This document shows, piece by piece, positions 1 to 64,000 of a stretch of DNA of 64,000 nt (the first letter of the stretch is position 1; the number at the start of each line of letters is the position of its first letter). A model generated the notes under the pieces. It saw only the letters and a program-made list of their open reading frames with translations. It had not been told where the DNA came from and ran no database searches. The translations under genes and the position numbers were made by a program. Source of the stretch: Candidatus Bathyarchaeota archaeon (GTDB taxonomy: Archaea > Thermoproteota > Bathyarchaeia > Bathyarchaeales > Bathycorpusculaceae); contig CAWABA010000001.1 in the NCBI GenBank assembly GCA_963780185.1, positions 64,001 to 128,000 on the forward strand, given 5' to 3'.

Positions 1-1
1 C

Positions 2-724
2 TTTGGCCCTGCACTACGCACAAACAAACGATACAACCTCCGCTGGGACGTCGTATGCATGACTAACCCAGAAGCCCGCGAATACAACCTCAAAATCATC
101 GCGGAAAGCGCAAAAGTCACCCCAGGCATAAGCATCAGCAGCCAACACTTCGCCGACCAAGGCTTCTGCACCTGCCCAAGATGCGTCAAAGAGCAGGCGA
201 AGAGCGGATTGAGCTGGCTTGACTGGCGCGCAAAAGTCGTGACTGAATTTTTGGCTGAAGTCAAAGAAATCGTCTCAGGCAAACCCCTGTTCGTAAACTG
301 CCTGCCTGACCCGTTACTCGGCAAGGTCCGTTTTGGCTACGACTTCGAAGCCATGGCGCAGTACGCAGACTACTTTGTCATCCCAATGTTCAGCAAAGCC
401 TACCCAACCCCATGGTACTGGGAAACAATCGCAAGAGGCTACAAGAGCTTCCTAAAGAAGCCTGTCTACGTGAACTTTTACGTCCGCGGACCAAACGAAA
501 CATGGGACACAGTGGCACCAGCAGACCAAATCATGACAGTTGCAACCAGAGTAGCTCGCCAAGGAATCGACGGAATAATCTTCCTAGCAGAAAAAGCCGA
601 CTACATAAGAGAATTCCAGAAGAAATGTGTGGAGAATAAAGAAAAGCGTGAGTTCCTTAAAGGCCACAACGGCGACGAAGTCCTCGAACTCTTCAATCGA
701 TGGGAAAAGATGCTAAAAGCATAG
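2..724 (+). CDS. Conserved archaeal protein, putative glycoside-hydrolase-like TIM barrel (5'-truncated by window edge)
   Basis: Frame is open from the window start (FGPALRTNKRYNLRWDVVC-MTNPEAREY). Contains a GFCTCPRC motif, W..WR...VTEF and FGYDF...ADYFVIPMF, reminiscent of GH-like TIM-barrel proteins. Confidence 0.55.
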   Translation, partial: FGPALRTNKRYNLRWDVVCMTNPEAREYNLKIIAESAKVTPGISISSQHFADQGFCTCPRCVKEQAKSGLSWLDWRAKVVTEFLAEVKEIVSGKPLFVNCLPDPLLGKVRFGYDFEAMAQYADYFVIPMFSKAYPTPWYWETIARGYKSFLKKPVYVNFYVRGPNETWDTVAPADQIMTVATRVARQGIDGIIFLAEKADYIREFQKKCVENKEKREFLKGHNGDEVLELFNRWEKMLKA

Positions 725-732
725 CATCCCAC

Positions 733-763
733 AATTCTTCCCTATTTTATTTTTTGTTTTTTG
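733..763 (+). terminator. Archaeal T-rich terminator
   Basis: cctattttatttttttgttttttgg directly follows the stop codon at 724. Confidence 0.5.
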
Positions 764-819
764 GCAACTTTAGGTTAACAGGGTTGTTTTATACAAAAAC
801 ATAAATCCTACTTGTTCCG

Positions 820-3800
820 ATGCCCTCCACTGAGGAACATACGTTGAACCCTAAAGGCATCGTTTGCGTTTGTTTACTAATAATCATTCTTGCCCCGTCC
901 ACAGCTATTTTAGTTAACCTGTCGATTAAAAGTTCAGTTGCGTCTCCCAACCGAGATGTAAACATCGTCCAGCCTGACTTGCAAACTCCGCAGGTGACAG
1001 AGCACAAAGTCACATCTGCTGAACTTGCCCAACTGGAAAATGACGAAGGCGTCTTTGAAGCCGACGCGAGCCCAGCAACGCCAGCCGACGGGTTAGGCGG
1101 AGACGCCCATCCTCCAACTGCTCAGGAATGGGCTTCGATAGCGCCCGACGCTTACCTCGTCGCCAGCATCACTTCCCCCTGCGTGGTACCCGCCAGCGTA
1201 GACAACTCCCAGACGCCTTGGTTTCCGCCGATTGGCGTGCAAAACCACGGTTGCAACGCCTTCTCAGTTGCTTATTACACCAAGACTTTTCAGGAGGCAA
1301 AGGAACACGGCTGGGATCTCAGCGGCGCAAGGTGGCAGGGCTTTAGCTCGGGCAGCTACGGCTACCCCACGGCAAGCTACCAAAACGAAATAATGAGTCC
1401 CGCCTTCGTATACAACCTCGATGACCCTTCAGGCTCGATAGAGAGCACCATCAGCTTGGTCTGTAACATCGGCGACTGCACTTGGGCTGCGATGCCCTAC
1501 GACGGGAACAACTGGACAGGCTGGCCCTCTGAAGCTGCTTGGACGCAGGCAGCCTACTACCGAGGCAACAGCACAACAAACTACCAATACATCGACTTAA
1601 CCACAAACGCTGGGTTAAACAACCTGAAAAACTGGTTAGCCAACCAAAACTTAGCCTCAATCTACATCAACGCTTCAGCGTTAACACCAAGCAGCCTTAC
1701 ACCTCAAGACTTCTTGACGCTGGACAACTACAGCCCATCAACAGCATCGTCAACCGATCACGTTAACACCATCGTCGGGTACGACGACACCATAAGCTAC
1801 ACCGAAAACGGCTCCACCCATTACGGTGCATTTAAGATAGCAAATTCTTGGGGCGCAGGCGTCTACAACTGGGAAAACATCCCTGACGGGTTCTACTGGA
1901 TATCCTACGCGGCCATGGAGCAAAGAATCAAAACCTGCCTCTTCTACAACGGCATGGTAGGGTACCAGCCGACCTTAACCGTATCCTTCAAAATCGTGGA
2001 CGACAAAAGAAGCGACTGCACCATAACAGTCGGCGTCGGCTCAACCACCTCGCCGATTGCAACCAAATCTTTCAGCAACTTCGTCAGCGGCTACCCCTAC
2101 CCATACAGCCCAAACGACCGTCTCCCATTTCCCGGCAACAACATAGTATTTGACATCACAGAATTCGAAAATTCCTTGCCAACCCTAAGCGGCCAAACCT
2201 TCTGGCTTAAAGTCGACGACGACGGCTCCGCGCCGGGGATAATCGCCAATTTTGCAGTGAACTCATCAATAGGCTATCAAGCTTCCACCAACGTGCCCTG
2301 TCCCCTTGTCAACCACGGCTCCACAATCGTGTATGTCACTTTGCCTTCGTCAGCATCCTTCACCGTGTCCCCGAATCTGGGTCCACCTGGCGGAGCTGTA
2401 ATCTTGCAGGCTGCAGGGCTAACCCACAGCGGGACAGCAACCCTCACCTACCTCAACCCACAAAGCAACCAATGGGTCACTGTAGCCAACAACGTAGCAA
2501 TTTCCAGTTCAGGCGCCTTCATCTACAGCTTGAACACTCCTGACCTGCTGAGAAACAACATCGCAGGCGACCACACTGCTGGGTCGGACACCATAGTTTT
2601 TAGGGTGCAGGACAGCGGCGGTTTATCCTACAACAGCTCAGTACCTTACACTGAAATGGCGAGGGCGCTGCTCCGAGTTGGAAACAACTTTGCCTCTAAA
2701 ACCTACGGAAACAACACAGATTTAACCGCCACTGTTTCAACAAGCGTAGGCAAATCGCTGAGCATAGCGGGCTGCTGGTTCCAACCTGGCACAGCTGCGT
2801 TGCTGTGGGATAACACGGCGGTTTCCACTGGGCTCTTGGTGGATGAAGACGGAGGCGTCAGCACGACCTTCACTGTGCCCGTCTCTAACGCTGGAGCACA
2901 CGTCGTAACCTTGCAGGATGGAAACGCCAAACTCAGCGTAAGCGTTACAGTCGTCCCTGTGCCGCCGCTGTTCGCGGTTGCTAACGGTGTTGTCTACACT
3001 TACCAGTCGGGAACCATAAGCGCCACCCAAGCTTCTTCTGGAACCCAACTGTGGTCTATCACAACCGCGATTACCCCTTGCTGCTTGGCGGCGGACAACA
3101 ACGCAGTTTACCTCGGCTCAACCAGCGGGTTAACCGCCCTAAGCATCACTTCAAAAACAACTCTCTGGACCATGACTTCAGCCTATTATCAGAACGCCTT
3201 CTCCCTGTCAGTTTTCGGCGGAGCCGTCTACGAGGGCACAACCTCAGGCTATTTTTTGGGTTTAGACCCCAACACTGGGCAAATCGTTGGTCCAGACACA
3301 GGTTACTATGGAAGTTTACCCACAGCCACCGTAGCCGCCAACGGCATCGTTTACCTCGCACTTTGGGATGGAGCCCTCAGAGCCTACACGGTTCCTGGAA
3401 CAATCTACTGGCGGTCCGACACATACAGCGGCACACCGTGGGTTTCGCTTGCACTCGACAACGGCCTGCTCTATGCAGGCGCGGGCAACCAAATTTATGC
3501 TTTTAACGCAAGCAACGGCAACCTAAACTGGTCAAACAATGTCGGGACAGCAGGCAACGTTTCTTTGTCGGCGGGCAACGGGCAGGTCTACGCGTCTTTA
3601 GGCAGTCAAATTTACGCTTTAAGCGAAAGCAACGGCGGTATCGAATGGTCTGAAACTCTAAGTTCAGCTGTCTCTTCGCCCACGGCTGGTTCAGGCGTGT
3701 TGTTCGCAGCCGTAGGAAACCAGCTTGAAGCCTTAACATCGTCAGGAACATTGTCTTGGTCGTATCAAGCTGGCGGCACAGTGTCCTCATTCGTCGTCAC

Positions 3801-4251
3801 CAATGGGTTGGCGTATGCAACCTCAAGTGACGGAGACTTAACCGTCGTCAACACTTCCAACGGACAGAAAGTTTGGGACCTGTTAACTGAGCCTTCGTCC
3901 ACGCCTTCTCCATCGCCGAGCCCTACACCTACCCCAACTCCTACGCCTTCACCCACTCCAGCGCCAACCTCTTCGCAAACCGCCCCCGCAGCCTCGACGT
4001 CCCCAACATCGGCACCCCAAACTTCTCCATCTGCCTCGCCAACGGCAACCGCTACCCCCACCAAAACAACCACAGCCACACCGACGTCGACTCCCATCGC
4101 TGAACTGCCGAACGCAACCGTCTACCTAATCCTTGCACCAATCGGGATAACCGCTCTAGTTGCCGCGTCCATTGTGACTTTGAAGAAGAAACAAGACTCC
4201 AAGCGCCCAACAAAAAAGAACTTAAATGGTAACGATGAGGCGAAGCTTTAG
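820..4251 (+). CDS. Membrane-anchored C1 (papain-like) cysteine peptidase with PQQ-like beta-propeller, P/T/S linker and C-terminal TM helix
   Basis: N-terminal hydrophobic segment. Catalytic motifs PIGVQNHGCNAF (Gln/Cys), DHVNTIVGYDD (His), FKIANSWG (Asn). Repeated A(L/F)NASNG..W blades, a PSPSPTPTPT linker, then TM helix plus KKK. Confidence 0.85.
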   Translation: MPSTEEHTLNPKGIVCVCLLIIILAPSTAILVNLSIKSSVASPNRDVNIVQPDLQTPQVTEHKVTSAELAQLENDEGVFEADASPATPADGLGGDAHPPTAQEWASIAPDAYLVASITSPCVVPASVDNSQTPWFPPIGVQNHGCNAFSVAYYTKTFQEAKEHGWDLSGARWQGFSSGSYGYPTASYQNEIMSPAFVYNLDDPSGSIESTISLVCNIGDCTWAAMPYDGNNWTGWPSEAAWTQAAYYRGNSTTNYQYIDLTTNAGLNNLKNWLANQNLASIYINASALTPSSLTPQDFLTLDNYSPSTASSTDHVNTIVGYDDTISYTENGSTHYGAFKIANSWGAGVYNWENIPDGFYWISYAAMEQRIKTCLFYNGMVGYQPTLTVSFKIVDDKRSDCTITVGVGSTTSPIATKSFSNFVSGYPYPYSPNDRLPFPGNNIVFDITEFENSLPTLSGQTFWLKVDDDGSAPGIIANFAVNSSIGYQASTNVPCPLVNHGSTIVYVTLPSSASFTVSPNLGPPGGAVILQAAGLTHSGTATLTYLNPQSNQWVTVANNVAISSSGAFIYSLNTPDLLRNNIAGDHTAGSDTIVFRVQDSGGLSYNSSVPYTEMARALLRVGNNFASKTYGNNTDLTATVSTSVGKSLSIAGCWFQPGTAALLWDNTAVSTGLLVDEDGGVSTTFTVPVSNAGAHVVTLQDGNAKLSVSVTVVPVPPLFAVANGVVYTYQSGTISATQASSGTQLWSITTAITPCCLAADNNAVYLGSTSGLTALSITSKTTLWTMTSAYYQNAFSLSVFGGAVYEGTTSGYFLGLDPNTGQIVGPDTGYYGSLPTATVAANGIVYLALWDGALRAYTVPGTIYWRSDTYSGTPWVSLALDNGLLYAGAGNQIYAFNASNGNLNWSNNVGTAGNVSLSAGNGQVYASLGSQIYALSESNGGIEWSETLSSAVSSPTAGSGVLFAAVGNQLEALTSSGTLSWSYQAGGTVSSFVVTNGLAYATSSDGDLTVVNTSNGQKVWDLLTEPSSTPSPSPSPTPTPTPTPSPTPAPTSSQTAPAASTSPTSAPQTSPSASPTATATPTKTTTATPTSTPIAELPNATVYLILAPIGITALVAASIVTLKKKQDSKRPTKKNLNGNDEAKL

Positions 4252-4266
4252 CGTTCCTGCAGGCTT

Positions 4267-5463
4267 TCACATGAAGTATCCTCTGGCTTCAAACAGAATG
4301 CAGCCAATCACTAGCAATCCCATGCTAACCCATAGAATCGCTCCTCCAGCCCAACGGTTTTTCCTGTAGATCAGGGCTGACACCCAGTATATCGGCAGCA
4401 TTGGCACGGCATAACGAACAGTGCTGTAGACTAATGAGTCAGACAGCAAAATAACCGTCATGGCGGCGTAGAAAGCCCAGTACTTTAGCAAGTCTGCTTC
4501 CCGCTTCAAATTGACCTCAGCTGACCCTGAAAGTGCATGGCTGACAAAGTATGCGGCAGGCAGCAAAATCAGTGCCAAGCCGACTCCGTAGAATAAGCTG
4601 TAGCCGGGGTTAATGCTCCCAAATTGTTGCCACAAGAACGGGTAACTCTTCCAGTAAAGGGTGCGTGTTAAAACGGTAATCGGGAAAAACCCTCCAGCAG
4701 ACACGTAACCTATCAACTGGAATATCAGGAATGGCGACGCAACAATCGCTGAGCACACTGAGAGTCGGACGGCTTTGGACTTGTTTTTAACGGATTGAAT
4801 CGCATAGATAAGGAACGGTATGAATACCAAGAAGCCGTCACTTCTTGTAAAAGACGCCAAGAAACCAAACAGGGCTGCAATTGGCAGTTTATCTTCTTCA
4901 AGAAAGTAAAAGGCTGCCAAGGCTAAAGCCATGAATAACGCTTCACTGTAAATGGCGGAGTAAAATACTGTTCCACCCCAAAACGAGAAGAACACTGTAG
5001 AGATCAAGGCTAATCGGGCTGAATTGAAGATTTTTTTCGTTAGCTTAAAGAAGAAATACACACTAAGAAAGAAAGCCACATTGCTTACTACAAAGCCTGC
5101 CAAATCTACTGCGTTGGCTACAGAAGAGAACGGCATGAAAAGCAATGACACTACTCTCATGGTGGCGGGATATAACGGAAAGAAAGCCCATTCGGGTCTA
5201 ATCAGGGGAGTAACGAACGAGGAACCGACGCTCTTGCCAAACCAATAAACGAGGTCCGGGTAGCCGCTGCGGTAACCGTAATTGGCTATGCTTATGTAGT
5301 ACCTTGAATCCCACCTGTCAAATAAGCTCACTATTGGGAGTTTAGATTGGTCGGCTGCAAGGTTTCTGGTTGGGTTAAGAAGAAGGCTGGTGATGATGAC
5401 AACCGCTATGACTAATATGCGGGAGCTTAAGCCGATGAGCAGAGCCTTATGCGTATCTTTCAT
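4267..5463 (-). CDS. PIG-V-like (GT-C) lipid-linked mannosyltransferase
   Basis: RWDSRYYISIANYGY, WAFFPLYP, YSEALFMAL and TRSDG motifs; polytopic membrane protein. Start taken at MKDTHK (5463) rather than the longer ORF start. Confidence 0.8.
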   Translation of the reverse strand: MKDTHKALLIGLSSRILVIAVVIITSLLLNPTRNLAADQSKLPIVSLFDRWDSRYYISIANYGYRSGYPDLVYWFGKSVGSSFVTPLIRPEWAFFPLYPATMRVVSLLFMPFSSVANAVDLAGFVVSNVAFFLSVYFFFKLTKKIFNSARLALISTVFFSFWGGTVFYSAIYSEALFMALALAAFYFLEEDKLPIAALFGFLASFTRSDGFLVFIPFLIYAIQSVKNKSKAVRLSVCSAIVASPFLIFQLIGYVSAGGFFPITVLTRTLYWKSYPFLWQQFGSINPGYSLFYGVGLALILLPAAYFVSHALSGSAEVNLKREADLLKYWAFYAAMTVILLSDSLVYSTVRYAVPMLPIYWVSALIYRKNRWAGGAILWVSMGLLVIGCILFEARGYFM

Positions 5464-5602
5464 GGTAAAGTGACCTGTACGAGTGGGTTTTTCCACAGCG
5501 TTTCTGGAGTTCTTAATCCCGCTTGACAGCAAATTTGCATTTAAGCATTTACTAAATTTCGCCGTCGGGCTGTCGGCTAGCAACGCGCAAGGGTGCCGCA
5601 GC

Positions 5603-5683
5603 ATGGAATGGCGCAGGGAACCTGAAGGCTACGGCGAAGACGAAGAGCTTGAACTCTTCAACCGCAGGGAAAAACTAGGCTAA
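5603..5683 (+). pseudogene. Degenerate copy of the 3' end of the first gene (641-724)
   Basis: EWRREPEGYGEDEELELFNRREK aligns ungapped with EKREFLKGHNGDEVLELFNRWEK (12/23 identical) and is followed by a T-tract. Confidence 0.6.
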
Positions 5684-5714
5684 ACTCCACCGTCTTTTCC
5701 TTTCTTTCCTTCAA

Positions 5715-6284
5715 TTAAGCAGGGTATTTCTTTTCTTCGATAGTGGTTCCTGAGATTGTTATTAGAACGGCATTTCCGTTTACGGAAGCAATGGTGTGTT
5801 TTTTGCCGAGTTTGTAGAATCGGCTGAATTTCTCTGGAATCTCAAAAACCATCTTGCCCTTCTCCCTTCTTAAGAGAATTTCCCCTGTGAAGGCGGCGGA
5901 TTCTTTCCATTCTGGTTTTTCAGCGCTTGCGATTCCGATAGTGTTGCTGTCTAATGCATAGATGAAGGCACCTTTGCCCCAATTCCCAATTTCGGGTTGG
6001 AGCTGTTTGGCTGGGATTTCGATGGTGTTTGGGGGTTTGGTTTCTCTTGGGTAGAGGGTTTGTTTTGGGCAGATGAGGTTGACTATTCTGCCGCCTCTTT
6101 CTGTGTGGTTGATGGTGATGAGTCCTTGGTTGAGGAGCCTGCGGATTGAGCCGTCGGTTCTTCCGCTTTTCCACTCCAGATGCTTGGCAAGTTCGTACTC
6201 GGATAGCCCTGGGTACATTATTATGGCTTGGAGTAGGAGGTTGTCTGATTCTTTGCCTCTTATGTTTTGGGTTGGTTGCCGCAT
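5715..6284 (-). CDS. Winged-HTH DNA-binding protein, possibly with an AbrB-like C-terminal domain
   Basis: YPGLSEYELAKHLEWKSGRTDGSIRRLLNQGLI is a wHTH pattern. C-terminal FEIPEKFSRFYKL resembles the AbrB IP..R..L motif. Confidence 0.7.
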   Translation of the reverse strand: MRQPTQNIRGKESDNLLLQAIIMYPGLSEYELAKHLEWKSGRTDGSIRRLLNQGLITINHTERGGRIVNLICPKQTLYPRETKPPNTIEIPAKQLQPEIGNWGKGAFIYALDSNTIGIASAEKPEWKESAAFTGEILLRREKGKMVFEIPEKFSRFYKLGKKHTIASVNGNAVLITISGTTIEEKKYPA

Positions 6285-6332
6285 AGGCGTTGTCTCCGCT
6301 GTTGCTTAAGGTTGAAGGCTTGATTCACAGAT

Positions 6333-6514
6333 AAACTTTTGAAATATTACAAAACTCCAAGCAGAACCAAACCCGATCCCCGCCTTTTCCAACCTAAACT
6401 CGCAAAAGAAACAAACCCCAAACCAAAAAAACAACCTAAAACAAGCCCCAAGCGGAAGCCACCTACCGAGGGAGGGGGTCTATTATTTACAACCAAAACC
6501 CGCCACAAAAATGG
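6333..6514 (+). repeat. Dispersed intergenic element, copy 1 of 5
   Basis: TTTTGAAATATTACAAAA (6337-6354) ... CAACCTAAAACAAGCCCC ... CCGAGGGAGGGGGTCTATTATTTACAACCAAAACCCGCCACAAAAATGG. Confidence 0.9.
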
Positions 6515-6614
6515 AGTTCATCACTTAAACCGGCAAAGCCTCGCTTTTGGTCTATCTGCAAAACACATAATAGTTGGCGTAGCCGATTTGAATGATTATC
6601 GTCGGGGAAACAAC

Positions 6615-8084
6615 GTGAAGGCTCACGTAGTACTTGCAAATCCACCTTATCCAGAAGATGTGCCGCAAGCCGTCTTCATCCCGCTCGGCATCAGCTACCT
6701 GGTCGCGGTGCTTGAGCAAGACGGGTACGAAGTCGACGTGGTTGACTGCCAAGTTGCCAAACTCAGCCAGAAAGATTTGGAGGACAAGTTCAGAAGCCTC
6801 AAAGCCGACATCGTTGGTGCTACAGCTGCAACCGTCACTTACTTCCCCGCCCTGCAAGTCCTAAAAGCAGCCAAAGCCGCCCTGCCCAACTGCGTAACCA
6901 TGATTGGCGGACCACACGTCACGGTTTTGGACGAACGCACCTTCACAGACAGCTCAGACGTCGACATTGTGGTGCGGGGCGAAGGCGAACAAACTATGCT
7001 TGAGCTTGCACGCTTAGTATCCGACGGCAACCTGAAGGGCCTTGGCGAGGTTGCAGGCATCACATTCAAGCGGAACGGGCAAATCTTCCGCACCCCTGAC
7101 AGAACCTTCTTGGAAGATATTGATACGCTTCCTTACCCGGCGCACAAGCACTTTGACGTAAGCCGTTACCGAATCAACGGGAAACTTTACATGCCTATCA
7201 TCACCAGCCGCGGGTGCCCATTCAACTGCGCCTTCTGCTTGGCATCCAAAATGTGCGGCAAAGGCTTTAGGGCACGAAACCCCAAAAAAGTCGTCGACGA
7301 ACTTGAATGGCTAAGAGACACGTTTGGGGCAGGAGCCTTCGCTTTCTACGACGACACATTCACCTCCGACGTGCCGCGGGCAATCGCCATCTGCGACGAA
7401 ATGAAAGCAAGAGGATTCGACATGCCGTGGGATTGCCGAACGCGGGTAGACAAAGTCTCCAAGCCTCTGCTGGACAAGCTTAGGAGCACAAACTGCCAAC
7501 TCATCCATTTCGGCGTCGAGTCAGGCAGCCAACAAATGCTCAACCTCATGCGCAAAGGCACCACAGTTGAGCAGAACGCCGGCGCGATAAAGCTGGCTAA
7601 AGAATCAGACATCCTTGTCGCAATATCCCTTGTCATCGGCTACCCAACCGAAACACCTGAAATGCTCAAGCAAACCGCAGACTTCATCCGCAAAACCAAG
7701 CCTGACTACGTTTACATGTGCGAAGCCGTTCCGTACCCTGGCACTCTGCTTTACGATTACGTGAAGGAGTTGGGGTTGGAGTTTTCGGAAAACTGGAACC
7801 TGTACCATGAGCAAATGCAAGTCTTCAAAAACACTTTGCTGCCGCTTGAGAAGCTGGAGCAAACCAAAAAATCAGTCTATGACAGCATCTTCACGCCTAC
7901 GTATTACCTGCGGATGAGGCAGAGAGGAGATTTTCACAGTCAAATCATGGCTCGTATGGCGCTGAATCATCTTGTCTGGAAGTACAGGGCTACAAGATGG
8001 GCGTTTAGGCAACTGGGTAAAGTTAGACCAGTCAAGAAAAGCCCAGGCGGACACAGTACGCCAAGCAAAGACCAGCAAGACTAA
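6615..8084 (+). CDS. Cobalamin-dependent radical SAM enzyme (#1)
   Basis: NPPYP...PLGISYL, GGPHVT, VRGEGE, SRGCPFNCAFC, FGVESGS, PYPGT. Start at GTG 6615; the longer ORF from 6339 reads through the repeat. Confidence 0.9.
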   Translation: MKAHVVLANPPYPEDVPQAVFIPLGISYLVAVLEQDGYEVDVVDCQVAKLSQKDLEDKFRSLKADIVGATAATVTYFPALQVLKAAKAALPNCVTMIGGPHVTVLDERTFTDSSDVDIVVRGEGEQTMLELARLVSDGNLKGLGEVAGITFKRNGQIFRTPDRTFLEDIDTLPYPAHKHFDVSRYRINGKLYMPIITSRGCPFNCAFCLASKMCGKGFRARNPKKVVDELEWLRDTFGAGAFAFYDDTFTSDVPRAIAICDEMKARGFDMPWDCRTRVDKVSKPLLDKLRSTNCQLIHFGVESGSQQMLNLMRKGTTVEQNAGAIKLAKESDILVAISLVIGYPTETPEMLKQTADFIRKTKPDYVYMCEAVPYPGTLLYDYVKELGLEFSENWNLYHEQMQVFKNTLLPLEKLEQTKKSVYDSIFTPTYYLRMRQRGDFHSQIMARMALNHLVWKYRATRWAFRQLGKVRPVKKSPGGHSTPSKDQQD

Positions 8085-8122
8085 AAAATCAGCGGCAGAG
8101 GCAAACAGCCAACTTTTGGCAT

Positions 8123-10762
8123 TTACTGTGGCGCTGTTGCAGCAGCCGATGTTTCTTGAGTTTTCTTTCTGTTTGCATAGCTTGCCCCAAAGAGTGCGAT
8201 GAGGGCGACGGCGGCGATAACGGCGACTACTATTACTATGTCGTGTCCCATGGCAACGTTGTCTGTCGACGCAGGGGCAGACGCTTGGGCGCTGAAGCCT
8301 TCGGAGAAGCAGTAAATGTTCCAGTCGTTGCATCCGATGTACAGCATGCCGTCAGCTATGGTTGGCGAGGACCAGCTGCTGGAGGGCGTGTAGCCAGTGG
8401 TGATTCTTTCGCCGTTTTTGGTTGTATCCAAGATGAGGATGTGGCGTTCGCTGGTTGCCAAATAGATTTTCCCGTCAGCGTAGGAAGGCGAAACGTAAAG
8501 TTCGTCGCCTGTGTAGGCGCTCCAAACCACGTGTCCGTTGGTTGCGTTGAGGCAAACTATGTTGAAGATGTCGAGGATGTAGAGGTTGCCGTCCACGTAA
8601 ATCGGGGAGGAAACGATGAATTCGGTGGCTCTGGTGTTGATGAAGCTCCATACAAGCTTGCCCGTCTGAGCGTTCACGGCGTAGTAAGCTCCGAAGTCAG
8701 AGGCTGCAAACACCATGCCTGCTGCAACTGAGGGAGAACCAAGCATCTCTGTGCCTCCGAGGAACGAGTGCAAATAAGGAATCGTGAAGTTCCACATAAC
8801 CTGCCCCGAAGCTGCGTCCAGTTTGAAGAGCATTCCGGTTGACGGCTGCTGTGCAGTGAAGTAGACGGCGCCATCCGAGAAGGCTGGTGAGCCCTCGATT
8901 GGTCCGCCCGCAGGAGTCTTCCAAACCACCGCGCCCGTGTCCGCGTTCAACGCGTATAGGTTGCCGTCTAAGGAGCCGATGTAAACCATGCCAGCCGAAA
9001 CCACGGGTGAGGAGGTCAGCATCAAGTTGGCGTATGTGTAATGCAGGTTGCTGCCGACGTAGGTGTGCCAGTTGAGTGCGCCGTGGTCAGCGCTTAAGCA
9101 GTAAACGTAGCCGTCGTCACTTTCAACGTAAACCAAACCGTTTACAACAGCAGGAGAATCTTCAATCGAGCCTCCGGTAGCAAACTTCCAGATGAGCCTT
9201 CCGCTCAACGCATCAAGGGCATAAACGTTCTTGTCCTGTGAACCCGCATAAACCACTCCGTTGACAAGGGACGGCGAAGAAATAACTGACCCGTCGGTTG
9301 TAAACTTCCATGCCACCGTAAGGTTCGAAGGACCCACAGAGGCGGTGGAAGAATGCGATGCGTCAGCCCTAAACATCGTCCAATTGCTAACAACTGAGGA
9401 TTCAATCGGGATCAGCTGGGGCGTCGGCGTCGCCGTGGCAGCTGGGGTGGGGGTCGGAGAACTGGAAGGCGTCGACACCGGAGTGCCGCCGGATCCTATC
9501 GCCCACAGTTCGTCGTTTGTTGAGTACTCTGTTCCTGATGTTGTGTCAACGGCGGAGGTCACTTGGCCTGGGATGATGTACAAGTTTCCGTACGCAACTA
9601 TGGCGGATTCCCTTGGAGCCAGCGCTTCAATTGGAAGCGTCCAGATGACGTTGCCGTTATAGGCGTTTAAGCACGCGAATTGGGAAATTTGTGCGGGACC
9701 ATTGTATGCGGCATGTTGGCCTGTGGTAAGGTAGATTTTTCCGTCTGCAACGGTGGGCATTCCTGGCCACATGAAGTCGGTGTCTGGGCTTCTGTATTTC
9801 CATTGTAGGGCGCCGGTTTTTTCGTTCAAAGCGTACAGGTACCCGTCTTTGTTCATTTCGTAAACGGTTCCGTAGGCGATGGATGGTCCCGTTGTGAAGT
9901 ATCCGTTGGGGTCGGATGGTGGCGTGTATGTCCACATGATTTTGCCGTCGGCAGCGTTGAAGCAGTACATGGTGTTGTCGTCTGTTCCACCTCTGAAGAA
10001 GAAGCCGTCAGAGTAGGCGCCGTCAAAAATCATCGGTCCCTTCGTAAGCGTGTCCCAAACGATTGCACCCGTCGAGGCATTAAGCGCCAACTGCTGGTTT
10101 TCAAAGGAGCCTGCGAAAACTAAGCCGTCGCCGACTGTTGTTCCGATGCCTGCTTGGCCTCCACCTGGAATGTAGGCTGTCCATGCCACGGTGGGTGGTT
10201 TTGATGGGTCAGCGAAGTTCCAGGCGATGATGTAGGAGTTGTCTTTTACGTAGAACATTTTTGTTTCGGGGCTGTAGACGTTGGAGGTGAAGATTCCTGT
10301 GTCAGCGCAGAACGAGGTGCTGGTCCAAAGGATTTTGCCTGTGGATGGGTCAAGACAGCTGCCTTCCACCACCAAGTGGGAAGGATCGATTTCGTAGGCT
10401 ATTGGCCACGTCTTATTGAGCGGAATTATGGTGCTCCACGCAATTTGCCCAGCTTGGTTTACGGCGACAAGGGAGGTGTTGGTTCCGACGAAGATTAGTC
10501 CGTCGAAGGCTGTTAGGTCCGGTTGTATGCCGGGTATATTGGCTTTCCAAAGTACGCTGGAAGTGCTGGGGGCTGGTCCCGCTGAGTAACGGGTAAATGC
10601 TTCGTTTCCTTGGAATTGTGGCCAGTCATACTGATTCAAATTTGAATTTGTGCTGTTGCTTGCCTGAGCTTTCGCATTGATCTGCAAAGTTGAAATTGAC
10701 GCGAAAAATGACGAAGCAACAAGTACTGTGAGAATAGCTATAACTAAGATTTTTTTGAGAAT
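8123..10762 (-). CDS. Secreted, membrane-anchored double PQQ-like (BamB-type) beta-propeller protein
   Basis: WPQFQGN and WTMFRAD domain starts, many SSP.V..G.VY.GS.D..YAL.A.TG...W blades, P/T linker and C-terminal TM helix. The frame extends upstream of the ORF start (10687) through a signal peptide. Confidence 0.85.
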   Translation of the reverse strand: MLKKILVIAILTVLVASSFFASISTLQINAKAQASNSTNSNLNQYDWPQFQGNEAFTRYSAGPAPSTSSVLWKANIPGIQPDLTAFDGLIFVGTNTSLVAVNQAGQIAWSTIIPLNKTWPIAYEIDPSHLVVEGSCLDPSTGKILWTSTSFCADTGIFTSNVYSPETKMFYVKDNSYIIAWNFADPSKPPTVAWTAYIPGGGQAGIGTTVGDGLVFAGSFENQQLALNASTGAIVWDTLTKGPMIFDGAYSDGFFFRGGTDDNTMYCFNAADGKIMWTYTPPSDPNGYFTTGPSIAYGTVYEMNKDGYLYALNEKTGALQWKYRSPDTDFMWPGMPTVADGKIYLTTGQHAAYNGPAQISQFACLNAYNGNVIWTLPIEALAPRESAIVAYGNLYIIPGQVTSAVDTTSGTEYSTNDELWAIGSGGTPVSTPSSSPTPTPAATATPTPQLIPIESSVVSNWTMFRADASHSSTASVGPSNLTVAWKFTTDGSVISSPSLVNGVVYAGSQDKNVYALDALSGRLIWKFATGGSIEDSPAVVNGLVYVESDDGYVYCLSADHGALNWHTYVGSNLHYTYANLMLTSSPVVSAGMVYIGSLDGNLYALNADTGAVVWKTPAGGPIEGSPAFSDGAVYFTAQQPSTGMLFKLDAASGQVMWNFTIPYLHSFLGGTEMLGSPSVAAGMVFAASDFGAYYAVNAQTGKLVWSFINTRATEFIVSSPIYVDGNLYILDIFNIVCLNATNGHVVWSAYTGDELYVSPSYADGKIYLATSERHILILDTTKNGERITTGYTPSSSWSSPTIADGMLYIGCNDWNIYCFSEGFSAQASAPASTDNVAMGHDIVIVVAVIAAVALIALFGASYANRKKTQETSAAATAPQ

Positions 10763-10992
10763 TGATAGTACCCCCTAATACCAAACATTTGCACATCTCT
10801 AATTAAGAGATTGACGCCTTGCCACCAGTCACTTATTGACAGTTGATTTCACTATAAACCTTACGGAAACCCCCTGCTTGCGCCTCGTGGCATAAAAAAA
10901 GCAGGAAAATGCTGTTTTGGCGAAAAATGAAAACAAGTGAGCTACCGCACAATCTTTTTTAGGTTGAAAGGAAACCTTAACATAAATATTGA

Positions 10993-12090
10993 ATGGGCGA
11001 GAGGGTGGATTTTGGCTTGACGAATAAAGGTCCTTTACTTATGACTTCTTGGAGGGCAACAGGCGCATGTAACGCCCGCTGCAAATACTGCAACGTCGAC
11101 GCCAACGGCTCCAAAGCCCCCAGGGAACTCACAACTCAAGAAGCCTTCCACCTTGTGGATGAAGTGGCAAAGTTCGGCGTCCGCTGGTTCGGCATCAAAG
11201 GCGGCGAACCACTCACACGCCCAGACATCTTTGAAATCACCAAATACGCCAAAAGCAAAGGCCTAAACGTTTGCCTGCTCACCAACGGCGCCTTCGTCGA
11301 CGGCTCCATCTACGACAACCTCGTCAGAGACCAAATCTGGACCAGCGTCAGCATCGACGGACCTGAAGAAATCAACGATCAACTCCGCGGCAAAGGCAGC
11401 TACCGCAAGGCGTTGGCCGCCATCGAGAAACTCAGCAAGGGCAAAATCCTCAACGGCTTAGCCTGCGCCATAACCACCATAAACTACCAGCATCTTGACC
11501 ATGTCTGCGAGTTGGCGGAGAAGTACCACGCGAACTTCGTCTGGTTCAACCATCTTGTCCCCAGCGGGAGAGCCAAGGAAATGGCTGACCTTACCCCCTC
11601 GCCTGAACAGTATGAGTGGGTGCTCAACCACATTTGGGACCTCACCGAAAAATACGAGGGCAAATTCGAAATCCACGTTCACTGCCCCCACTTTGCCCGC
11701 GTCGTCAAAATGCGCGGCATCCCAAACTTCGATGAATGGTACGAGCACAAGTTCCACGGCAAATGCACCTACTTCGCTTTCGGCGGCTACGTTTCCGTCA
11801 CGGAGAACGGCGACCTCATCCCATGCTTCTACACGGACCTCACACCCACCGAGCACCAGCGGCTGGGCAACATCCGAAACAAATCGTTGCAGGATGCATG
11901 GAAAGATGTCAAAGCCTCACCGTTCTACAGCAGCTTCCAAGACCGCAACCTACTCAAGGGCAAATGCGGAGTATGCGAGTACCGTGAAATCTGCGGAGGA
12001 TGCAGAAACCGCGCGTACGCTTACACAGGCGACATGTACGCTGAGGACCCTGCATGCGTTTACATCCCTGAAAGCCTGCGCAAGAAGTAG
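10993..12090 (+). CDS. Radical SAM/SPASM protein, AhbD/NirJ-like
   Basis: CNARCKYC, GGEPL, SIDG; C-terminal GKCGVCEYREICGGCRNRAY...DPAC SPASM cysteines. Confidence 0.85.
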   Translation: MGERVDFGLTNKGPLLMTSWRATGACNARCKYCNVDANGSKAPRELTTQEAFHLVDEVAKFGVRWFGIKGGEPLTRPDIFEITKYAKSKGLNVCLLTNGAFVDGSIYDNLVRDQIWTSVSIDGPEEINDQLRGKGSYRKALAAIEKLSKGKILNGLACAITTINYQHLDHVCELAEKYHANFVWFNHLVPSGRAKEMADLTPSPEQYEWVLNHIWDLTEKYEGKFEIHVHCPHFARVVKMRGIPNFDEWYEHKFHGKCTYFAFGGYVSVTENGDLIPCFYTDLTPTEHQRLGNIRNKSLQDAWKDVKASPFYSSFQDRNLLKGKCGVCEYREICGGCRNRAYAYTGDMYAEDPACVYIPESLRKK

Positions 12091-12159
12091 CCCCGACTTT
12101 TCCATCTTTTAAGAGAAAACCTCTTTATTCCTTAAGACCCGAGTTAGATAAGAGCAGAA

Positions 12160-14437
12160 ATGAAAGCAGCCGCCTTTGTGTTCTGACTGTGCTGTTTTTG
12201 GCTTCAGCCATTTTGGCAAGCGTTGCCTCCGCAGAACAGCCCAGCGGCAGGTGCGTGGCCAATGTTTCACGGTGACCTCAACGCATTCGGGCGCTTCAAA
12301 TTCTCAGGCGTCCGAAGACGAACCAGACTCTGTGGAAATTTAATACGGGCGGTCAAGTGGATTCGCCCACTGTTGTCGGCGGCGTGGTTTACGTTGGCTC
12401 ATTTGACCACAAAATCTACGCTTTTAACGCTTCCAACGGCAGCGGAATTGTGGGGTTCACTTACGGGCGGAATCGTGATTTCTCGTCCCGCGGTTGTAGA
12501 CGGCGTGGTTTACGTGGGTTCAGAGGACCATAACCTCTACGCCTTGGACGCTCGAAACGGCGTTCAACTGTGGAATTACACCGCGGGATACTATGTTGAT
12601 TGCGACCCCGCTGTCGCCAACGGGGTAGTTTACTTTGGCTCCGAAGACCACAACGTCTACGCCGTCAACGCCGCAACAGGCGCTTACATATGGAACTACA
12701 CGACTGGAAACAAAATCATGATGTCCTCCCCCACAGTTAGCAACGGAATAGTTTACATCGGCTCAGAAGACAACAAAATCTACGCCCTAAACGCATCCAA
12801 CGGCGCCTTAATTTGGAGTTACACAACAGGCGGCCAAGTGGCTTCTTCTCCAGCCGTCAGCAACGGCGTAGTGTACGTGGGCTCACGACGATGGCACCCT
12901 TTACGCGTTAAATGCTGACAGCGGCAAATCAATCTGGAACTTCACAACTGGAGCAGCCATCTACTCTTCCCCCTGCGTAGGCAACGGATTAGTCTACGTG
13001 GGTTCAACAGACACCAAAGTTTACGCATTAAATGCCGCAAACGGAAAATCCGTTTGGAAATTCGCAACGGGCGCGGCAGTAGCTTCTTCTCCAACCTTTG
13101 ACGGCGGCGTGGTTTACGTCGGGTCAGAAAACAGCATAGTTTACGCCTTTGACGCTTCAAACGGCGGTTTGCTTGTGGAACTACACGACTGGGGACATGG
13201 TTATTTCCCATCCTGCAGTGGCTCAAGGCGTGGTTTATGTTGGCGGTTGGGACGGCAAACTTTACGCCTTAAACGCTGCAGACGGCAAGCTATGTTTGGA
13301 GTTTTGCGACTGGCGGCGAGATTGATTCTTCCCCGACCGTGTCTGGCGGCTTAGTGTATGTTGGTTCCCATGACGGCACAGTGTACGCTTTGAATGCTTC
13401 CACGGGAATGGTTGGCTACAACTTGGAGATGCATAACAACGTTGTTTGGAGCTACACGACCGAGGGCATGATTATGTTTTCTTCGCCGCGGTTGCCGACG
13501 GCAAAGTTTACGTGGGCTCCTACGACGACAACGTTTACGCTTTGAACGCTTTGACAGGCGCTTTGATTTGGAGCTTCAAAACGGGTGACTCAGTGGTTTC
13601 TTCGCCTGCAGTGGAAAACGGCGTGGTCTATGTTGGCTCGGAAGACCATAAAATCTACGCTTTAAACGCCTCCGACGGCAAGCTTGATATGGCAGTTCAC
13701 CACTGGCGGCCAGATAACGGTGTCTTCTCCCGCAGTCTACGACGGCAAAGTCTACATTGGCTCAAACGACGAAAACGTCTACTGCCTTAAACGCTTCAAA
13801 CGGAACCCTCATGTGGAAGTACGCGACAGACGGCTACGTGGTTTCTTCCCCTGCCGTGGCAAACGGGCATGGTTTACGTGGGCTCATACGACCACAAAAT
13901 TTACGCTTTAAACGCCTTAAGCGGCAAGCTTGTTTGGAAATATGCCACAGGCGGAGGCGTTGCATCGTCGCCTGCATTAGCCGACGGCTTAGTCTACGTT
14001 GGCTCGGCAGATGACAAGGTTTATGCTTTGGATGCATCCGACGGCAAAGCTCATGTGGAGCTACATAACGGGCGGGCAAGTTGCGTCTTCGCCTGCTGTT
14101 TCAAACGGAATTGTTTACGTCGGCTCATACGACGGCAACGTTTATGCTCTTAACGCCAAAACAGGCGCATAAATCTGGAGCTACGCAACTGGAGAGGAAT
14201 GGTGGTTTCTTCGCCAGCCATGGCCGACAACGCCGTTTACGTTGGCTCATACAACAACATGCTCTATGCCTTCGGCTCACTCATTCAACCACAACATCGG
14301 TTCAAACGGCATACGCAGCTGAACAATTTGCTGTCGTTGCAGTGGTTTTAGCGGCGATTGTCACTGCCGCAACGCTGGTTGCTACCAGATTTCTCAAGAA
14401 AAAAGGAAAAAAATTCACAGCGTCATGTTTTGAGTGA
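12160..14437 (+). CDS. PQQ-like beta-propeller repeat surface protein, heavily frameshifted
   Basis: Signal-like start at ATG 12160, WPMFHGD, many tandem SSPAV.NG.VYVGS.D.KIYALNA blades scattered over all three + frames, and C-terminal TM plus KKKGKK. Confidence 0.75.
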
Positions 14438-14451
14438 GAATGCATGAAGGT

Positions 14452-15194
14452 CTATTTTTCGACGAGTTCAGCTTTGGTTATGTCGAGAACCGCGAAGCCT
14501 TTCCTTTTCACCTTGCGGCTTTGAACGATTTTGAGGCGCTTCTTAAACAACGGGGCATCGGTGACAAGCGTGTGGAACTCGATATTGCTTACCGCCGTTC
14601 CCGTTTCCTTGCTTTTGCTGCGAATCGCCGCCAAAAAGTCGGCATCCACTTTTCGCCCAAGCCAGTCTTCACTCAAAAAGTCAGTGTCAACAACGATTAA
14701 CGTTGCTTCAAACCCGCTCTGGGTGAAAGCCTCGATGTTCGCGTCTTCGCCGATGCCTTTGAGCGGAAAAATCATCTTCACCTTTAGCTCTTCACAGATT
14801 GGGGTAAGCATCGACATGTGGACTGCCGCTTGGTCTTCTTCGGCGCCCCACGCAATTCCCTCAACAGGCGGATTCAGGCTGCTAACCGTCGCCTTGAACT
14901 GGTCAACAAACCCCATCATCGAAACTTCAGGCTGAACAATCGGCAAACCCAACGCCTTCGCCTGCAACGCGATGATTTCCGGGTTAACTTCATGCGGAAC
15001 ATCCTTGTAGGGCTTCATCCTCGACAGCTTCATCAGAACCGAACCCGCCAAACTTTTGATTCTGTTAGGTTTGGGATGCGGAGGTTCTTTGAATATGAAG
15101 TTTATGAGTGTAGTAACGTTGTTTCCTTCCGAAATGGCGCCTGAGCAAGCTAAGTAGCTGTCTTTGCCGCCAGTCCACATTGAGGCAACTCGCA
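14452..15194 (-). CDS. Dph6-like (diphthine-ammonia ligase family) PP-loop ATPase, paralog 1
   Basis: VASMWTGGKDS PP-loop, QAKALGLP, WLGRKVD, EFHTLVTDAPLFKKRL. Confidence 0.8.
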
Positions 15195-15382
15195 AAATCT
15201 TCCCCGCAAAAAGCGTCAACCCCACCTTATAAAAACGTAACGGTGGAAGGGTATTTTTAAATAAAAATACTGAAATTCTCAATATTAAATTGGGTTTAAA
15301 AGAAAATGAACGTTAGAACGTTGAGACATTGAGACTAAACTTAGCTTCATAATCTTAAGGAATCTTGGCATTTTTCAGTCGT

Positions 15383-15985
15383 TCAGTCTTTTTGTTCCTT
15401 TTTTGAATCGCAGTTCCAATCAAACCGCTTCTCAAAATTAGACCGTAAATTCTTATCATCTTTAAGCTGTTTAACATAAGTCTCAAAATGCTTTTTTAAT
15501 TCCAAAACAAGCGTATGAGGGTTAACAATAAGTCTTTCCCCTTCTTCAGTTGGAGATATAGGTGGGAAACCTTCACCCAAAAGCATAATGTCGCTTTCAG
15601 TTAAGCCATGATGGTAAAGACCGCACCTAACATTATAATACATCTTTTCAGGAATCCAAGGATACTGTTTACATAATTCTGGGAAAACCATCTTTAATCC
15701 TTCAGCAAAATATTTGCGTGCTCCGCCAATCTTACAAGATCCATCTCTGTACTTGGCAATCATTTCAAAATAACTCATGAGTATGTCTAAAGTGGCATAA
15801 CCTGAGCCTACAATCTGCACTATTATAATTGTTCCATTATTTATTTTTACACCGTTAATAACCATATCCGCAATATCCAATTGCCATCCAGTAACTCTTT
15901 CATAAAAGATTTGTATTTTATTATCAAGTGTAAGCGCCTCTGGGAAATCGCTCCTTTTATGAAACGGTGTTATCATGTAATCCAA
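15383..15985 (-). CDS. Hypothetical AT-rich protein with HEPN-like Rx4H motif
   Basis: All-helical-looking 200 aa ORF containing YYNVRCGLYHHG. Confidence 0.55.
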   Translation of the reverse strand: MDYMITPFHKRSDFPEALTLDNKIQIFYERVTGWQLDIADMVINGVKINNGTIIIVQIVGSGYATLDILMSYFEMIAKYRDGSCKIGGARKYFAEGLKMVFPELCKQYPWIPEKMYYNVRCGLYHHGLTESDIMLLGEGFPPISPTEEGERLIVNPHTLVLELKKHFETYVKQLKDDKNLRSNFEKRFDWNCDSKKEQKD

Positions 15986-16091
15986 TATTATCCCATAGCA
16001 CCAAATTCATTGTTTGCAGATTTAAGACTTATCTCTAAGTTTCTAACCCTTGATTTAATCAATTGATTAATAGGAATTCGTGGAATGATTT

Positions 16092-16385
16092 TTAGGCATT
16101 TAAGATTCTTGCAACCTCTTCTGCTGGGATTGTTCTCACTGTCTCGTTTGTGATTGCGTTTTTGACATATACCAACCCATAAAGTGAAATATGCTTAGAT
16201 TGAGACTTTTGAAGACGGAAACCTGTTGGTAGATTCAATCTTTTTCTAAGTTCTTTCAAGTTAGGGTCAGTTGAGCCACGTTTACTTTTGGTGAAAAGGG
16301 TTATGTGCTTCTTTGCGGCGACTGCCGCTAATCTAAGTCTACCATCTGGCGGAAGTTTTATTTCACAGGTAGGCTCTTTTTTCAC
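16092..16385 (-). CDS. Small basic hypothetical protein
   Basis: 97 aa K/R-rich ORF co-oriented with neighbours in the AT-rich island. Confidence 0.45.
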   Translation of the reverse strand: MKKEPTCEIKLPPDGRLRLAAVAAKKHITLFTKSKRGSTDPNLKELRKRLNLPTGFRLQKSQSKHISLYGLVYVKNAITNETVRTIPAEEVARILNA

Positions 16386-16437
16386 ACCAAATCCCTTCTG
16401 ATAATTTCATTATTGTATGCGATTCAGTTTTAAGCTT

Positions 16438-16842
16438 TTACTGCTTGATTATATTACCGAAATTGAGGTTTTTGGGAAATGTTATTTTTATGCCTTCTTT
16501 TTGGTTGAAATCAAACCTTATAGAATTTACAATACTACAAAAAAACTCTAAGTCTCTAACGATGTAAATCCAGTCATTTGAGAGCTCTTTGGTTAGGGTG
16601 TGGTATAGATTCATTTTATTTTGCAATGTTATTGAGAATTTAACCACTTTATCCAAGTCATAATTCTTAGAATCAGAATAAGAAGCGATTGTATTAACCA
16701 ACTGCAAAATAGTTTGAATATTTTCCTTTATCACCAAAGAATTCTTTGGGTCATTCTCTAACCTGAGAATTTGCAGAGTTGCCCCACATATCAACTCTTT
16801 ATCCTTAACAAGCATCAAGCGTTCTGTTTCGGAAATCTGCAT
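16438..16842 (-). CDS. Hypothetical protein
   Basis: 134 aa ATG-start ORF in the AT-rich island; no recognised motif. Confidence 0.5.
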   Translation of the reverse strand: MQISETERLMLVKDKELICGATLQILRLENDPKNSLVIKENIQTILQLVNTIASYSDSKNYDLDKVVKFSITLQNKMNLYHTLTKELSNDWIYIVRDLEFFCSIVNSIRFDFNQKEGIKITFPKNLNFGNIIKQ

Positions 16843-16878
16843 AGCGGTATCTTTACAGTTTCAACCTTTTAGTTTTTG

Positions 16879-17613
16879 CTATTTCTTATTTTTGTCTTTT
16901 AATCGGTTTCCCTCTTCATGCAGTTGCATTAGCTTTTTCAGCGTTTGAGTCTTAAAATCAGGCTCAATGATTTCGGCAAAATTGACTATTAATAGGTTTA
17001 TTAACGAAAATTCAACATGTGGATAAAATGCAATTCTTGCAATAGATGGTTTGAATTCTGGTTTATGAGCCACATGAAGGCTACTATTTGAAAGGTCAAC
17101 TGCCATTAAAGAACTAATTGATTTAAAATCAGAATGAACGTAACCACAAAGTATTCTATACGCTTCTAAAAATTGTTCGTAATTTCCAATAGCGTTAAGT
17201 TCTTTCTTTATGGTATGAATTTTTAGTTCTCCCTTAAGCCATTTTAAGGCGTTCTCATTGGCTATTTGTTTGTCTTCACATAATACAACATACATTATAA
17301 CGCATAAATTTTCAAACAAGCTTCTTTGAATTATTTCTGTGTCATAATAATAACCTTTCATGTCTAAATCAAAACAAGCTTTCAAAGTCATTATTGCCCT
17401 TGAACTTAACATTAAAACAACCGAGTCTCTATAATCAAAAATTATTTCTCGGGTTATCGATTGATTACCTATATGCTCATTTAAACTATACAATAACTCG
17501 TAAGTCTCAATATGATTTCTTATTTGGTCTCCAAACAATGCCTTAGATTTTTCAATATTTTCTTTCTCTGCTTCAGATATTTCCCCAAAAGGTGTTGGGC
17601 TTTTGCTCAGCAT
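16879..17613 (-). CDS. DUF5677-like (HEPN-related) protein
   Basis: IIQRSLFEN and AYRILCGYVHSD match the R..(F/Y)E and Y..L...VH pattern of this family. Confidence 0.6.
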   Translation of the reverse strand: MLSKSPTPFGEISEAEKENIEKSKALFGDQIRNHIETYELLYSLNEHIGNQSITREIIFDYRDSVVLMLSSRAIMTLKACFDLDMKGYYYDTEIIQRSLFENLCVIMYVVLCEDKQIANENALKWLKGELKIHTIKKELNAIGNYEQFLEAYRILCGYVHSDFKSISSLMAVDLSNSSLHVAHKPEFKPSIARIAFYPHVEFSLINLLIVNFAEIIEPDFKTQTLKKLMQLHEEGNRLKDKNKK

Positions 17614-18062
17614 GCTCTCAGTATTCTATCACTTTGCATTTAGTTTTTGCTATCAAGAAAGAAACTTGGCTTAATCTTATGGAGATGAGAAAGACCTAAC
17701 TCAGAAACATCTATCTTTCCTTTAACCACTTAACCAACCTATGAGATTCTCGTTTATTGTCTGATTGTTCAAGGGGCGATCTATCTTCGGCACTATGCTT
17801 GAAGCCAACAATGAGATATTTCATGCGTTATAGAATATTCTATAGCTTCTTTAGCTAATATTGCCCGATAGGCGGGTGAAGCATATACGGAAAGCATCTA
17901 CAGTGAAAAGTGGGTTAACGGTAAGCGGTTGAAGATGCTCAACTTTCTTTCTTCAAGCTATCTTCCGCCTTTAGCAAAAGGTTAAAATCCCAAAAATAAT
18001 ATGCTTAAGAACTGTAACCTCGGCAGAATGACTAATCATTCTACTTGCGCAGCCAAACGTGT

Positions 18063-19469
18063 ATGTTGATGACGACATCTAAAACGAAAATTGCTTTAGT
18101 TAATACACCGCTCCTCGAAGGGGCAGGTGACCACCCGCTTTTCGCGCCGCTTGGCTTAGCGTACATGGCGGCTGTGCTGGAGCAGAACAATTTTGAGGTA
18201 AAAGTCTTCGACTGCCCCATATACGGCATCGACCACGAGAGCTTAAAGAAGGAACTAAGCGTTTACCAACCCACCGTAGTCGGTGTGGGCGCAATGACGC
18301 AGACGTTTGAGTCAGCCCTCAAAACCGCTTACGCCGCAAAAGAAGCCTGCCCAGACGCCAAAATCGTTATGGGCGGACCACACGCAACCTTCCAAGACAG
18401 GGAAATCCTCGCACAGGAAGCCGTGGTTGACATTATCGTAAGAGGCGAAGGCGAAGAAACCCTTCTGGAACTTGCAAAGCAGCCTCAGTTGCAAAATATC
18501 GGCGACATCAAAGGGATAACTTACCGAAAAGACAACCAAATCGTGCAGACACCCACTCGACCCTTCATCCAAAACCTAGACGCTCTTCCACGCCCAGACT
18601 ACAAACAGATTCCAATCGAAAAATACCGAATAAACGGAAAAAGGATACTGCCGATAATCTCAAGCAGGGGATGCCCGTTCCAATGCAGCTTCTGCGTAGC
18701 CTCCGAAATGTTCGGCAGAACCTTCCGCGCAAGAAGCGCTGGCAACGTCCTCGACGAGATTGTGTGGCTTAAAAACGAGTATGGAGCAGAAGGAATCCAG
18801 TTTCAAGACGACACGTTTTCCTTCGACAAGAAAAGAGCCATTGACATCTGCGACGGAATGATTGAGCGCAAAGTAAACTTGAAGTGGGGCTGCGGAACCC
18901 GAGCAGACGTCACCACAAAGGAGCTGCTGGCTAAGATGCATAAGGCTGGCTGCGACGAAATCTGCTTCGGTGTCGAGTCAGGTTGCCAAAGAATCCGGGA
19001 TTCGCTGAAAAAGAAGGTCACTACTGAGCAGTGCGAAAACGCCATTAAATGGTCGAAGGAAACAGGCATATTCACAACCGTTTCAATCATCCTCGGGTAC
19101 CCGGGCGAAACAAGGGAAACCGTCCAGGAAAGCCTTGACTTTGTCCGAAAAGTTGAGCCAGACAGCGTATGGCTAAACATTCCCACGCCCTACCCCGGCA
19201 CAGAGCTACGTGCGCTGGTGCAGAGCAAGGGCTGGAAGATGACTAACGACTGGAACCGCTACAACACCATGAACGCCATCTTCGAAGACCCTGACCTGCC
19301 AGCGGAAGAAGTACTCAAGGCAAGAATGGAGTTCTACAACAAATTCTACTCGGTCAAGTACTTCATGCGCCAAGCCGTGAAGGGCTATTTGCGCGGCAGC
19401 GTCTACAGCAAAATCATGGCAAGAACAGCCGCGGGCTACATACTCATGCGAACCAGAAGCAAAGTCTAA
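18063..19469 (+). CDS. Cobalamin-dependent radical SAM enzyme (#2)
   Basis: PLGLAYMAA, GGPHAT, RGEGE, SRGCPFQCSFC, FGVESG, TPYPGT. Confidence 0.9.
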   Translation: MLMTTSKTKIALVNTPLLEGAGDHPLFAPLGLAYMAAVLEQNNFEVKVFDCPIYGIDHESLKKELSVYQPTVVGVGAMTQTFESALKTAYAAKEACPDAKIVMGGPHATFQDREILAQEAVVDIIVRGEGEETLLELAKQPQLQNIGDIKGITYRKDNQIVQTPTRPFIQNLDALPRPDYKQIPIEKYRINGKRILPIISSRGCPFQCSFCVASEMFGRTFRARSAGNVLDEIVWLKNEYGAEGIQFQDDTFSFDKKRAIDICDGMIERKVNLKWGCGTRADVTTKELLAKMHKAGCDEICFGVESGCQRIRDSLKKKVTTEQCENAIKWSKETGIFTTVSIILGYPGETRETVQESLDFVRKVEPDSVWLNIPTPYPGTELRALVQSKGWKMTNDWNRYNTMNAIFEDPDLPAEEVLKARMEFYNKFYSVKYFMRQAVKGYLRGSVYSKIMARTAAGYILMRTRSKV

Positions 19470-19604
19470 GATGTTTACGGCTCCACGAATTACCTCAAGA
19501 AAACACAAGATGCTTTTTTTCAATCCTAAAGCGACAGCAGCGATTTTTACGTAATCTTTATTATGGTATCGAGCCGTTTTAAAGGTAAATTCGAGGGAAC
19601 TTGG

Positions 19605-20905
19605 ATGACAAAAGCCTCTGCGCTTAAAAAAAGCACATCAGAAGTTTACGAGTCACGGGAAAATTGGCCGCCCTACACTTACAGGGATTACCCAGACATC
19701 AAACCTGAAACCTACAAAGCCTTCATGGAGTTCCTAAACACCGAGAACAAGTCGGGCAGATTGATGGAGCTTCAACCGTGGATTTCTGTTTGCGACTCAA
19801 AATGCGCGTTTTGTTATTTCCCAACCACCGCGACAAGCAAAGTGAAGATTGAGCCATACCTTGCCTTGCTCAAGAAAGAACTTGAAATGTACGCTAAAAC
19901 CAAGTATGTGAAGACAAGCTGTTTTGACGAAATCGTTTTGGGCGGTGGAACCCCCAGCGTTTTGGCTGCCGAGCAGATGATTGACCTTATCGATTTCTGC
20001 AAGGCGAACTTCAACATAAACAAAGAATATTTCATCAAAGTAACAGGTTCCTCAAAGACTCTTGCGCTTCCAAAAATCGACAAACTCGCCGAATACGGCG
20101 TTTACCAGATGGATATGGGCGCGCAAACCTTCGACGACAAACTCCGAAAATGCTTTGCTTGCCCGATTCTGCGGCAGACGTTGAAAAAGCCATTCGCCAT
20201 GCCCGGAAACTGGGTTTATGCGTCTGCGTTGACCTAATGTATAATCTTCCTGGGCAAACAATGGAAAGCTGGATAGACACACTCAAAAAAACAATTGAGC
20301 TTGACGTGGAAGTCGACGCATACTCGCTGCATGTTGATCCCGGCACGACTCTGGAAAAAATGATTAAAACAGGCGTTTCGCCGCCTACAGGAGACGCCGA
20401 ATACGAGAAGCAAATGTACCTGACAGCCTACAACATGCTTACCGAAGCAGGCTACAAAGCCGTTGGGCATGACCGTTTCAGCCGCGTTGAGTGGCACATG
20501 CGTGAAAACTGCCTTAACGGTTGGCCATGGGGTGGCATATTGACCACGGGTGCAGGCTGCTTTATGGGGTATCTGCAGAAGTTCAGTTACTCCAACATCG
20601 AAAACATCAACGACTACATGGCAGACGGTCAAAGCGGGGAAACTGCCGATAAGCAGACTTTCGAATCCACAAATGAGGACATGATGAGGCGAACGATGAC
20701 TCGGCTGTACCTGCGGTTGCCAGTGAGCAAGAAAGAGTTCATGGAGAAATTCGGAACCACACCCGAAAAGGTCTTTCCGAAACAGCTTCAGAAACTCAAG
20801 GACAAGGGACTTATCGAAATCGACGACAAAGAAGTCCGAATAACGAAGCTGGGCGAAATCTGGAAAGGCAACATAGCTTGGGAATTTGCACCTAACCAAA
20901 CCTAA
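19605..20905 (+). CDS. HemN/ChuW-like radical SAM enzyme (frameshift near 20150)
   Basis: CDSKCAFCYF, LGGGTPS, MGAQTFDD, then DLMYNLPGQT and a C-terminal LIEID...RIT..G. The two ORFs join if one A is added in cgaaaatg. Confidence 0.85.
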
Positions 20906-21040
20906 TTTTTCCCTTGCCCGTTTTTCTCCGTTTATTTCCTTTTAATCAATTTTTTTAAAGCCATAAACCCGAAAAAGTACCCCAAAACGATTGCCGCTTT
21001 GCGCGAGATGTTGTTTGATGATGCCATCCGGGTTTCCAGC

Positions 21041-21222
21041 AAACTTTTGTAATATTACAAAACTTCAAGCGGAAACAATGGTTTTCCCTGTTTCTTTAGC
21101 TCGCAAAATCTTAAAGGATTTAAGCCTAAACCAAAAAATCAACCCAAAACAAGCCCTAAGCGGAACCCGCCTACCGAGGGAGGGGGTCTAGTATTTACAA
21201 CCAAAAACCACCACAAAAATGG
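21041..21222 (+). repeat. Dispersed intergenic element, copy 2 of 5
   Basis: Perfect palindrome TTTTGTAATATTACAAAA (21045-21062) ... CAACCCAAAACAAGCCC ... CCGAGGGAGGGGGTCTAGTATTTACAACCAAAAACCACCACAAAAATGG. Confidence 0.9.
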
Positions 21223-21348
21223 ATAAACAAAACCCTCAAAATCAACCCAAAACTCGAAAACTCCTTAACTTGCCCGTTCCGCATTTTTTCGCTTTATTTA
21301 GAAAACTATATAATTCCTCTCGGCGTACAAGCAGTCCCTAAGGGCGTA

Positions 21349-22740
21349 TTGAGTTTGAAGATTACTTTGGTTAATCCTCCTTATCCGTTGCATGTGCATT
21401 CGCATCCGCCGTTTATTCCGTTGGGGCTCGCTTATTTGGGCGCGGTGGCTGAGCAGGCGGGACACGAAGTCAACGTTATCGACTGCCAAGCAGAAAAACT
21501 AACATACGACCTTTTCAAGCAGAGAATCAGCCAGCTAAAACCCGACGTCATCGGAGTAACATCAACCACGCTTCTCTACAAATCCGCCATGCAACTCATC
21601 AACATAGCCAAAGAAGTCCACCCGCAAGCCGTCACGATGCTCGGCGGAAGCCACGCAACCTTCTGGGACGAAAACGCCCTCAAAGAGTACCCCAGCCTCG
21701 ACGTGGTTGTAAGGCGGGAAGGCGAAACAACCTTCGTTGAGCTTCTCAACAAGCTGCAAAGCGGAGGCAGCTTCTCTGACGTGCTCGGAGTCACTTTCCG
21801 CGCAAAAGACGGCACAATCGTCCGCACCGAAGACAGACCATTTCTGGAGGACCTAGACTCACTGCCTTTCCCCGCACATCATCTTCTTCCGCTTGAGTCG
21901 CTCAAACGCATGGGCAAAATCATGTTCCCACTTATGACAAGCCGCGGCTGCGTCTACTGGTGCGACTTCTGCAGCACAGTACGCATGTTCGGCAGAGGTT
22001 ACCGTTTCAGAAGCCCCAAAAACGTCGTCGACGAAATGCAGCTGGTACACGACAAATACGGCGTAGACCAAGTCACCTTCTACGACGACGCCTTCTCAGT
22101 TAACCGCGACCGAGTCATCAAAATCTGCGAGGAACTCCACACCAGAAAACTCGACATGACATGGGACTGCGGCACCCGCGTCGACATGGTTGACCGCGAA
22201 ATGCTAAAAACCATGCATGACGCAGGCTGCATAGCAGTTTGGATGGGCGTTGAGTCAGGTTCAGAAGCCATACTGGGAAAGATGAACAAGAAAATCAAGC
22301 TTGACCAGACACGGTCAGCCTTCAAAACAGCAACTGAAGTTGGGTTAATGACGATCGGGAACGTTGTGTTGGGGTTCCCAGGCGAGACGGAGCAAACGGC
22401 GAAAGAAACGATCCGCTTCGTCAAGGAACTTAAGCTCGATGACGTAGGCTTCTACGTTGCCACACCTTACCCGGGAACACCAATGTATGAACAAGTCGTA
22501 AAGAACGGTTGGCTACGGATCACCGACTTTGACAAATACGACACGGCAGGACCAACATTTGAAACCCCACAGCTAACCATGGAGAAACTTGCGGAGATCC
22601 GATACAAAGCTTACCAACAATTCTACCTGCGCCCAGGATACGTGCTTCACATGATGCGCAGAGGCGGAACATACGGGAAATCAGCGGTGAAAACTTCAGG
22701 CGCTTACCTGCTCAGGGCTCTGCACATTCGGCTGTCTTAA
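21349..22740 (+). CDS. Cobalamin-dependent radical SAM enzyme (#3)
   Basis: NPPYP...PLGLAYL, GGSHAT, SRGCVYWCDFC, GVESGS, TPYPGT. Confidence 0.92.
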   Translation: MSLKITLVNPPYPLHVHSHPPFIPLGLAYLGAVAEQAGHEVNVIDCQAEKLTYDLFKQRISQLKPDVIGVTSTTLLYKSAMQLINIAKEVHPQAVTMLGGSHATFWDENALKEYPSLDVVVRREGETTFVELLNKLQSGGSFSDVLGVTFRAKDGTIVRTEDRPFLEDLDSLPFPAHHLLPLESLKRMGKIMFPLMTSRGCVYWCDFCSTVRMFGRGYRFRSPKNVVDEMQLVHDKYGVDQVTFYDDAFSVNRDRVIKICEELHTRKLDMTWDCGTRVDMVDREMLKTMHDAGCIAVWMGVESGSEAILGKMNKKIKLDQTRSAFKTATEVGLMTIGNVVLGFPGETEQTAKETIRFVKELKLDDVGFYVATPYPGTPMYEQVVKNGWLRITDFDKYDTAGPTFETPQLTMEKLAEIRYKAYQQFYLRPGYVLHMMRRGGTYGKSAVKTSGAYLLRALHIRLS

Positions 22741-23104
22741 CTTCCTCACAAACGCGACGGAAGCAAAAACCAGCACCATCCCGCTGAGAGAAACCGTTAT
22801 TGAAGTAAAGTTTATGCCAATAGGCGAAAGCCCCAGAAACAAGCCTGCTAACCCATCTAAACCAAAACTCAAAGCCACCGACAACACCAACTGCTCAACT
22901 GGATCAATACTATTTCTGCCCTATGAAGAGGATATTGATTAAGCAGTAGCCTGGCAGAAAAACGACAAAAACAAAACCGAAAACATAACGCAAAACAGCA
23001 AACAGGGAGTCGCCGGGAATAAGGTAAGTAACTGCCAAAGTTAAAACTGTGAATGCGATGATTATTTCAAGCCATTTAAGAGGTTTCAGATTTTCGCGCT
23101 TCAA
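22696..23104 (-). CDS. DUF1616-like small membrane protein (frameshift near 22915)
   Basis: LRYVFGFVFVVFLPGYCL joined to D..EQLVLSVALSF, the typical archaeal DUF1616 pattern. Overlaps the 3' end of the convergent rSAM gene. Confidence 0.7.
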
Positions 23105-23142
23105 AACTTTAAACAAATAAAAAATAAAGGAAGGAGTTTTTT

Positions 23143-24054
23143 CTACAGGAACATCTTGTAGATTGGATGAGTCTCGTCTACGGGTCTTGTTCCAAGGTCG
23201 CCTGCGGCTGATGCAATGTATGTATCGGTTACTGCAACGGCTGGGAATATCCATTCTGCTTGTTCTGCGGGTCCAATCATTAGCCAGTTTGCGCCTGCTA
23301 CTTGCATAATTGAGTTCGTTGCGGTTCTGCATCCGGGGCGGAATTCTTTCGCGACGTTTGCTTTAACCCAACCCATCGTAGTGACAACGTTTCCGCTGCC
23401 TAAGCCTACTGGGTGACCATACTTCTCTTTCATGATCGGTATGGTTCGAACTGCAGTGCCCATGTCTGGAGCGAACGCGGGAATAGCTGTGTCAATCAAA
23501 GGTTTTGTGATTCCACCTTTTTCTGCCAACGCTAATGCTTCCTGGATAACCTTCATTTTACCTTCTAATGTGGTATCTTTGGGGTCATCAGCAAGCACTA
23601 TGGACATTTTGACGCCGCTTTCCTTTAAATTCGCCAATTCAGCATCAGTTACACCTTTGTAAACTGAGTTGTAAAGGCATCGGTCTGCAAGACCCATCTT
23701 TTTTGCAATGGTTGCTGCTGTCATACGTGTCTTCGGACTCATCGCGTCAAGCATCAACGGTGCGTCACTGTGTTTTGCAACGAAGTCAATGTACTTCTCA
23801 AAAGCCAAATCAGTAGTTCCAACGATATCAAAAGCGAACTGCACGCCGGTAATGTCACTTTGAGTCTGCATTGTGTTGATTATGTCTTCTGCTGCTTTTG
23901 CATCAAAAAGACCCTTGTTTGCGTCTTGAACCATTTTTTGGCCAAGCCAAAAGATAGAACCAATCAGAAAAGTCGGTAATTCCCCTGGCTGACCGCCAAC
24001 TTTAGCTTTTCCAACCGTGTAAATATTCTGTTTCGTGTTGAATTTAAAGGACAT
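23143..24054 (-). CDS. mtrH: MtrH-family pterin:corrinoid methyltransferase
   Basis: KVGGQPGELPTFLIGSIF, DAMSPKTRM, LYNS, PLIDTA, PVGLGSGN, GANWLMIGP are MtrH signatures. Confidence 0.9.
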   Translation of the reverse strand: MSFKFNTKQNIYTVGKAKVGGQPGELPTFLIGSIFWLGQKMVQDANKGLFDAKAAEDIINTMQTQSDITGVQFAFDIVGTTDLAFEKYIDFVAKHSDAPLMLDAMSPKTRMTAATIAKKMGLADRCLYNSVYKGVTDAELANLKESGVKMSIVLADDPKDTTLEGKMKVIQEALALAEKGGITKPLIDTAIPAFAPDMGTAVRTIPIMKEKYGHPVGLGSGNVVTTMGWVKANVAKEFRPGCRTATNSIMQVAGANWLMIGPAEQAEWIFPAVAVTDTYIASAAGDLGTRPVDETHPIYKMFL

Positions 24055-24072
24055 GTTTCCTCATCTGAAGGA

Positions 24073-24501
24073 TTATTTTTTGCCTATTGCTTTCTTTGCG
24101 AGTTCAGGAGCTTCTTCCTTGTTCTTGCCGAAAAGTGCACCCATTGCGTCAGCGTCTTCTTTTTTAACCGCAGCACCGCCCATAATTATGGCGATTTTTC
24201 CTTTAAGGCCAGCAGCCTTCAATGCTTCATCTAGTTTTGCAAGATTGTTCTTTGCTGGTACAGTATTTACTGAAATAGCGATCAAGTCTGCATTGTTCTC
24301 TTTTGCTTTATCAACGAAAACTTGTGGAGCAACGCTTTTTCCGACGTCAATAGTTTTAAATCCAGCGCGTTTTAGCGATCTTCTGACTGCTTCTTTCGCT
24401 GTGTCATGCATGTCCGGTTCAATGTTGCCGATAACGACTATGCCGATTGGATTCTCTGGTTCTGGAGGCTCTTTTTCCATCATAGATTTAAGCCACGACA
24501 T
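24073..24501 (-). CDS. Stand-alone corrinoid (B12-binding) protein
   Basis: VIGNIEPDMHDTAK (DxHxxG variant), IDVGKSV, ADLIAIS, IIMGGAAV; operonic with mtrH. Confidence 0.85.
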   Translation of the reverse strand: MSWLKSMMEKEPPEPENPIGIVVIGNIEPDMHDTAKEAVRRSLKRAGFKTIDVGKSVAPQVFVDKAKENNADLIAISVNTVPAKNNLAKLDEALKAAGLKGKIAIIMGGAAVKKEDADAMGALFGKNKEEAPELAKKAIGKK

Positions 24502-24621
24502 TTAAACACCTTTTTTCCTTTGTAATTACTCTGGGCTTTTTATACTCGAGTTTCATATTTAAGCTTTGACTAAAAAATTCATCAAAAATAAAAGAATACC
24601 ACGGAAAAGAGAGGGGCGCAA

Positions 24622-26932
24622 ATGTTCAAGGCAAACAAAAAATACGTTCTGCTTCTGTTAATTTTCGTCTTCTCATTCATTTACCGTGTTGTCCTAATGT
24701 TTTGGCAAAGCTTTCCTCCGGGCGCTGACATAGGATTACACGCCAGCGTCATCAACTCAATTACGGGGTCAGGCAACACTAATTTCCTCCACGATTACTT
24801 CCAGATGGGGGGAGGTCAATCCTTGACCTTTCCAGGGTACCATATTTTCACTTCAGCTATAATACTCATGACTGGCTTAACCGATTATGTTGCGCAGGCT
24901 CTAATTGTTGCGTTGTTTTCTTCGCTTATTGTCTTAGCGGCTTTCCTTGTAACTCGGGCGGTTTGGTCCGAATCAGCGGCTTTTGTGGTTGCCTTTTTAG
25001 TGGCAGTCTCACGTTTCGATATTGAAATGCTGATGTGGGCAGGCTACCCTAACGTTATAACGTTGCTTTTGATCCCTGTAACGTTCTACCTCTTTCTTAG
25101 AAGAGAAAGGTTCTCGTTGGCGCCCTTTCTTGTTTCAGGTTCGATTTTGGTCGGATCGATTTTTTTGACCCATTCTTTGAGCGCTGCAGTTTTTATCGGT
25201 ATAACCGCTATTACGGTGTTTTTTGCGTTGATTGCTCCCAAAACTTTTGGAACAACGCGCAAAAATGTTGCGAGCTGGTTGCTTCCAGTTCTCGGTGGTG
25301 CACTCCTTGTTTCACCATTTCTTGCAAGTGCGATTCCTGCTTACTTGAGCGCTAACTCGTCATTTTCCGCGGTTAACGTTATTGATCAAGCCGTAATCGC
25401 GACAAGAGTCCTTCCCATGGACGAAGTTTTGGCTCTCTTCGCCTGCCTTCTACCTCTTCTTTTATTATCCAAGAAGTATAACCGCCGATTCATTTCGCTT
25501 CCAACTTTCCTGATAATCATGTGGCTTTTCATTCCGCTATTGCTGACACAAGGTTACTTGTTTGGGCTTATAGTCGATTACAATCGTTTTCTTTACTTCC
25601 TGGTTTTACCCGTAATCATACTTTTCGCCATGATGATTGATCACGGTTCAGCATATTTTGCACACCTAACAGTAAACTATCAAAATCTTGCAAACCAGAT
25701 GCCGAAAACAACTCGAGCCGCAAACAAGTGGGCATCACGAATCTCCTCTGGCATAACCCGTAAGCGAGTTTACTCTATCTTCGCGTTAGGCTTCATTTTT
25801 ATCTTTCTCGTAACACTTCCCATTTTTCTAACACCTTGGCAAGGGGTCGAGATTCAAAGCTTCTATCAAACCATGAATAAGCCTGGCTACCAAGCCATTC
25901 AATGGGCCAAGCAAAACACAGCACCAGGCTCAATCTTTGTTTCTGACGCCCTCTATGGCTGGTGGCTTGGCGGTTTTGCAGAACGGCCAACCTTGAGTGC
26001 GGTCCAACCTCAGTATTTGACGGTTGACAGCGAGTTGGCGCCTGCAACTTTTGCTTCTAACTTGCTCGATACAGATTACATGATTGATAACGGCTACATT
26101 CAAGTTCGAGAAGACGGCGGGTTTGTGGGGAGACATAACCCTGAATTTCTAGCGGACCTCAATTGGTCACCTTTCCCCTTCTCCTTCTTCCAGTTTAACG
26201 ATAGCGAGATTACTTTGCTCTCACAGAATGCTGGATCTATGCAGTCCACAGACATAACTCAAATCCCGGTAGCCAACATGCAATTAGTCGGCGAGCAAAG
26301 CCACAGCCCATCAATTGTTGTCAACAAAGCAAACAACGACTTCAGCTACTCGGAAATCTTAACCATCTCACAAGGCGTAGCCTTCGCTAACATGACCATA
26401 GTAATCCAAAGCGACAATCCCAACATTTCTTTAGATTGGATCAACTTCATAATGAATTCACAAGGACAATTTCTACAGCCATCCAATAATACAGTCGCGA
26501 TGCTAGATACAGGCATGAAAGAGGTCGGTCAACTTGTTTTCATTGGCAATCAGCCGCAAGTGTCCGCGTTTAACACGCAAAGTCCCTGCATTGCACAACT
26601 CTCCTATAATCTGCAAGGCAAATCATATGCAGAAATACAGATTCTAGTGGGCATCTACCAAGTTACGGAAAATGATGTAGTAAACCCATACTAGCCTCAA
26701 CCAAACCTTGCTGGACAATGTTGAGACCGCGCAAAAACCAACTGACAATTTGCCCTTAACTACGTTTGATTATAGCGCGGCGTTGCAGGCTAACTCGGTT
26801 TCTTATGTCGCAAACCGCGATTTTGGAGTGAACGCGAAATTTGCTGATGACCCCCAATTTAGCCTCGTATTTATAAACAATGAAGTTGCCATCTTTAAAG
26901 TCAGGGCGAACATCAATCAGACTGGAGGATAA
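24622..26932 (+). CDS. Large GT-C-like polytopic membrane protein (frameshift near 26690)
   Basis: More than 10 TM segments, PPGADIGLH, PGYH, GYPN, DYNRFLYF, then an extracellular domain with AIQWAKQNT...FVSDALYGWW. ORF 26708-26932 continues it after a 1-bp shift. Confidence 0.7.
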
Positions 26933-26940
26933 CTAGCTTC

Positions 26941-29340
26941 TTGATGGGTAGATTGGCAAACGAGAGACAGCTTGAAGTTGTGTTTATCGCGATTTTCTCT
27001 GTGCTTGTTTTAGTCATCTTCTACACGGTCATATCGATGAATGGTGTCGTGCTCGGAAATGACCCTGCTGTTCATCTGGTAAAAGCACAGATTTTCCTCA
27101 ATACAGGCAAAATACCATTGGAAAACTTAGGTTGGACGCCTCCTCTTTACGAGCTTTTGCTTGCCACACTTATTTCTTTCAGCGGTGCAACTGGAATCGG
27201 ACAGATGATTTTTTTAGTGAAAGCTCTCGCAGCAGTGGTTGATTGGCTGCTTTTTATGGCTGTTTACTTGATGGCCAGTAAGTTTTTTGGCAAGAAAGTT
27301 GGGGCCGTAAGTGCTGTTTTGCTGCTGATGTGTTTTCCTGTGTTTGAGGCTAACCAGTTTGGCGGCTACACCACAGTACTTGGTATAGCTTACATTCTTT
27401 TTATGCTTCTTTATTTAACGAAAGCTATAGCGGATTTCGGTTTCCTCGTGGTTACCTTCATCGCGGCTTTTGCCCTTGTTTTGTCCCATCAACTTGCCGC
27501 TTTCCTGGCGGTTATGATGCTGCCTCCGATCCTGATCTATATGGTGATAAAGTCTAGAGGCGCCTCCCTTAAGGTTGTATTAGCCTTGATAGTGGGCGGA
27601 GGAATCGCATTCCTTTATTACTTCAAAGCTATGTTCGGATACATTGGTCTTGTTGTGGAATACGTGTTTTTTGCAGTGAAAACGTATGCTTTCCAGATCC
27701 CATCCGTCAGCTTCAAAGCGTTCATGGTCAATTTTGGGTTCATTTTCTTTCTTGCATTAGCTGGTATTGGCATTTCATTCTTTTTCCTAAGGAAAGAGAA
27801 AAAACTGTTTTCTTACGCAATATTGATGATTAGTTTCTTTGTTCCGCTTTTCTTCGCTCAGTCTTATCTTTTTGGTTTCTTCATGCCTTTCCAATGGTTT
27901 GTCTATTACTTAACGCCTGCAATGGCTATATTCGCGGCTGTTTCCGTCGTGTTTATTCAAGAAAAGTTTCTTTCGTTTTATTTGAAGAACAGAACGAACC
28001 TCTTGGTGCATGAGGGGTCTCCTCAATTTGGCACAATTGGAGCTAAGGAAGGACAAAAGGTTGCAAAAGCTTTTAGGCAACGTCTGATTGGTCCTATCCG
28101 AAGAAATTGGCTAAAGATACTCACCGCTTCTTTAGTCTTATTGATGTGTCTAGTGCTCGTTTTTCGCTCCGACATGGTTTACGGTAAAATGATCCAAGCA
28201 AGCGTTTACTACTCAACAACTGATGTAAAAGCGCTTGACGCAGGCATCTGGCTAAAACAGAACTATTCGAATAACGCAACGGTTGTTGACACTGACATTC
28301 CTGGTTTTTGGTTTTCAGCGTTTTCAGGCAAAACCGTTATTGCGCAGACTTCAGCCACGGTTGAGACAAATGACGTCGCGTGGTCAGTTCTGAGTTTATC
28401 ATACGACATTCAGGATTCTCAAAACCTGTTTCGGGCCTACGAGGCTTATGGGAACACTTTCCTAGAAAGTTACATTTCCATCAACGGGATCTGGTATTGC
28501 GTGTCATCGTCATCTACAGCAGGAGACTTTATCTCTTTCACTGAAAACGGGAAGAACTACGATTTCTCTTTCTCAAACTTAACAAGGGACATTTACTTTG
28601 ACCAAAATACATACCCAGCACAGCTTGAGTTGCGGTTCTCAAACGACTATGTAGCGTTAACTGAGACAATGCTTGTTCAAAACAACACTTACCCAACCGA
28701 CTTTTCTTGGGCTGTGACCCCCCTAAATGGCGACATTACAAACGTAACGCTTTACCTAACCAACTATTTCAACCTCCAAAATACCTTTTTCGATAAGGTC
28801 CAAATTCCTCAGTTCATGGATTGGGTTAATCCTTGGAATGTAACTTCAAAAATGTCTAACGGAAATCTCTGGACAGTTGTCAATTTCCCAAATACCGCCT
28901 CGGCTAACTACGTTGGCATCTATGACGATAAAAACCAAATTGCTTACGCTTACAACTTCACCGACCGACCTGACTGGGGAAACATTGGTGCTTTGGGCGG
29001 GGGAAAAATTGATGCTGTACGATTCCAGTATCAATTCAACGAAATCAACGCTGACCAGATGGTTAAACGACAGTATCAAGTTCTCTGCCTTTCGAAAAGC
29101 AATTTTACAGCTTTGCAGGAAAGCAATATTGAAAGCCTCTTTAGCTTCAAATCCGACCCGTTCTCGGTCTACACCAGAAACTACAAAGACTACATAACCA
29201 GCAACAACATCCAATTCATAGTTTACGACCGAAACCAACTTGACCCCAACATAATCCACCTGAAATTCCTGCAGCTAATATACTCAAACAACCGATATGT
29301 AATCTTCAAGATATTGAACAACTACAACCAAACCCAATGA
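26941..29340 (+). CDS. Large GT-C-like polytopic membrane protein, tandem paralog
   Basis: GNDPAVH, WTPPLY, many TM helices, AGIWLKQNY...PGFWF, C-terminal LIYSNNRYVIFK; same architecture as the upstream gene. Confidence 0.7.
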   Translation: MMGRLANERQLEVVFIAIFSVLVLVIFYTVISMNGVVLGNDPAVHLVKAQIFLNTGKIPLENLGWTPPLYELLLATLISFSGATGIGQMIFLVKALAAVVDWLLFMAVYLMASKFFGKKVGAVSAVLLLMCFPVFEANQFGGYTTVLGIAYILFMLLYLTKAIADFGFLVVTFIAAFALVLSHQLAAFLAVMMLPPILIYMVIKSRGASLKVVLALIVGGGIAFLYYFKAMFGYIGLVVEYVFFAVKTYAFQIPSVSFKAFMVNFGFIFFLALAGIGISFFFLRKEKKLFSYAILMISFFVPLFFAQSYLFGFFMPFQWFVYYLTPAMAIFAAVSVVFIQEKFLSFYLKNRTNLLVHEGSPQFGTIGAKEGQKVAKAFRQRLIGPIRRNWLKILTASLVLLMCLVLVFRSDMVYGKMIQASVYYSTTDVKALDAGIWLKQNYSNNATVVDTDIPGFWFSAFSGKTVIAQTSATVETNDVAWSVLSLSYDIQDSQNLFRAYEAYGNTFLESYISINGIWYCVSSSSTAGDFISFTENGKNYDFSFSNLTRDIYFDQNTYPAQLELRFSNDYVALTETMLVQNNTYPTDFSWAVTPLNGDITNVTLYLTNYFNLQNTFFDKVQIPQFMDWVNPWNVTSKMSNGNLWTVVNFPNTASANYVGIYDDKNQIAYAYNFTDRPDWGNIGALGGGKIDAVRFQYQFNEINADQMVKRQYQVLCLSKSNFTALQESNIESLFSFKSDPFSVYTRNYKDYITSNNIQFIVYDRNQLDPNIIHLKFLQLIYSNNRYVIFKILNNYNQTQ

Positions 29341-29386
29341 GAAAAAACCGAGCCAACGGAGCAACTTCGCAACTCCTTTGGATTCG

Positions 29387-29571
29387 CCATATTTGTGTTG
29401 GGTTTTGTGATTGTAAAATAATAGACCCCCTCCCTCGGTCGGTGGCTTCTGCTTGGGGCTTGTTTTGGGTTGATTTTTTGGTTTGGGGCTTGATTTTGTT
29501 GTGGGTTTAGGTTGGGTTGGGCTGGGATGGGTGGGTTTTCTGTTTGGGGTTTTGTAATATTACAAAACTTG
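29387..29571 (-). repeat. Dispersed intergenic element, copy 3 of 5
   Basis: GTTTTGTAATATTACAAAAC (29549-29568) perfect palindrome; minus strand reads CCGAGGGAGGGGGTCTATTATTTTACAATCACAAAACCCAACACAAATATGG. Confidence 0.9.
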
Positions 29572-29629
29572 TTCAAATAACGCTTAGCCAAGGCAAAAAA
29601 CTAAAATTAAAGGAAAAAGCGGGGAAAGT

Positions 29630-30751
29630 TTACTGTTTCTTGAAGTAATTTGGATCTTCCCGCAGAACTTTCGGAATGTAGTTGCAGGCTGGGTCAGACT
29701 CGAACAGGTCACCTGTATAGTATTCGGCTCTTGTTCTGCATCCGCCGCAGATTTCCCGGTACTCGCAGATTCCGCATCTGCCTTTGAGGTTGCTTTTGTC
29801 GCGCAGCTTTAGGTGCAGTTCGCTCTTCTGCAGTTCTTCCCATGCAGTGCGAAGTTTCTTGTCTTTGACGTTGCCGATACGGTAGCCTTCGTGGAAGCCG
29901 CAGCTTCGGTAGTCGCCGTTTTCGGTTATGCCAATGTAGTTGCCGCCGATGGTGCATTTGCCAAGGTAGCCTTCGTTGTACCATTGCCAGAAGTCAACTG
30001 GGTTTTTTTGGCGTACGATGCGGGCGTAGAAGGGCGCGTAGACGTTGACTTTTACTTTACCGTAGAGTTTGCGTTGGATATCATAGATTTCATTGAATGC
30101 TACTTCGTATTGGTCTGGTGTTGGAGCTATTTCCTCCATGTGTTCGCCTGCTCTGCCGACTGGAACCAAGTTATGGTAGACAAGCATGCGGGCTTTGTAT
30201 TTTTCAGCCAACATAGCGGGATGAGCCATCTTGTCAATGTTAAACTTAGTCATAGTTGTGACTAAGCAGTCTAGGAGGCCAACGCTGCTAAGTTTCTCCA
30301 TGGCATGTATGGCTTGGTCGTAGCCGCCCTTGCGCCTAATTTTGTCGTTTGACTCTTTATCGCCGTCAATGCTGATTGCTGTGTGAACTTGATATTTACG
30401 CAATAGGTCAAAACGTTTCTCGTCCCATGCATAGCCGCTTGTGATCAAGCTGACTTTCATATCATGCTTTTTCTCTGCGTATTCAATAACTTCCCATACG
30501 TCAGGCCGAATCAAAGGTTCTCCGCCGCTGATTCCTAGCCATTGTGAACCGAACTCGGCCATTTCATCAACCATGTGTTTGGCTTGCTCGGTGTTTAGTT
30601 CTTGATCTTTAGCATATTCTTTGATGTAACTGCAATATGTGCAACTGCCTACACAGTTACGGGTACACCGCCAAACAACCATGAATAATGGGGCTGTGAT
30701 TGGATTCATTGAATTGCTCATTGAATTCCCAGTGTCAAGGTAAATTCGCAT
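29630..30751 (-). CDS. Radical SAM/SPASM protein, AhbD/NirJ-like, paralog of 10993-12090
   Basis: CVGSCTYC, SGGEPL, SIDG, NLVPVGRA, GRCGICEYREICGGCRTRA...DPAC. True start may be MNPITAP. Confidence 0.85.
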   Translation of the reverse strand: MRIYLDTGNSMSNSMNPITAPLFMVVWRCTRNCVGSCTYCSYIKEYAKDQELNTEQAKHMVDEMAEFGSQWLGISGGEPLIRPDVWEVIEYAEKKHDMKVSLITSGYAWDEKRFDLLRKYQVHTAISIDGDKESNDKIRRKGGYDQAIHAMEKLSSVGLLDCLVTTMTKFNIDKMAHPAMLAEKYKARMLVYHNLVPVGRAGEHMEEIAPTPDQYEVAFNEIYDIQRKLYGKVKVNVYAPFYARIVRQKNPVDFWQWYNEGYLGKCTIGGNYIGITENGDYRSCGFHEGYRIGNVKDKKLRTAWEELQKSELHLKLRDKSNLKGRCGICEYREICGGCRTRAEYYTGDLFESDPACNYIPKVLREDPNYFKKQ

Positions 30752-30833
30752 ATGCGATATAAAACTTGCTCCTAGAAGGCAAAGTTTGTTTTGAATTAAA
30801 AGATTGCAGAAAGCGATTTTAGTCGAGCTTAAT

Positions 30834-31337
30834 TTAAGCTTTATTTTCCCTTATCGAGTTAGAGTCGTTCTTTATGATGATTTTTTCTTGCTGGGTATGA
30901 TGGGCTTTTCTAATTTGAAGAAGTCCTTCAACGGTAAAAACGGATAAGGCGAACACTGTTATGAGAATTATCACCAGAAAGAAAACTTTGAATTCGTAAG
31001 TTTCAACTGGGTAATGCACAACTAAAATTACTGCTTCAACGGCGAGAATGGCTAGAAAAACGATTGAGTAACGCCACAGTTTAGGCATTAAACGGCTGCC
31101 AACCCAGACATATCCTGAAACCCTTGCCTTATTCTTAGTTATGTATTCTCCGTACGCGTTTTTTTGCAGGTAGCCCAGGTCTTCAAGTTTCTGTAGGTGT
31201 CTATATGCCACGCTTGGGCTGCTGAGGTTTGCGGCTTTCATAACTTCCCTGGGCCCGACGGGTTTGCCTATCTTTAAAACGTGCAAGTACACGTCTAAAG
31301 TTATGCCTTCCAACTCTTCATTGTCTGTCTTACCCAT
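30834..31337 (-). CDS. Membrane-anchored winged-HTH regulator
   Basis: VGPREVMKAANLSSPSVAYRHLQKLEDLG followed by two hydrophobic helices. Confidence 0.75.
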   Translation of the reverse strand: MGKTDNEELEGITLDVYLHVLKIGKPVGPREVMKAANLSSPSVAYRHLQKLEDLGYLQKNAYGEYITKNKARVSGYVWVGSRLMPKLWRYSIVFLAILAVEAVILVVHYPVETYEFKVFFLVIILITVFALSVFTVEGLLQIRKAHHTQQEKIIIKNDSNSIRENKA

Positions 31338-31609
31338 GGCTTAGTCTCTAGGTAGAAGGATAAGTAAAAGCTTATCCGTATTAGGTTTGTTCAAGCGCAG
31401 GCAAATCTTTCCGATGCTTTTTCTTAGAATTCATTTTCAAAAGGATGCGCAAACGTTGAAACAATTTTCCAAACAGAAACTCTGTATTTTCTTTTAAAGA
31501 AGCATATCTTCCGTAAAGATTGCGATGCTTTCATCACATGTTGAGAAAGTCTTATTAAACCAACCAGCGCTAAATTGAACTCAGAAATCAAAAGGAGAAC
31601 AAGTGAATA

Positions 31610-33005
31610 ATGTCTAAACCTAAAGAATATTCATGGATGACTAAAGATAAACTAATGACATACACCTTTTTTGCGTTGCTCATACTCACCATCATAACAG
31701 CTGCTCTTTGGTCACAGGAAAAAACCCCTTCAGGCTGGAACCTCGGAGTTACATTGGCAATCAACGCTGTAATCGCTGTCGGCCTCGCGGTTGGACTGGA
31801 TGCGTTTCTGAATAAGATTACCGCCGACAGCCCACTCAACCTGCTGTCTGCCGCTGTTTTCGGCTTAATCGTCACCGATTGCTATGTGCTCGGTGTCCCC
31901 ACTCATGACCACACCTGGTTTTGATCTGTTCCCTCTGGAGGCACCTCAATGTTTCGTCTTTGTCGCTGCAATGTCTCATGATAGGCTTGGTCGTTTTCAA
32001 GAAGCTTGTCGGTATTACAGGCAGAAAATATCGTTAACCCGCTGCAGCTGCAAAACTCATCCTCATGATACCCTTCATCGGCACGTTGCTGCTGGCAATT
32101 GACCACATGAAAAGCGGTTTGCTTAAAGTACCTTCTCTCGCAGGTCCAATTGGATTAACCGACGTAGTGAACGGCAATGGAGGCGGAACGGGATATCCTG
32201 GATTTGGCGCGTACATGCGCAGTTGCTTCGCTAATGCGAACCTCTCGAATTCCAACAACGACTATGAACAATTTGCTTCCAAGCAATGTTTTTGGACAAG
32301 TTCCACGGATGGCCCTGGCGGAGCATCGACAATCGCGGTTCTCATCGTCGGCATAGCCTTCTTTGTCGTCGCACGCAGATACGTTAAATGGAGAATTACA
32401 GTCAGCTACATTGTCGTGGTCGCTGTGCTTTCGGTGATTTTCTCTGCAGCTTACGGTGACGCAGGGGTTCAGGCTACCTTGTGCGATTGCTGTTCCTGCT
32501 GTTCATCGGCAGCTCAATATTCTTGGCGTTCTTCATGGCAACGGATCCTGCAACAACCCCGTTAACCTACATGGGACAGATGATCTTCGGTGTCGGCACG
32601 GCAATATTAACGGTGCTTATGGTTACTTACCTGCAGTTCTTCGGAGCCTCTTTCGTAGCGCTAGTTATCATGAACCTGACGGTGCCTGCACTTGACAAAG
32701 TCGGCAGAATGAAGCCTACAACTGAATCTAAAGAGCCTAAACTGCCTAAAGCCCAAGCATTCGCTGCTGACAAAGTCAAAGAATACCAGTGTATGAGATG
32801 CGGCGCATGTATGAGAGTTTGCTGCCACGGATTAAGCCCGATACTGATTAAGCAGGCATTTGACAAGATGAATTTCGACGCTATGAGCAAGCTAAACGCT
32901 GATTATTGCACCGGATGCGGTCACTGCACTTACGTTTGCCCCTCAAGAATCGACCTCAGAAAAGCTGTACTGCAATCTAAAGGCATGCTTAGGCAACAAG
33001 AGTAA
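31610..33005 (+). CDS. rnfD: RnfD/NqrB-family membrane protein fused to a 2x[4Fe-4S] ferredoxin domain (several frameshifts)
   Basis: SAAVFGLI, GG.STIAVLIVG, AFFMATDPATTP (RnfD hallmark), then CMRCGACMRVC and CTGCGHCTYVCPSRIDL. Confidence 0.75.
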
Positions 33006-33193
33006 ACCCAATTTCCTTAATCTTTTCTTTTCTTTTATCTTTCTTTTCTGCCAGAATACAGGCTTGCCCAAGACAGGTCTCTGCTTTTGTTTTCTAGGCT
33101 AAATACTTGCCGCTTTGGGGTTTTTGCATGTCAAGCTTGCAAGCATTAAGCTTATTAACATGCCACCACGTAAATAGTTCCAAGGGATAAAAA

Positions 33194-33905
33194 TTGGAAA
33201 CACCAAAATTTAAACTGGCTGACATATTCTACGGCATAATAATACCGCTAATTCTTGTGTTCCTCATCTACTTCCTCGCAATCGAAATTAACCCAACCGG
33301 ATCTGCTCACGTCCTCGGCAACACGGCGGCCAGGCGCTACAATCGGAATCATTTTCACTCAAGGCTTTGCTTCAATGATTATTCTCGGAGTCCCACTGAT
33401 TCTTGGGTTGCTATGGAATAAATGGGCTGGCGGTGCAGCTGGCTTCATCACTGGAGGCGCATACTACCTCGCCAGCGCAGGATACTCCAACGGATCCTAT
33501 GCTCTCTATAACGTCTTCACCTACAACTTCTACGGCGACATGAGCATGCTCGGATACCTCGTCATGGCTATTATCATAGGCTATATGGCTGGTGCATTAA
33601 ACAACGGATCGACGAACTTCAAACGAATGCTAGGTGCAGGCTTGACTGCTGCAATAATAACAGCTTTGATCCAATTCTACTTGAACTATAATTTTTCATT
33701 AGCACCCGGTCAATCCATGGCTCATGGACTTTGGGCGATAAAGGATAGTGCAGGAAATGCGATCCTACCTTTGCAATACAATGCGGGCTCCATTTTGTAC
33801 GGATTCACGTTAGCCTTCATCCCAAGCATTGCCTTAGGAGTGATAGTACCAATCCTTGCGAAAGTAATGACTTGGTATGGGCTTCAGCCAGTAAGGCATC
33901 AATAA
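33194..33905 (+). CDS. Multi-pass membrane protein, possibly ECF S-component-like (frameshift near 33330)
   Basis: About six TM helices including GVPLILGLLWNKWAGGAAGFITG; two overlapping ORFs join. Confidence 0.55.
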
Positions 33906-34007
33906 AATCCCTATTTCCCTTTTCTTTTTTAATTTCAGAAACTTCCCGACTTCCTGTTTGACCCATAGTTGGGTTCTGCTTTTGAAAACCTCCGCCATTT
34001 TTCCACG

Positions 34008-34188
34008 TCATTTTTGTGGTGGGTTTTGGTTGTAAAAATGGGGGACCCTCCCGTAGTAGGCTGCTTCTGTTGGCTTGTTTTGGGTTGCTTTTTGGGTTTG
34101 GGGTATTGTTTCTATTTGTGGGCTTGGCTTGGTTGCTCCGAGAAAAATGGGCGTTTTTGCGTGGAGTTTTGGAATATTCCAAAAGTTT
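34008..34188 (-). repeat. Dispersed intergenic element, copy 4 of 5
   Basis: Perfect palindrome TTTTGGAATATTCCAAAA (34167-34184); minus strand reads CAACCCAAAACAAGCC ... CGGGAGGGTCCCCCATTTTTACAACCAAAACCCACCACAAAAATGA. Confidence 0.88.
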
Positions 34189-34486
34189 AGCGATGTGCCT
34201 AGAGTCGGCTATTGCCAGACGCATCGACGCTTAGTAACCCAAGGGCTTTCGGCGCTTGCATGCGCTGGAAGAGTCTCGACCGAAAAAATCAATACTGCAA
34301 CAGCCATGATTCCAACACATATTTTTGCTCTATCAATCGCCATCGGCACCGCACACAGTACATGCAGTGTGAACCCGATTAGCTCTTCCCAAAGAACAGT
34401 GTTCCGCACAGGGAAGGGTGCAGACGCAAGGGTTTTTATGGCTTGACTTCTAATTGCGAAGTATCCAAAATCGGAGAAACAGCAGG

Positions 34487-36048
34487 TTGCCAGCCGACTT
34501 AACCTTCATCAACGGAAAAATCAGAACTATGAACCCGCAGCAACCCGAAGCTCAAGCCGTGGCTGTGAGGCGAGGCAAAATCGTCAGGGTCGGCAGCGAC
34601 GAAGAGGTACAGCAGCTAATCGGCAAAGCCACCCAAGTCGTTGACCTCTGCGGCAAAACCGTGGTTCCAGGCTTAATCGACACTCACATCCACGTGGCAG
34701 ACTTCGGCAGATGCCTCCTCTGGCTCGACCTGACTGAGGCAGATTCAATCGGGATGCTTCAGCGTCTGCTCAAAGAAAAGGCTAGGCAAATGCAAGCTGG
34801 CAAATGGATTATCGGTCGCGGCTGGAACGAAACCCGATTTGTGGAAAAACGTCTCCCAAACGTCTCGGACCTAGACGCGGCTGCACCTGACAACCCTGTA
34901 ATTCTTTATCGTGAAGCCGCCATGACATGTGCCGTCAATTCCAAAGCCATCGCGCTCGCAGGCGTATCGGAGAAAACCGTCGTGCCCCAAGGCGGCGCCG
35001 TCGACAAAAACCCCAAAACAGGTGAGCTAACAGGTATTTTTCGGGACACCGCCACCAGCCTAATCTGGAAAGCCGTTCCTGAGCCGACAGTTGATGAGCT
35101 TGTGGATGCGTCGGCGTTGGCTTGCCAAAAAATCGCAGAAGCAGGAATAACCAGCATCCACTGGATACTGATTTCGCAGGGCGAACTCGCAATAGCCCAG
35201 CGGCTTGACGCAGAAGGAAAGCTTCCCATAAGGGTCAACGTCATAGTTCCCTGCGAGTTCCTCAAAGAAGCAGACGGGTTCAAGCCAAAAGACCCCTCGA
35301 TGCTTCACTTAGCTGGGGTTTTCATCACAACCGACGGGTACTTGGATTCAAAAACCGCAGCCCTAACCCAGCCGTACAGTGACGACCCAGTCAACAGCGG
35401 CAAAATGCTCCTAACCCAGCAAGAACTGGCAGCTTCCGTCGCCAAAGTTTTGGGTTTGGGTCTTCAACCCGTCCTCCACGCCATGGGCGACAAAGCCATC
35501 GACACGGCGCTAAAAGTCATCGAGCAAACCAAACCCGCCGAAGGCATCCGTTTTCGAATTGAGCAGGCGGCAGTTCTGAACACGGGTTTAATCAAGCGCC
35601 TCAAAGTCTCAGGCGCCGTAGTCACAGTTCAGCCAACCGTTATTTCCACGGAGTTTGCGGTTTGGTCGGCTTTGGCGCGTCTTGGCTTGGATAGGGCTGA
35701 GGCTTCTTCACCCACTTAAGACCCTTCTGAACGCAGGCATCAAGGTTGCAGGCGGCTCAGACTGCCCAATGGAGCCCCTAAGCCCAATGCTTGGCATACA
35801 AGAAGCCGTCCAAAGAGCCAGTTTCCCCGAGCAACGCCTAACCGTCGGAAGAAGCCCTCCGCATGTACACCGTCGACGCAGCCTACTGCTCCGGCGAAGA
35901 AAACATGAAAGGTACAATCGAAGAGGGAAAAGTTGCGGATTTAACGGTACTTTCGGAAGACCCATTTACGTCTGCAGCGGAAAAAATCAAGGACATCAGC
36001 GTTGAAATGACCGTCATCAACGGGAAAACCGTTTTCAGCAAGCTCTAG
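34487..36048 (+). CDS. Amidohydrolase 3 family (YtcJ-like) metal-dependent hydrolase (two frameshifts)
   Basis: VVPGLIDTHIH, GRGWNE, HAMGDKA, RIEQA, GGSDCPME, GTIEEGKVADLTVL. Confidence 0.85.
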
Positions 36049-36052
36049 ATTT

Positions 36053-36319
36053 CTAATCAATTTGCGGTTTGCCGTGTTCAGCCTTTGTGAGTTCAGCGAC
36101 TATTCGCCAAAGGAAGAACCCGAAGGCGCTGACAAAAAACATGGCGATGGTAAAGTTGTCTGTTCTTATGTTTAGAAGGTGGGAAACAGGCAACGGTAGC
36201 CATTCAGGGTGGGTAATCTGTATGACTACGCCGTCTAGCCATGCGAGGAAACCGAAAAAGAACAACATCTCCCCAACAACCTTGACTATAAGTGTTAATC
36301 GGCTGGAAGAAACATTCAT
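36053..36319 (-). CDS. Small two-TM membrane protein
   Basis: 88 aa ORF with two hydrophobic helices and TTATAA upstream. Confidence 0.6.
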   Translation of the reverse strand: MNVSSSRLTLIVKVVGEMLFFFGFLAWLDGVVIQITHPEWLPLPVSHLLNIRTDNFTIAMFFVSAFGFFLWRIVAELTKAEHGKPQID

Positions 36320-36567
36320 GCTTAAGATTGAACCTGAAACGACATTATAAAACTTGCTGGAATCTTTGAACCCTCTTCCATCTGCATCTATCTACTGCTC
36401 CACCTGCCGAGATAGAGTAAAATCTGGGCTTTCTAGCGGGCGCTCCACCTTAAACCAATTTTTCTAAAGACGGTAACTGCCTTTTTTGTTAATTGTTGTA
36501 GGCAAGGCGTGACAACAAACGCTAATACGCTTGGCGGGTACTGTACCGTACGGTAAAGTGTATTCGA

Positions 36568-36696
36568 ATGGCTAGATGCCCTAATTGTCATGAAGAGGTT
36601 CTAAAACCTCAAGTTGTATTAGAAAACAGCTGTTTCACAATCCAATCCTTCACTTGCAATGAATGCAAAGAAAAATTCAAAATAATAATGAACTAA
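36568..36696 (+). CDS. 42-aa zinc-ribbon protein, Cren7-like (not in ORF track)
   Basis: Translates to MARCPNCHEEVLKPQVVLENSCFTIQSFTCNECKEKFKIIMN, with CxxC...CxxC. Confidence 0.7.
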   Translation: MARCPNCHEEVLKPQVVLENSCFTIQSFTCNECKEKFKIIMN

Positions 36697-36774
36697 AGGC
36701 TATTTCTCCGATAAATTTCCAGATTGCTAACACCTATTTTTTAGCTTTAAAAAAGAAACGCCTAATTCTTGTCG

Positions 36775-38223
36775 CTATTTTATTTTGAGTAGTATTTTGG
36801 CGGTTTTCTTGGGGTGGCGGATAGCCCTTGCGATTTTGGCTCTGGTGAAGGTTGGGTTTGCCATGTTTGCTCGCATGCATAGAACCTGTAGGTCCTGCGC
36901 CGTGAATTCAGGGGTTTCAATCAGGGGTTCCGTGGCTGCTAAGGCGTAGTCGCAGAAGCCTTCTCTTAGGTATCCGCCCTGCTTCGCCTGTTCGTAGAGC
37001 GCTGTGCCGTAGACGGGCATAGCTATGCTAAAGATGAGGCTGTCGGCGCCGAGGCTTCGGAGTTTGTAGGCGAATTTTATGGTTTCTTCGATGTCAGCTT
37101 TGGTTTCGCCAATCAACCCGAGGACGAAGAAGCAGCCGACTTTGACGCCGACTTTTTTACATAAAATAACCGCGTTCTCAACAGCCTTCAAATCTAAGCT
37201 TTTCCCGATAACATCGTTGACAACTCGTTGGACTCCTGATTCTGGGGCAACACGGATTTTCTTGCAGCCTGCCCGCTTCATTTTTCGAAGCAAAGTTTCA
37301 TCCAGTGTGTCTGCACGAATGCCGTTCGGCGTAAACCATTCAAAATGCAAGCCTCTCTCGACGATTTGGTCGCAGATGTCTGCCATGCGCTTCTTGTCCA
37401 GCGTCATGTTCTCGTCGTAGAAGTCAATCTGCTTGACCCCGTAAGTCTTCACGACCGATTCAAGCTCGTCTACGACGTTTTTTGGGCTTCTGCCACGCCA
37501 AGTTCTTCCCCAAACCACGAAGTTTGAGCAGAAAACGCACTTGTACGGGCATCCTCTGCTGGTTGTCACGATTGTCCACGGTTTGCTTATCTCGCCTCTT
37601 AGCGGGTTCTCTTTGACGGCTTCGTTGTAAACCTTCATGGGAAGCAGATGCCTAGCGGGAAACGGCAGATAATCCAAATCCGCAATTAAAGTACGTGGAC
37701 CTGTGAGAGTCGGCTTTCCATCCTTCATGAACCCTAAACCACCGATACCGTTGAAATTTTTCTTGCCTAACTCGAGAGCATCAATTAACTCTAAAATTGT
37801 GTTCTCAGGTTCACCTATGACAACGAAATCTACGTTGGAATCTTCAAGGCATGCTTCGGGTCTGGCGGAGGGATGCTGACCCATCAGCACGACCAAAATC
37901 TTCTTGTTAACCGCTTTAACTGCTTCAACTACTTCAAAAGCGGTTTTCGACCAGCCTGAAAAGGGAATTTCAATGATGACTATTTCGGGTCTCCATTGCC
38001 CTACGCGTTCAGCGATAGTTTGCGCACTTAAACCGACACGGTACTTGGTTTCGTCCATTTCCACAAGGTTTTTCCAGCCCTCAGTCGGCGCGTCGATAAT
38101 GCAGACGGCATTCTTTTTTTCCAAGACAGCAGCCACTGAAGCTAAGACTATGGGTGGAAAAACGTTTGGTTTACCCCACGCTTTAGGCTGTATACGCGGC
38201 GGATTAATCAAGCAAACACGCAT
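36775..38223 (-). CDS. Cobalamin-dependent radical SAM enzyme (#4)
   Basis: MRVCLINPP, GQHPS, IGEPE, SRGCPYKCVFC, APESG. Confidence 0.9.
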   Translation of the reverse strand: MRVCLINPPRIQPKAWGKPNVFPPIVLASVAAVLEKKNAVCIIDAPTEGWKNLVEMDETKYRVGLSAQTIAERVGQWRPEIVIIEIPFSGWSKTAFEVVEAVKAVNKKILVVLMGQHPSARPEACLEDSNVDFVVIGEPENTILELIDALELGKKNFNGIGGLGFMKDGKPTLTGPRTLIADLDYLPFPARHLLPMKVYNEAVKENPLRGEISKPWTIVTTSRGCPYKCVFCSNFVVWGRTWRGRSPKNVVDELESVVKTYGVKQIDFYDENMTLDKKRMADICDQIVERGLHFEWFTPNGIRADTLDETLLRKMKRAGCKKIRVAPESGVQRVVNDVIGKSLDLKAVENAVILCKKVGVKVGCFFVLGLIGETKADIEETIKFAYKLRSLGADSLIFSIAMPVYGTALYEQAKQGGYLREGFCDYALAATEPLIETPEFTAQDLQVLCMRANMANPTFTRAKIARAIRHPKKTAKILLKIK

Positions 38224-38276
38224 GCCGAGCACTTCTTAAGCCATAAGTACCCTTGGGGTTTGATTAAAACTTTGCA

Positions 38277-39272
38277 CTAAAACGGCAAAAAGTACAAACG
38301 CACGCCCACGATGACGCCGACGCAGATGAGCCCCCACAGAATAATCGTCACATCACGAATCCTCAAAGCACCCAGAATCTTCTCACCCGTCAGAGGCTCC
38401 TGGCTGTCGCCGAGAATGTATTGCCCAGGCTTTTCCAGTTGAATCCGTAGGGCCCCAGCCATCGCCGCCATCGGCCAACCGTGGTTTCTGCTCGGCGTTT
38501 TCTTATGGTCTCGGCGGGCGATTCTCCAAGCGTTCTTGGAGTCTTTCCGCAGAAGTGCAGCCGCCACAATCATGAGCAGGGCGGTGAGGCGTGTGGGTAT
38601 GTAGTTGACGACGGTGTCGAGGTTTGCGCTGAACCAGCCCGTGTTGATGTGTTCTTTGTCTTTGAAGCCAACCATTCCGTCAAGGGTGTTGATTGCTCGA
38701 AAAGCGATTGCGCCTGTGACGCCGAAGAGGGCGAAGGACATCATAGGTGAGAGTTTGAAGTCAATTAGGTTTTCAGCCATGGATTCGATGACTGCGCTGC
38801 CCATCTGCGCCCCGTTGAGGTTTGTTGAGTCTCGTCTTGAGAAATGACTGTATTTTTTTGCTTCATCAACCTCATCAGCTGCAATCGCTTTAGCCACGGC
38901 TTTCGCCCAGTCAGTTTCCAGCTTGATGCAGATAGTCATCTTCACTAAGATGATGCCGACGATGGCGTAGACGAAGATGCTGATGTAGGTGTAGATTGCC
39001 CACAAGCCAAAGTAGGCTGGGACGGCGAACGTGGCGATTACGGTTAAGCCGAGGAGGACGCCTAGGAATTTTTCGATTTTCGGGTTTGGGTTTTTGAAGT
39101 AAGGCTCAATTTTCTTGGTGAAATTGCCCATGACTACGGTGGGGTGAAGCTTGAAAACCCACTTCTCAGGGTAATTCGGCGACGGGTCCCCGACAGCCAA
39201 ATCTAACAGAATAGCCAAAGCCATGACGGCAACAGCGACTAATATGTTCAGTGCGGAGACGTTTGACACCAA
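38277..39272 (-). CDS. cbiB: Adenosylcobinamide-phosphate synthase CbiB
   Basis: LDLAVGDP, HP.V.MG, IESMAEN, RAINTLDGMVG, NYIPTR, PSRNHGWPMAAMAGAL.IQLEKPG.Y.LG. Confidence 0.92.
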   Translation of the reverse strand: MVSNVSALNILVAVAVMALAILLDLAVGDPSPNYPEKWVFKLHPTVVMGNFTKKIEPYFKNPNPKIEKFLGVLLGLTVIATFAVPAYFGLWAIYTYISIFVYAIVGIILVKMTICIKLETDWAKAVAKAIAADEVDEAKKYSHFSRRDSTNLNGAQMGSAVIESMAENLIDFKLSPMMSFALFGVTGAIAFRAINTLDGMVGFKDKEHINTGWFSANLDTVVNYIPTRLTALLMIVAAALLRKDSKNAWRIARRDHKKTPSRNHGWPMAAMAGALRIQLEKPGQYILGDSQEPLTGEKILGALRIRDVTIILWGLICVGVIVGVRLYFLPF

Positions 39273-39415
39273 CCAAGATTACGCTAAACAACGCCGCAAA
39301 AACTAATATCGATTACGGTTTGCGGTGGCGGCTGGGGGTGTGTTCCTGTTTTGGAACGTTTTGTTCCATGCGTAGAACTAAAAGCAGTCGCTGGCTATTG
39401 GTTGACGGTGAACCG

Positions 39416-40516
39416 ATGCGAAAAGGTTTCCTCTTAATCCTGTTAATATTGGCGGCTCTTAGCGTAGCTTGCGTCCTGCCAGTTAAAGCCCAGTTGGCGC
39501 AAACCATGCACATCAACACTGACGGCAGCGTTACCCCTTCAGGTTCCGCCATCGACCGAGTCGGGTCTACCTACACTTTAACCGCCGACTTGAGCAGCCC
39601 CATAATGGTTGAAGCAAACAACATTGTGCTGGACGGAGCAGGGTACACTCTTAGCGGTCCAAGCACAAGTGTACTCGTGAACAGCATTGGCGTAAACCTG
39701 ACCGCAGCCAACGTTACCGTGCAAAACATGCATGTAAGCAATTGGGGGGTCGGGGTGTTGGGCGCGTGGAACAACAACACGGTAGAAAACAACGTCTTCA
39801 CAGGTAACAACGAAGCTGTCGTCATTTACGGAGACACCTACGTCATACGCCAAAACAGCATAACAAACAGCACAACGGGACTATTCATTGACGGCGGCTT
39901 TCAACCACAAGGCGACAACATCCTCATAACTCAAAACCAAATAACAGAAAACAGTCAAGCATTCGACGTAACCAACAACAACATGGCAACTATTACAGGA
40001 AACAACGTGGCGGACAACGGTTTGATTTTGCTTCTTGCCACAAACACCGCAGGCACACTGCTTTACTACAACAATTTTACAAACAACCAACAAGTCCTGA
40101 CGATTCCGTTCGGGGGACCTACCGTGGAGGGTATTGTTCCGTTTTCGCCTGCTGGACAATGGGATAACGGGTCAGTTGGAAACTACTGGAGCGACTACAC
40201 GACAAGGTACCCTGATGCCGCGGAAATCGGTCACACGGGCATCGGCAACACTGCTTACGTAATCGTCAGCACCGTATCATACACGGAAGGCGACATAAGT
40301 GGAGTGGCAGTTTTGGGAAACGCTGCCGACAACTACCCGTTGATGGCGCCTGCCACGGTTTTGATCCAGCCGTCGCCAAACGCTTCTCCCGCCGCTTCAC
40401 CCGCGGTTCCAGAATATCCAACCTCAACGTTTCTGATGGTCTTGCTTGTCACAGCATGTTCGGCTGCTTTACTTATCTTTAAGCGCCAAGCAAAAAAGGT
40501 CAAATCGCAGGTTTAG
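39416..40516 (+). CDS. Secreted NosD/CASH parallel beta-helix protein with PEF-CTERM-like anchor
   Basis: Signal peptide MRKGFLL...VKA, NIVLDGAGYTL, Asn-rich beta-helix repeats, WDNG.VGNYWSDY, D.YPL, and VPEYP-TM-KR tail. Confidence 0.85.
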   Translation: MRKGFLLILLILAALSVACVLPVKAQLAQTMHINTDGSVTPSGSAIDRVGSTYTLTADLSSPIMVEANNIVLDGAGYTLSGPSTSVLVNSIGVNLTAANVTVQNMHVSNWGVGVLGAWNNNTVENNVFTGNNEAVVIYGDTYVIRQNSITNSTTGLFIDGGFQPQGDNILITQNQITENSQAFDVTNNNMATITGNNVADNGLILLLATNTAGTLLYYNNFTNNQQVLTIPFGGPTVEGIVPFSPAGQWDNGSVGNYWSDYTTRYPDAAEIGHTGIGNTAYVIVSTVSYTEGDISGVAVLGNAADNYPLMAPATVLIQPSPNASPAASPAVPEYPTSTFLMVLLVTACSAALLIFKRQAKKVKSQV

Positions 40517-40534
40517 GGGTGGCTGAGCGCTTTT

Positions 40535-41917
40535 TTATTTGCTGAGTTTCAGCTTGGTGTACGCGTAAAGGTTGTAGGCGACGACTAGGGCGGTGTTGAG
40601 TTTGAATCTTCTTCTTTTGTCAAAGTAGTATCCTCTCCGCAGGTAGAAGTGCATGTAGGCAGCTTGGCGTAGTTTTCCAAGTTCTTTCATGCTCATTGTC
40701 GGCGTTTCGAAGATGGGGTGGCAGGTGTCGTACATGTCAAAGTCCGTAACTCTGAGCCAGCCTTTCTCCTTAACCATGTCATACATCGGCGTCCCTGGAA
40801 AAGGCGTCGCGACGTTGTAGAAGCCTGTGTCATGGGGCGAAATCTTTTCGACGAAGCGGATGGTTTTCCACGCGCTCTCCTTGGTTTCGCCTGGGAACCC
40901 TAAGATAACGTTCGGGATTGGCGTCATGCCCATTTCTTCGAGCCAGCCCAGAACTTTCATGGTTAATTCGGGACTAATGCCTTTTTTCATGGCGTCCAGT
41001 ACCTGTTGAGAGCCCGATTCGACGCCGAACCACACGGTGATGCAGCCCGCGTTCTTCATTTTCACAAGCAAGTCTTTGGTAAGCATGTCTACTCGTGTTC
41101 CGCAGTTCCACTCGATTTTTAAGCCGCGTTTGAGGATTTCGCTGCATAGCTCTTCGGTTCGGGGCTGATCCACGGTGAAGGCGTCGTCGCAGAACGTGAA
41201 TTTGCTGATGCCGTAGGTTTTGTGCAGTAGTTCGATTTCGTCGACGACGTTTTTGGGGCTGCGCATGCGGTATTTGCGCCCGTGCATTCGTACGGTTGAG
41301 CAGAATTCGCACCAGTAAACGCAGCCGCGGCTTGTTGCAAGGTAGAGTATGTCTTCTAATTCGCGAAAACGCTCCATCGGCCAAAGATGACGCGCTGGAA
41401 ACGGCAAGGAATCTAAATCTTCAATGTATGGTCGATCGGGGTTTCTGACGATTTTTCCGTCTTTCCTACATGTTGTCCCGACGACGTCGTCGAAGCTTTT
41501 GCCTTCCTCAACCCGCTGCGCCAACTCCAAAAGGGTATATTCGCCTTCTCTTCTCACAACAACATCCAGTTGCGGGCACTCCTCAAGCGCTTTGTCATCC
41601 CAAAACGTAACGTGCGCTCCGCCAGCAACGGTAATGCATTTGGGGCAAGCTTCCTTGACGATTTTAACCAGTTTCATCGCGGTGTTATAGGTCAGCGTTG
41701 AAGAAGTAAACCCGACAATGTCAGGTTGACGCTTCGCAATCTCACTTCTAAAATCTTCAAACGACAACTTAAGCACTTGACAATCAATAACATCAACCGG
41801 GAACTGGTTTTTCTCCAGCACCGCGCCTAAATATCCTAAGCCTAAAAGCGCAAACGGCAAATGCATCACAGCCATAGCTGGAGCCGCCGGGTTAACGAGG
41901 GTTACATGAGGCTTCAT
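40535..41917 (-). CDS. Cobalamin-dependent radical SAM enzyme (#5)
   Basis: MKPHVTLVNP, GGAHVT, RREGE, SRGCVYWCEFC, FGVESGS, TPFPGT. Confidence 0.92.
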   Translation of the reverse strand: MKPHVTLVNPAAPAMAVMHLPFALLGLGYLGAVLEKNQFPVDVIDCQVLKLSFEDFRSEIAKRQPDIVGFTSSTLTYNTAMKLVKIVKEACPKCITVAGGAHVTFWDDKALEECPQLDVVVRREGEYTLLELAQRVEEGKSFDDVVGTTCRKDGKIVRNPDRPYIEDLDSLPFPARHLWPMERFRELEDILYLATSRGCVYWCEFCSTVRMHGRKYRMRSPKNVVDEIELLHKTYGISKFTFCDDAFTVDQPRTEELCSEILKRGLKIEWNCGTRVDMLTKDLLVKMKNAGCITVWFGVESGSQQVLDAMKKGISPELTMKVLGWLEEMGMTPIPNVILGFPGETKESAWKTIRFVEKISPHDTGFYNVATPFPGTPMYDMVKEKGWLRVTDFDMYDTCHPIFETPTMSMKELGKLRQAAYMHFYLRRGYYFDKRRRFKLNTALVVAYNLYAYTKLKLSK

Positions 41918-42023
41918 TTTCTGCTTCACAGCTCACTTTACCCCTCAAAAAGAACCGTTTCATGCTTAAACATTTCGCATTTTAGAAGCGAAACCGAACA
42001 AAGGAAGATTTTGGAAGAATTTT

Positions 42024-43047
42024 TTATTCTTTGGGCCAGTATTTTGGTTTCATGCAATCGCCTTCAAGCAGCGACGGAAACAAGTTTAGAGGCCATGAAT
42101 GCGGGGCAGGAACTGGGAAAACATCGGCTTTCTCCACCCCTGGGATCCTGATAATTTTCCCATAAACTTCAAAAAACCTCTCGAAATCCTCAAGAGGAAT
42201 TGCACAGTACAAATCGTAGGGACCCATCAGCCTTATGATGACTATTACGTTTGGGATCTGCAGCAGCTGGGTATAGATGTCTGGCATTTTGCTGCGGTTT
42301 GAAAGTTTTATGTACACGTTTGCCTAGCGCTTGGTAACCGAGCTTATGCAAGTTAACCGTTATGGTTGAAAGCGTCAGCAGCCCTCCTCGAAGCTTCTTG
42401 TATCGTTGGATCACCGTTTTGCTTGAAATCTGCAACTCGGCTGCAATGTTCTTAAACGGCGTTCGAGAGTTCTGTGAAAGAATCAAGGCAATTCTCTTAT
42501 CAACATCATCCAAGTCAATTGACGCATGCATATGGTTGTTTAAAGTGGGCGGCTCAACGGTTTTTCGCGTGTCCTTCTGACCAAGCGGCTTGATAATTAG
42601 GTTCGCGGGAAACTCGACGTTTACCGCCTCTGCCCAAATCAATGCATCAACATGTTTGATGTTGCCGTTTGACTCTAAATCTTCAATTATGTCGCGCAAC
42701 TTGTGAAGGTCGCGCAATGCAACTTTTCCGAAAAAACTGTAGTGCCCCATGGGACCTACTAGCTCGCCTATGTAAGGTTTACTTTCAATAAATTTTCTAA
42801 CTTCTTTCTCGTTTTCAACCGAAGTTATCATTCCCAAATCAGCGATATGCTGATACCCCAAGCTGTGAGGGTTAACAAGCATCTTTTCGCCGTTGATTAC
42901 ACCGTCTCGCCACAACCGTTTATACCGCATTCGGACGGCAGTCACAGTGATTTTGCATTCGCCAGCGATGTCTGTGAAACTAGTTCGCGACTCTAAAAGT
43001 AGGATTTTAATAATTCTCGCATCAACTGCATCTAACTTTGCCGCCAA
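42024..43047 (-). CDS. Tandem (double) Lrp/AsnC-family transcription regulator (frameshift near 42320)
   Basis: Two LD.VD.RI...L...SRT.F..IA HTH units, each followed by a RAM-like domain (MGHYS / MGPYDL). Confidence 0.85.
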
Positions 43048-43097
43048 ACTCCTTGAACCCTTTAACTCTTGAAATCAACAGCCAAATCATATGACTC

Positions 43098-43148
43098 TTT
43101 TATATAAAATTTCTCTTCACAATATTCAAAGAATAGTTCTATTGTGAA
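43098..43148. promoter_or_regulatory. Palindromic TATA-like box plus 9-bp inverted repeat in the Lrp / surface-protein divergent region
   Basis: TTTTATATAAAA (43098-43109) and TTCACAATA-N15-TATTGTGAA (43116-43148). Confidence 0.5.
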
Positions 43149-43557
43149 ACTGAAGACGCTTGTTTCTACGGCGCCCTCCGCCCAGGTTTCAAATGTGGCT
43201 AAAACAGAAAACTCTTATACCCGTCCAACTTCGTACCTTTACAGCAAAACATAGAGCTTGCTTGGTTTTCAAACACCACCTCAATTTGGCGTTACGCTGG
43301 CGCATTTAACGCAACTGTTCTGATTGAAAGACGATTACCCGCACCGTTAGAGAACTCTGATTTTGTAAAAAACCAAGTGAGCTTCACTAAGCGTCTTGGC
43401 TTTGTCAACCGATTTTTTAGTGTAAACACTGAGCATAAAAGATTTCAAAAAGATACTTTCTCGGGGGAAAAGAAGCGCTAATTTGAATGCTCAACAATAA
43501 ATTTATAAGCAAATTTCTCTGTAGTAATAATTACCGATTTTATAGGAGAAAGAAAAA

Positions 43558-46272
43558 ATGCAAATTGGAAAAAACAAAGAATTGTCAATTGCACTTTCGA
43601 TACTCTTCATATTCTCAATGACAGCTTCAATGATGCTTATACCCACAGCCAATGCACACACGCCACGTCTGCAAATTCCAACATACGCTTTCGTTAACGT
43701 AGCACCTAATCCAATTGGTATTGGTCAACAATGTTACGTTATCATGTGGCTGGACAAACTTTACGAAAACGCATACATTGCCACTCCCTACAGATTCCAT
43801 AACTATCAGCTAGTCATCACAGATCCCAACGGCAAGAACACCACAGCGAATTTCCCAATCATCTACGACACAACCTCCGCGCAAGACTATGCATTCACTC
43901 CAGATACAGTTGGCACCTACACGGTCACATTCATCTTCCCAGGGCAGACAATAACGGCTGACAACGCAGCTTCAGGTGATGCATTCATCAACGACACCTA
44001 CCTACAAAGCAGTGCCTCAACAACTCTCACCGTTCAGTCTTCACCCATTGCAGCAGCCATAGGAAGCGGACCACTACCAACGGCTTACTGGACTCGACCA
44101 ATATACGGTGAAAACACCTATTGGTACACCCTCTCATCAAATTGGCTGGGAACAACATGGCCAGGCTACGCAGCTTGGGGTACTTTTACTGCAAATTCGC
44201 AGTCATACCCGGGCGACGCAGTCGGATCACTGACAAGCCACATCATGTGGACTAAGCCCATACAATCTGGTGGAGTCGTCGGAGGAAACACTTATCCAGC
44301 ACTACCAGGCAACACGTGGTTCGAAGGATCAGCTTACAGTCAAAGATACGAGAACCCAATAATTGTCGATGGAATGCTATTCTACAATACACCACTCGGC
44401 TGGTCAGGTGTCGCAGGCTCATTCAACGCAGGCGAGGCATATGGACCAGAAACAGCCGTTGACCTACAAACAGGAAAAGTACTCTGGACTAACCCGAACA
44501 TGGGAGCAATATCCTTCGCGTACGTCTACGATGCTGAAGACCCCAACCAACACGGCGTATGGCCACCAGTGCTGGTCAGATCCACCGTCAGCAGCGGACT
44601 CTTCGGAGCAGCCCCAGGCAACTGGTACGGCTACGATGCCTTCACAGGGGAATCGATTTTCAACGTAACCAATGTCCCCGCAGGAACAGTCATGCTTGGC
44701 CCATCAGGTGAATATCTGTCACTATCCTTCGTAAACTACGGCCCAACCACTATGACTCCGTATGGTCCAGTTCCTTCAGGCCCAGTTAAAGTGTACCTAC
44801 AAGAATGGAACTCATCAAGACTTTGGGACAACACATACTCAGGTCCGTCAACAGTACCAAACCTGCAGCCGCCAATAGCCGACGGATCCAATCCAAGCCT
44901 GTTAGACTTCAACATTTCGTTGCCAACCCTTACCAGCGTACCTACGATAAATGATGCTTTCTACAACAAGGAACTGATCGTAAACACCGGCTCGTTCCCA
45001 GGACCAGGCGATTTCGCTGGATCTCCACCTTGGTCAGAGTCACCATACACCTACTATGGCATCAACATGGCAGCAGGCAGCATCGGCAGTATTCTCTGGA
45101 GTAACACAATTCAAGCACCAGCAGGCAACATCTCAGTATCAGCAGGTCCCGCAGATATAACAGCTGACAACGGTCACGGAGTCTTCACAGAAGCCTACAA
45201 AGAAACCATGCAGTGGGTAGGCTACAGCATGGCGGATGGCCACAAATTGTGGGGTCCAACCGCGCCTATGGCGTCTCTTGACTACTACGGCAACCCAGCA
45301 GTTCCAATCATCGGCGGAGTTGCTGCAAACGGAAAACTCTACAGCACAGGATACGCAGGAATACTCTACTGTTGGGACTTGACTACTGGAAACCTACTGT
45401 GGACTTGGGGTAATGGCGAAATCGGCTCAAGCAACAGCTCATTCGCTGGCTTCAACTCGCCGTTCGGTGTCTATCCGATGCAGATCAATGCCATCGGCGA
45501 CGGCGTAGTATACATGGTCACTACAGAGCACACAATTGAAACACCGCTCTTCAAAGGTGGATTTGAATCCGCTATTAACGCGACAACTGGTCAACTCATC
45601 TGGACGCTTTCAGGATACACTGGTGAATTCTTCACAATTTCATATGCTATGGCAGACGGCTATAACACTTGGTTCAACGGCTACGACAACTCAGTCTATG
45701 TTGTAGGCAGAGGACCCAGCCAAACAACCGTCAACGCACCAAACACTGCAACGGAAGTCGGAGTACCAGTAGTAATACGCGGCTCAGTCACGGACACTGC
45801 AGCAGGCACACAGGGAACACAGCAGAAAGGCGACTTTCCAAACGGTGTCCCATGCTCATCTGACGCAAGCATGACAGATTGGATGGGCTACGTCTACCAG
45901 CAACAGGCTATGCCAACCAACTTCACAGGCGTTAAAGTGCAAATCGCTGTCTTAGACTCTAACGGAAACCACTACACAGTCGGAACAGCAACAACTGATG
46001 CAAGCGGCATGTACACCCTCACCTACACACCAACAATCTCAGGCAACTACACAGTATTCGCCACCTTCGCAGGCACCAACGGTTACTGGCCATCATCAGC
46101 TGAATCAAGCTTCTACGCTACTGGATCTCATGCAACCATAGCGCCAACCGCATCACCGCTCACTGGGATAGCAAGTACATCCACAGTCGAATACGTTGGT
46201 ATCGCAACCATAATTGTGATAATCATAATCGGCGCAGTACTCGCACTGTTAATGACAAGAAGACACCCATAA
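43558..46272 (+). CDS. Large PQQ-like beta-propeller cell-surface protein
   Basis: SD GGAGA, signal peptide, VAPNPIGIGQ, PLPTAYWTRPI, H.MWTKP...GG, several DL.TG..LW blades and a C-terminal TM helix. Confidence 0.85.
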   Translation: MQIGKNKELSIALSILFIFSMTASMMLIPTANAHTPRLQIPTYAFVNVAPNPIGIGQQCYVIMWLDKLYENAYIATPYRFHNYQLVITDPNGKNTTANFPIIYDTTSAQDYAFTPDTVGTYTVTFIFPGQTITADNAASGDAFINDTYLQSSASTTLTVQSSPIAAAIGSGPLPTAYWTRPIYGENTYWYTLSSNWLGTTWPGYAAWGTFTANSQSYPGDAVGSLTSHIMWTKPIQSGGVVGGNTYPALPGNTWFEGSAYSQRYENPIIVDGMLFYNTPLGWSGVAGSFNAGEAYGPETAVDLQTGKVLWTNPNMGAISFAYVYDAEDPNQHGVWPPVLVRSTVSSGLFGAAPGNWYGYDAFTGESIFNVTNVPAGTVMLGPSGEYLSLSFVNYGPTTMTPYGPVPSGPVKVYLQEWNSSRLWDNTYSGPSTVPNLQPPIADGSNPSLLDFNISLPTLTSVPTINDAFYNKELIVNTGSFPGPGDFAGSPPWSESPYTYYGINMAAGSIGSILWSNTIQAPAGNISVSAGPADITADNGHGVFTEAYKETMQWVGYSMADGHKLWGPTAPMASLDYYGNPAVPIIGGVAANGKLYSTGYAGILYCWDLTTGNLLWTWGNGEIGSSNSSFAGFNSPFGVYPMQINAIGDGVVYMVTTEHTIETPLFKGGFESAINATTGQLIWTLSGYTGEFFTISYAMADGYNTWFNGYDNSVYVVGRGPSQTTVNAPNTATEVGVPVVIRGSVTDTAAGTQGTQQKGDFPNGVPCSSDASMTDWMGYVYQQQAMPTNFTGVKVQIAVLDSNGNHYTVGTATTDASGMYTLTYTPTISGNYTVFATFAGTNGYWPSSAESSFYATGSHATIAPTASPLTGIASTSTVEYVGIATIIVIIIIGAVLALLMTRRHP

Positions 46273-46292
46273 AACAGCCATGGGAAAAAACA

Positions 46293-46324
46293 ATTTCCCT
46301 CTCTTCTTTTTTTTATTTTAGTTT
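46293..46324 (+). terminator. Archaeal T-rich terminator
   Basis: tttccctctcttctttttttta tract after the stop at 46272. Confidence 0.5.
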
Positions 46325-46404
46325 AAAGCAGCATTTTTTCAAATTATTTAAATCTTGAAAAGCGTTTATTGGCAAGGCTAACCCGCTAAAGTAGGGACTA
46401 CACT

Positions 46405-47220
46405 TTGCTTCAAGACCCAACGCTTAAAGAAAAAATTCATCAGGCAAACATATCCGTTCACCATCTTGAAGCACAATACTATGAACTTCTTCACCCCGAA
46501 GTGTACTCTAAACAGGAACAAAAAAGAATAACAGCTAAACTGAAAATGATCGACAAGCTTGTGACAGATAACCGCAAGATGGCTCTGGACTTTGGAGCAG
46601 GCACAGGCAACCTGACAGGCAAGCTTTTGCACTTGGGCTACACGGTTACAGCTGTAGATATCTCGCAGGAAATGTGCGGGATCCTGCAGAAAAAATACTT
46701 TGCCTACATGCAAAGCAAAAAGTTAACCGTGGTTTGCTCGCCTATTGAGGAGTTGACTTTTGAAGAGGGGCAATTTGACTTAATCACATGTTACTCTGTG
46801 CTGCATCATTTGCCCGACTACGTCGGCGCCCTCCGTTGCCTCTCTGTTTTTCTTAAGGAAGGCGGAGTCATCTACCTTGACCATGAAGCATCCCCTTTCT
46901 ACTGGAAAAATGAGCCAACCATGCTTGCAAGCCTTGTGAAAGGAATCTATTTGCATTCAAACCCGCTGTTAAACAGCTTGTACTTTCAAATGACTGGTTT
47001 GAGGGTTCCTTCAATCGATTATGAGTTGTCGGATTATTGGCATAAAAAAGAGCATGCGCTAGACCACGGCAGCATCGGGCAAGTGTTCAAAGACGAAAAC
47101 TACGAGTTTTCAACACGCACAGACTACTATGAAACCAGCACTTGGATTCCCAGCCCACTATCCATCATTTACCGTCTGTTGTGCAGCCCCGAAATGAGCT
47201 GTTGGATAGCCAAAAAGTAG
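46405..47220 (+). CDS. Class I SAM-dependent methyltransferase
   Basis: ALDFGAGTG, AVDISQEM, FDLITCYSVLHH, LKEGG. Confidence 0.9.
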   Translation: MLQDPTLKEKIHQANISVHHLEAQYYELLHPEVYSKQEQKRITAKLKMIDKLVTDNRKMALDFGAGTGNLTGKLLHLGYTVTAVDISQEMCGILQKKYFAYMQSKKLTVVCSPIEELTFEEGQFDLITCYSVLHHLPDYVGALRCLSVFLKEGGVIYLDHEASPFYWKNEPTMLASLVKGIYLHSNPLLNSLYFQMTGLRVPSIDYELSDYWHKKEHALDHGSIGQVFKDENYEFSTRTDYYETSTWIPSPLSIIYRLLCSPEMSCWIAKK

Positions 47221-48625
47221 CTAGGCGATTCCTTCGGTTTTGTGTGCGCCGGGGTTTAGTCTGCGTTTGGCAAAGTTTATGGCGCCTTCACGTCTGACCC
47301 GCTTGATTATCTGTTTGGGTGAGCGGTGGAAATCTATGAAGAATCTTCGCTGAACTGCAAGCAGCGAGTTGTAGTCCCACTCTTTGGTTTTCACCGCGAG
47401 CAAGAAGTCGTCGAGTTGCGTGTAGCTTTTTGAGTCTAAGAGTTCTTGGTAGAGTCGGCTGTCCGGGTTAGCTATGAAGACGTTGAAAATGCACCAGTCG
47501 GGGCTCAAGCTTCTTGGCAAACTTTGAGCGACATCTCCATGTCCTTGAGCGTTTCGTCGGGAACCCCAAGCATAAACGAGCAAGCCGTCTGTATCCCGAG
47601 TTTGCGGCAAAGCCTAAAAGCGGTTTCTATCTGCTCAAGCGTTGTGTTTCGCCCGATGCGCTGCAGAACCCGTTGCGAACCCGATTCCACGCCAAACCAA
47701 ATCGTCTTGCAACCTGCTTTCTTCATGGTCTCCAAAAGTTCTTGATTAACTAAATCGACGCGGGTGTCGCATACCCACTCTAAATCCAGCTTGTTCTCAA
47801 CCATCAAGTTGCATAGTTGGACGGTTTGGTTTTTTCTGAGGGTAAAGTTGTCGTTGATGAAGTAGATTCCTTTGGTGCCGTACCTGCTTTGCAAATCCTT
47901 AATTTCGCCGATGACCCGCTGCGGACTGAAACCTCGGCAGATGTTTCCCCAGAGCTTTTTGGTTTCGCAGAAGCCGCAGTTGTAGACGCATCCCCGCGAG
48001 ATGCTCATGATGTCTGCGGGTTTAACGCCTAAGTATTCAACTGTCCTGTCGTAGAGCTCCAACTGCAGAAGGTGTCTTGCTGGGTAGGGGATTTCATCCA
48101 TGTTTTCGATGAATTTAGGCGGGTTCTTGATGTTTACGCCCAGATGCTTGCAGGCGACGCCGGGTATCGTCAAGGCGGCGGGTTCGTCGCCGTTTGTTAT
48201 GCAGGTGGCAAGCTGGGTCATTGCCGCGTTCGCCTTCGCCCATGACGACGTAGTCGATTTCGGGGTTGTCCAGCAGGCTGTCGGGTACGTAGCTGGCGTG
48301 CCATCCGCCGACGACGATTTTGCAGTCTGGGCAGGGTTTGTTTGATGGCTTTTGCGGTTTCTATGCAGCGTGCGTAGGTTGCTGAGCCGCAGGTGATGCC
48401 GACGATTTGCGGGTTAAGCTTAGACACAAACTGCTTGACTTCGTCAATGGGCTTCTTTTGCAGGTAGTTGTCGAGCATCTGCACCTCAAAGCCCGCTTTC
48501 TCAAGAGCCGCAGCAACATACATCAAGCCTATCGGAGGCAGCCGTTTGCCATGGTACCACGCGCTGTTTTCGGGAGGAGCAGTAGTCATCAAAAGAATCA
48601 AATCAGCAACCCCCAACCCAAACAC
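47221..48625 (-). CDS. Cobalamin-dependent radical SAM enzyme (#6, frameshifted into three ORFs)
   Basis: LLMTTAPPE...RLPPIGLMYVAA, SRGCVYNCGFC, FGVESGS, DWCIFNVFIANP. Confidence 0.85.
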
Positions 48626-48759
48626 CCAGCAAACCCAACGACACCTCTGTCCCCCATGAAACGTTTGCTAACCCAAAACAGAAGGCAACCTAATAGCTTT
48701 AACTGAAACCCACACCCCGCCCCTCCGCCGCCGAAAAATGCTGAAATGGCAGATTCAAC

Positions 48760-49000
48760 CCATATTTGTGATGAGGTTTTGGTCACAAATACTAGACCCC
48801 CTCCCTCGGTCGTTTGTATCCATCTTTACGTTGGTATTTTGAGGTAAAAATGGGGTACCCTCCCCATGTTGGCGGCTTTTGCTTGGGGCTTGTTTCGGGT
48901 TGCTTTTTTGGTTTAGGTTGTAATTCTGTTGTGGGCTTGGATTGGAAAGGCGTGGGAAAGAGGCGTTTTTGTCTTGCAGTTTTGTAATATTTCAAAAGTT
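48760..49000 (-). repeat. Dispersed intergenic element, copy 5 of 5, with a duplicated 3' module
   Basis: Palindrome at 48980-48997; core 48820-49000 has GGGGAGGGTACCCCATTTTTAC; a second module at 48760-48811 reads ACCGAGGGAGGGGGTCTAGTATTT...CACAAATATGG. Confidence 0.88.
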
Positions 49001-49098
49001 CATGGGCTCGGCGTTTTGCAATAAAGCACCCGGAAAGTCTACTCCCGTTGACGCCATTGCCGGTTGTCTTTAGACTCAGAAACTGTCACAACCCAATT

Positions 49099-49898
49099 TT
49101 ACCTAACCTTTCTTCGGTGACTTATCCACGGCTTCGCGGACTGGCGGTTTTTTCGATGCCTAACTATCACAGCAACAGAGAAGATAGAAAGAAGCATAGG
49201 CACAATCACCAAACAAGAAAGCTCTGGAACGGCAGCGGTTGAAGTTGAAGTTGAGGATGAACTTGGTGTCAGATTGAGGTTGGTAAAGTGGTTGAAACTG
49301 AATCATCAGCCAAGTTTATAGTTTGTGTTGGACTCCAATCACTTGAATATCCGTGATGTTATAATAATATGGAAAGATGTGATCGTATCTGTAGGTGGTT
49401 AGATAGCCTATTGATGCTTGCACTTGAAAGTCCATTTGACCTTCATATAGGAATATTTTGATTGAATTCCATAACAGTGATATTAGTGAATTGTACGTTT
49501 TCTCATGATATGGATTTATCCCTGGGTCACTTCCATTGGGGACCAAAAGTTATACAGATGTCCAATTTGGAGTGAAATGTCCTTTGAATGACGCTATAGA
49601 ACAAGTTTATTGTTTCATAGATTGTTTTGTCATAATATTGGTTGAATGGTTGATTTACAACTGTGATTTCTATGTTTTCTTAGCTTCATACTGACTGCCA
49701 CTGTTGTAGTTGTTTTTCCTGTGTAAGGGTCAATGAGGTTGTTGGGGAATAGTTAGTGAGGATCGAGAAGTCTGACTGAAAACTGCGGAAGGAAGTATTG
49801 GTTGAGCATTTGCAGGTTTAACCATTAATAAGACCTACACATGAGATAGCCATTGTTAGAATCAGGACTAAAGCCAAACCCTTACTTAGACAGCCCAT
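49099..49898 (-). pseudogene. Fragmented secreted-protein gene, paralog of 59350-60219
   Basis: MGCLSKGLALVLIL signal, IDPYTG, DFQVQASIG and AVPEL-TM-RHRK pieces in different frames. Could be read error rather than true decay. Confidence 0.6.
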
Positions 49899-50115
49899 AA
49901 TAACTCATGCGCTCAAGTTTGAGATAAAAGCCTATTCGTAAAGATTCCTTGACTAAGCCAAGTCAAAGTTTCTTGACTGAACTCCTCTTTCAATTATTTC
50001 CATTAGGCTCCGAAAATCCAGCCGTAAGCTTTGAACGAGCAGGCTCTGCAAGATTCGCTTTTATGAAAAGGTTTATAGCCCTTTTAAGAGCCTTTCCAAC
50101 CGAAGAGGGGTTCAC

Positions 50116-50853
50116 GTGAAAGTTGTTGTTCACTGGAGCGGAGGAAAAGAATGCTGCTTAGCCTACCACAAAGTCATCGCGCAGGGGCATCAAGTTGCTT
50201 GCCTTCTCAGCTTCGAATACCAGCGTCCCTACGTCTTCCACAGTTTCCAGCTGATGCAGCTTCAATCCCAAACGTTGGCGACACCGCTTAAGGTTGTGCG
50301 GATAAAGAAGCCTTACGAGGACATTCTTGGCGCCCTTGGCAAGCTGAAGGATGAGGCGGGCATCGAAGGCATCGTTACAGGCGACATAGCTGGTGCAGGA
50401 TGCGCCATCGTGCACAGCAGCTACTATGAGAGTATGGCTAAACAGTTGGGGTTAGCTTTCTTGATGCCTAACGAAGGCGACACATACGAAGTGCTAAAAG
50501 ACACCGTGGACAGAGGTCTAAGACCCGTCTTGAACTGCGTCAACACCAACTTTTTCGGCGAAGAGTGGCTGGGACGCAAACTTGACCCCGAATCCGTCAA
50601 GGAACTCAAAGCGTTAGCCGACGAAAAAGGCATCGACGTAGCCAGCGAAGACGGGCAAGGCTACCACAGCACCGTGGTTGAAGCGCCGCTATTCAAGGAA
50701 TCCTTAGTCATCGACAAGTTCAAAACCAAGAAAAAGAAGGAAAAATCGAAGAATTGGAAACGAAACTGGCTTTACATGGACATCAAAGAATGCCATCTGA
50801 CACCCGAAAGAAACACCCAACATAAGATTCCCTATCCGTTTTTGAGCGCCTAA
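50116..50853 (+). CDS. Dph6-like PP-loop ATPase, paralog 2
   Basis: VHWSGGKEC, EGIVTGDI, WLGRKLD, GYHSTVVEAPLFK. Confidence 0.82.
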   Translation: MKVVVHWSGGKECCLAYHKVIAQGHQVACLLSFEYQRPYVFHSFQLMQLQSQTLATPLKVVRIKKPYEDILGALGKLKDEAGIEGIVTGDIAGAGCAIVHSSYYESMAKQLGLAFLMPNEGDTYEVLKDTVDRGLRPVLNCVNTNFFGEEWLGRKLDPESVKELKALADEKGIDVASEDGQGYHSTVVEAPLFKESLVIDKFKTKKKKEKSKNWKRNWLYMDIKECHLTPERNTQHKIPYPFLSA

Positions 50854-50957
50854 CTGTCCTGCCGAGTTTGTTAAATCGGCGTCTGACAGAAAATTGTGTG
50901 TTTTTGCATAAAGTAAATGAACCCCAAGGCATAAACTCTATTGCTTCAGGGAAGAAC

Positions 50958-52402
50958 ATGAAAACTCGCATTACTCTTGTCAATCCGCCGTACCCTGCAG
51001 GTTCAGCCATCAGCATCCGCCTTTCATGCCGCTGGGCATCGGGTACTTGGGCGCTGTTTTGTACAAGAACCATTTTAACGTTAACGTGATTGATTGCCAA
51101 GCGCAAAAAATCACTCATAGCCGATTCGAGAGGAAATCGCAAAGTTCAGCCTGACATAGTCGGAGTCACATGCACCACGCTCACCTACAAGTCAGCGCTC
51201 AGAATCGTGAAGATAGCTAAGGAAGTTTGGCCAAATTGCATAATTGCAATCGGGGGACCCCACGTTACTTTCTGGGATGAAAAGGCGCTGCAAGAAGGAA
51301 CCCTCAATCGACGTCGTTGTCCGAAGGGAGGGCGAAGAACACGATTCTTGAGCTTGCACAAAGAGTCGAAAACGGCCAACCTTACTTCGACCTTGTCGGC
51401 ACCACTTGCAGAAACGGCGCGGCAACAGTGAAAAACCCTGACCGACCTCTTCTGGAAACCTAGACAGCTTGCCTTACCCAGCGCTTCACCTTTGGGAGCA
51501 CACCGCGAACCTGCGCAAGTACGGAACAATTCCATATCCCGTGATGACCAGTCGAGGATGCGTTTTCTGGTGCAACTTTTGCACGACTGTGCGAATGTTC
51601 GGCAGAAGATACCGCATGCGCAGCACAAAAAGCGTAGTCGACGAATTGGAGTATCTGCACAGAAACTATTATGCAAGCCAATTCACGTTTTACGACGACG
51701 CATTCACCGTAGATCAACCGCGAACCATGCAGATATGCGACGAAATCATCCGTAGAGGACTAAAAATCAAGTGGGATTGCGAAACCCGCGTTGACATGGT
51801 GTCCAAAGAACTCTTCGTCAAGATGCGTGAGGCAGGCTGCATAGCGGTTTGGTTCGGTGTTGAGTCAGGTTCAAAGAAGCTTCTAACAAGCATGGGCAAA
51901 GGGTTCTCGCTTGCCCAGACAAGACGGGCTTTCAAATGGGCGAAAGAGGCGGGGTTAATGACGGTTGCAGGCGTCATTTTGGGTTTTCCAGGCGAAACCA
52001 AAGAGACCGCTTGGGAAACAATCCGATTCGTGAAGGAGCTAAACCCCAACGACGTGGGCTTCTACATAGCGACGCCTTACCCGGGAACACCGCATGTACG
52101 AGGAAGTGAAAGCCAACGGCACGCTCAAAGTAACTGACTTCGACAAATACGACACCGCAACCCCAACCTTTGAAATCCCAAACATGACCATGCAGGAGCT
52201 ATCGCAGCTACGAGAACAAGCCTTCCAAAGCTTCTACCTTAGCCCAGCATACTTCGTCAGCGCACTTGGCATGTTTAGGCAAGGCAAAATGTGGGGTTTA
52301 GGCGCAACCCGACTGATTCTGGCTCATGCAAGACGGGCAATCAGAGCCAAGAGCAAACAGCATCATGAAGTAAAGAAGAACTTTGCAGGAGAACAACGCT
52401 AA
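50958..52402 (+). CDS. Cobalamin-dependent radical SAM enzyme (#7, several frameshifts)
   Basis: MKTRITLVNPPYP, GGPHVTFWD, SRGCVFWCNFC, FGVESGS, DVGFYIATPYPGT. Confidence 0.85.
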
Positions 52403-53775
52403 ATTGATTCTGCTCATGACCACCGCGCCGCCGGAAAAGTCGCCTTGGGGCATGCCTGGGAAGACTTCCTCCGCTGGGTTTGGCTTATGTCGCGGCGGTT
52501 CTGGAGAAAGGCGGCTTTCAGGTTGAAATCTACGACAACTACCTGCTTGAGCGACCCATCGAAGAAGTCAAATCCGAAATAAAAAAGCGGTCGCCGGAAA
52601 TCGTCGGCATCACCTGCAATTCCCTGTCTTATGAGCGTTGCGTCGAATTGGCTAAAGCAGTCAAAGAGGCGGTTCCTTCCTGCCGCGTCGTCGTCGGCGG
52701 TCCCCACGCTTCGTACATGCCTCAGACCCTTCTGCAGCACCCGGAAATCGATTATGTGGTTGTCGGCGAGGGTGAACAAGCGATGGCTCAGCTTGCCTCC
52801 AGCATAGCGAAAGGCGAAAAAGCCTCTGCGGCGGCGCAGATTCCTGGGGTAGCATGCATGGTCGGCGGCGAAATTGTGAAGAGTGCGCCTCAATTCATCA
52901 GCGATTTGGATACGGTTCCTTTTCCCGCTCGTCACCTGCTGCCGATGCGGATGTACCACCGTGAACTAAGCTATTTGACGGTTAAACCTGTTGACACCAT
53001 GAGCGTACACCGCGGTTGCCCCTATCGGTGCGCTTACTGCGAAACCAGGGAGCTTTGGGGGTCAGCTTGCCGAGCGTTTTCGCCTCAGCGAGTCATAGAC
53101 GAAATCCAGCATATGACCCAGACCTACGGCACACGGGGCATCTACTTTGTCGGCGACAACTTTACCATCAACAAAAAACGCACCTCCGAGCTGTGCCGCC
53201 TCATAAAAAGCAGCAAGCTGGACTTGAAATGGACCTGCGAAACCAGAGCCGACCTCATCAACAAAGAGCTGCTGACTGAAATGAAGTCCGCCGGGTGCCA
53301 AACCATGTTTTTCGGCGTCGAATCGGGTTCACCCAAAATCCAGCAGAAGCTCAACAAGGGCATTGATTTGCAGGAGGTTGTGAAGGCGTTTGAGCTTTGC
53401 AGAGAAGTGGGTGTGCAGACTGTGACTTCTTTTATGCTTGGGATTCCAGGCGAAACCGTCGCCGACATGAATGAAACCTTCAACTTCGCCAAAAAGCTGA
53501 AGGCGGATTGGTGCCAATTCAACATTTACATCGCTTGCCCAGGCAGCGTGCTCTACGACGAAGTAGTAAGCAAAGGCCTCTACGACCAAATGTACGGCTA
53601 CCTCGCGCGAGTAAAAACCGACCAGTTCGACTACGACATGCTCACGAAGATTCAGAGGGATTTTCAGCGAAGCTTCCAGAAATCCGCCGCCCAAAACTTC
53701 ATGCGGGTGGTAAAGCGGGACGGCTTAGGCAGCGCAGTCAAAAAAGGCGCATCAATGGTTTTTCGCCGCTCATAA
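52383..53775 (+). CDS. Cobalamin-dependent radical SAM enzyme (#8, one frameshift near 52460)
   Basis: LILLMTTAPPE...RLPPLGLAYVAA, GGPHAS, HRGCPYRCAYC, FGVESGS; close paralog of #6. Confidence 0.88.
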
Positions 53776-53931
53776 AAAGGGATTTATTCACCCGAAAAGG
53801 CGTTCAAACTTTAGCGTGGTTTCTTGTTTTAGCATTTGCACGCGAATGCGCCGACTTTGACGCGAAACTAGACAACTATATTAACGCGTGGAGTTAATCT
53901 AACTAAAATATTACAAATTTAGGGGAGAAAA

Positions 53932-55368
53932 ATGAAAACTCACGTAACCCTTGTCAACCCACCCTACCCCGGCCACTCATTTCCGCATCCGCCCTTCCCG
54001 CCGCTGGGTCTCGGCTACGTCGCCGCTGTTTTAGAGCAGAACAAATTTGTCATTGACGTCGCCGACTGCCTCGTGATGGGCACAGGCTACGAAGGTTTGA
54101 AGCAGGAACTCGGCAAACGGAAACCAGACATTGTCGGCTGCACATGCAACACGCTCACCTACAAGTCTGCGCTCCTGTGTTTGAAAGCCGCTAAGGAAGC
54201 CTTGCCGAACTGCGTAACCGTCATCGGCGGACACCACGTAACCTTTGAAGACGAGCAGGCGCTAAAAGATGCCGCTCACTTGGACGTGGTTATCAGGAAC
54301 GAAGGTGAATACACCATGCTGGAGCTTGCTCAGCGAGTGGAAGCAGGCAAAGATTACCGCGACGTAATCGGCACAACCGTGCGAAGCAAAGACGGCGCAA
54401 TCGTGAGGAACCCTAAAAGAGCCCACATCGAAAACCTCGATGAACTTCCGTTCCCAGCCCGTCACATGTGGCCGCTGGAAGCCACTTCAAAGTACGGCAG
54501 AGTAATGTTTGACATCATAGCAAGCCGCGGCTGCTCCTTCGCCTGTGACTTCTGCATAGAAGTACGAATGCATGGACAAAAATTCCGAAAACGCAGCGTG
54601 GAGAACGTCTGCGCCGAACTTGAACAATGCAAAAAAGACTTCGGCGCCACCTGGTTCAGCTTTGTCGACGCCGCATTCACAGTAGACCAACAATTCACCT
54701 CTGATTTATGCGACGAAATCATCAAACGAAACCTCAACATCAACTGGGTTGCCGGAACCCGCGTTGACATGGTTACCAAAGAACTTCTGCAAAAGATGGC
54801 TCAGGCAGGCTGCAAATCCATGTGGTACGGCGTCGAATCCGGCGCACAAAACGTCCTCAACGAAATGCGCAAAGGCATCACGTTGGAGCAAACCAAGAAG
54901 GCGTTCGCGTGGACTGTTGAGGCGGGAATGAAGCCTGACCCCAACGTTGTGTTGGGTTTCCCAGGTGAAACCAAAGAGTCCGCGTGGGCAACCATAAAGC
55001 TCTGTCAGGAAATCGCCCCATACTACATGGCTTCCTACACCATAGCCACACCGTACCCAGGCACGCCACTCTACTACCAGGTTAAAGAGAAGGGCTATCT
55101 GAAAGACACAGACTTCGACCACTACGACACCGCTACACCCACCTTCGAAACCCCCACAATGACGATTCAAGAACTCCGCAAGCTCCGCGCCAAAGCGTGG
55201 TCAAGCTTCTACGAGCGACCAAGCTACATCCGCGCCATGTTCAAAAAAGGATTCATCTACGGGTTAGCCGCGATGAAAGCAGCCGTCACCTACAGGATCA
55301 TAGACCTCAGAATCGCCCTCCAACCCAACAGGGTACCGCCGAAGCCACCGTCAAAAAGCCACTTCTAA
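53932..55368 (+). CDS. Cobalamin-dependent radical SAM enzyme (#9)
   Basis: NPPYP...PLGLGYVAA, GGHHVT, SRGCSFACDFC, YGVESG, TPYPGT. Confidence 0.92.
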   Translation: MKTHVTLVNPPYPGHSFPHPPFPPLGLGYVAAVLEQNKFVIDVADCLVMGTGYEGLKQELGKRKPDIVGCTCNTLTYKSALLCLKAAKEALPNCVTVIGGHHVTFEDEQALKDAAHLDVVIRNEGEYTMLELAQRVEAGKDYRDVIGTTVRSKDGAIVRNPKRAHIENLDELPFPARHMWPLEATSKYGRVMFDIIASRGCSFACDFCIEVRMHGQKFRKRSVENVCAELEQCKKDFGATWFSFVDAAFTVDQQFTSDLCDEIIKRNLNINWVAGTRVDMVTKELLQKMAQAGCKSMWYGVESGAQNVLNEMRKGITLEQTKKAFAWTVEAGMKPDPNVVLGFPGETKESAWATIKLCQEIAPYYMASYTIATPYPGTPLYYQVKEKGYLKDTDFDHYDTATPTFETPTMTIQELRKLRAKAWSSFYERPSYIRAMFKKGFIYGLAAMKAAVTYRIIDLRIALQPNRVPPKPPSKSHF

Positions 55369-55489
55369 ACACATCAAACCTAAACGTCACACCTGTGCCT
55401 AATTTCTTGTCTTCCAGCAAGCTGAAGCGCCGCTCCTACAATTCGAGCTAAAGCAGGATTTTAACTTTTAAAACGCGAGATTTTCCTGG

Positions 55490-56202
55490 CTATATCTTAT
55501 CTTGAATATTAAATATTGCATGCCTGCCAACAAGTTTAATCATTATCTTCTCGACTTGACTTCTTGTTTTCCGGTCTTTTATAATTACATAAGCAAATGT
55601 CTCGGCAGTAGGGGGCCTGAACCAGTAGTTTTGTTCATACTCTTTAATGCGTCGTGTTAAGTCTTCTGTCTCGCCTATTCTTACAGGGGCATTTAATGAG
55701 TCATAAAAAACGTAAACACAAGGAATATCACCTTTACCGATGTTTTCTTGCCATTTGTTAATTGGAAAAGGTCCCAGATACTGAAATTCACCTACTTCTC
55801 TTCCTTCTTCGACGTCTTTGACCAATCTGCCAGGTAGATTTCCTAACGCATTTTCCAATTTCTTTAGGTAGCTTCTTGAGGGCTTTTTGTTGTGCCGTTT
55901 TCTATGAAATAAATTGTCAGTGGACTAATGCCAGCTTTCTCTGCAAGCTGATCCCGACTCAGACCATTTTTTTCACGTTGTTCTTGCAACCACTCGCCTA
56001 AGTCTATATCCAAAAAATTTTCATCGATGTCTGATTCTAATATCGCTGAAAGTTTTTGTAGAGTTTCGTTATTGGGTTGAACCCCGCCGCCTTCCCATTG
56101 TGAGACAAGTGGCTGCGAAATCCCCATTTTATCAGCTAATTGCTGTTGACTAAGCTTTGACTTCATTCTGCTGTTTTTAAGCCACTCTGAGATTTTTGTC
56201 AT
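55490..56202 (-). CDS. Tandem XRE-HTH plus GIY-YIG nuclease fusion (split by a 1-bp indel near 55866)
   Basis: LSQQQLADKMGISQPLVSQWEGG and LSRDQLAEKAGISPLTIYFIENG, then PCVYVFYD...VRIGETEDLTRRIKEY. Adding one C gives QEATLKKLENALG. Confidence 0.75.
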
Positions 56203-56378
56203 GCGGCATCCTACTTAGCCAGTAGTTATGAGAATAACTAAATAAGGCTATAGTCAGGGGTGAGTAATAATCGTCAGCTTGTTTCCTGTTTTAGCATACC
56301 TCGATCAGGATAGATAGAGATTCTAAGCATAGTTGGGTAAGCTTAAGCAACTTGGATTTATCGCCAATTTTGCGTACT

Positions 56379-56672
56379 CTATATTTTTTGGTTGATTGTT
56401 TCCAAAATGTCTTTGTAGGCTTTGATTGGGGTTTCTTTGTCGTGTACGCCTTTGATGAGCATGCGTCCGCCGTCGAAAAGGCTCACATCAAGCTTGACGT
56501 AGTCGAACATTAGGCACATGGGGGATTTTACGCGGATTTTGCAGCTTTTCTTGATTTTTTCGCAGGCGTCGTTCATGTTGATTTTTAGGGGTTGCGCTGG
56601 AGTAATATCCGCTGTTGTTCCTCCGCAGAGCCAAACCACACTGAGGTTGCCGACAACTTCTTTTTCAACCAT
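56379..56672 (-). CDS. Stand-alone domain resembling the C-terminus of ThiF/MoeB-family proteins
   Basis: WLCGG and VSLFDGGRMLIKG motifs. Confidence 0.5.
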   Translation of the reverse strand: MVEKEVVGNLSVVWLCGGTTADITPAQPLKINMNDACEKIKKSCKIRVKSPMCLMFDYVKLDVSLFDGGRMLIKGVHDKETPIKAYKDILETINQKI

Positions 56673-56758
56673 CCAGCCTCAACTCCAGCCTTGATACAGT
56701 TTTAGGCGTAGGTTTGCTTAATCAACATTGCCATAAAACGGCTAAAAAACTTGGTTTC

Positions 56759-57505
56759 TCATGTGGGGCTGGCTTGGTCTTTGGGTTTAAGGGTGGCTTC
56801 TTCGACGTCCATGTAGAAGAAGTCTCCTTCGCGGAACGGGGAACCGCCAAAATCGACGACTTTGCTTTTCTTGGTGAATTTGGTTATTTCGACGTGTTGC
56901 TTAAACAGCGGCGCATCAAGCGATGTGGAATGGTACTCTCCTGGCTCACCCGAGACGTCGATGCCTTTGCCTGCGGGGCCAACCAGGGGCTGCATGTCTT
57001 CGATGCATTTGCGGTCTATTTGCCTGCCCAGCCACTCCTCGCCAAAGTATCTTTTGTCGATGCAGCTCAGAATCGCTTTTACGCCTGTGGTCTGCTCCAT
57101 TTCCATGATGCGTTTTCGGTGGCGGTTGCCTGGAATGAGGTTGAGCGGGCGGTCCCAAAGAGGCATAATGAGTTGGACGCCGAGTTTTTTGCAGGCGTCT
57201 TTCCAGACGCGGCGGTGGTGTACGTTGTCGATGTCGCCTGTGACGATGGCTTGGGCTCCCTCTTCCTTATGCAGCCGCTCCAATGTTCTCATGATGTCGT
57301 CGTAGCGGTTGTCAGTGATTTTGACGAATTGGTGGGGCATGCCTAATGCTTTGGCTTGTTGCTCGATGACTTTGAGGCTGTGGAAAACGTAGGGTTCCAT
57401 GTAAACGTACGTGACTAGGGACGCTACTTCGTGACCCTGCTCAACGACTTTATGCAGCGCCGTGCAGCAGTCTTTTCCGCCGCTCCAATGAACAATAACC
57501 TTCAT
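56759..57505 (-). CDS. Dph6-like PP-loop ATPase, paralog 3
   Basis: VHWSGGKDC, QAKALGMP, IVTGDI, MPLW, WLGRQID, GEPGEYHSTSLDAPLFK. Confidence 0.85.
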   Translation of the reverse strand: MKVIVHWSGGKDCCTALHKVVEQGHEVASLVTYVYMEPYVFHSLKVIEQQAKALGMPHQFVKITDNRYDDIMRTLERLHKEEGAQAIVTGDIDNVHHRRVWKDACKKLGVQLIMPLWDRPLNLIPGNRHRKRIMEMEQTTGVKAILSCIDKRYFGEEWLGRQIDRKCIEDMQPLVGPAGKGIDVSGEPGEYHSTSLDAPLFKQHVEITKFTKKSKVVDFGGSPFREGDFFYMDVEEATLKPKDQASPT

Positions 57506-57702
57506 TCTAACTTAACACCTAAAGTTAATTTTGACCTGTTAACTGATGGATAAACATCCGAAACCTAATAAGCGTTTACAGAAACTGGTTCACATGACCT
57601 TAACTGTGCATTCGGCAAATTTCTTTGCGGTCGAACTCTTTCTTGTGGCAGGGCTGTTTTCGTAATTCTTAAATATCGTCGCGGGACTGTATTTATTCAG
57701 CT

Positions 57703-59214
57703 TTGAAGGCAAAGCAGGAATCATTCTTGAAAGAAACTTTTACTTCAAATCAAGGTGTTGCGGTCTCAGATGACCAAAATTCCCTTACAGTCAGCAACAA
57801 CGGGCCAGTCGTTTTCCAAGATGTCCACCTGATTGAGAAGCTTGCGCATTTCAACCGTGAACGCATCCCTGAAAGAATCGTCCACGCCAAAGGAGCAGGC
57901 GCAGGAGGCTACTTTGAAGTAACCCGCGACGTAACCAAATACACCAAAGCCAAATTCCTCAGCGAAGTCGGCAAACGAACCGAGGTTTTCGCAAGGTTCT
58001 CCACTGTTGGCGGCGAAAAAGGCTCAGCCGACGCAGAACGCGACCCACGCGGGTTCGCCGTGAAATTCTACACTGAAGACGGCAACTACGACCTTGTCGG
58101 AAACAACACGCCCGTGTTCTTCATCCGCGACCCCTTAAAGTTTCCAGACTTCATCCACACGCAGAAACGCAACCCAGGAACAAACCTCAAAGACCCGAAC
58201 ATGTTCTGGGATTTTCTGTCGTTGACGCCTGAGTCGATTCATCAAGTAACAATTTTGTTCTCTGACAGGGGAACACCTCGCTCTTTCCGTCACATGAACG
58301 GGTACGGAAGCCACACCTTCAAATGGTACAATGAGGGTGGCGAAGTCTTCTGGGTGAAGTACCACTTCAAAACCGACCAAGGCGCACAAAACCTAACCCG
58401 CCAAGAAGCCGAACACATAAAAGGCACAGACCCAGACCACGCCACACGCGACCTTTTCAACGCCATAAAAGAAGGCAACTTCCCCTCTTGGACGCTGCAA
58501 ATGCAAATAATGCCCCTCAAAGACGCCGCAAACTACCGTTTCGACATCTTTGACGTCACCAAAGTTTGGCCTCACAGCGATTATCCGCCGATGGATGTTG
58601 GCAAAATGGTGCTCAACCGCAACCCTTCGAATTACTTTGCTGAAGTGGAGCAGGCGGCGTTTTCACCCGCAAACTTTGTGCCCGGCATCGCGGCTTCACC
58701 TGACAAGATGCTTCAGGGACGACTCTTCGCCTACAACGACGCCCACAGATACCGTCTCGGAGCCAACTACCTTCTGCTGCCCGTCAACCAGCCTAAAGGC
58801 GTCAAAGCCATGAACTATCAGCGGGACGGAGCCATGCGCTTCGACGGCAACCAAGCAGACGCACCCAACTACTACCCCAACAGCATGGGCGGACCCGAAC
58901 CCAACCCGCAAGCGGCGGAACCAGCGTTTGAAGTTTCAGGCAAAGTCGAGCGGCAACCATACACGCACCCCAACAGCGACTTTGTGCAGCCAGGAGACCT
59001 CTACCGAAAAGTCATGACGGACATCGACCGCGAACACCTCATCGGCAACATCGTGTCTCACCTGGGCAACGCAAGCAAAGACATCCAGCTTAGGCAGCTT
59101 CAAATCTTCTACAAAGCCGATCAAGAATGGGGGCAACGCGTCGCCGAAGGCTTAGGCATAACCCTGCCAAAAACGATGGAAAACCCAGTTTCCACTCCCC
59201 TTATGGCTCCATAA
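57703..59214 (+). CDS. katA: Monofunctional heme catalase (small subunit)
   Basis: [17 protein letters not shown] active-site motif, [12 protein letters not shown], and [16 protein letters not shown] proximal-ligand motif. Confidence 0.97.
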
Positions 59215-59349
59215 GCTTAAGCGCAACATCGAAATTCAGCAGATTCACACAAACATCCCTTAAGATAGCTGCCCCTCCAAACTCCATTTTCTTTGCGAAA
59301 ACATTTCGTTTTTTATGGTGCGTTCCAGTTTTCGCGTTTTTCAAATAAT

Positions 59350-60219
59350 TTAGGTATCGGTGCCATGAGAAAGGGTGATTCTTCGTTTTCTAAAGTAAAT
59401 CAGCAGAGCAATAATCACCGCCAGCAAGAACGCAATTGCTACCAAAGCTATGGTGGTTATGAGCAGGAGTGATGCGTAGGAAGTACTGCTGACAGTTGTT
59501 GAGGTTTTCGTTTGAGTTGGGGTTTGAGTTGATGTCGAATATGATGGGGCGGGGGTAGGGCTTGGGGAAATGCTTGTGGGTATGGTTATTGTTTGTGAAT
59601 TACTCCACTCGCTTGTAACACCTATAAGTGCCGTATGGGAACCAAACAATGATTCCTCAAATTTATTGTATCCATTAACTGCTTGCACTTGAAATTCTAT
59701 TGAAGCCCCCGATTCAAAGTTGAAACTTCGTTCATAATAAGATACAAATGAGTAGCCTTGCACCATTTGCTGTGTTTCACCTATCTCAAAAGAACCGTAA
59801 GTGCCTGAAAAGGTTAGAGTCGATGCCCCGCCAGAAGATTTTGAAAGAGTTCCATTGAAATCTTCTTCATAAATATAAGACCAGCCAGTTGCGTAAGGCG
59901 TCGTGTACCTGATAACGTAATCGGTGGCATCAGGTTGATTCTGAATTGTGAAGGTGAGATTCTCACGATTTACAAAGTAGCCGGCGTTAGTGATTTTAGC
60001 GCCTGTTTGCGGGTCAGTGGAATAGGTCGTGGGCACAGCGTAAGACGTGTTTGTAAGTGTGATTGTGAAGGTTGGAGTGGATGGTACACAAAGTGTGTTC
60101 AGGTTGGGAGTAGGCGTTGGCGTAGGGGTCTGGGCAAACGCTGGTTTAGCCATTATAAGAATTGATGCAGCTAAGATAAGGACAAGAAGTACCGAGAAAC
60201 TCTTCTTGAGGCTGCCCAT
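59350..60219 (-). CDS. Secreted, C-terminally anchored hypothetical protein
   Basis: Signal MGSLKKSFSVLL...AFA, SY.VPTTYSTDP.TG, FQVQA, S/T-rich linker, TM helix plus RKRR. Confidence 0.75.
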   Translation of the reverse strand: MGSLKKSFSVLLVLILAASILIMAKPAFAQTPTPTPTPNLNTLCVPSTPTFTITLTNTSYAVPTTYSTDPQTGAKITNAGYFVNRENLTFTIQNQPDATDYVIRYTTPYATGWSYIYEEDFNGTLSKSSGGASTLTFSGTYGSFEIGETQQMVQGYSFVSYYERSFNFESGASIEFQVQAVNGYNKFEESLFGSHTALIGVTSEWSNSQTITIPTSISPSPTPAPSYSTSTQTPTQTKTSTTVSSTSYASLLLITTIALVAIAFLLAVIIALLIYFRKRRITLSHGTDT

Positions 60220-60350
60220 GTTTGGTCTTAAAGAAGGTTGGCGATAAAAAGCTTCCCCAAATTCTAACTTTAATTCATTTTGCCGCAGGGATTCTGCGTT
60301 TGAAAACTGCGACTCTATAAAATCCCTTAAAGGTTTCGAACTGAAGACGT

Positions 60351-61464
60351 TTAACACTCGATAATCAGTTTTATTGCATTGACGAGTTTTTGGTTGTCTT
60401 TGGCTGAGCGCACCGTAACTCGGAAGTACTTGTCGTCCAGGCCCATGAAGGTGCAGCAGTCCCGGATAAGCATACGCTCCTTAATCAGCGCTTCTTTGAG
60501 CTTGGTTGATGTGACTTTGCCGTTTTCGATTTTCACCAGCAGAAAGTTGGTTACGGACGGGTAAACGTGGAAGCCTTCGATTTCGCCCAGGCCTTTGGCA
60601 AGAGCGGCTCTTTCTTTGTTGATGGTTTTCTTTGTGTTTTCGATGAATTCTGTGTCGCCGAAAGCCGCCAGCGTCGCGCAGCTTGCAAGGCTGTTTATGC
60701 TCCAGGGCAAACGCACATTCTCCAGTTTCCCAACCATCGCTCGGCGAAGCTAACCCGTAGCCCAGGCGTATGCCTGCCATGCCGTAGAATTTGGTAACTG
60801 AGCGAATCACGAAGAGGTTGTCGTATTCTTTGACCATGCCAGCCAAAGTGGTTTCTTCGCCTTGATCGGCAAATTCAATGTAGTTTTCGTCCACGCTGAA
60901 TATGACGTCTTTTTTGTGGCAGAAATCAACCAGCTCCAAAACCTCTTCTTTGCTGTAGAGTCTTCCTGAGGGGCTGTGGGGGTTGCAGATGGAGAGGATT
61001 TTTGTTTCAGGCGTTATTGCCTGCTTTATTTTTTCGTTGTCCATGGCGAATCCGTCTGGCAACTGCAGAAACGTGACTTCGCTGCCTACCCGAAGCGCCG
61101 CCTTCTCGTATTCGCTGAATGATGGGATAGGAATTAGTGCTTTGAAGCCTCGGGGCAGGATTTCGGTTATGGCGTAGATGAGTTCGATTGAGCCGTTGCC
61201 TAAAACCACGTTTTCTTCGCCGACGCCGTGTCCCACGTATTTGGCTATTTGCGCTTTGAATTCGACTGGGTTTGGGTCGGGGTAGAATTTGATGAGTTTC
61301 GCCTGTTGCTTGACGGCTTCGACGGCTTTAGGTGAGGGTCCTAAAAAGTTGATGGGTCCGCTGAACTCCAGCACTTCATCTAACGGGACGTTGTATTTTC
61401 GGCTGAAGCCCCAGATGTCTCCGCCGTGACTGACGAATCTGCGTTCCCTACATTGACCCTGCAG
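60351..61464 (-). CDS. cobD: L-threonine-O-3-phosphate decarboxylase / HisC-like PLP enzyme (frameshift near 60740; start uncertain)
   Basis: HGGDIW, FSGPINFLGP, YPDP, GNGSIELI, CNPHSPSG, VDENY, RSVTKFYGMAGIRLGY, PWSIN, IRDCCTFMGL. Confidence 0.8.
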
Positions 61465-62023
61465 CTTTGTTTTCCTCCATCAACCTTGCGATTTCTTTTT
61501 CAACTACAACGTGAGCTTTAAAGTGGGCATTGTACAGGTTAGTAACCTTGTATAGCCAGTAGATTCCGCCCACGCCGAGCGTAACAATTGTTATTAAAAC
61601 ATATGTTTTTATCGGTATCGTCTGCGGCATAAACATCCGCTCTGGAAAAGCAGAAGCAAGAAAAGCATCTTGGCTTCGCTCATGCACCAGCAAATCCCTA
61701 GACAACATGTAAGTGATGATGAAAGCTGGAATAATTAGTATGATGCTGGCTGCCCAAACCTTCGAGTTTCTTTCAGGGAAAACCGCACTTGCAGCAGGCA
61801 CCTGACCCCCCTTGCCTTTGCTCTTGAGATAATCAGCAACCTGCTTCTCCAATTCCGCCTCATGGCTAAAATGCCTATTTCTTCCCTCAACCAAACGGTA
61901 AAACATTGGGAAAAACGCTGCTCCAAAGGTTACGATGGCTGAGAGGAACCACATGGAAAACCAAAGTTTCCTGTCAGCGCCAACTTTGCTTTGGATAGCG
62001 GTTTGCATCTGGTTACTTTCCAT
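61448..62023 (-). CDS. DUF4234-like membrane protein
   Basis: Two repeats LSAIVTFG..F / LITIVTLG..GIYWLYK...N.H. Confidence 0.65.
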   Translation of the reverse strand: MESNQMQTAIQSKVGADRKLWFSMWFLSAIVTFGAAFFPMFYRLVEGRNRHFSHEAELEKQVADYLKSKGKGGQVPAASAVFPERNSKVWAASIILIIPAFIITYMLSRDLLVHERSQDAFLASAFPERMFMPQTIPIKTYVLITIVTLGVGGIYWLYKVTNLYNAHFKAHVVVEKEIARLMEENKAAGSM

Positions 62024-62102
62024 TCGGGTGCTTACAAGGTTGGAGCACCCAAACTTTATAAGGTCTTCCATTGGCATCTAAGAATAAATTGAGCGAGGGG
62101 AA

Positions 62103-62786
62103 ATGCTGCTTTCCATAATAATTCCCGTGTACAACGAGGAATTAACGATAGGCGACATAATCGACCGCGTAAAAGCAGCTGCCCTGCAAACAGGATTAGA
62201 AACTGAAGTAATAGTGGTGGATGACCATTCATCGGACAGGTCGCTTTTGCAAGCCTCCAAACGCAACGTCAAAGTTTACTCGTTAAAGCTGCATTTAGGG
62301 AAGGGCTACGCTTTGCGGGCGGGTTTCGCCAAGGCAAAAGGCGACGTAATAGTCACTTTGGACTCAGATGGTTCGCATCGTCCCGAAGAGCTGTCGGAAA
62401 TTTTAGCTCCGATCTTGCAGGGTGAGGCAGACCTTGTGATCGGCTCAAGATACATGAACCATAAACACGTGGCTGCAAGGCGGCTGAACGCTTTCGGCGT
62501 TCGACTCTTCAATAGCTTCATACAGCTGCTAACTGGCGCCGCTGTAACTGATTCCCAGTCAGGCTACCGCGCTATGAAACGGGAAGTTATGAAAAGCCAA
62601 AAATTAAAGTCAGGCGGATATGAAATAGAATCAGAAATGCTCGTGAAAACAGCCAAGAAAAAATCTCGAATCACCGAGGTGCCGATTAGTTTTGAGCAGC
62701 GAACCTACGGCCGCTCAGGCGTGGATCCGTTGTGGGACGGCTTCAAGATTCTGGTGTCGATAGTTTCAGCTTACATGCGGGGTTAA
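62103..62786 (+). CDS. GT2 DPM1-like polyprenol-phosphate glycosyltransferase
   Basis: SIIIPVYNEE, VVDDHSSD, GKGYA, LDSDGSH, GSRY, TDSQSGYRA, YEIESE. Confidence 0.92.
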   Translation: MLLSIIIPVYNEELTIGDIIDRVKAAALQTGLETEVIVVDDHSSDRSLLQASKRNVKVYSLKLHLGKGYALRAGFAKAKGDVIVTLDSDGSHRPEELSEILAPILQGEADLVIGSRYMNHKHVAARRLNAFGVRLFNSFIQLLTGAAVTDSQSGYRAMKREVMKSQKLKSGGYEIESEMLVKTAKKKSRITEVPISFEQRTYGRSGVDPLWDGFKILVSIVSAYMRG

Positions 62787-62791
62787 GCGGG

Positions 62792-63785
62792 TTGGCTGAC
62801 GAACTGTTTCCTAAGGTTTCAATTATCGTCGCATCCTACAACAACGAGCAGACCATAGAGGAATGCCTCAAATCCATTTTGGCGCTTGATTACCCCGCGG
62901 GCTTCGTTGAAGTCATAGTTATGGATGGGGCGTCAAAGGACGGCACCGTAAAAAAAGCTGAGCAGTTCCCGGTTAAGGTTGTTTCAATCCGCTTGAACGC
63001 GCCTGCCGCCTACAACTACGCCATGAAAAACGTGGCGGCAAACCCGATTTTAGGCTTCATCGACTCCGACGCAAAAGTGGAGCCGCAGTGGCTACGAAAA
63101 CTTGTCCCCCGCCTAGGCGAAGCCGCAGGTTGCGGGCGTCAGCGGCACCATCGAAACTTGGAACGCCGAAAACCCGTGGGCAAAAAACATCGGGTACGAA
63201 CTCAAAAACCGTTACCGCCGCATAGGCAAGTACACAAGCCGAATCGCCACCATGAACTTGCTGCTGAAAAAGGCGGTTATCGAGGAGGCTGGCGGATGGG
63301 ATGAGAACCTTCCAAGCCAATACGACACCGACTTAGGTTTCCGCCTAAGCGCAAAAGGCTACAAGATTGCCTATGAACCCAGCGCAGTCTGCTACCACTA
63401 CAACAGGCCGACGCTTAGAGGTTACTATAAGCAGCAGCGGCAGTACGGGAAGAACACTTTGAAACTTTATTTCAAGCACGGCGGCTTAGCGAAAGGCGAT
63501 GAAATCACCGATTTCGGAATGAACATCCAGCCCGTGCTTCTTTTGGCGGTCATCGTTTTTTTCCTTGTCGGAATCATTCCCGCTGTCAGGCTTCTCTGGC
63601 TTGGGTCAGGCGTAATCTTAGTCTTCATGCTTCTCTACTTCGACTACTGCGCCACCCGAATCGCCGTCAAATTCCACGACACAGACGCTTTTCGCCTCGT
63701 TGTGCTGTATTTTGTGCGGGCGTGGGCTTGGTTTGTCGGGGCAACAGCAACCGCCCTTCGGTATCTGACTGGGAGGCGCACCTGA
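62792..63785 (+). CDS. GT2 family glycosyltransferase with C-terminal TM helices (frameshift near 63120)
   Basis: VSIIVASYN, VMDGASKD, FIDSD, GGWDE...DTDL.FRL...GYKI. Confidence 0.85.
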
Positions 63786-64000
63786 TGCCGCCTAAGGTTT
63801 GCTTCATTTCGCCCGAGTATTGGCCGCTCACGGGAGGCACAGGCTCCTATGTCTACTACCTGTCCAACGAACTCCTAAAAAACGGCTACAAAATCTACGT
63901 CGTCACAGGAGGCAACCAAGCCCAAGACATCCAAGTTAACCCGCAGCTAAACGTGTCTTTCCTCAAAATCCCAAAGACACCCATCGTCAAATCGTTTATG
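63785..64000 (+). CDS. GT4 family glycosyltransferase, N-terminus only (3'-truncated)
   Basis: TGATG overlap with the previous stop; translates MPPKVCFISPEYWPLTGGTGSYVYYLSNELLKNGYKIYVVT. Confidence 0.8.
   Translation, partial: MPPKVCFISPEYWPLTGGTGSYVYYLSNELLKNGYKIYVVTGGNQAQDIQVNPQLNVSFLKIPKTPIVKSFM

What the first reader, a model, noticed from the sequence alone, without database searches (positions are those of the whole stretch)
6333..49000. Five-copy ~182-bp intergenic element with rigid box spacing
Seen: copies at 6333-6514(+), 21041-21222(+), 29387-29571(-), 34008-34188(-) and 48820-49000(-). Each has an 18-bp palindrome TTTTG(T/A/G)AATATT(A/C)CAAAA, a diverged A/C-rich stretch, a CAACC.AAACAAGCC-like box, a GGGAGGG box and a 3' TTTAC...ATG tail. 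By hand count, the offset from palindrome start to GGGAGGG is 133, 133, 133, 132 and 133 bp, although the first ~70 bp after the palindrome are barely alignable. All copies are intergenic. I saw no terminal inverted repeats, target-site duplications or transposase. Inference: length appears to be conserved more than sequence, as expected for a multi-site nucleoprotein platform (chromosome organisation, segregation, recombination or replication site, or a long-range promoter) or a structured ncRNA. I do not recognise it as a described family.
Basis: partly seen in the sequence, partly recalled or inferred. Interest (0 to 1): 0.88.

Follow-up and report, generated by a model that had tools for sequence, protein, structure and literature searches.

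The report
Modular intergenic repeat family in Bathyarchaeia
The five look-alike stretches belong to a much larger family of short non-coding repeats scattered between the genes of one group of soil archaea; they keep a fixed internal spacing and mark places where the genome has been rearranged, but what they do is still unknown.

Summary
The five copies align over about 185 nt. They are the full-length form of a modular family with 58 loci in this 2.75-Mb genome: 22 full copies, 26 3' halves starting at the A/C-rich core box, and 26 hairpin units of about 50 nt, often in tandem. The palindrome-to-core-box spacing is 81-85 bp in 56 of 58 copies from six genomes. The family matches no Rfam model. 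It is not a globally structured RNA. It lies in every orientation relative to its neighbours. It is gained or lost at orthologous sites and sits at synteny breakpoints. Matches occur in 43 of 101 genomes of the genus and in 1 of 135 outside it. I found no terminal inverted repeats, target duplications, transposase or multi-copy IS. At orthologous loci the palindrome (94%) and core box (85%) are better conserved than the flanks (about 60%). Best reading: a lineage-specific mosaic intergenic repeat comparable to bacterial BOX/BIME/ERIC elements. Its function is unresolved. A small-RNA gene family or a protein-binding platform remain live rivals.

The parts
6333..6514 (+). Full-length copy 1. Palindrome 6337-6354, core box 6420-6447, G-box 6470-6478, TTTAC 6486-6490, ATGG 6511-6514. 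Lies between a divergent 189-aa wHTH-like gene (5715-6284, -) and a B12-binding radical SAM gene (6615-8084, +).
21041..21222 (+). Full-length copy 2, upstream of a B12-binding radical SAM gene (21349-22740). That gene has its own promoter-like box, conserved across species.
29387..29571 (-). Full-length copy 3, between the 3' ends of two convergent genes (26941-29340 + and 29630-30751 -). The element is missing from this site in the relatives examined.
34008..34188 (-). Full-length copy 4, with a GGGAGGGTCCCCC + ATTTTT variant of the 3' unit. Lies at a synteny breakpoint relative to relatives.
48820..49000 (-). Full-length copy 5, with a type-A 3' unit (GGGGAGGGTACCCC + ATTTTTAC). The consensus scan flags this unit as terminator-like.
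48757..48812 (-). Extra tandem type-B 3' unit directly after copy 5 (GAGGGAGGGGGTCTAG TATTTGTGA-N-TCACAAATATGG, 10-bp stem).

Best explanation
The five copies are full-length members of a genus-restricted, non-coding, mosaic intergenic repeat family. It is comparable in kind to bacterial BOX, BIME/REP and ERIC elements.

A full element has four parts:
1. An 18-bp palindromic head, TTTTG(T/G)AATATT(A/C)CAAAA.
2. A spacer of about 62 nt that is A/C-rich and length-constrained.
3. A core box of about 28 nt, AAACCAAAAAAGCAACCCAAAACAAGCC.
4. One to three 3' units of about 55 nt. Each has a G-rich box followed by an A/T-rich hairpin that places T-runs on both strands.

Shown:
- The modules occur in different combinations.
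- Copies are gained and lost at orthologous sites.
- Copies are reshuffled by recombination whose crossover maps in or near the core box.
- They mark inversion and translocation breakpoints between related genomes.
- The palindrome and core box are kept more similar than the flanking DNA.

Inferred:
- The family spreads and is homogenised by recombination or gene conversion, or by an enzyme not yet recognised, rather than by a classical transposase.
- The palindrome and core box are recognised by a protein at a fixed distance of about 83 bp.
- The hairpin/T-run units act in cis as transcription punctuation (terminator or 3'-end protection) for whichever neighbour reads into them.
For: - Family size and modularity: 82 hits at E<1e-3, namely 22 full copies, 26 halves mostly starting at model position 80-92, 26 units and 8 others. 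These merge into 58 loci with architectures F 17, H 16, HU 10, U 8, FU 5 and UU 2.
- The same 3' units also follow unrelated 5' modules.
- Context independence: neighbour orientation classes are 18 / 14 / 12 / 12. Among 114 flanking ORFs no gene family recurs.
- Gain and loss: copy 3 sits in 304 nt where G047 has 59 nt, and G003, G052 and G040 also lack it. Two sites that hold a full copy in G115 are empty in G000.
- Rearrangement: for 25 full copies of four relatives both flanks mapped to G000. In 8 of them the flanks map to two different places. In 5 of those 8, both places lie beside a G000 element.
- The parent switch maps at or near the core box.
- The three block boundaries that differ between G000 and G047 carry copies 1, 2 and 4.
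Outside the genus, 1 of 135 genomes has a match.
- Constraint: identity at 10 orthologous pairs is 0.94 for the palindrome, 0.85 for the core box, 0.76 for the spacer and 0.59-0.61 for the flanks. Spacing is 81-85 bp in 56 of 58 copies.
- Hairpins: 76 of 79 units have 5-13-bp stems, with alternative arm pairs TTTACAT/ATGTAAA and TTTGTGA/TCACAAA.
- Palindrome symmetry: the symmetric forms GG..CC (22) and GT..AC (19) make up 41 of 58 copies.
- No mobilising gene: no Y1, IS110 or RT hit, and no multi-copy repeat of 300 nt or more.
Against: - No mechanism of spread was demonstrated. Empty-site alignments give no clean ends, and the inserted blocks are composite.
- Conservation of the palindrome and core box at orthologous loci argues for a host function. 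That fits the rivals (sRNA, protein platform) at least as well as a selfish repeat.
- The terminator role is weak. Element loci are not depleted from divergent intergenic regions (12 of 56). The element's 3' side faces a convergent gene in 33 of 58 loci, which is close to half. The terminator-like scan found 32 sites against 24.1 +/- 5.6 in shuffles. Type-B units have only T3 on the forward strand.
- Wobble pairs in the stems are symmetric (GT 21, TG 21), so nothing shows which strand, if any, acts as RNA.
- There are no expression data.
- The resemblance to BOX/BIME/ERIC is one of architecture, recalled from memory. It is not homology.
Confidence: 0.45

Rival explanations
1. A multi-copy family of small non-coding RNA genes. 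The head (the palindrome, or alternative heads in half copies) drives transcription of an unstructured A/C-rich RNA. This RNA has a variable 5' part and a shared 3' module (core box, G-box, hairpin). The shared module serves as a protein-binding handle or sponge and as the terminator.
For: - Different 5' modules are joined to the same core box and 3' units.
- The forward strand is strongly A/C-rich (A 38%, C 28%, G 16%, T 17%) and predicted to be nearly unstructured (MFE -17 to -30 kcal/mol for about 190 nt). That would suit a single-strand binding platform.
- The asymmetric core box is the best-conserved asymmetric part within the genus.
- Type-A units look like hairpin + T5 terminators on the forward strand.
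- Orientation independent of neighbours fits autonomous transcription units.
Against: - A BRE/TATA matrix learned from the 41 tRNA promoters of this genome does not score the region upstream of the core box above random intergenic DNA for half copies (mean 5.7 against 5.5). For full copies (mean 7.1) the best hits lie inside one spacer subfamily and not at the palindrome.
- The variable regions have no antisense targets in the genome beyond chance; the best are 16-22 nt at E >= 0.002.
- There is no covariation beyond the palindrome.
- 58 of 101 genus genomes have no match, and copy numbers range from 1 to more than 25.
- No RNA data set was available.
Confidence: 0.25
2. A DNA-level nucleoprotein platform. 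A dimeric protein binds the palindrome, and a second site (core box, G-box or hairpin palindrome) is bound at a measured distance. The assembly would serve recombination, chromosome organisation or long-range regulation.
For: - Spacing is rigid in 56 of 58 copies despite sequence divergence.
- The palindrome keeps its symmetry through paired changes: GG..CC 22, GT..AC 19, and UA 12 / GC 7 / broken 3 at one pair.
- The palindrome and core box are the most conserved parts at orthologous loci.
- Rearrangement junctions map to the elements, with the switch near the core box.
- Wobble pairs are symmetric, as expected for double-stranded palindromes.
Against: - The core box has no dyad symmetry, so it does not look like a tyrosine- or serine-recombinase core (read).
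- Crossovers in the longest conserved stretch are equally expected from homologous recombination.
- No candidate protein tracks the elements. The adjacent wHTH-like protein has close orthologues (>=50% identity) in 9 of 101 genomes and not in element-rich G110 or G047. Close orthologues of the two integrases are sporadic, and neither gives any match in G110 or G115.
- Orientation along the 945-kb contig is mixed.
- AA/TT periodicity near 10-11 bp is not dominant; the top periods are 15 and 7.4.
- The patchy distribution within one genus argues against a core chromosomal function.
Confidence: 0.15
3. A portable promoter and 5' leader cassette for the gene downstream, here the B12-binding radical SAM paralogues. 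GGGAGGGGG would act as a Shine-Dalgarno-like box and the terminal ATG as a start codon.
For: - Copies 1, 2 and 5 lie upstream of co-oriented B12-binding radical SAM genes.
- An element has persisted upstream of the copy-2 gene in several species.
- The TATTTAC box lies about 30 nt before the ATGG. I recall this distance as typical for an archaeal TATA box and start site.
Against: - Only 25 of 58 loci have a co-oriented gene downstream, and 18 lie between convergent genes.
- Copy 3 has no downstream gene.
- The radical SAM genes keep their own conserved promoter-like box between the element and the start codon.
- The ATG opens only very short or non-conserved frames, for example five codons after copy 1.
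- The flanking genes share no family.
- The tRNA-derived promoter matrix gives no support.
Confidence: 0.05
4. A classical non-autonomous transposon: a MITE, or an IS200/IS605-type palindrome-associated element, mobilised in trans by a resident transposase.
For: - It is short, multi-copy, intergenic and polymorphic in presence.
- It has subterminal hairpins and lacks terminal inverted repeats and target duplications. I recall these as traits of IS200/IS605 derivatives.
Against: - No Y1 transposase, with the control search ringing in 6 of 14 genomes.
- No IS110 transposase and no reverse transcriptase.
- The one marginal hit to PF07282 (the Pfam model named Cas12f1-like_TNB) lies in a 245-aa ORF that looks like a zinc-ribbon protein.
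- No repeat of 300 nt or more that could be an autonomous partner.
- No terminal inverted repeats, and no clean ends or target duplications at empty sites.
- The genome is 93% complete, so a missing gene cannot be excluded. The Y2 search was uninformative because its control rang nowhere.
Confidence: 0.05

Closest known systems
BOX elements of Streptococcus pneumoniae (recalled from memory, not tested by sequence)
   Same: Short, non-coding, multi-copy intergenic repeats built from modules, one of which occurs in a variable number of tandem copies. No transposase of their own. Able to affect neighbouring genes.
   Different: BOX elements are bacterial and are predicted to fold into stable RNA structures. 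Here the forward strand is A/C-rich and unstructured. The element carries an 18-bp palindromic head at a fixed 83 bp from a core box. The host is an archaeon. No sequence relationship was tested.
REP/BIME mosaic elements of enterobacteria (recalled from memory)
   Same: Mosaic combinations of small hairpin units and linker motifs in intergenic regions. Frequent at gene 3' ends. Sites of rearrangement. Stems kept by paired changes.
   Different: REPs are G+C-rich palindromes of about 35 nt and are linked to a RAYT (Y1) transposase. Here the stems are A/T-rich with loops of 8-20 nt (mostly 10-14 or 18-20). No Y1 gene is present. Nearly half of the copies carry a long non-palindromic body.
ERIC/IRU and Correia-type repeats (recalled from memory)
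   Same: Intergenic repeats of 100-170 bp that are lineage-restricted and of very variable copy number. Some carry promoter- or terminator-like signals.
   Different: Those elements are long imperfect palindromes or have terminal inverted repeats and target duplications. This element has neither.
Archaeal MITEs; a review and surveys appeared in the listing (titles and abstract starts only)
   Same: Small non-autonomous repeats in archaeal intergenic regions.
   Different: MITEs are defined by terminal inverted repeats, target duplications and a related IS. None was found here.

Membership tests
MITE (miniature inverted-repeat transposable element) | Terminal inverted repeats | tested here: not met
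   The two ends of the aligned copies differ: a palindromic head at the 5' end and a hairpin unit at the 3' end.
MITE (miniature inverted-repeat transposable element) | Target-site duplication at insertion sites | tested here: not met
   Three filled-versus-empty comparisons (copy 3, L187, L189) show no clean ends or duplications. The boundaries are blurred by divergence.
MITE (miniature inverted-repeat transposable element) | A related autonomous IS in the genome or lineage | tested here: not met
   Only 20 repeat pairs of 300 nt or more, none multi-copy. No Y1, IS110 or RT hit. The genome is 93% complete.
REP/BIME | Short imperfect palindromic units combined in mosaics | tested here: met
   76 of 79 3' units have 5-13-bp stems. 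The units occur singly or in tandem, after several different 5' modules. The stems are A/T-rich and not G+C-rich.
REP/BIME | Associated RAYT (Y1 HUH transposase) | tested here: not met
   PF01797: 0 matches in G000. The control rang in 6 of 14 genomes.
BOX-like modular repeat | Modular build with one module in a variable tandem number | tested here: met
   Architectures F, FU, H, HU, U and UU, with up to three units at the site upstream of the copy-2 gene in G047.
BOX-like modular repeat | Sequence homology to the pneumococcal boxA/B/C modules | not tested
Any Rfam RNA family | Match to a covariance model | tested here: not met
   0 matches at gathering score in the window. Over 13 element loci (9008 bases) there was one chance-level match at E = 0.57.
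Structured non-coding RNA | Folding energy below shuffles, and covariation | tested here: not met
   z-scores from -0.75 to +0.68 on both strands of the five copies. The consensus structure is the 7-bp palindrome hairpin only. A candidate long-range helix does no better than a 1-nt shift, 128 against 125 of 149 cells.
Site-specific recombination site (dif/att/res type) | Core with dyad symmetry at the crossover point, and a cognate recombinase | tested here: inconclusive
   The crossover maps near the core box, which has no dyad symmetry. The palindrome is symmetric, but in L200 and L195 the crossover is not there. Neither integrase tested tracks the elements.

The most novel reading that the evidence does not exclude
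The elements may not be junk repeats. They could be a genus-specific functional system of a kind not described in archaea. One form would be dozens of small transcription units that make unstructured A/C-rich RNAs sharing a protein-binding 3' handle. The other would be a recombination or architecture module in which a protein complex measures the 83 bp between the palindrome and the core box. Either form would spread and reshuffle the genome without any recognisable transposase.
Probability: 0.2. Interest if true: 0.8.

Novelty: new variant of a known kind. Interest (0 to 1): 0.55.

Why it matters
Bathyarchaeia are abundant, uncultured soil and sediment archaea, and I found nothing in print on their non-coding DNA. 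Two full-text searches found nothing on intergenic repeats in this group.

This family is the main repeat class in a genome with no multi-copy IS element. It marks many of the synteny breaks between related species. It is therefore likely to be a major driver of genome rearrangement in the genus, and a practical source of assembly and binning problems.

Two short boxes are conserved at a fixed distance in copies that have persisted since speciation. This points to a binding factor or RNA function that could be found by pull-down or metatranscriptomics.

If the family spreads without a transposase, it bears on an open question: how BOX- and ERIC-type repeats move.

Tried and rejected
- Rfam: nothing, at gathering score on the window and at E<=1 on 13 loci.
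- tRNA scan of the window: none.
- Global RNA structure: rejected.
- Long-range helix between the spacer TTTTCCC motif and the G-box: 128 of 149 cells pair, but a 1-nt shift gives 125 of 149, so it is no evidence.
- Canonical promoters in the heads: the impression from reading one search was not borne out by a BRE/TATA matrix.
- Antisense targets of the variable region: chance level only.
- Viral origin: the core box is absent from viral contigs. The palindrome alone occurs in 16 viral contigs, without the rest of the element.
- Mobilising genes: Y1 none. One marginal hit to PF07282 (Cas12f1-like_TNB), in a zinc-ribbon-like ORF. IS110 none. Y2 none, but its control rang nowhere, so this is uninformative. 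RT none.
- Tyrosine recombinases: three hits on contig C7. Close orthologues of the two intact ones are sporadic in the genus, and neither gives any match in G110 or G115.
- The wHTH-like protein beside copy 1 as the palindrome binder: rejected as a general partner. Close orthologues occur in 9 of 101 genomes and not in G110 or G047. It is ancestrally syntenic with the copy-2 radical SAM gene.
- Recurrent flanking gene family: none.
- Terminator role from position: no depletion from divergent regions. The consensus scan is not above shuffles.
- Helical phasing of A-tracts: not dominant. The shuffle control ignores relatedness.
- Expression: no RNA holder listed. Three DNA runs with small shares only.
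- Literature: two searches found nothing on such repeats in Bathyarchaeia, and only general MITE papers seen as listings. No paper was read, and supplementary files were not consulted.
- My gene map is a crude greedy set of ORFs of 100 aa or more. Ten of the 58 loci overlap such an ORF; I take these to be spurious or over-extended but did not check them.

Full report
OBSERVATION

In copy 1 the parts can be read directly:
- palindrome TTTTGAAATATTACAAAA at 6337-6354
- A/C-rich core box at 6420-6447
- GGGAGGGGG at 6470-6478
- TTTAC at 6486-6490
- ATGG at 6511-6514

All five copies lie between ORFs. The window is G000:C1:64001-128000 in a 2.75-Mb assembly of 13 contigs. The closest named relatives are MAGs labelled Candidatus Bathyarchaeota or Bathyarchaeia.

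THE FAMILY IS MUCH LARGER AND MODULAR

An HMM of the five copies finds 82 hits at E<1e-3 in the genome:
- 22 full-length copies
- 26 copies that hold only the 3' half, most starting at model position 80-92, which is the core box
- 26 copies of only the last ~50 nt
- 8 other fragments

Merged, these are 58 loci with architectures F 17, H 16, HU 10, U 8, FU 5 and UU 2. One extra unit lies in the window, directly after copy 5 at 48757-48812. Five of the 22 full copies fall in this 64-kb window, where about 0.5 would be expected from genome size.

The 3' units come in two main forms:
- Type A: GGGGTACCCC followed by CCATTTTTAC-N14-GTAAAAATGG.
- Type B: GGGAGGGGGT followed by CTAGTATTTGTG-N12-CACAAATA(CTAG/TGG).

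Of 79 units, 76 have a stem of 5-13 bp. The arm pairs differ between units in a compensating way. G-T and T-G pairs are equally common (21 each), so the stems do not show which strand might act as RNA.

The same units also follow other repeated 5' modules. One is a CTATTTGG..TCTAG motif that often occurs twice, 23 nt apart (59 motif matches).

SPACING

Twenty-two full copies align almost without gaps at 68% mean identity. The stretch after the palindrome is therefore homologous, not unalignable.

In 58 copies that have both a palindrome and a core box, taken from six genomes:
- The distance between the two is 81-85 bp in 56.
- The distance from the palindrome to the hairpin arm is 146-151 bp in 52.
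- The palindrome occurs mainly as two symmetric forms, TTTTGGAATATTCCAAAA (22) and TTTTGTAATATTACAAAA (19). The remaining 17 are asymmetric or degenerate.

WHAT IT IS NOT

- No Rfam family matches.
- Neither strand folds better than shuffled controls; z runs from -0.75 to +0.68.
- The consensus fold of 22 copies is only the 7-bp palindrome hairpin, with one covarying pair (UA 12, GC 7, broken 3).
- A possible helix between the spacer's TTTTCCC and the G-box is not supported. It pairs in 128 of 149 cells, but a 1-nt shift gives 125.
- It is not a leader for a particular gene. The neighbour classes (upstream/downstream gene relative to the element) are same/opposite 18, opposite/opposite 14, same/same 12 and opposite/same 12.
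- The 114 flanking ORFs share no family.
- Copy 3 lies between two gene ends.
- The radical SAM gene after copy 2 keeps its own promoter-like box, TTATTTAGAAAACTATATAAT, in most of the ten relatives aligned there, whether or not an element is present.
- A BRE/TATA matrix learned from the 41 tRNA promoters gives no support for canonical promoters in the heads.
- The variable regions have no antisense targets in the genome above chance.

EVOLUTION

Distribution:
- A sequence-only covariance model finds matches in 43 of 101 genomes of the genus. Full-length copies of 183-187 nt occur in G000, G110, G115, G047, G101 and G059.
- Outside the genus, 1 of 135 genomes of the class has a weak match.
- The core box does not occur in the viral collection.

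Gain and loss:
- The copy 3 site is 304 nt in G000 but 59 nt in G047. It is also short and element-free in G003, G052 and G040.
- Two sites with a full copy in G115 are empty in G000.
- The ends are not clean. There is no duplication, and the extra DNA is composite.

Module turnover at one site, upstream of the copy-2 gene:
- G059 has a full element whose G-box is replaced by CCTATAGACCTACC.
- G047 has a core box plus three units.
- G004 has a core box plus one unit.
- G060 has none.

Rearrangements:
- For 25 full copies of G110, G047, G101 and G115, both flanks could be placed in G000.
- 13 are collinear with an element at the G000 site. In two of these (L184, L198) G000 has only a half copy or a pair of units.
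- 3 are collinear without a significant element, and 1 is ambiguous.
- 8 have flanks that map to two different places. In 5 of those 8, both places lie directly beside a G000 element.
- Sliding identity to the two 'parents' switches at or near the core box.
- Within the window, the blocks 6330-20918 and 21183-33944 are ordered and oriented differently in G047. The three boundaries in G000 carry copies 1, 2 and 4. I infer two inversions between oppositely oriented copies.

Constraint at ten orthologous pairs:
- palindrome 0.94
- core box 0.85
- spacer 0.76
- G-box 0.76
- linker 0.55
- hairpin 0.60
- flanks 0.59-0.61

HOW IT MIGHT MOVE

- No Y1, IS110 or reverse-transcriptase gene was found.
- The Y2 search was uninformative.
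- The one marginal hit to PF07282 (Cas12f1-like_TNB) lies in a zinc-ribbon-like ORF.
- Self-comparison shows only 20 repeat pairs of 300 nt or more and no multi-copy IS.
- Close orthologues of the two intact integrases on contig C7 are sporadic in the genus, and neither gives any match in element-rich G110 or G115.
- The wHTH-like protein next to copy 1 is an old neighbour of the copy-2 radical SAM gene. It is missing from G110 and G047.

INTERPRETATION

The patchy, genus-restricted distribution, the variable copy number, the context independence, the gain and loss, and the module shuffling all point to a mosaic intergenic repeat of the BOX/BIME/ERIC kind. These are my recalled comparisons of architecture, not tested homology.

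Three features are not explained by a purely selfish repeat:
- the fixed spacing
- the symmetric changes in the palindrome
- the conservation of the palindrome and core box at loci that predate speciation

These keep two rivals alive: a family of small RNA genes with a shared 3' handle, and a protein-bound DNA platform.

The hairpin units carry T5 runs on both strands in type A, and on the reverse strand in type B. They are the best candidates for a cis effect such as termination. Positional statistics and a consensus scan do not support this beyond plausibility.

No RNA data were available. Two literature searches found no description of such repeats in this group.

VERDICT

I rate it a new variant of a known kind of element, with moderate interest.

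Noticed in passing
G000:C9:113745-113880 and many other loci, e.g. C12:39415, C6:343930, C7:46020 (none in the window): A second, better-conserved intergenic repeat. It has two CTATTTGG.TC.TCTAG motifs 23 nt apart, followed by AAAACCGTAGGGGTAGC.GGTACGAAAAAAGAAAAC. It is often preceded by an ATGTTGAAG.ATGTTGTTTCAT...GTTGCATTCAAACA module and often followed by a type-B or type-A hairpin unit. The motif has 59 matches with up to 2 mismatches. Several copies are followed by a GTTGATGATGATGGAGTATTTTCC stretch.
   Followed up: partly
window 47505-48625 (-): The B12-binding radical SAM gene downstream of copy 5 is split into two adjacent ORFs. The B12-binding part is 48218-48625 and the Radical_SAM part is 47505-48221. 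This suggests a frameshift or a pseudogene.
   Followed up: no
window 5715-6284 (-): A 189-aa protein with no Pfam match has an N-terminus that reads like a winged helix-turn-helix (by eye). It lies divergent from copy 1. In G004, G059 and G101 (and probably G031 and G043) its orthologue sits beside or close to the copy-2 radical SAM gene. It may be that gene's local regulator.
   Followed up: partly
window 6615-8084, 21349-22740, 29630-30751, 47505-48625: A local cluster of radical SAM genes: three of the B12-binding type and one SPASM type. The copy-2 gene has 14 BLAST paralogues in my crude ORF set.
   Followed up: no
G000:C3:75901-84859 vs C13:17770-26735; C2:10364-17528 vs C9:1-7157: Contig ends overlap at 97% and 95% identity over 9 kb and 7 kb. 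This looks like strain heterogeneity or unmerged contig ends in the assembly.
   Followed up: no
G000:C7:3278-4510: A broken tyrosine-recombinase frame (one TGA), tRNA-Leu (3942-4029), a full-length element (4116-4289) and tRNA-Thr (4434-4510) lie together. This may be the remnant of an integrated element next to a tRNA gene.
   Followed up: no
window 29444-29540 (+), i.e. the reverse strand of copy 3: In one spacer subfamily (copy 3 and C7:148829) the G/T-rich strand carries five or more closely spaced GGG runs (GGGTTGGGCTGGGATGGGTGGG). I recognise this as a G-quadruplex-type motif. Other subfamilies lack it.
   Followed up: no

Follow-up and report, generated by a model that had tools for sequence, protein, structure and literature searches.

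The closest described systems are the gms-gmm(-grs) clusters and the Gmm2/Hgm2 clade of Garcia et al. 2024 (PMC11214058; preprint 10.1101/2023.10.20.563219). The portions of that paper drawn on here report multi-copy, non-canonical Gmm2 in Bathyarchaeota, with some copies on one scaffold. Garcia et al. 2025 (10.1101/2025.10.20.683597) added Cgm, Pgm and Ted-Hgs, Gmm homologues that act on tetraether tails with differing specificity, Ted being from a Bathyarchaeon. For Bathy-6, Nesbo et al. 2024 (PMC11697101) counted 7-20 COG1032 genes per genome, noted conserved mtgA-mtgC neighbours and proposed lignin metabolism; the portions of that paper used here make no link to lipid or cobamide tailoring. 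Bathy-6 archaea have been described as frequent inhabitants of anoxic terrestrial settings in which plant matter decays, and Bathyarchaeota sequences dominate the Gms homologues in peat and marine metagenomes. On the cofactor side, archaeal cobinamide salvage by CbiZ, CobD, CbiB, CobY, CobS and CobT has been described together with the DUF71-B12 family (PMC3541065).

Here we analysed a window of 64,000 nucleotides (C1:64001-128000) from a Bathyarchaeota genome, G000. The window is the middle of a conserved block of 60-90 kb in Bathyarchaeia. We read this block, with confidence slightly outweighing doubt, as a gms-gmm locus that has expanded, tailors tetraether lipids and provides its enzymes with their own cobamide, methyl groups and electrons. 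In common with the gms-gmm(-grs) clusters, as those appear in the portions of PMC11214058 used, a Gms with its N-terminal domain is linked to B12-binding radical SAM enzymes (B12-rSAMs) of the BchE/MoeK5 type. Unlike them, the block unites six B12-rSAMs of a clade sister to Gmm with three others, second copies of Tes and UbiA, two AglB-like genes and a further set for cobamide loop assembly, and Grs-like genes are absent from it. Multi-copy Gmm2 and the enzyme families themselves are already in print, whereas the whole combination was not found in the literature searched.

Radical SAM genes are concentrated in one block

An ORF motif scan and profile search of the window found 12 CxxxCxxC ORFs between positions 6324 and 55368, all matching Pfam Radical_SAM, which bears out an earlier note's count of twelve such genes in about 49 kb. 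A thirteenth match (789-1121, -) was left out of the count because it lies antisense within a gene of 1143 aa. Domain matches agree with the composition claimed in that note: nine B12-rSAMs, here lettered a (6615-8084, +), b (18045-19469, +), c (21349-22740, +), d (36775-38232, -), e (40535-41929, -), f (47221-48601, -), g (50904-52402, +), h (52420-53775, +, start codon uncertain) and i (53932-55368, +); two SPASM proteins (10993-12090, + and 29630-30751, -); and one HemN/ChuW-like protein (19563-20905, +). The neighbours it had listed were all located as well, namely three PP-loop ligases (PF01902), a class I methyltransferase, an amidohydrolase, cbiB, cobD, mtrH and a corrinoid protein.

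The stretch with these genes makes up 1.77% of the G000 genome (93% complete) yet holds 12 of its 38 radical-SAM-motif ORFs, against an expected 0.67 (P = 1.7e-12, or 1.9e-10 with scan correction), and the other contigs have at most two per stretch of equal length. Nine of the 14 BchE-type B12-rSAMs of G000 sit there too, with the other five scattered. The clustering of the twelve genes is not chance. An equal density throughout the genome, with no conserved neighbourhood, had been named as speaking against a common pathway; the density is local and the neighbourhood conserved. The system extends beyond 6615-55368 on both flanks, covering C1 at about 58-143 kb, and past the window end it reaches a Gms homologue, a second tetraether synthase (Tes') and a second UbiA prenyltransferase (UbiA').

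Recent tandem duplication was rejected as the origin of the cluster: paralogues within the window share 30-57% identity, and for most of them an orthologue exists in another family. A repeat of about 200 nt 5' of several of the radical SAM genes was set aside as a dedicated regulatory element, having 85 matches genome-wide and no Rfam match. Maturation of a peptide (RiPP or PQQ-like) was also considered, and no conserved precursor-like ORF was noticed among ORFs of at least 80 aa. The window encodes a double Lrp/AsnC regulator (42024-43047, -, frameshifted).

Six B12-binding enzymes form a clade, probably sister to Gmm

Proteins a, b, c, e, g and i form one clade (UFBoot 100), g being placed via its intact orthologue in G003 and i being an e-type paralogue. 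This clade is sister to the set holding gms-adjacent proteins (FastTree 0.94, UFBoot 63). Outside it lie d and an f/h clade, whose members have a conserved neighbour in the class I SAM methyltransferase (46405-47220, +). With a profile of gms-adjacent proteins, the six score 379-455 bits (c highest), compared with 208-332 for the five scattered B12-rSAMs. Among 19 non-Bathyarchaeia sequences fetched, nine have a gms-type gene in tandem with a B12-rSAM, which is the published gms-gmm layout.

The Gmm family has been delimited by E <1e-65 to T. guaymasensis Gmm, in place of which we used seven gms-adjacent or related stand-ins. E-values against these stand-ins were 1e-90 to 1e-104 for c, 1e-79 to 1e-89 for b, 1e-78 to 1e-95 for e, 1e-77 to 1e-88 for i, 1e-65 to 1e-81 for a, 1e-65 to 1e-82 for h and 1e-49 to 1e-57 for d. 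The domain make-up of the family, B12-binding plus CxxxCxxC radical SAM in at least 400 aa, is present throughout, in f and g only via frameshifted pieces and intact orthologues. The six thus placed fit the multi-copy Gmm2 group of Garcia et al., to which their sister-group position relative to the stand-ins suggests they belong. The Cgm/Pgm/Ted-Hgs set (10.1101/2025.10.20.683597) was collected at ≥495-500 aa, and the window proteins have 450-490 aa.

Some observations count against the lipid assignment. The link to Gmm is that of a sister group only, with UFBoot 63, and window proteins keep only 7-15 of 31 Gmm-diagnostic columns (scattered proteins keep 2-6, low by construction). In addition, the lipid clades do not include d, f, h, either SPASM protein or the HemN-like protein. 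The SPASM proteins are AhbD-like and are not Gms: they have no COG4001-type N-terminal extension, reach E-values of only 1e-34 to 1e-47 and form a separate clade. None of the NCBIfam cut-offs for AhbC, AhbD, NirJ, PqqE, HemN or ChuW/HutW was reached; AhbD gave 224 and 198 bits for the two SPASM proteins (cut-off 500), and HutW gave 83 and 78 bits for the two pieces of the split HemN-like gene (cut-off 400). The best B12-rSAM scores also fell below cut-off for BchE (255 against 481), HpnJ (245 against 578), ApyD (254 against 750), BzaD (149 against 450), PhpK (175 against 600) and QCMT (143 against 360). Sequence searches of the PDB matched only AprD4, TokK and one unnamed radical SAM protein. 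Basic amphipathic C-termini were tried as a lipid marker and abandoned, since they do not set cluster enzymes apart from scattered ones.

Candidate tetraether-lipid genes in the 3' part of the block

The genes 3' of the window are, in order, DUF362, Gms (C1:130699-132126), CobY', CobS', an NDP-sugar epimerase, UbiA' (C1:134621-135514), Tes' (C1:135501-136982), DUF1616, GT2, GT4, DUF71-B12, CobT and CobS. That the sole Gms-type gene of G000 lies here favours tetraether-lipid tailoring. Its product is a SPASM protein with an N-terminal extension of about 100 aa, falls in the Gms clade apart from AhbD, and is 39-42% identical (E 1e-112 to 1e-117) to Thermoprotei SPASM proteins, whose exact-match accessions include one given as Gms in Dataset S2 of PMC11214058. 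The N-terminal domain (48 bits, E 1e-15) was judged with our own profile of 12 gms-type proteins rather than with COG4001 itself.

Tes' likewise favours this assignment. As in Tes/GDGT-MAS (7TOL), it passes NF045702 (462 against 450 bits) and shows the same metal-site pattern, with Cys, Met and Tyr conserved at the 7TOL positions in the alignment. It differs in being a second, diverged copy, in an operon with a diverged UbiA and the NDP-sugar epimerase, whereas the canonical Tes elsewhere in G000 scores 655 bits. UbiA' falls below the cut-offs of the DGGGP synthase profiles (PRK12882, 159 against 296; PRK12884, 165 against 269), as does the presumed housekeeping UbiA (193 against 296 and 253 against 269), to which UbiA' is only about 30% identical, a point against the lipid assignment.

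In the tailoring pathway that we propose, UbiA' and Tes' would build a membrane-spanning ether lipid, whose two chains Gms would cross-link. By the route with two SAM and methylcobalamin proposed for Gmm, the six Gmm-sister enzymes might then methylate different positions or, like Cgm, Pgm and Ted, carry out related radical reactions. For the remaining radical SAM proteins (d, f, h, the HemN-like protein and both short SPASM proteins), head groups or the cobamide are conceivable substrates. The earlier note had offered tetraether lipids as one of three substrates, and this is the best supported of them, through the relatives of Gmm, Gms and Tes rather than through GrsA/B as it had suggested; nothing found points specifically to the butanetriol backbones it had mentioned, and the literature searched yielded no identified enzyme for BDGT (butanetriol) synthesis. 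The block could yield new C-H methylation or desaturation enzymes, as well as sources for orphan methylated or bridged tetraether biomarkers.

Cobamide genes could supply a cofactor or a substrate

The block carries a second, complete set of loop-assembly genes, which share 34-44% identity with their housekeeping counterparts and fall in clades apart from them. Within the window lie CbiB' (38277-39272, -), which passes TIGR00380 and stands in a clade apart from housekeeping CbiB, and CobD' (60369-61374, -, one frameshift), a PLP decarboxylase whose G100 orthologue passes TIGR01140 and whose conserved neighbour is a DUF4234-like membrane protein (61448-62077, -). Three PP-loop ligases (14452-15282, -; 50116-50853, +; 56759-57505, -) are interleaved with the radical SAM genes. 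All have His in place of Dph6 Glu188 and they cluster with cbiB or btu genes, which places them in the DUF71-B12 subgroup. They are not Dph6 (TIGR03679, 88-123 bits against a cut-off of 197); the true Dph6 of G000, on contig C11, scores 270 bits and has Glu. Also present are the 3' part of a GHL10/DUF4015-like TIM-barrel protein with four conserved Cys (2-724, +; gene start C1:63819), from a family that occurs within ordinary cobinamide-salvage operons too, and an Amidohydro_3 amidohydrolase (34454-36048, +, two frameshifts).

All members of the archaeal salvage pathway are present here, and as in PMC3541065 the His signature is found in the DUF71 copies, whose occurrence follows that of CbiB. 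What differs is a second, diverged set spread among radical SAM genes, with up to four DUF71-B12 copies. If the block tailors lipids, salvage and completion of the cobamide that its enzymes use would fall to the second cbiZ/cobD/cbiB/cobY/cobS set together with the DUF71-B12 ligases and GHL10-like proteins. In favour of this reading, CbiB' is the sole CbiB found in 3 of 23 expansion genomes (G097, G140, G170), as expected if it is capable of ordinary B12 supply. Through the block, DUF71-B12 and the GHL10-like family become testable as cobamide-salvage enzymes.

The main rival, which we consider rather unlikely, makes the corrinoid itself the substrate. The block would import and strip a cobinamide or cobamide (CbiZ', amidohydrolase, nitrilase, GHL10-like proteins), radical SAM enzymes would alter side chains, ring periphery or lower ligand, and the lipid genes would be a linked but separate module. 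The chemistry envisaged, just as doubtful, is AhbD-/HemN-like decarboxylation and BzaD/E- or BchQ/R-like methylation, and the equally tentative later steps are re-amidation (DUF71-B12, AsnB-like, and CbiA in one genus) and a new nucleotide loop made by CobD', CbiB', CobY' and CobS'. Besides the loop-assembly set and the interleaved ligases, this explanation draws on extra DUF71 copies in 28 of 29 CbiB-positive genomes and 0 of 15 CbiB-negative ones, and on ordinary salvage operons that contain GHL10-like, DUF71 and AsnB-like genes in genomes lacking the block. Furthermore, the sole TIGR00379-passing CbiA of genus g26 lies among B12-rSAMs (three genomes mapped), d usually adjoins cbiB', the best NCBIfam matches of the short SPASM and HemN-like genes are tetrapyrrole enzymes, and BzaCDE homologues in Bathy-6 are reported in the portions of Nesbo et al. 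(PMC11697101) used here. However, matches to BzaD reach 97-149 bits where the cut-off is 450, with d and h scoring no higher than other B12-rSAMs, and no ThiC/BzaF was found in G000. Cofactor supply accounts for the cob set without the corrinoid being the substrate, and Gms, Tes' and the Gmm-sister placement are left unexplained. We also know of no radical SAM enzyme acting on a finished corrin ring, which counts against this rival.

The earlier note's proposal of cobamide or tetrapyrrole tailoring stays a real rival for some genes, whereas de novo tetrapyrrole work is unlikely in G000, since profile searches of this 93% complete genome found no HemB, ThiC/BzaF or Cbi methylases. The idea that radical chemistry stands in for de novo corrin synthesis was rejected: the block occurs both with (14/23) and without (9/23) the Cbi methylase set, and G000 has no HemB match. 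A further proposal, that DUF71 replaces a missing CbiP, did not hold in its original form, since a permuted GATase-CbiA-family protein of 504-546 aa is encoded at de novo loci.

Glycosyltransferases and beta-propeller proteins

Two STT3/AglB-like GT-C membrane proteins are encoded side by side, a (24622-26914, +, frameshift near 26690) and b (26941-29340, +). The window ends with a GT2, a frameshifted GT2 and the start of a GT4 (62103-64000, +). PQQ-type beta-propeller genes lie at 820-4251 (+, a large protein), 8123-10687 (-) and 12223-14437 (+, several frameshifted pieces), and a large secreted-type protein with beta-propeller and Ig-like repeats at 43558-46272 (+). In a lipid-tailoring pathway, the GT2/GT4 enzymes, NDP-sugar epimerase and AglB-like pair may add or move sugar head groups.

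These genes also admit a distinctly unlikely alternative in which the radical SAM enzymes C-methylate or ring-contract sugars, as GenK, MoeK5, HpnJ and calditol synthase do, on a lipid-linked glycan made by GT2/GT4 enzymes, and the AglB-like pair passes it to secreted beta-propeller proteins. It would make sense of the AglB-like pair, five GT2/GT4 genes, NDP-sugar epimerase, GH-like barrels and many propeller genes in the block and of an aldo-keto reductase in relatives; HpnJ is among the top profile matches, and Gmm itself is MoeK5-like. Yet the WWDYG motif is altered and the GT-C assignment weak, with a best E of 2.7e-4; the profile of the pair finds STT3/AglB chains only (4 of 177635 at E up to 1). 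Moreover, propeller genes occur all over the genome (19 and 11 loci), the GH-like family goes with cobamide operons, and glycan tailoring has no need for Gms or Tes'. Of the note's three substrates, surface glycans come out weakest, with the AglB-like pair inside the block in their favour.

A bolder version, to which we give little credence, sees in the block an entire second pathway for the envelope. Up to nine B12-rSAMs, together with UbiA', Tes' and Gms, would make a previously undescribed, heavily methylated membrane-spanning glycolipid, CobD', CbiB', CobY' and CobS' would build an amide-aminopropanol-phosphodiester link instead of ordinary B12, and the AglB-like pair would hand it over to secreted beta-propeller proteins. 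Equally speculative is the detail that this link (GPI-anchor chemistry) would tie a tailored corrinoid or protein to the glycolipid. CbiB' is the sole CbiB found in 3 of 23 expansion genomes (G097, G140, G170), as expected if it is capable of ordinary B12 supply.

Proposed methyl and electron supply

An MtrH/MtgA-like methyltransferase (23143-24054, -; 263 bits against a cut-off of 271) and a corrinoid-binding protein of 142 aa (24073-24501, -) are each single-copy in the genome. A protein with an RnfD-like membrane domain and a 2x[4Fe-4S] domain (31610-33005, +), frameshifted here and a single ORF in relatives, is a candidate reductant. Under lipid tailoring, MtrH and the small corrinoid protein would provide methyl groups, a nearby SAM synthetase would provide SAM, and the RnfD-ferredoxin protein would provide electrons. 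Small membrane proteins occur here as well, one DUF1616-like (22699-22960, -, frameshifted) and one conserved, of no known family (33255-33905, +).

The catabolism of lignin or methoxy compounds, as proposed for Bathy-6 radical SAM genes and the MtgA-MtgC neighbourhood in the portions of Nesbo et al. used (PMC11697101), is extremely unlikely to be the role of this block. It has in its favour that proposal and the MtrH/MtgA-like gene with its corrinoid protein within the block. However, the neighbouring genes are biosynthetic, and no URO-D-family gene was found in G000. Substrate-specific O-demethylases fall in the URO-D family. B12-rSAMs of this class are biosynthetic and consume SAM, which also counts against catabolism.

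Conservation of the block among relatives

Two families share the block, although the order of its genes is heavily shuffled. Tetraether-lipid tailoring is favoured by the contiguity of the whole set within about 65 kb in G100, a member of another family, and by the presence of the Tes' type, UbiA', the Gms orthologue and CbiB' each in 23 of 23 genomes with the B12-rSAM expansion, whereas the UbiA' and CbiB' types occur in 0 of 21 genomes without it. The 23 positive genomes are kin from two lineages and not independent, so this co-occurrence may be one event. A homologue search with CbiB' gave close relatives only, among the matches listed. Speaking against the lipid assignment, second Tes-family matches occur in 3 of the 21 expansion-negative genomes (G038, G049, G146). 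DUF71-B12 ligases are also gained or lost together with g and h, being present in G000, G003, G004 and G012 and absent from the mapped regions of G001, G014, G015 and G158, which ties a Gmm-sister enzyme to a corrinoid-linked family.

It is very unlikely that there is no single pathway and that anaerobic B12-related modules, each with its own substrate, were joined once and stay near by inheritance. The shuffled order, the kinship of the positive genomes and the splitting of the set over distant places in G008, G017, G001 and G143 are in keeping with this. Against it, many rearrangements in two families have left the modules linked, G100 has them fully contiguous, and the four marker paralogues are missing from 0 of 23 positives.

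Frameshifts within the block

Three of the 12 radical SAM genes are frameshifted, f and g with three breaks each and the HemN-like gene with one. The homopolymer context of these frameshifts was uninformative, break positions being approximate. Orthologues of the frameshifted radical SAM genes are intact in relatives, and the rate of split genes outside the cluster (2/13) resembles that inside (6/39); the frameshifts are therefore probably assembly indels. With intact genes taken from relatives, the block gives a short list for existing archaeal expression systems.

Radical SAM genes are locally concentrated

Motif and Pfam searches bore out the earlier note's claim of twelve radical SAM (rSAM) genes: twelve ORFs from 6324 to 55368 carry CxxxCxxC, and all twelve match Pfam Radical_SAM. 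On these grounds nine are B12-binding (a to i, in order), two are SPASM genes (10993 and 29630) and one is HemN-like; none of the twelve reached a curated NCBIfam cut-off. The source genome (G000; 2.75 Mb, 13 contigs, 93% complete), in which the window spans 64001-128000 of contig C1, has 38 motif ORFs at least 150 aa long. Twelve of them lie in the window block, 1.77% of the genome, where 0.67 would be expected (P = 1.7e-12). By tblastn, 9 of the genome's 14 BchE-type B12-rSAMs are inside the window. The clustering is local rather than a genome-wide density, as other contigs hold at most 2 motif ORFs per equal-length stretch; the neighbourhood is kept in relatives. Frameshifts interrupt f, g and the HemN-like gene. 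These are likely assembly errors, because relatives have intact versions and split genes are similarly frequent inside (6/39) and outside (2/13) the block.

The block is conserved in two families

Of the 80 loci that matched protein c best, nearly all were labelled Bathyarchaeia, including Ca. Bathycorpusculum at 75% identity. Four loci (L045, L051, L070, L102) are titled bacteria or Methanocella, yet their copies of protein c are 75-88% identical, and they are probably mislabelled Bathyarchaeia. At E up to 1e-40, all 18 same-genus genomes had 5-14 matches each and 12 other-family genomes had 0-3. When 150 class members were drawn, protein e matched 17/22 genomes of the window's family and 4/6 of family f7 (all four from genus g26), with 2-5 matches per genome and best hits of 55-75%; the remaining matches were mostly single copies at 39-47%. 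Gene maps showed block genes in shuffled order over 60-95 kb in seven relatives (G003, G014, G012, G001, G015, G004, G158). In G007 and G013 the block took a compact form; G008, G017 and G143 had it in separate pieces, and in G100 it was contiguous over ~65 kb. The two families have orthogroups f/h, d, b, c and e/g in common, and the paralogues are therefore old.

Upstream of the window lie an AsnB-like synthetase, a nitrilase, two GHL10-like genes, cbiZ and, 19 kb away, a SAM synthetase-like gene labelled from its sequence start alone. Downstream are GT4, DUF362, a 475-aa SPASM gene (contig C1, 130699-132126), cobY', cobS', an NDP-sugar epimerase, a UbiA prenyltransferase and Tes (tetraether synthase), and after Tes come DUF1616, GT2, GT4, DUF71, cobT and cobS. 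Many of these flanking genes are second copies (primed where diverged): elsewhere the genome has a canonical Tes (655 bits), a UbiA closer to DGGGP-synthase, a true Dph6, cbiB, cobD and cbiZ.

We compared 23 genomes having the B12-rSAM expansion with 21 lacking it, picked from genome surveys. A CbiB scoring 237-257 bits and a UbiA' orthologue were each present in 23/23 and 0/21, respectively. Tes of the 449-494-bit type occurred in 21/23, the other two having partial hits at the expected place; no negative had a Tes in this band, and G038, G049 and G146 had second Tes-family hits. The 475-aa SPASM had an orthologue at 54-87% in 23/23 and homologues at 41-48% in 14/21 negatives. Because the compared genomes are kin from two lineages, this co-occurrence may record one single event. 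That the genes serve no single pathway is, in our judgement, quite improbable. The enzyme families, Bathy-6 rSAM richness and multi-copy Gmm2 are known in print; the literature searched, related papers' supplements aside, held no description of a block in which rSAM genes come together with a second Tes, a second UbiA and a second cobamide set.

Family placements favour tetraether-lipid tailoring

GMGT synthase (Gms), which is related to AhbD and extended at its N-terminus, has been shown to bridge GDGT chains, and the GMGT methylase Gmm, a B12-rSAM adjoining Gms, to methylate them; several non-canonical Gmm2 copies are present in many Bathyarchaeota (Garcia et al., PMC11214058). According to the preprint (10.1101/2023.10.20.563219), some Gmm2 copies are found together on a single scaffold and may act at different positions or on different substrates. 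Gmm-related activities vary, examples being Cgm, Pgm and Ted, a Bathyarchaeal desaturase (10.1101/2025.10.20.683597), and PMC13459092 is a source on Tes, Gmm and Cds mechanisms.

When a single-copy Bathyarchaeia homologue was searched across the phylum, 70/201 genomes had matches. In 10 of 20 neighbourhoods (19 of the 20 outside the class), the B12-rSAM and a SPASM gene of 480-520 aa stood in tandem. One tandem SPASM protein is identical to an accession given as Gms in Dataset S2 of PMC11214058, and its 90% cluster contains four more Gms accessions from that dataset. The block's 475-aa SPASM groups with these gms-type proteins (39-42% identity) and shares their N-terminal domain; the two window SPASMs lie outside the group and lack the domain.

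Proteins a, b, c, e and i group with an intact g orthologue in a clade whose sister is the set holding gms-adjacent proteins (FastTree support 0.94 with 92 sequences; UFBoot 63 with 42 of those), and d and f/h fall outside it. Against a Gmm-type profile built from 12 gms-adjacent proteins, a, b, c, e, g and i scored 379-455 bits, f/h 357-370, d 309 and five scattered B12-rSAMs 208-332; the first six retain just 7-15 of 31 diagnostic columns. Judged by sequence, these six appear to be Gmm relatives by descent, and we infer that they belong to Gmm2. Tes' keeps the metal-site pattern of 7TOL.

The earlier note had offered three substrates: tetrapyrroles or cobamides, tetraether lipids such as butanetriol types, and surface glycans. 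Given the Gmm-sister placement and Gms, the second is the most likely, and on balance we favour a block that tailors membrane-spanning ether lipids. The butanetriol example fared less well: the BDGT report in PMC12694404, which cites Dong et al. 2025, concerns a different genus, Baizosediminiarchaeum, and this analysis found nothing linking the block to BDGTs. Excerpts of PMC13331322 and PMC11868695 held neither diagnostic nor contrary data.

From the observed gene content and placements, UbiA' and Tes' would build the lipid, Gms would bridge its chains, Gmm-sister B12-rSAMs would methylate or desaturate it, and glycosyltransferases would attach head groups. The cob' genes would supply cofactor, the MtrH/corrinoid pair methyl groups, and an RnfD-ferredoxin gene electrons. 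For this methyltransferase neighbourhood, lignin O-demethylation has been proposed (PMC11697101). However, MtrH and the small corrinoid protein have one copy each and no URO-D-family gene was found in G000, so methyl supply would be the better fit and lignin catabolism is very improbable.

Three 500-550-aa rSAMs of another type lie on contig C6 (L134:6240-7889, L135:7277-8872, L136:5320-6816). They are probably Grs-like, since homologues adjoin the single-copy Gmm-like gene in other Bathyarchaeia; no model confirmed this. On contig C11, a 704-aa protein (L139:7211-9325) has an N-terminal part of 350 aa followed by an AhbD/NirJ2-like SPASM domain.

Cobamide genes as a probable cofactor supply

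The block's CbiB', CobD', CobY' and CobS' are 34-44% identical to the housekeeping copies and branch in separate clades; this holds in both families for the first three and in the window's family for CobS'. HemB, ThiC/BzaF and Cbi methylases were not found in G000 (93% complete), so it appears to salvage cobamide only; its sole TP_methylase is Dph5. The block occurs with (14/23) and without (9/23) de novo methylases and therefore does not replace corrin synthesis.

The DUF71-B12 group, marked by a His, has a predicted role in B12 salvage (PMC3541065), and the window PP-loop genes have this His. Extra DUF71 copies occurred in 28/29 genomes with cbiB and 0/15 without. In block-free genomes (G032, G035, G068, G080), DUF71, AsnB-like and GHL10-like genes sit within ordinary btu-cbiZ-cbiB-cobS operons, and in g26 the sole CbiA above cut-off sits among B12-rSAMs. 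These neighbours and co-occurrences indicate that the families are cobamide-linked. The GHL10-like protein has a predicted glycoside-hydrolase-type barrel (pLDDT 94) matching Cwp19 (Z 20.7, rmsd 4.1, 257 aligned) and PgaB (Z 20.0). Its GHL10/DUF4015-like Cys4 family (L183:7753-8547, L184:4142-5044, G000 C1 at 295.8 kb, C6 at 852.8 kb), found inside ordinary cobinamide-salvage operons, may release the lower ligand when cobamides are remodelled.

Cobamide could instead be the substrate being changed. Genes g, h and extra DUF71 copies were gained and lost jointly in eight close relatives, which favours a closer tie, but CbiB' is the sole CbiB found in 3/23 genomes, which favours a supplied cofactor; we regard corrinoid tailoring as unlikely.

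In G014, G143 and G100, the loci for de novo B12 synthesis encode a GATase-CbiA-family protein whose circular permutation puts the glutaminase domain first (L191:15859-17442, L189:13212-14726, L187:11534-13174), and no normal CbiP was found there. Short rSAM genes (250-284 aa) recur in cobinamide-salvage operons of G035, G068 and G032 (L181:10038-11651, L182:3672-5288, L183:8648-9412).

Other window features

The two large membrane proteins that had no annotation are STT3/AglB-like, and their WWDYG motif is altered. Tailoring of glycans, rather than lipids, strikes us as improbable. A PIG-V-like GT-C mannosyltransferase match (4267-5604, E 1.5e-8) had no counterpart in the regions mapped in relatives. 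A low-GC insert (15383-17613; GC 34% at 16-18 kb), which holds DUF5677 along with unknown ORFs, was conserved in none of the mapped blocks, nor were a GIY-YIG/HTH remnant (55490-56202) and a catalase (57703-59214). A ~200-nt non-coding repeat without an Rfam match has five window copies (6334-6515, 21041-21234, 29416-29570, 34009-34103, 48775-49003) and, counting whole and partial matches, 85 nhmmer hits spread over 11/13 contigs; it is possibly a MITE- or REP-like element.
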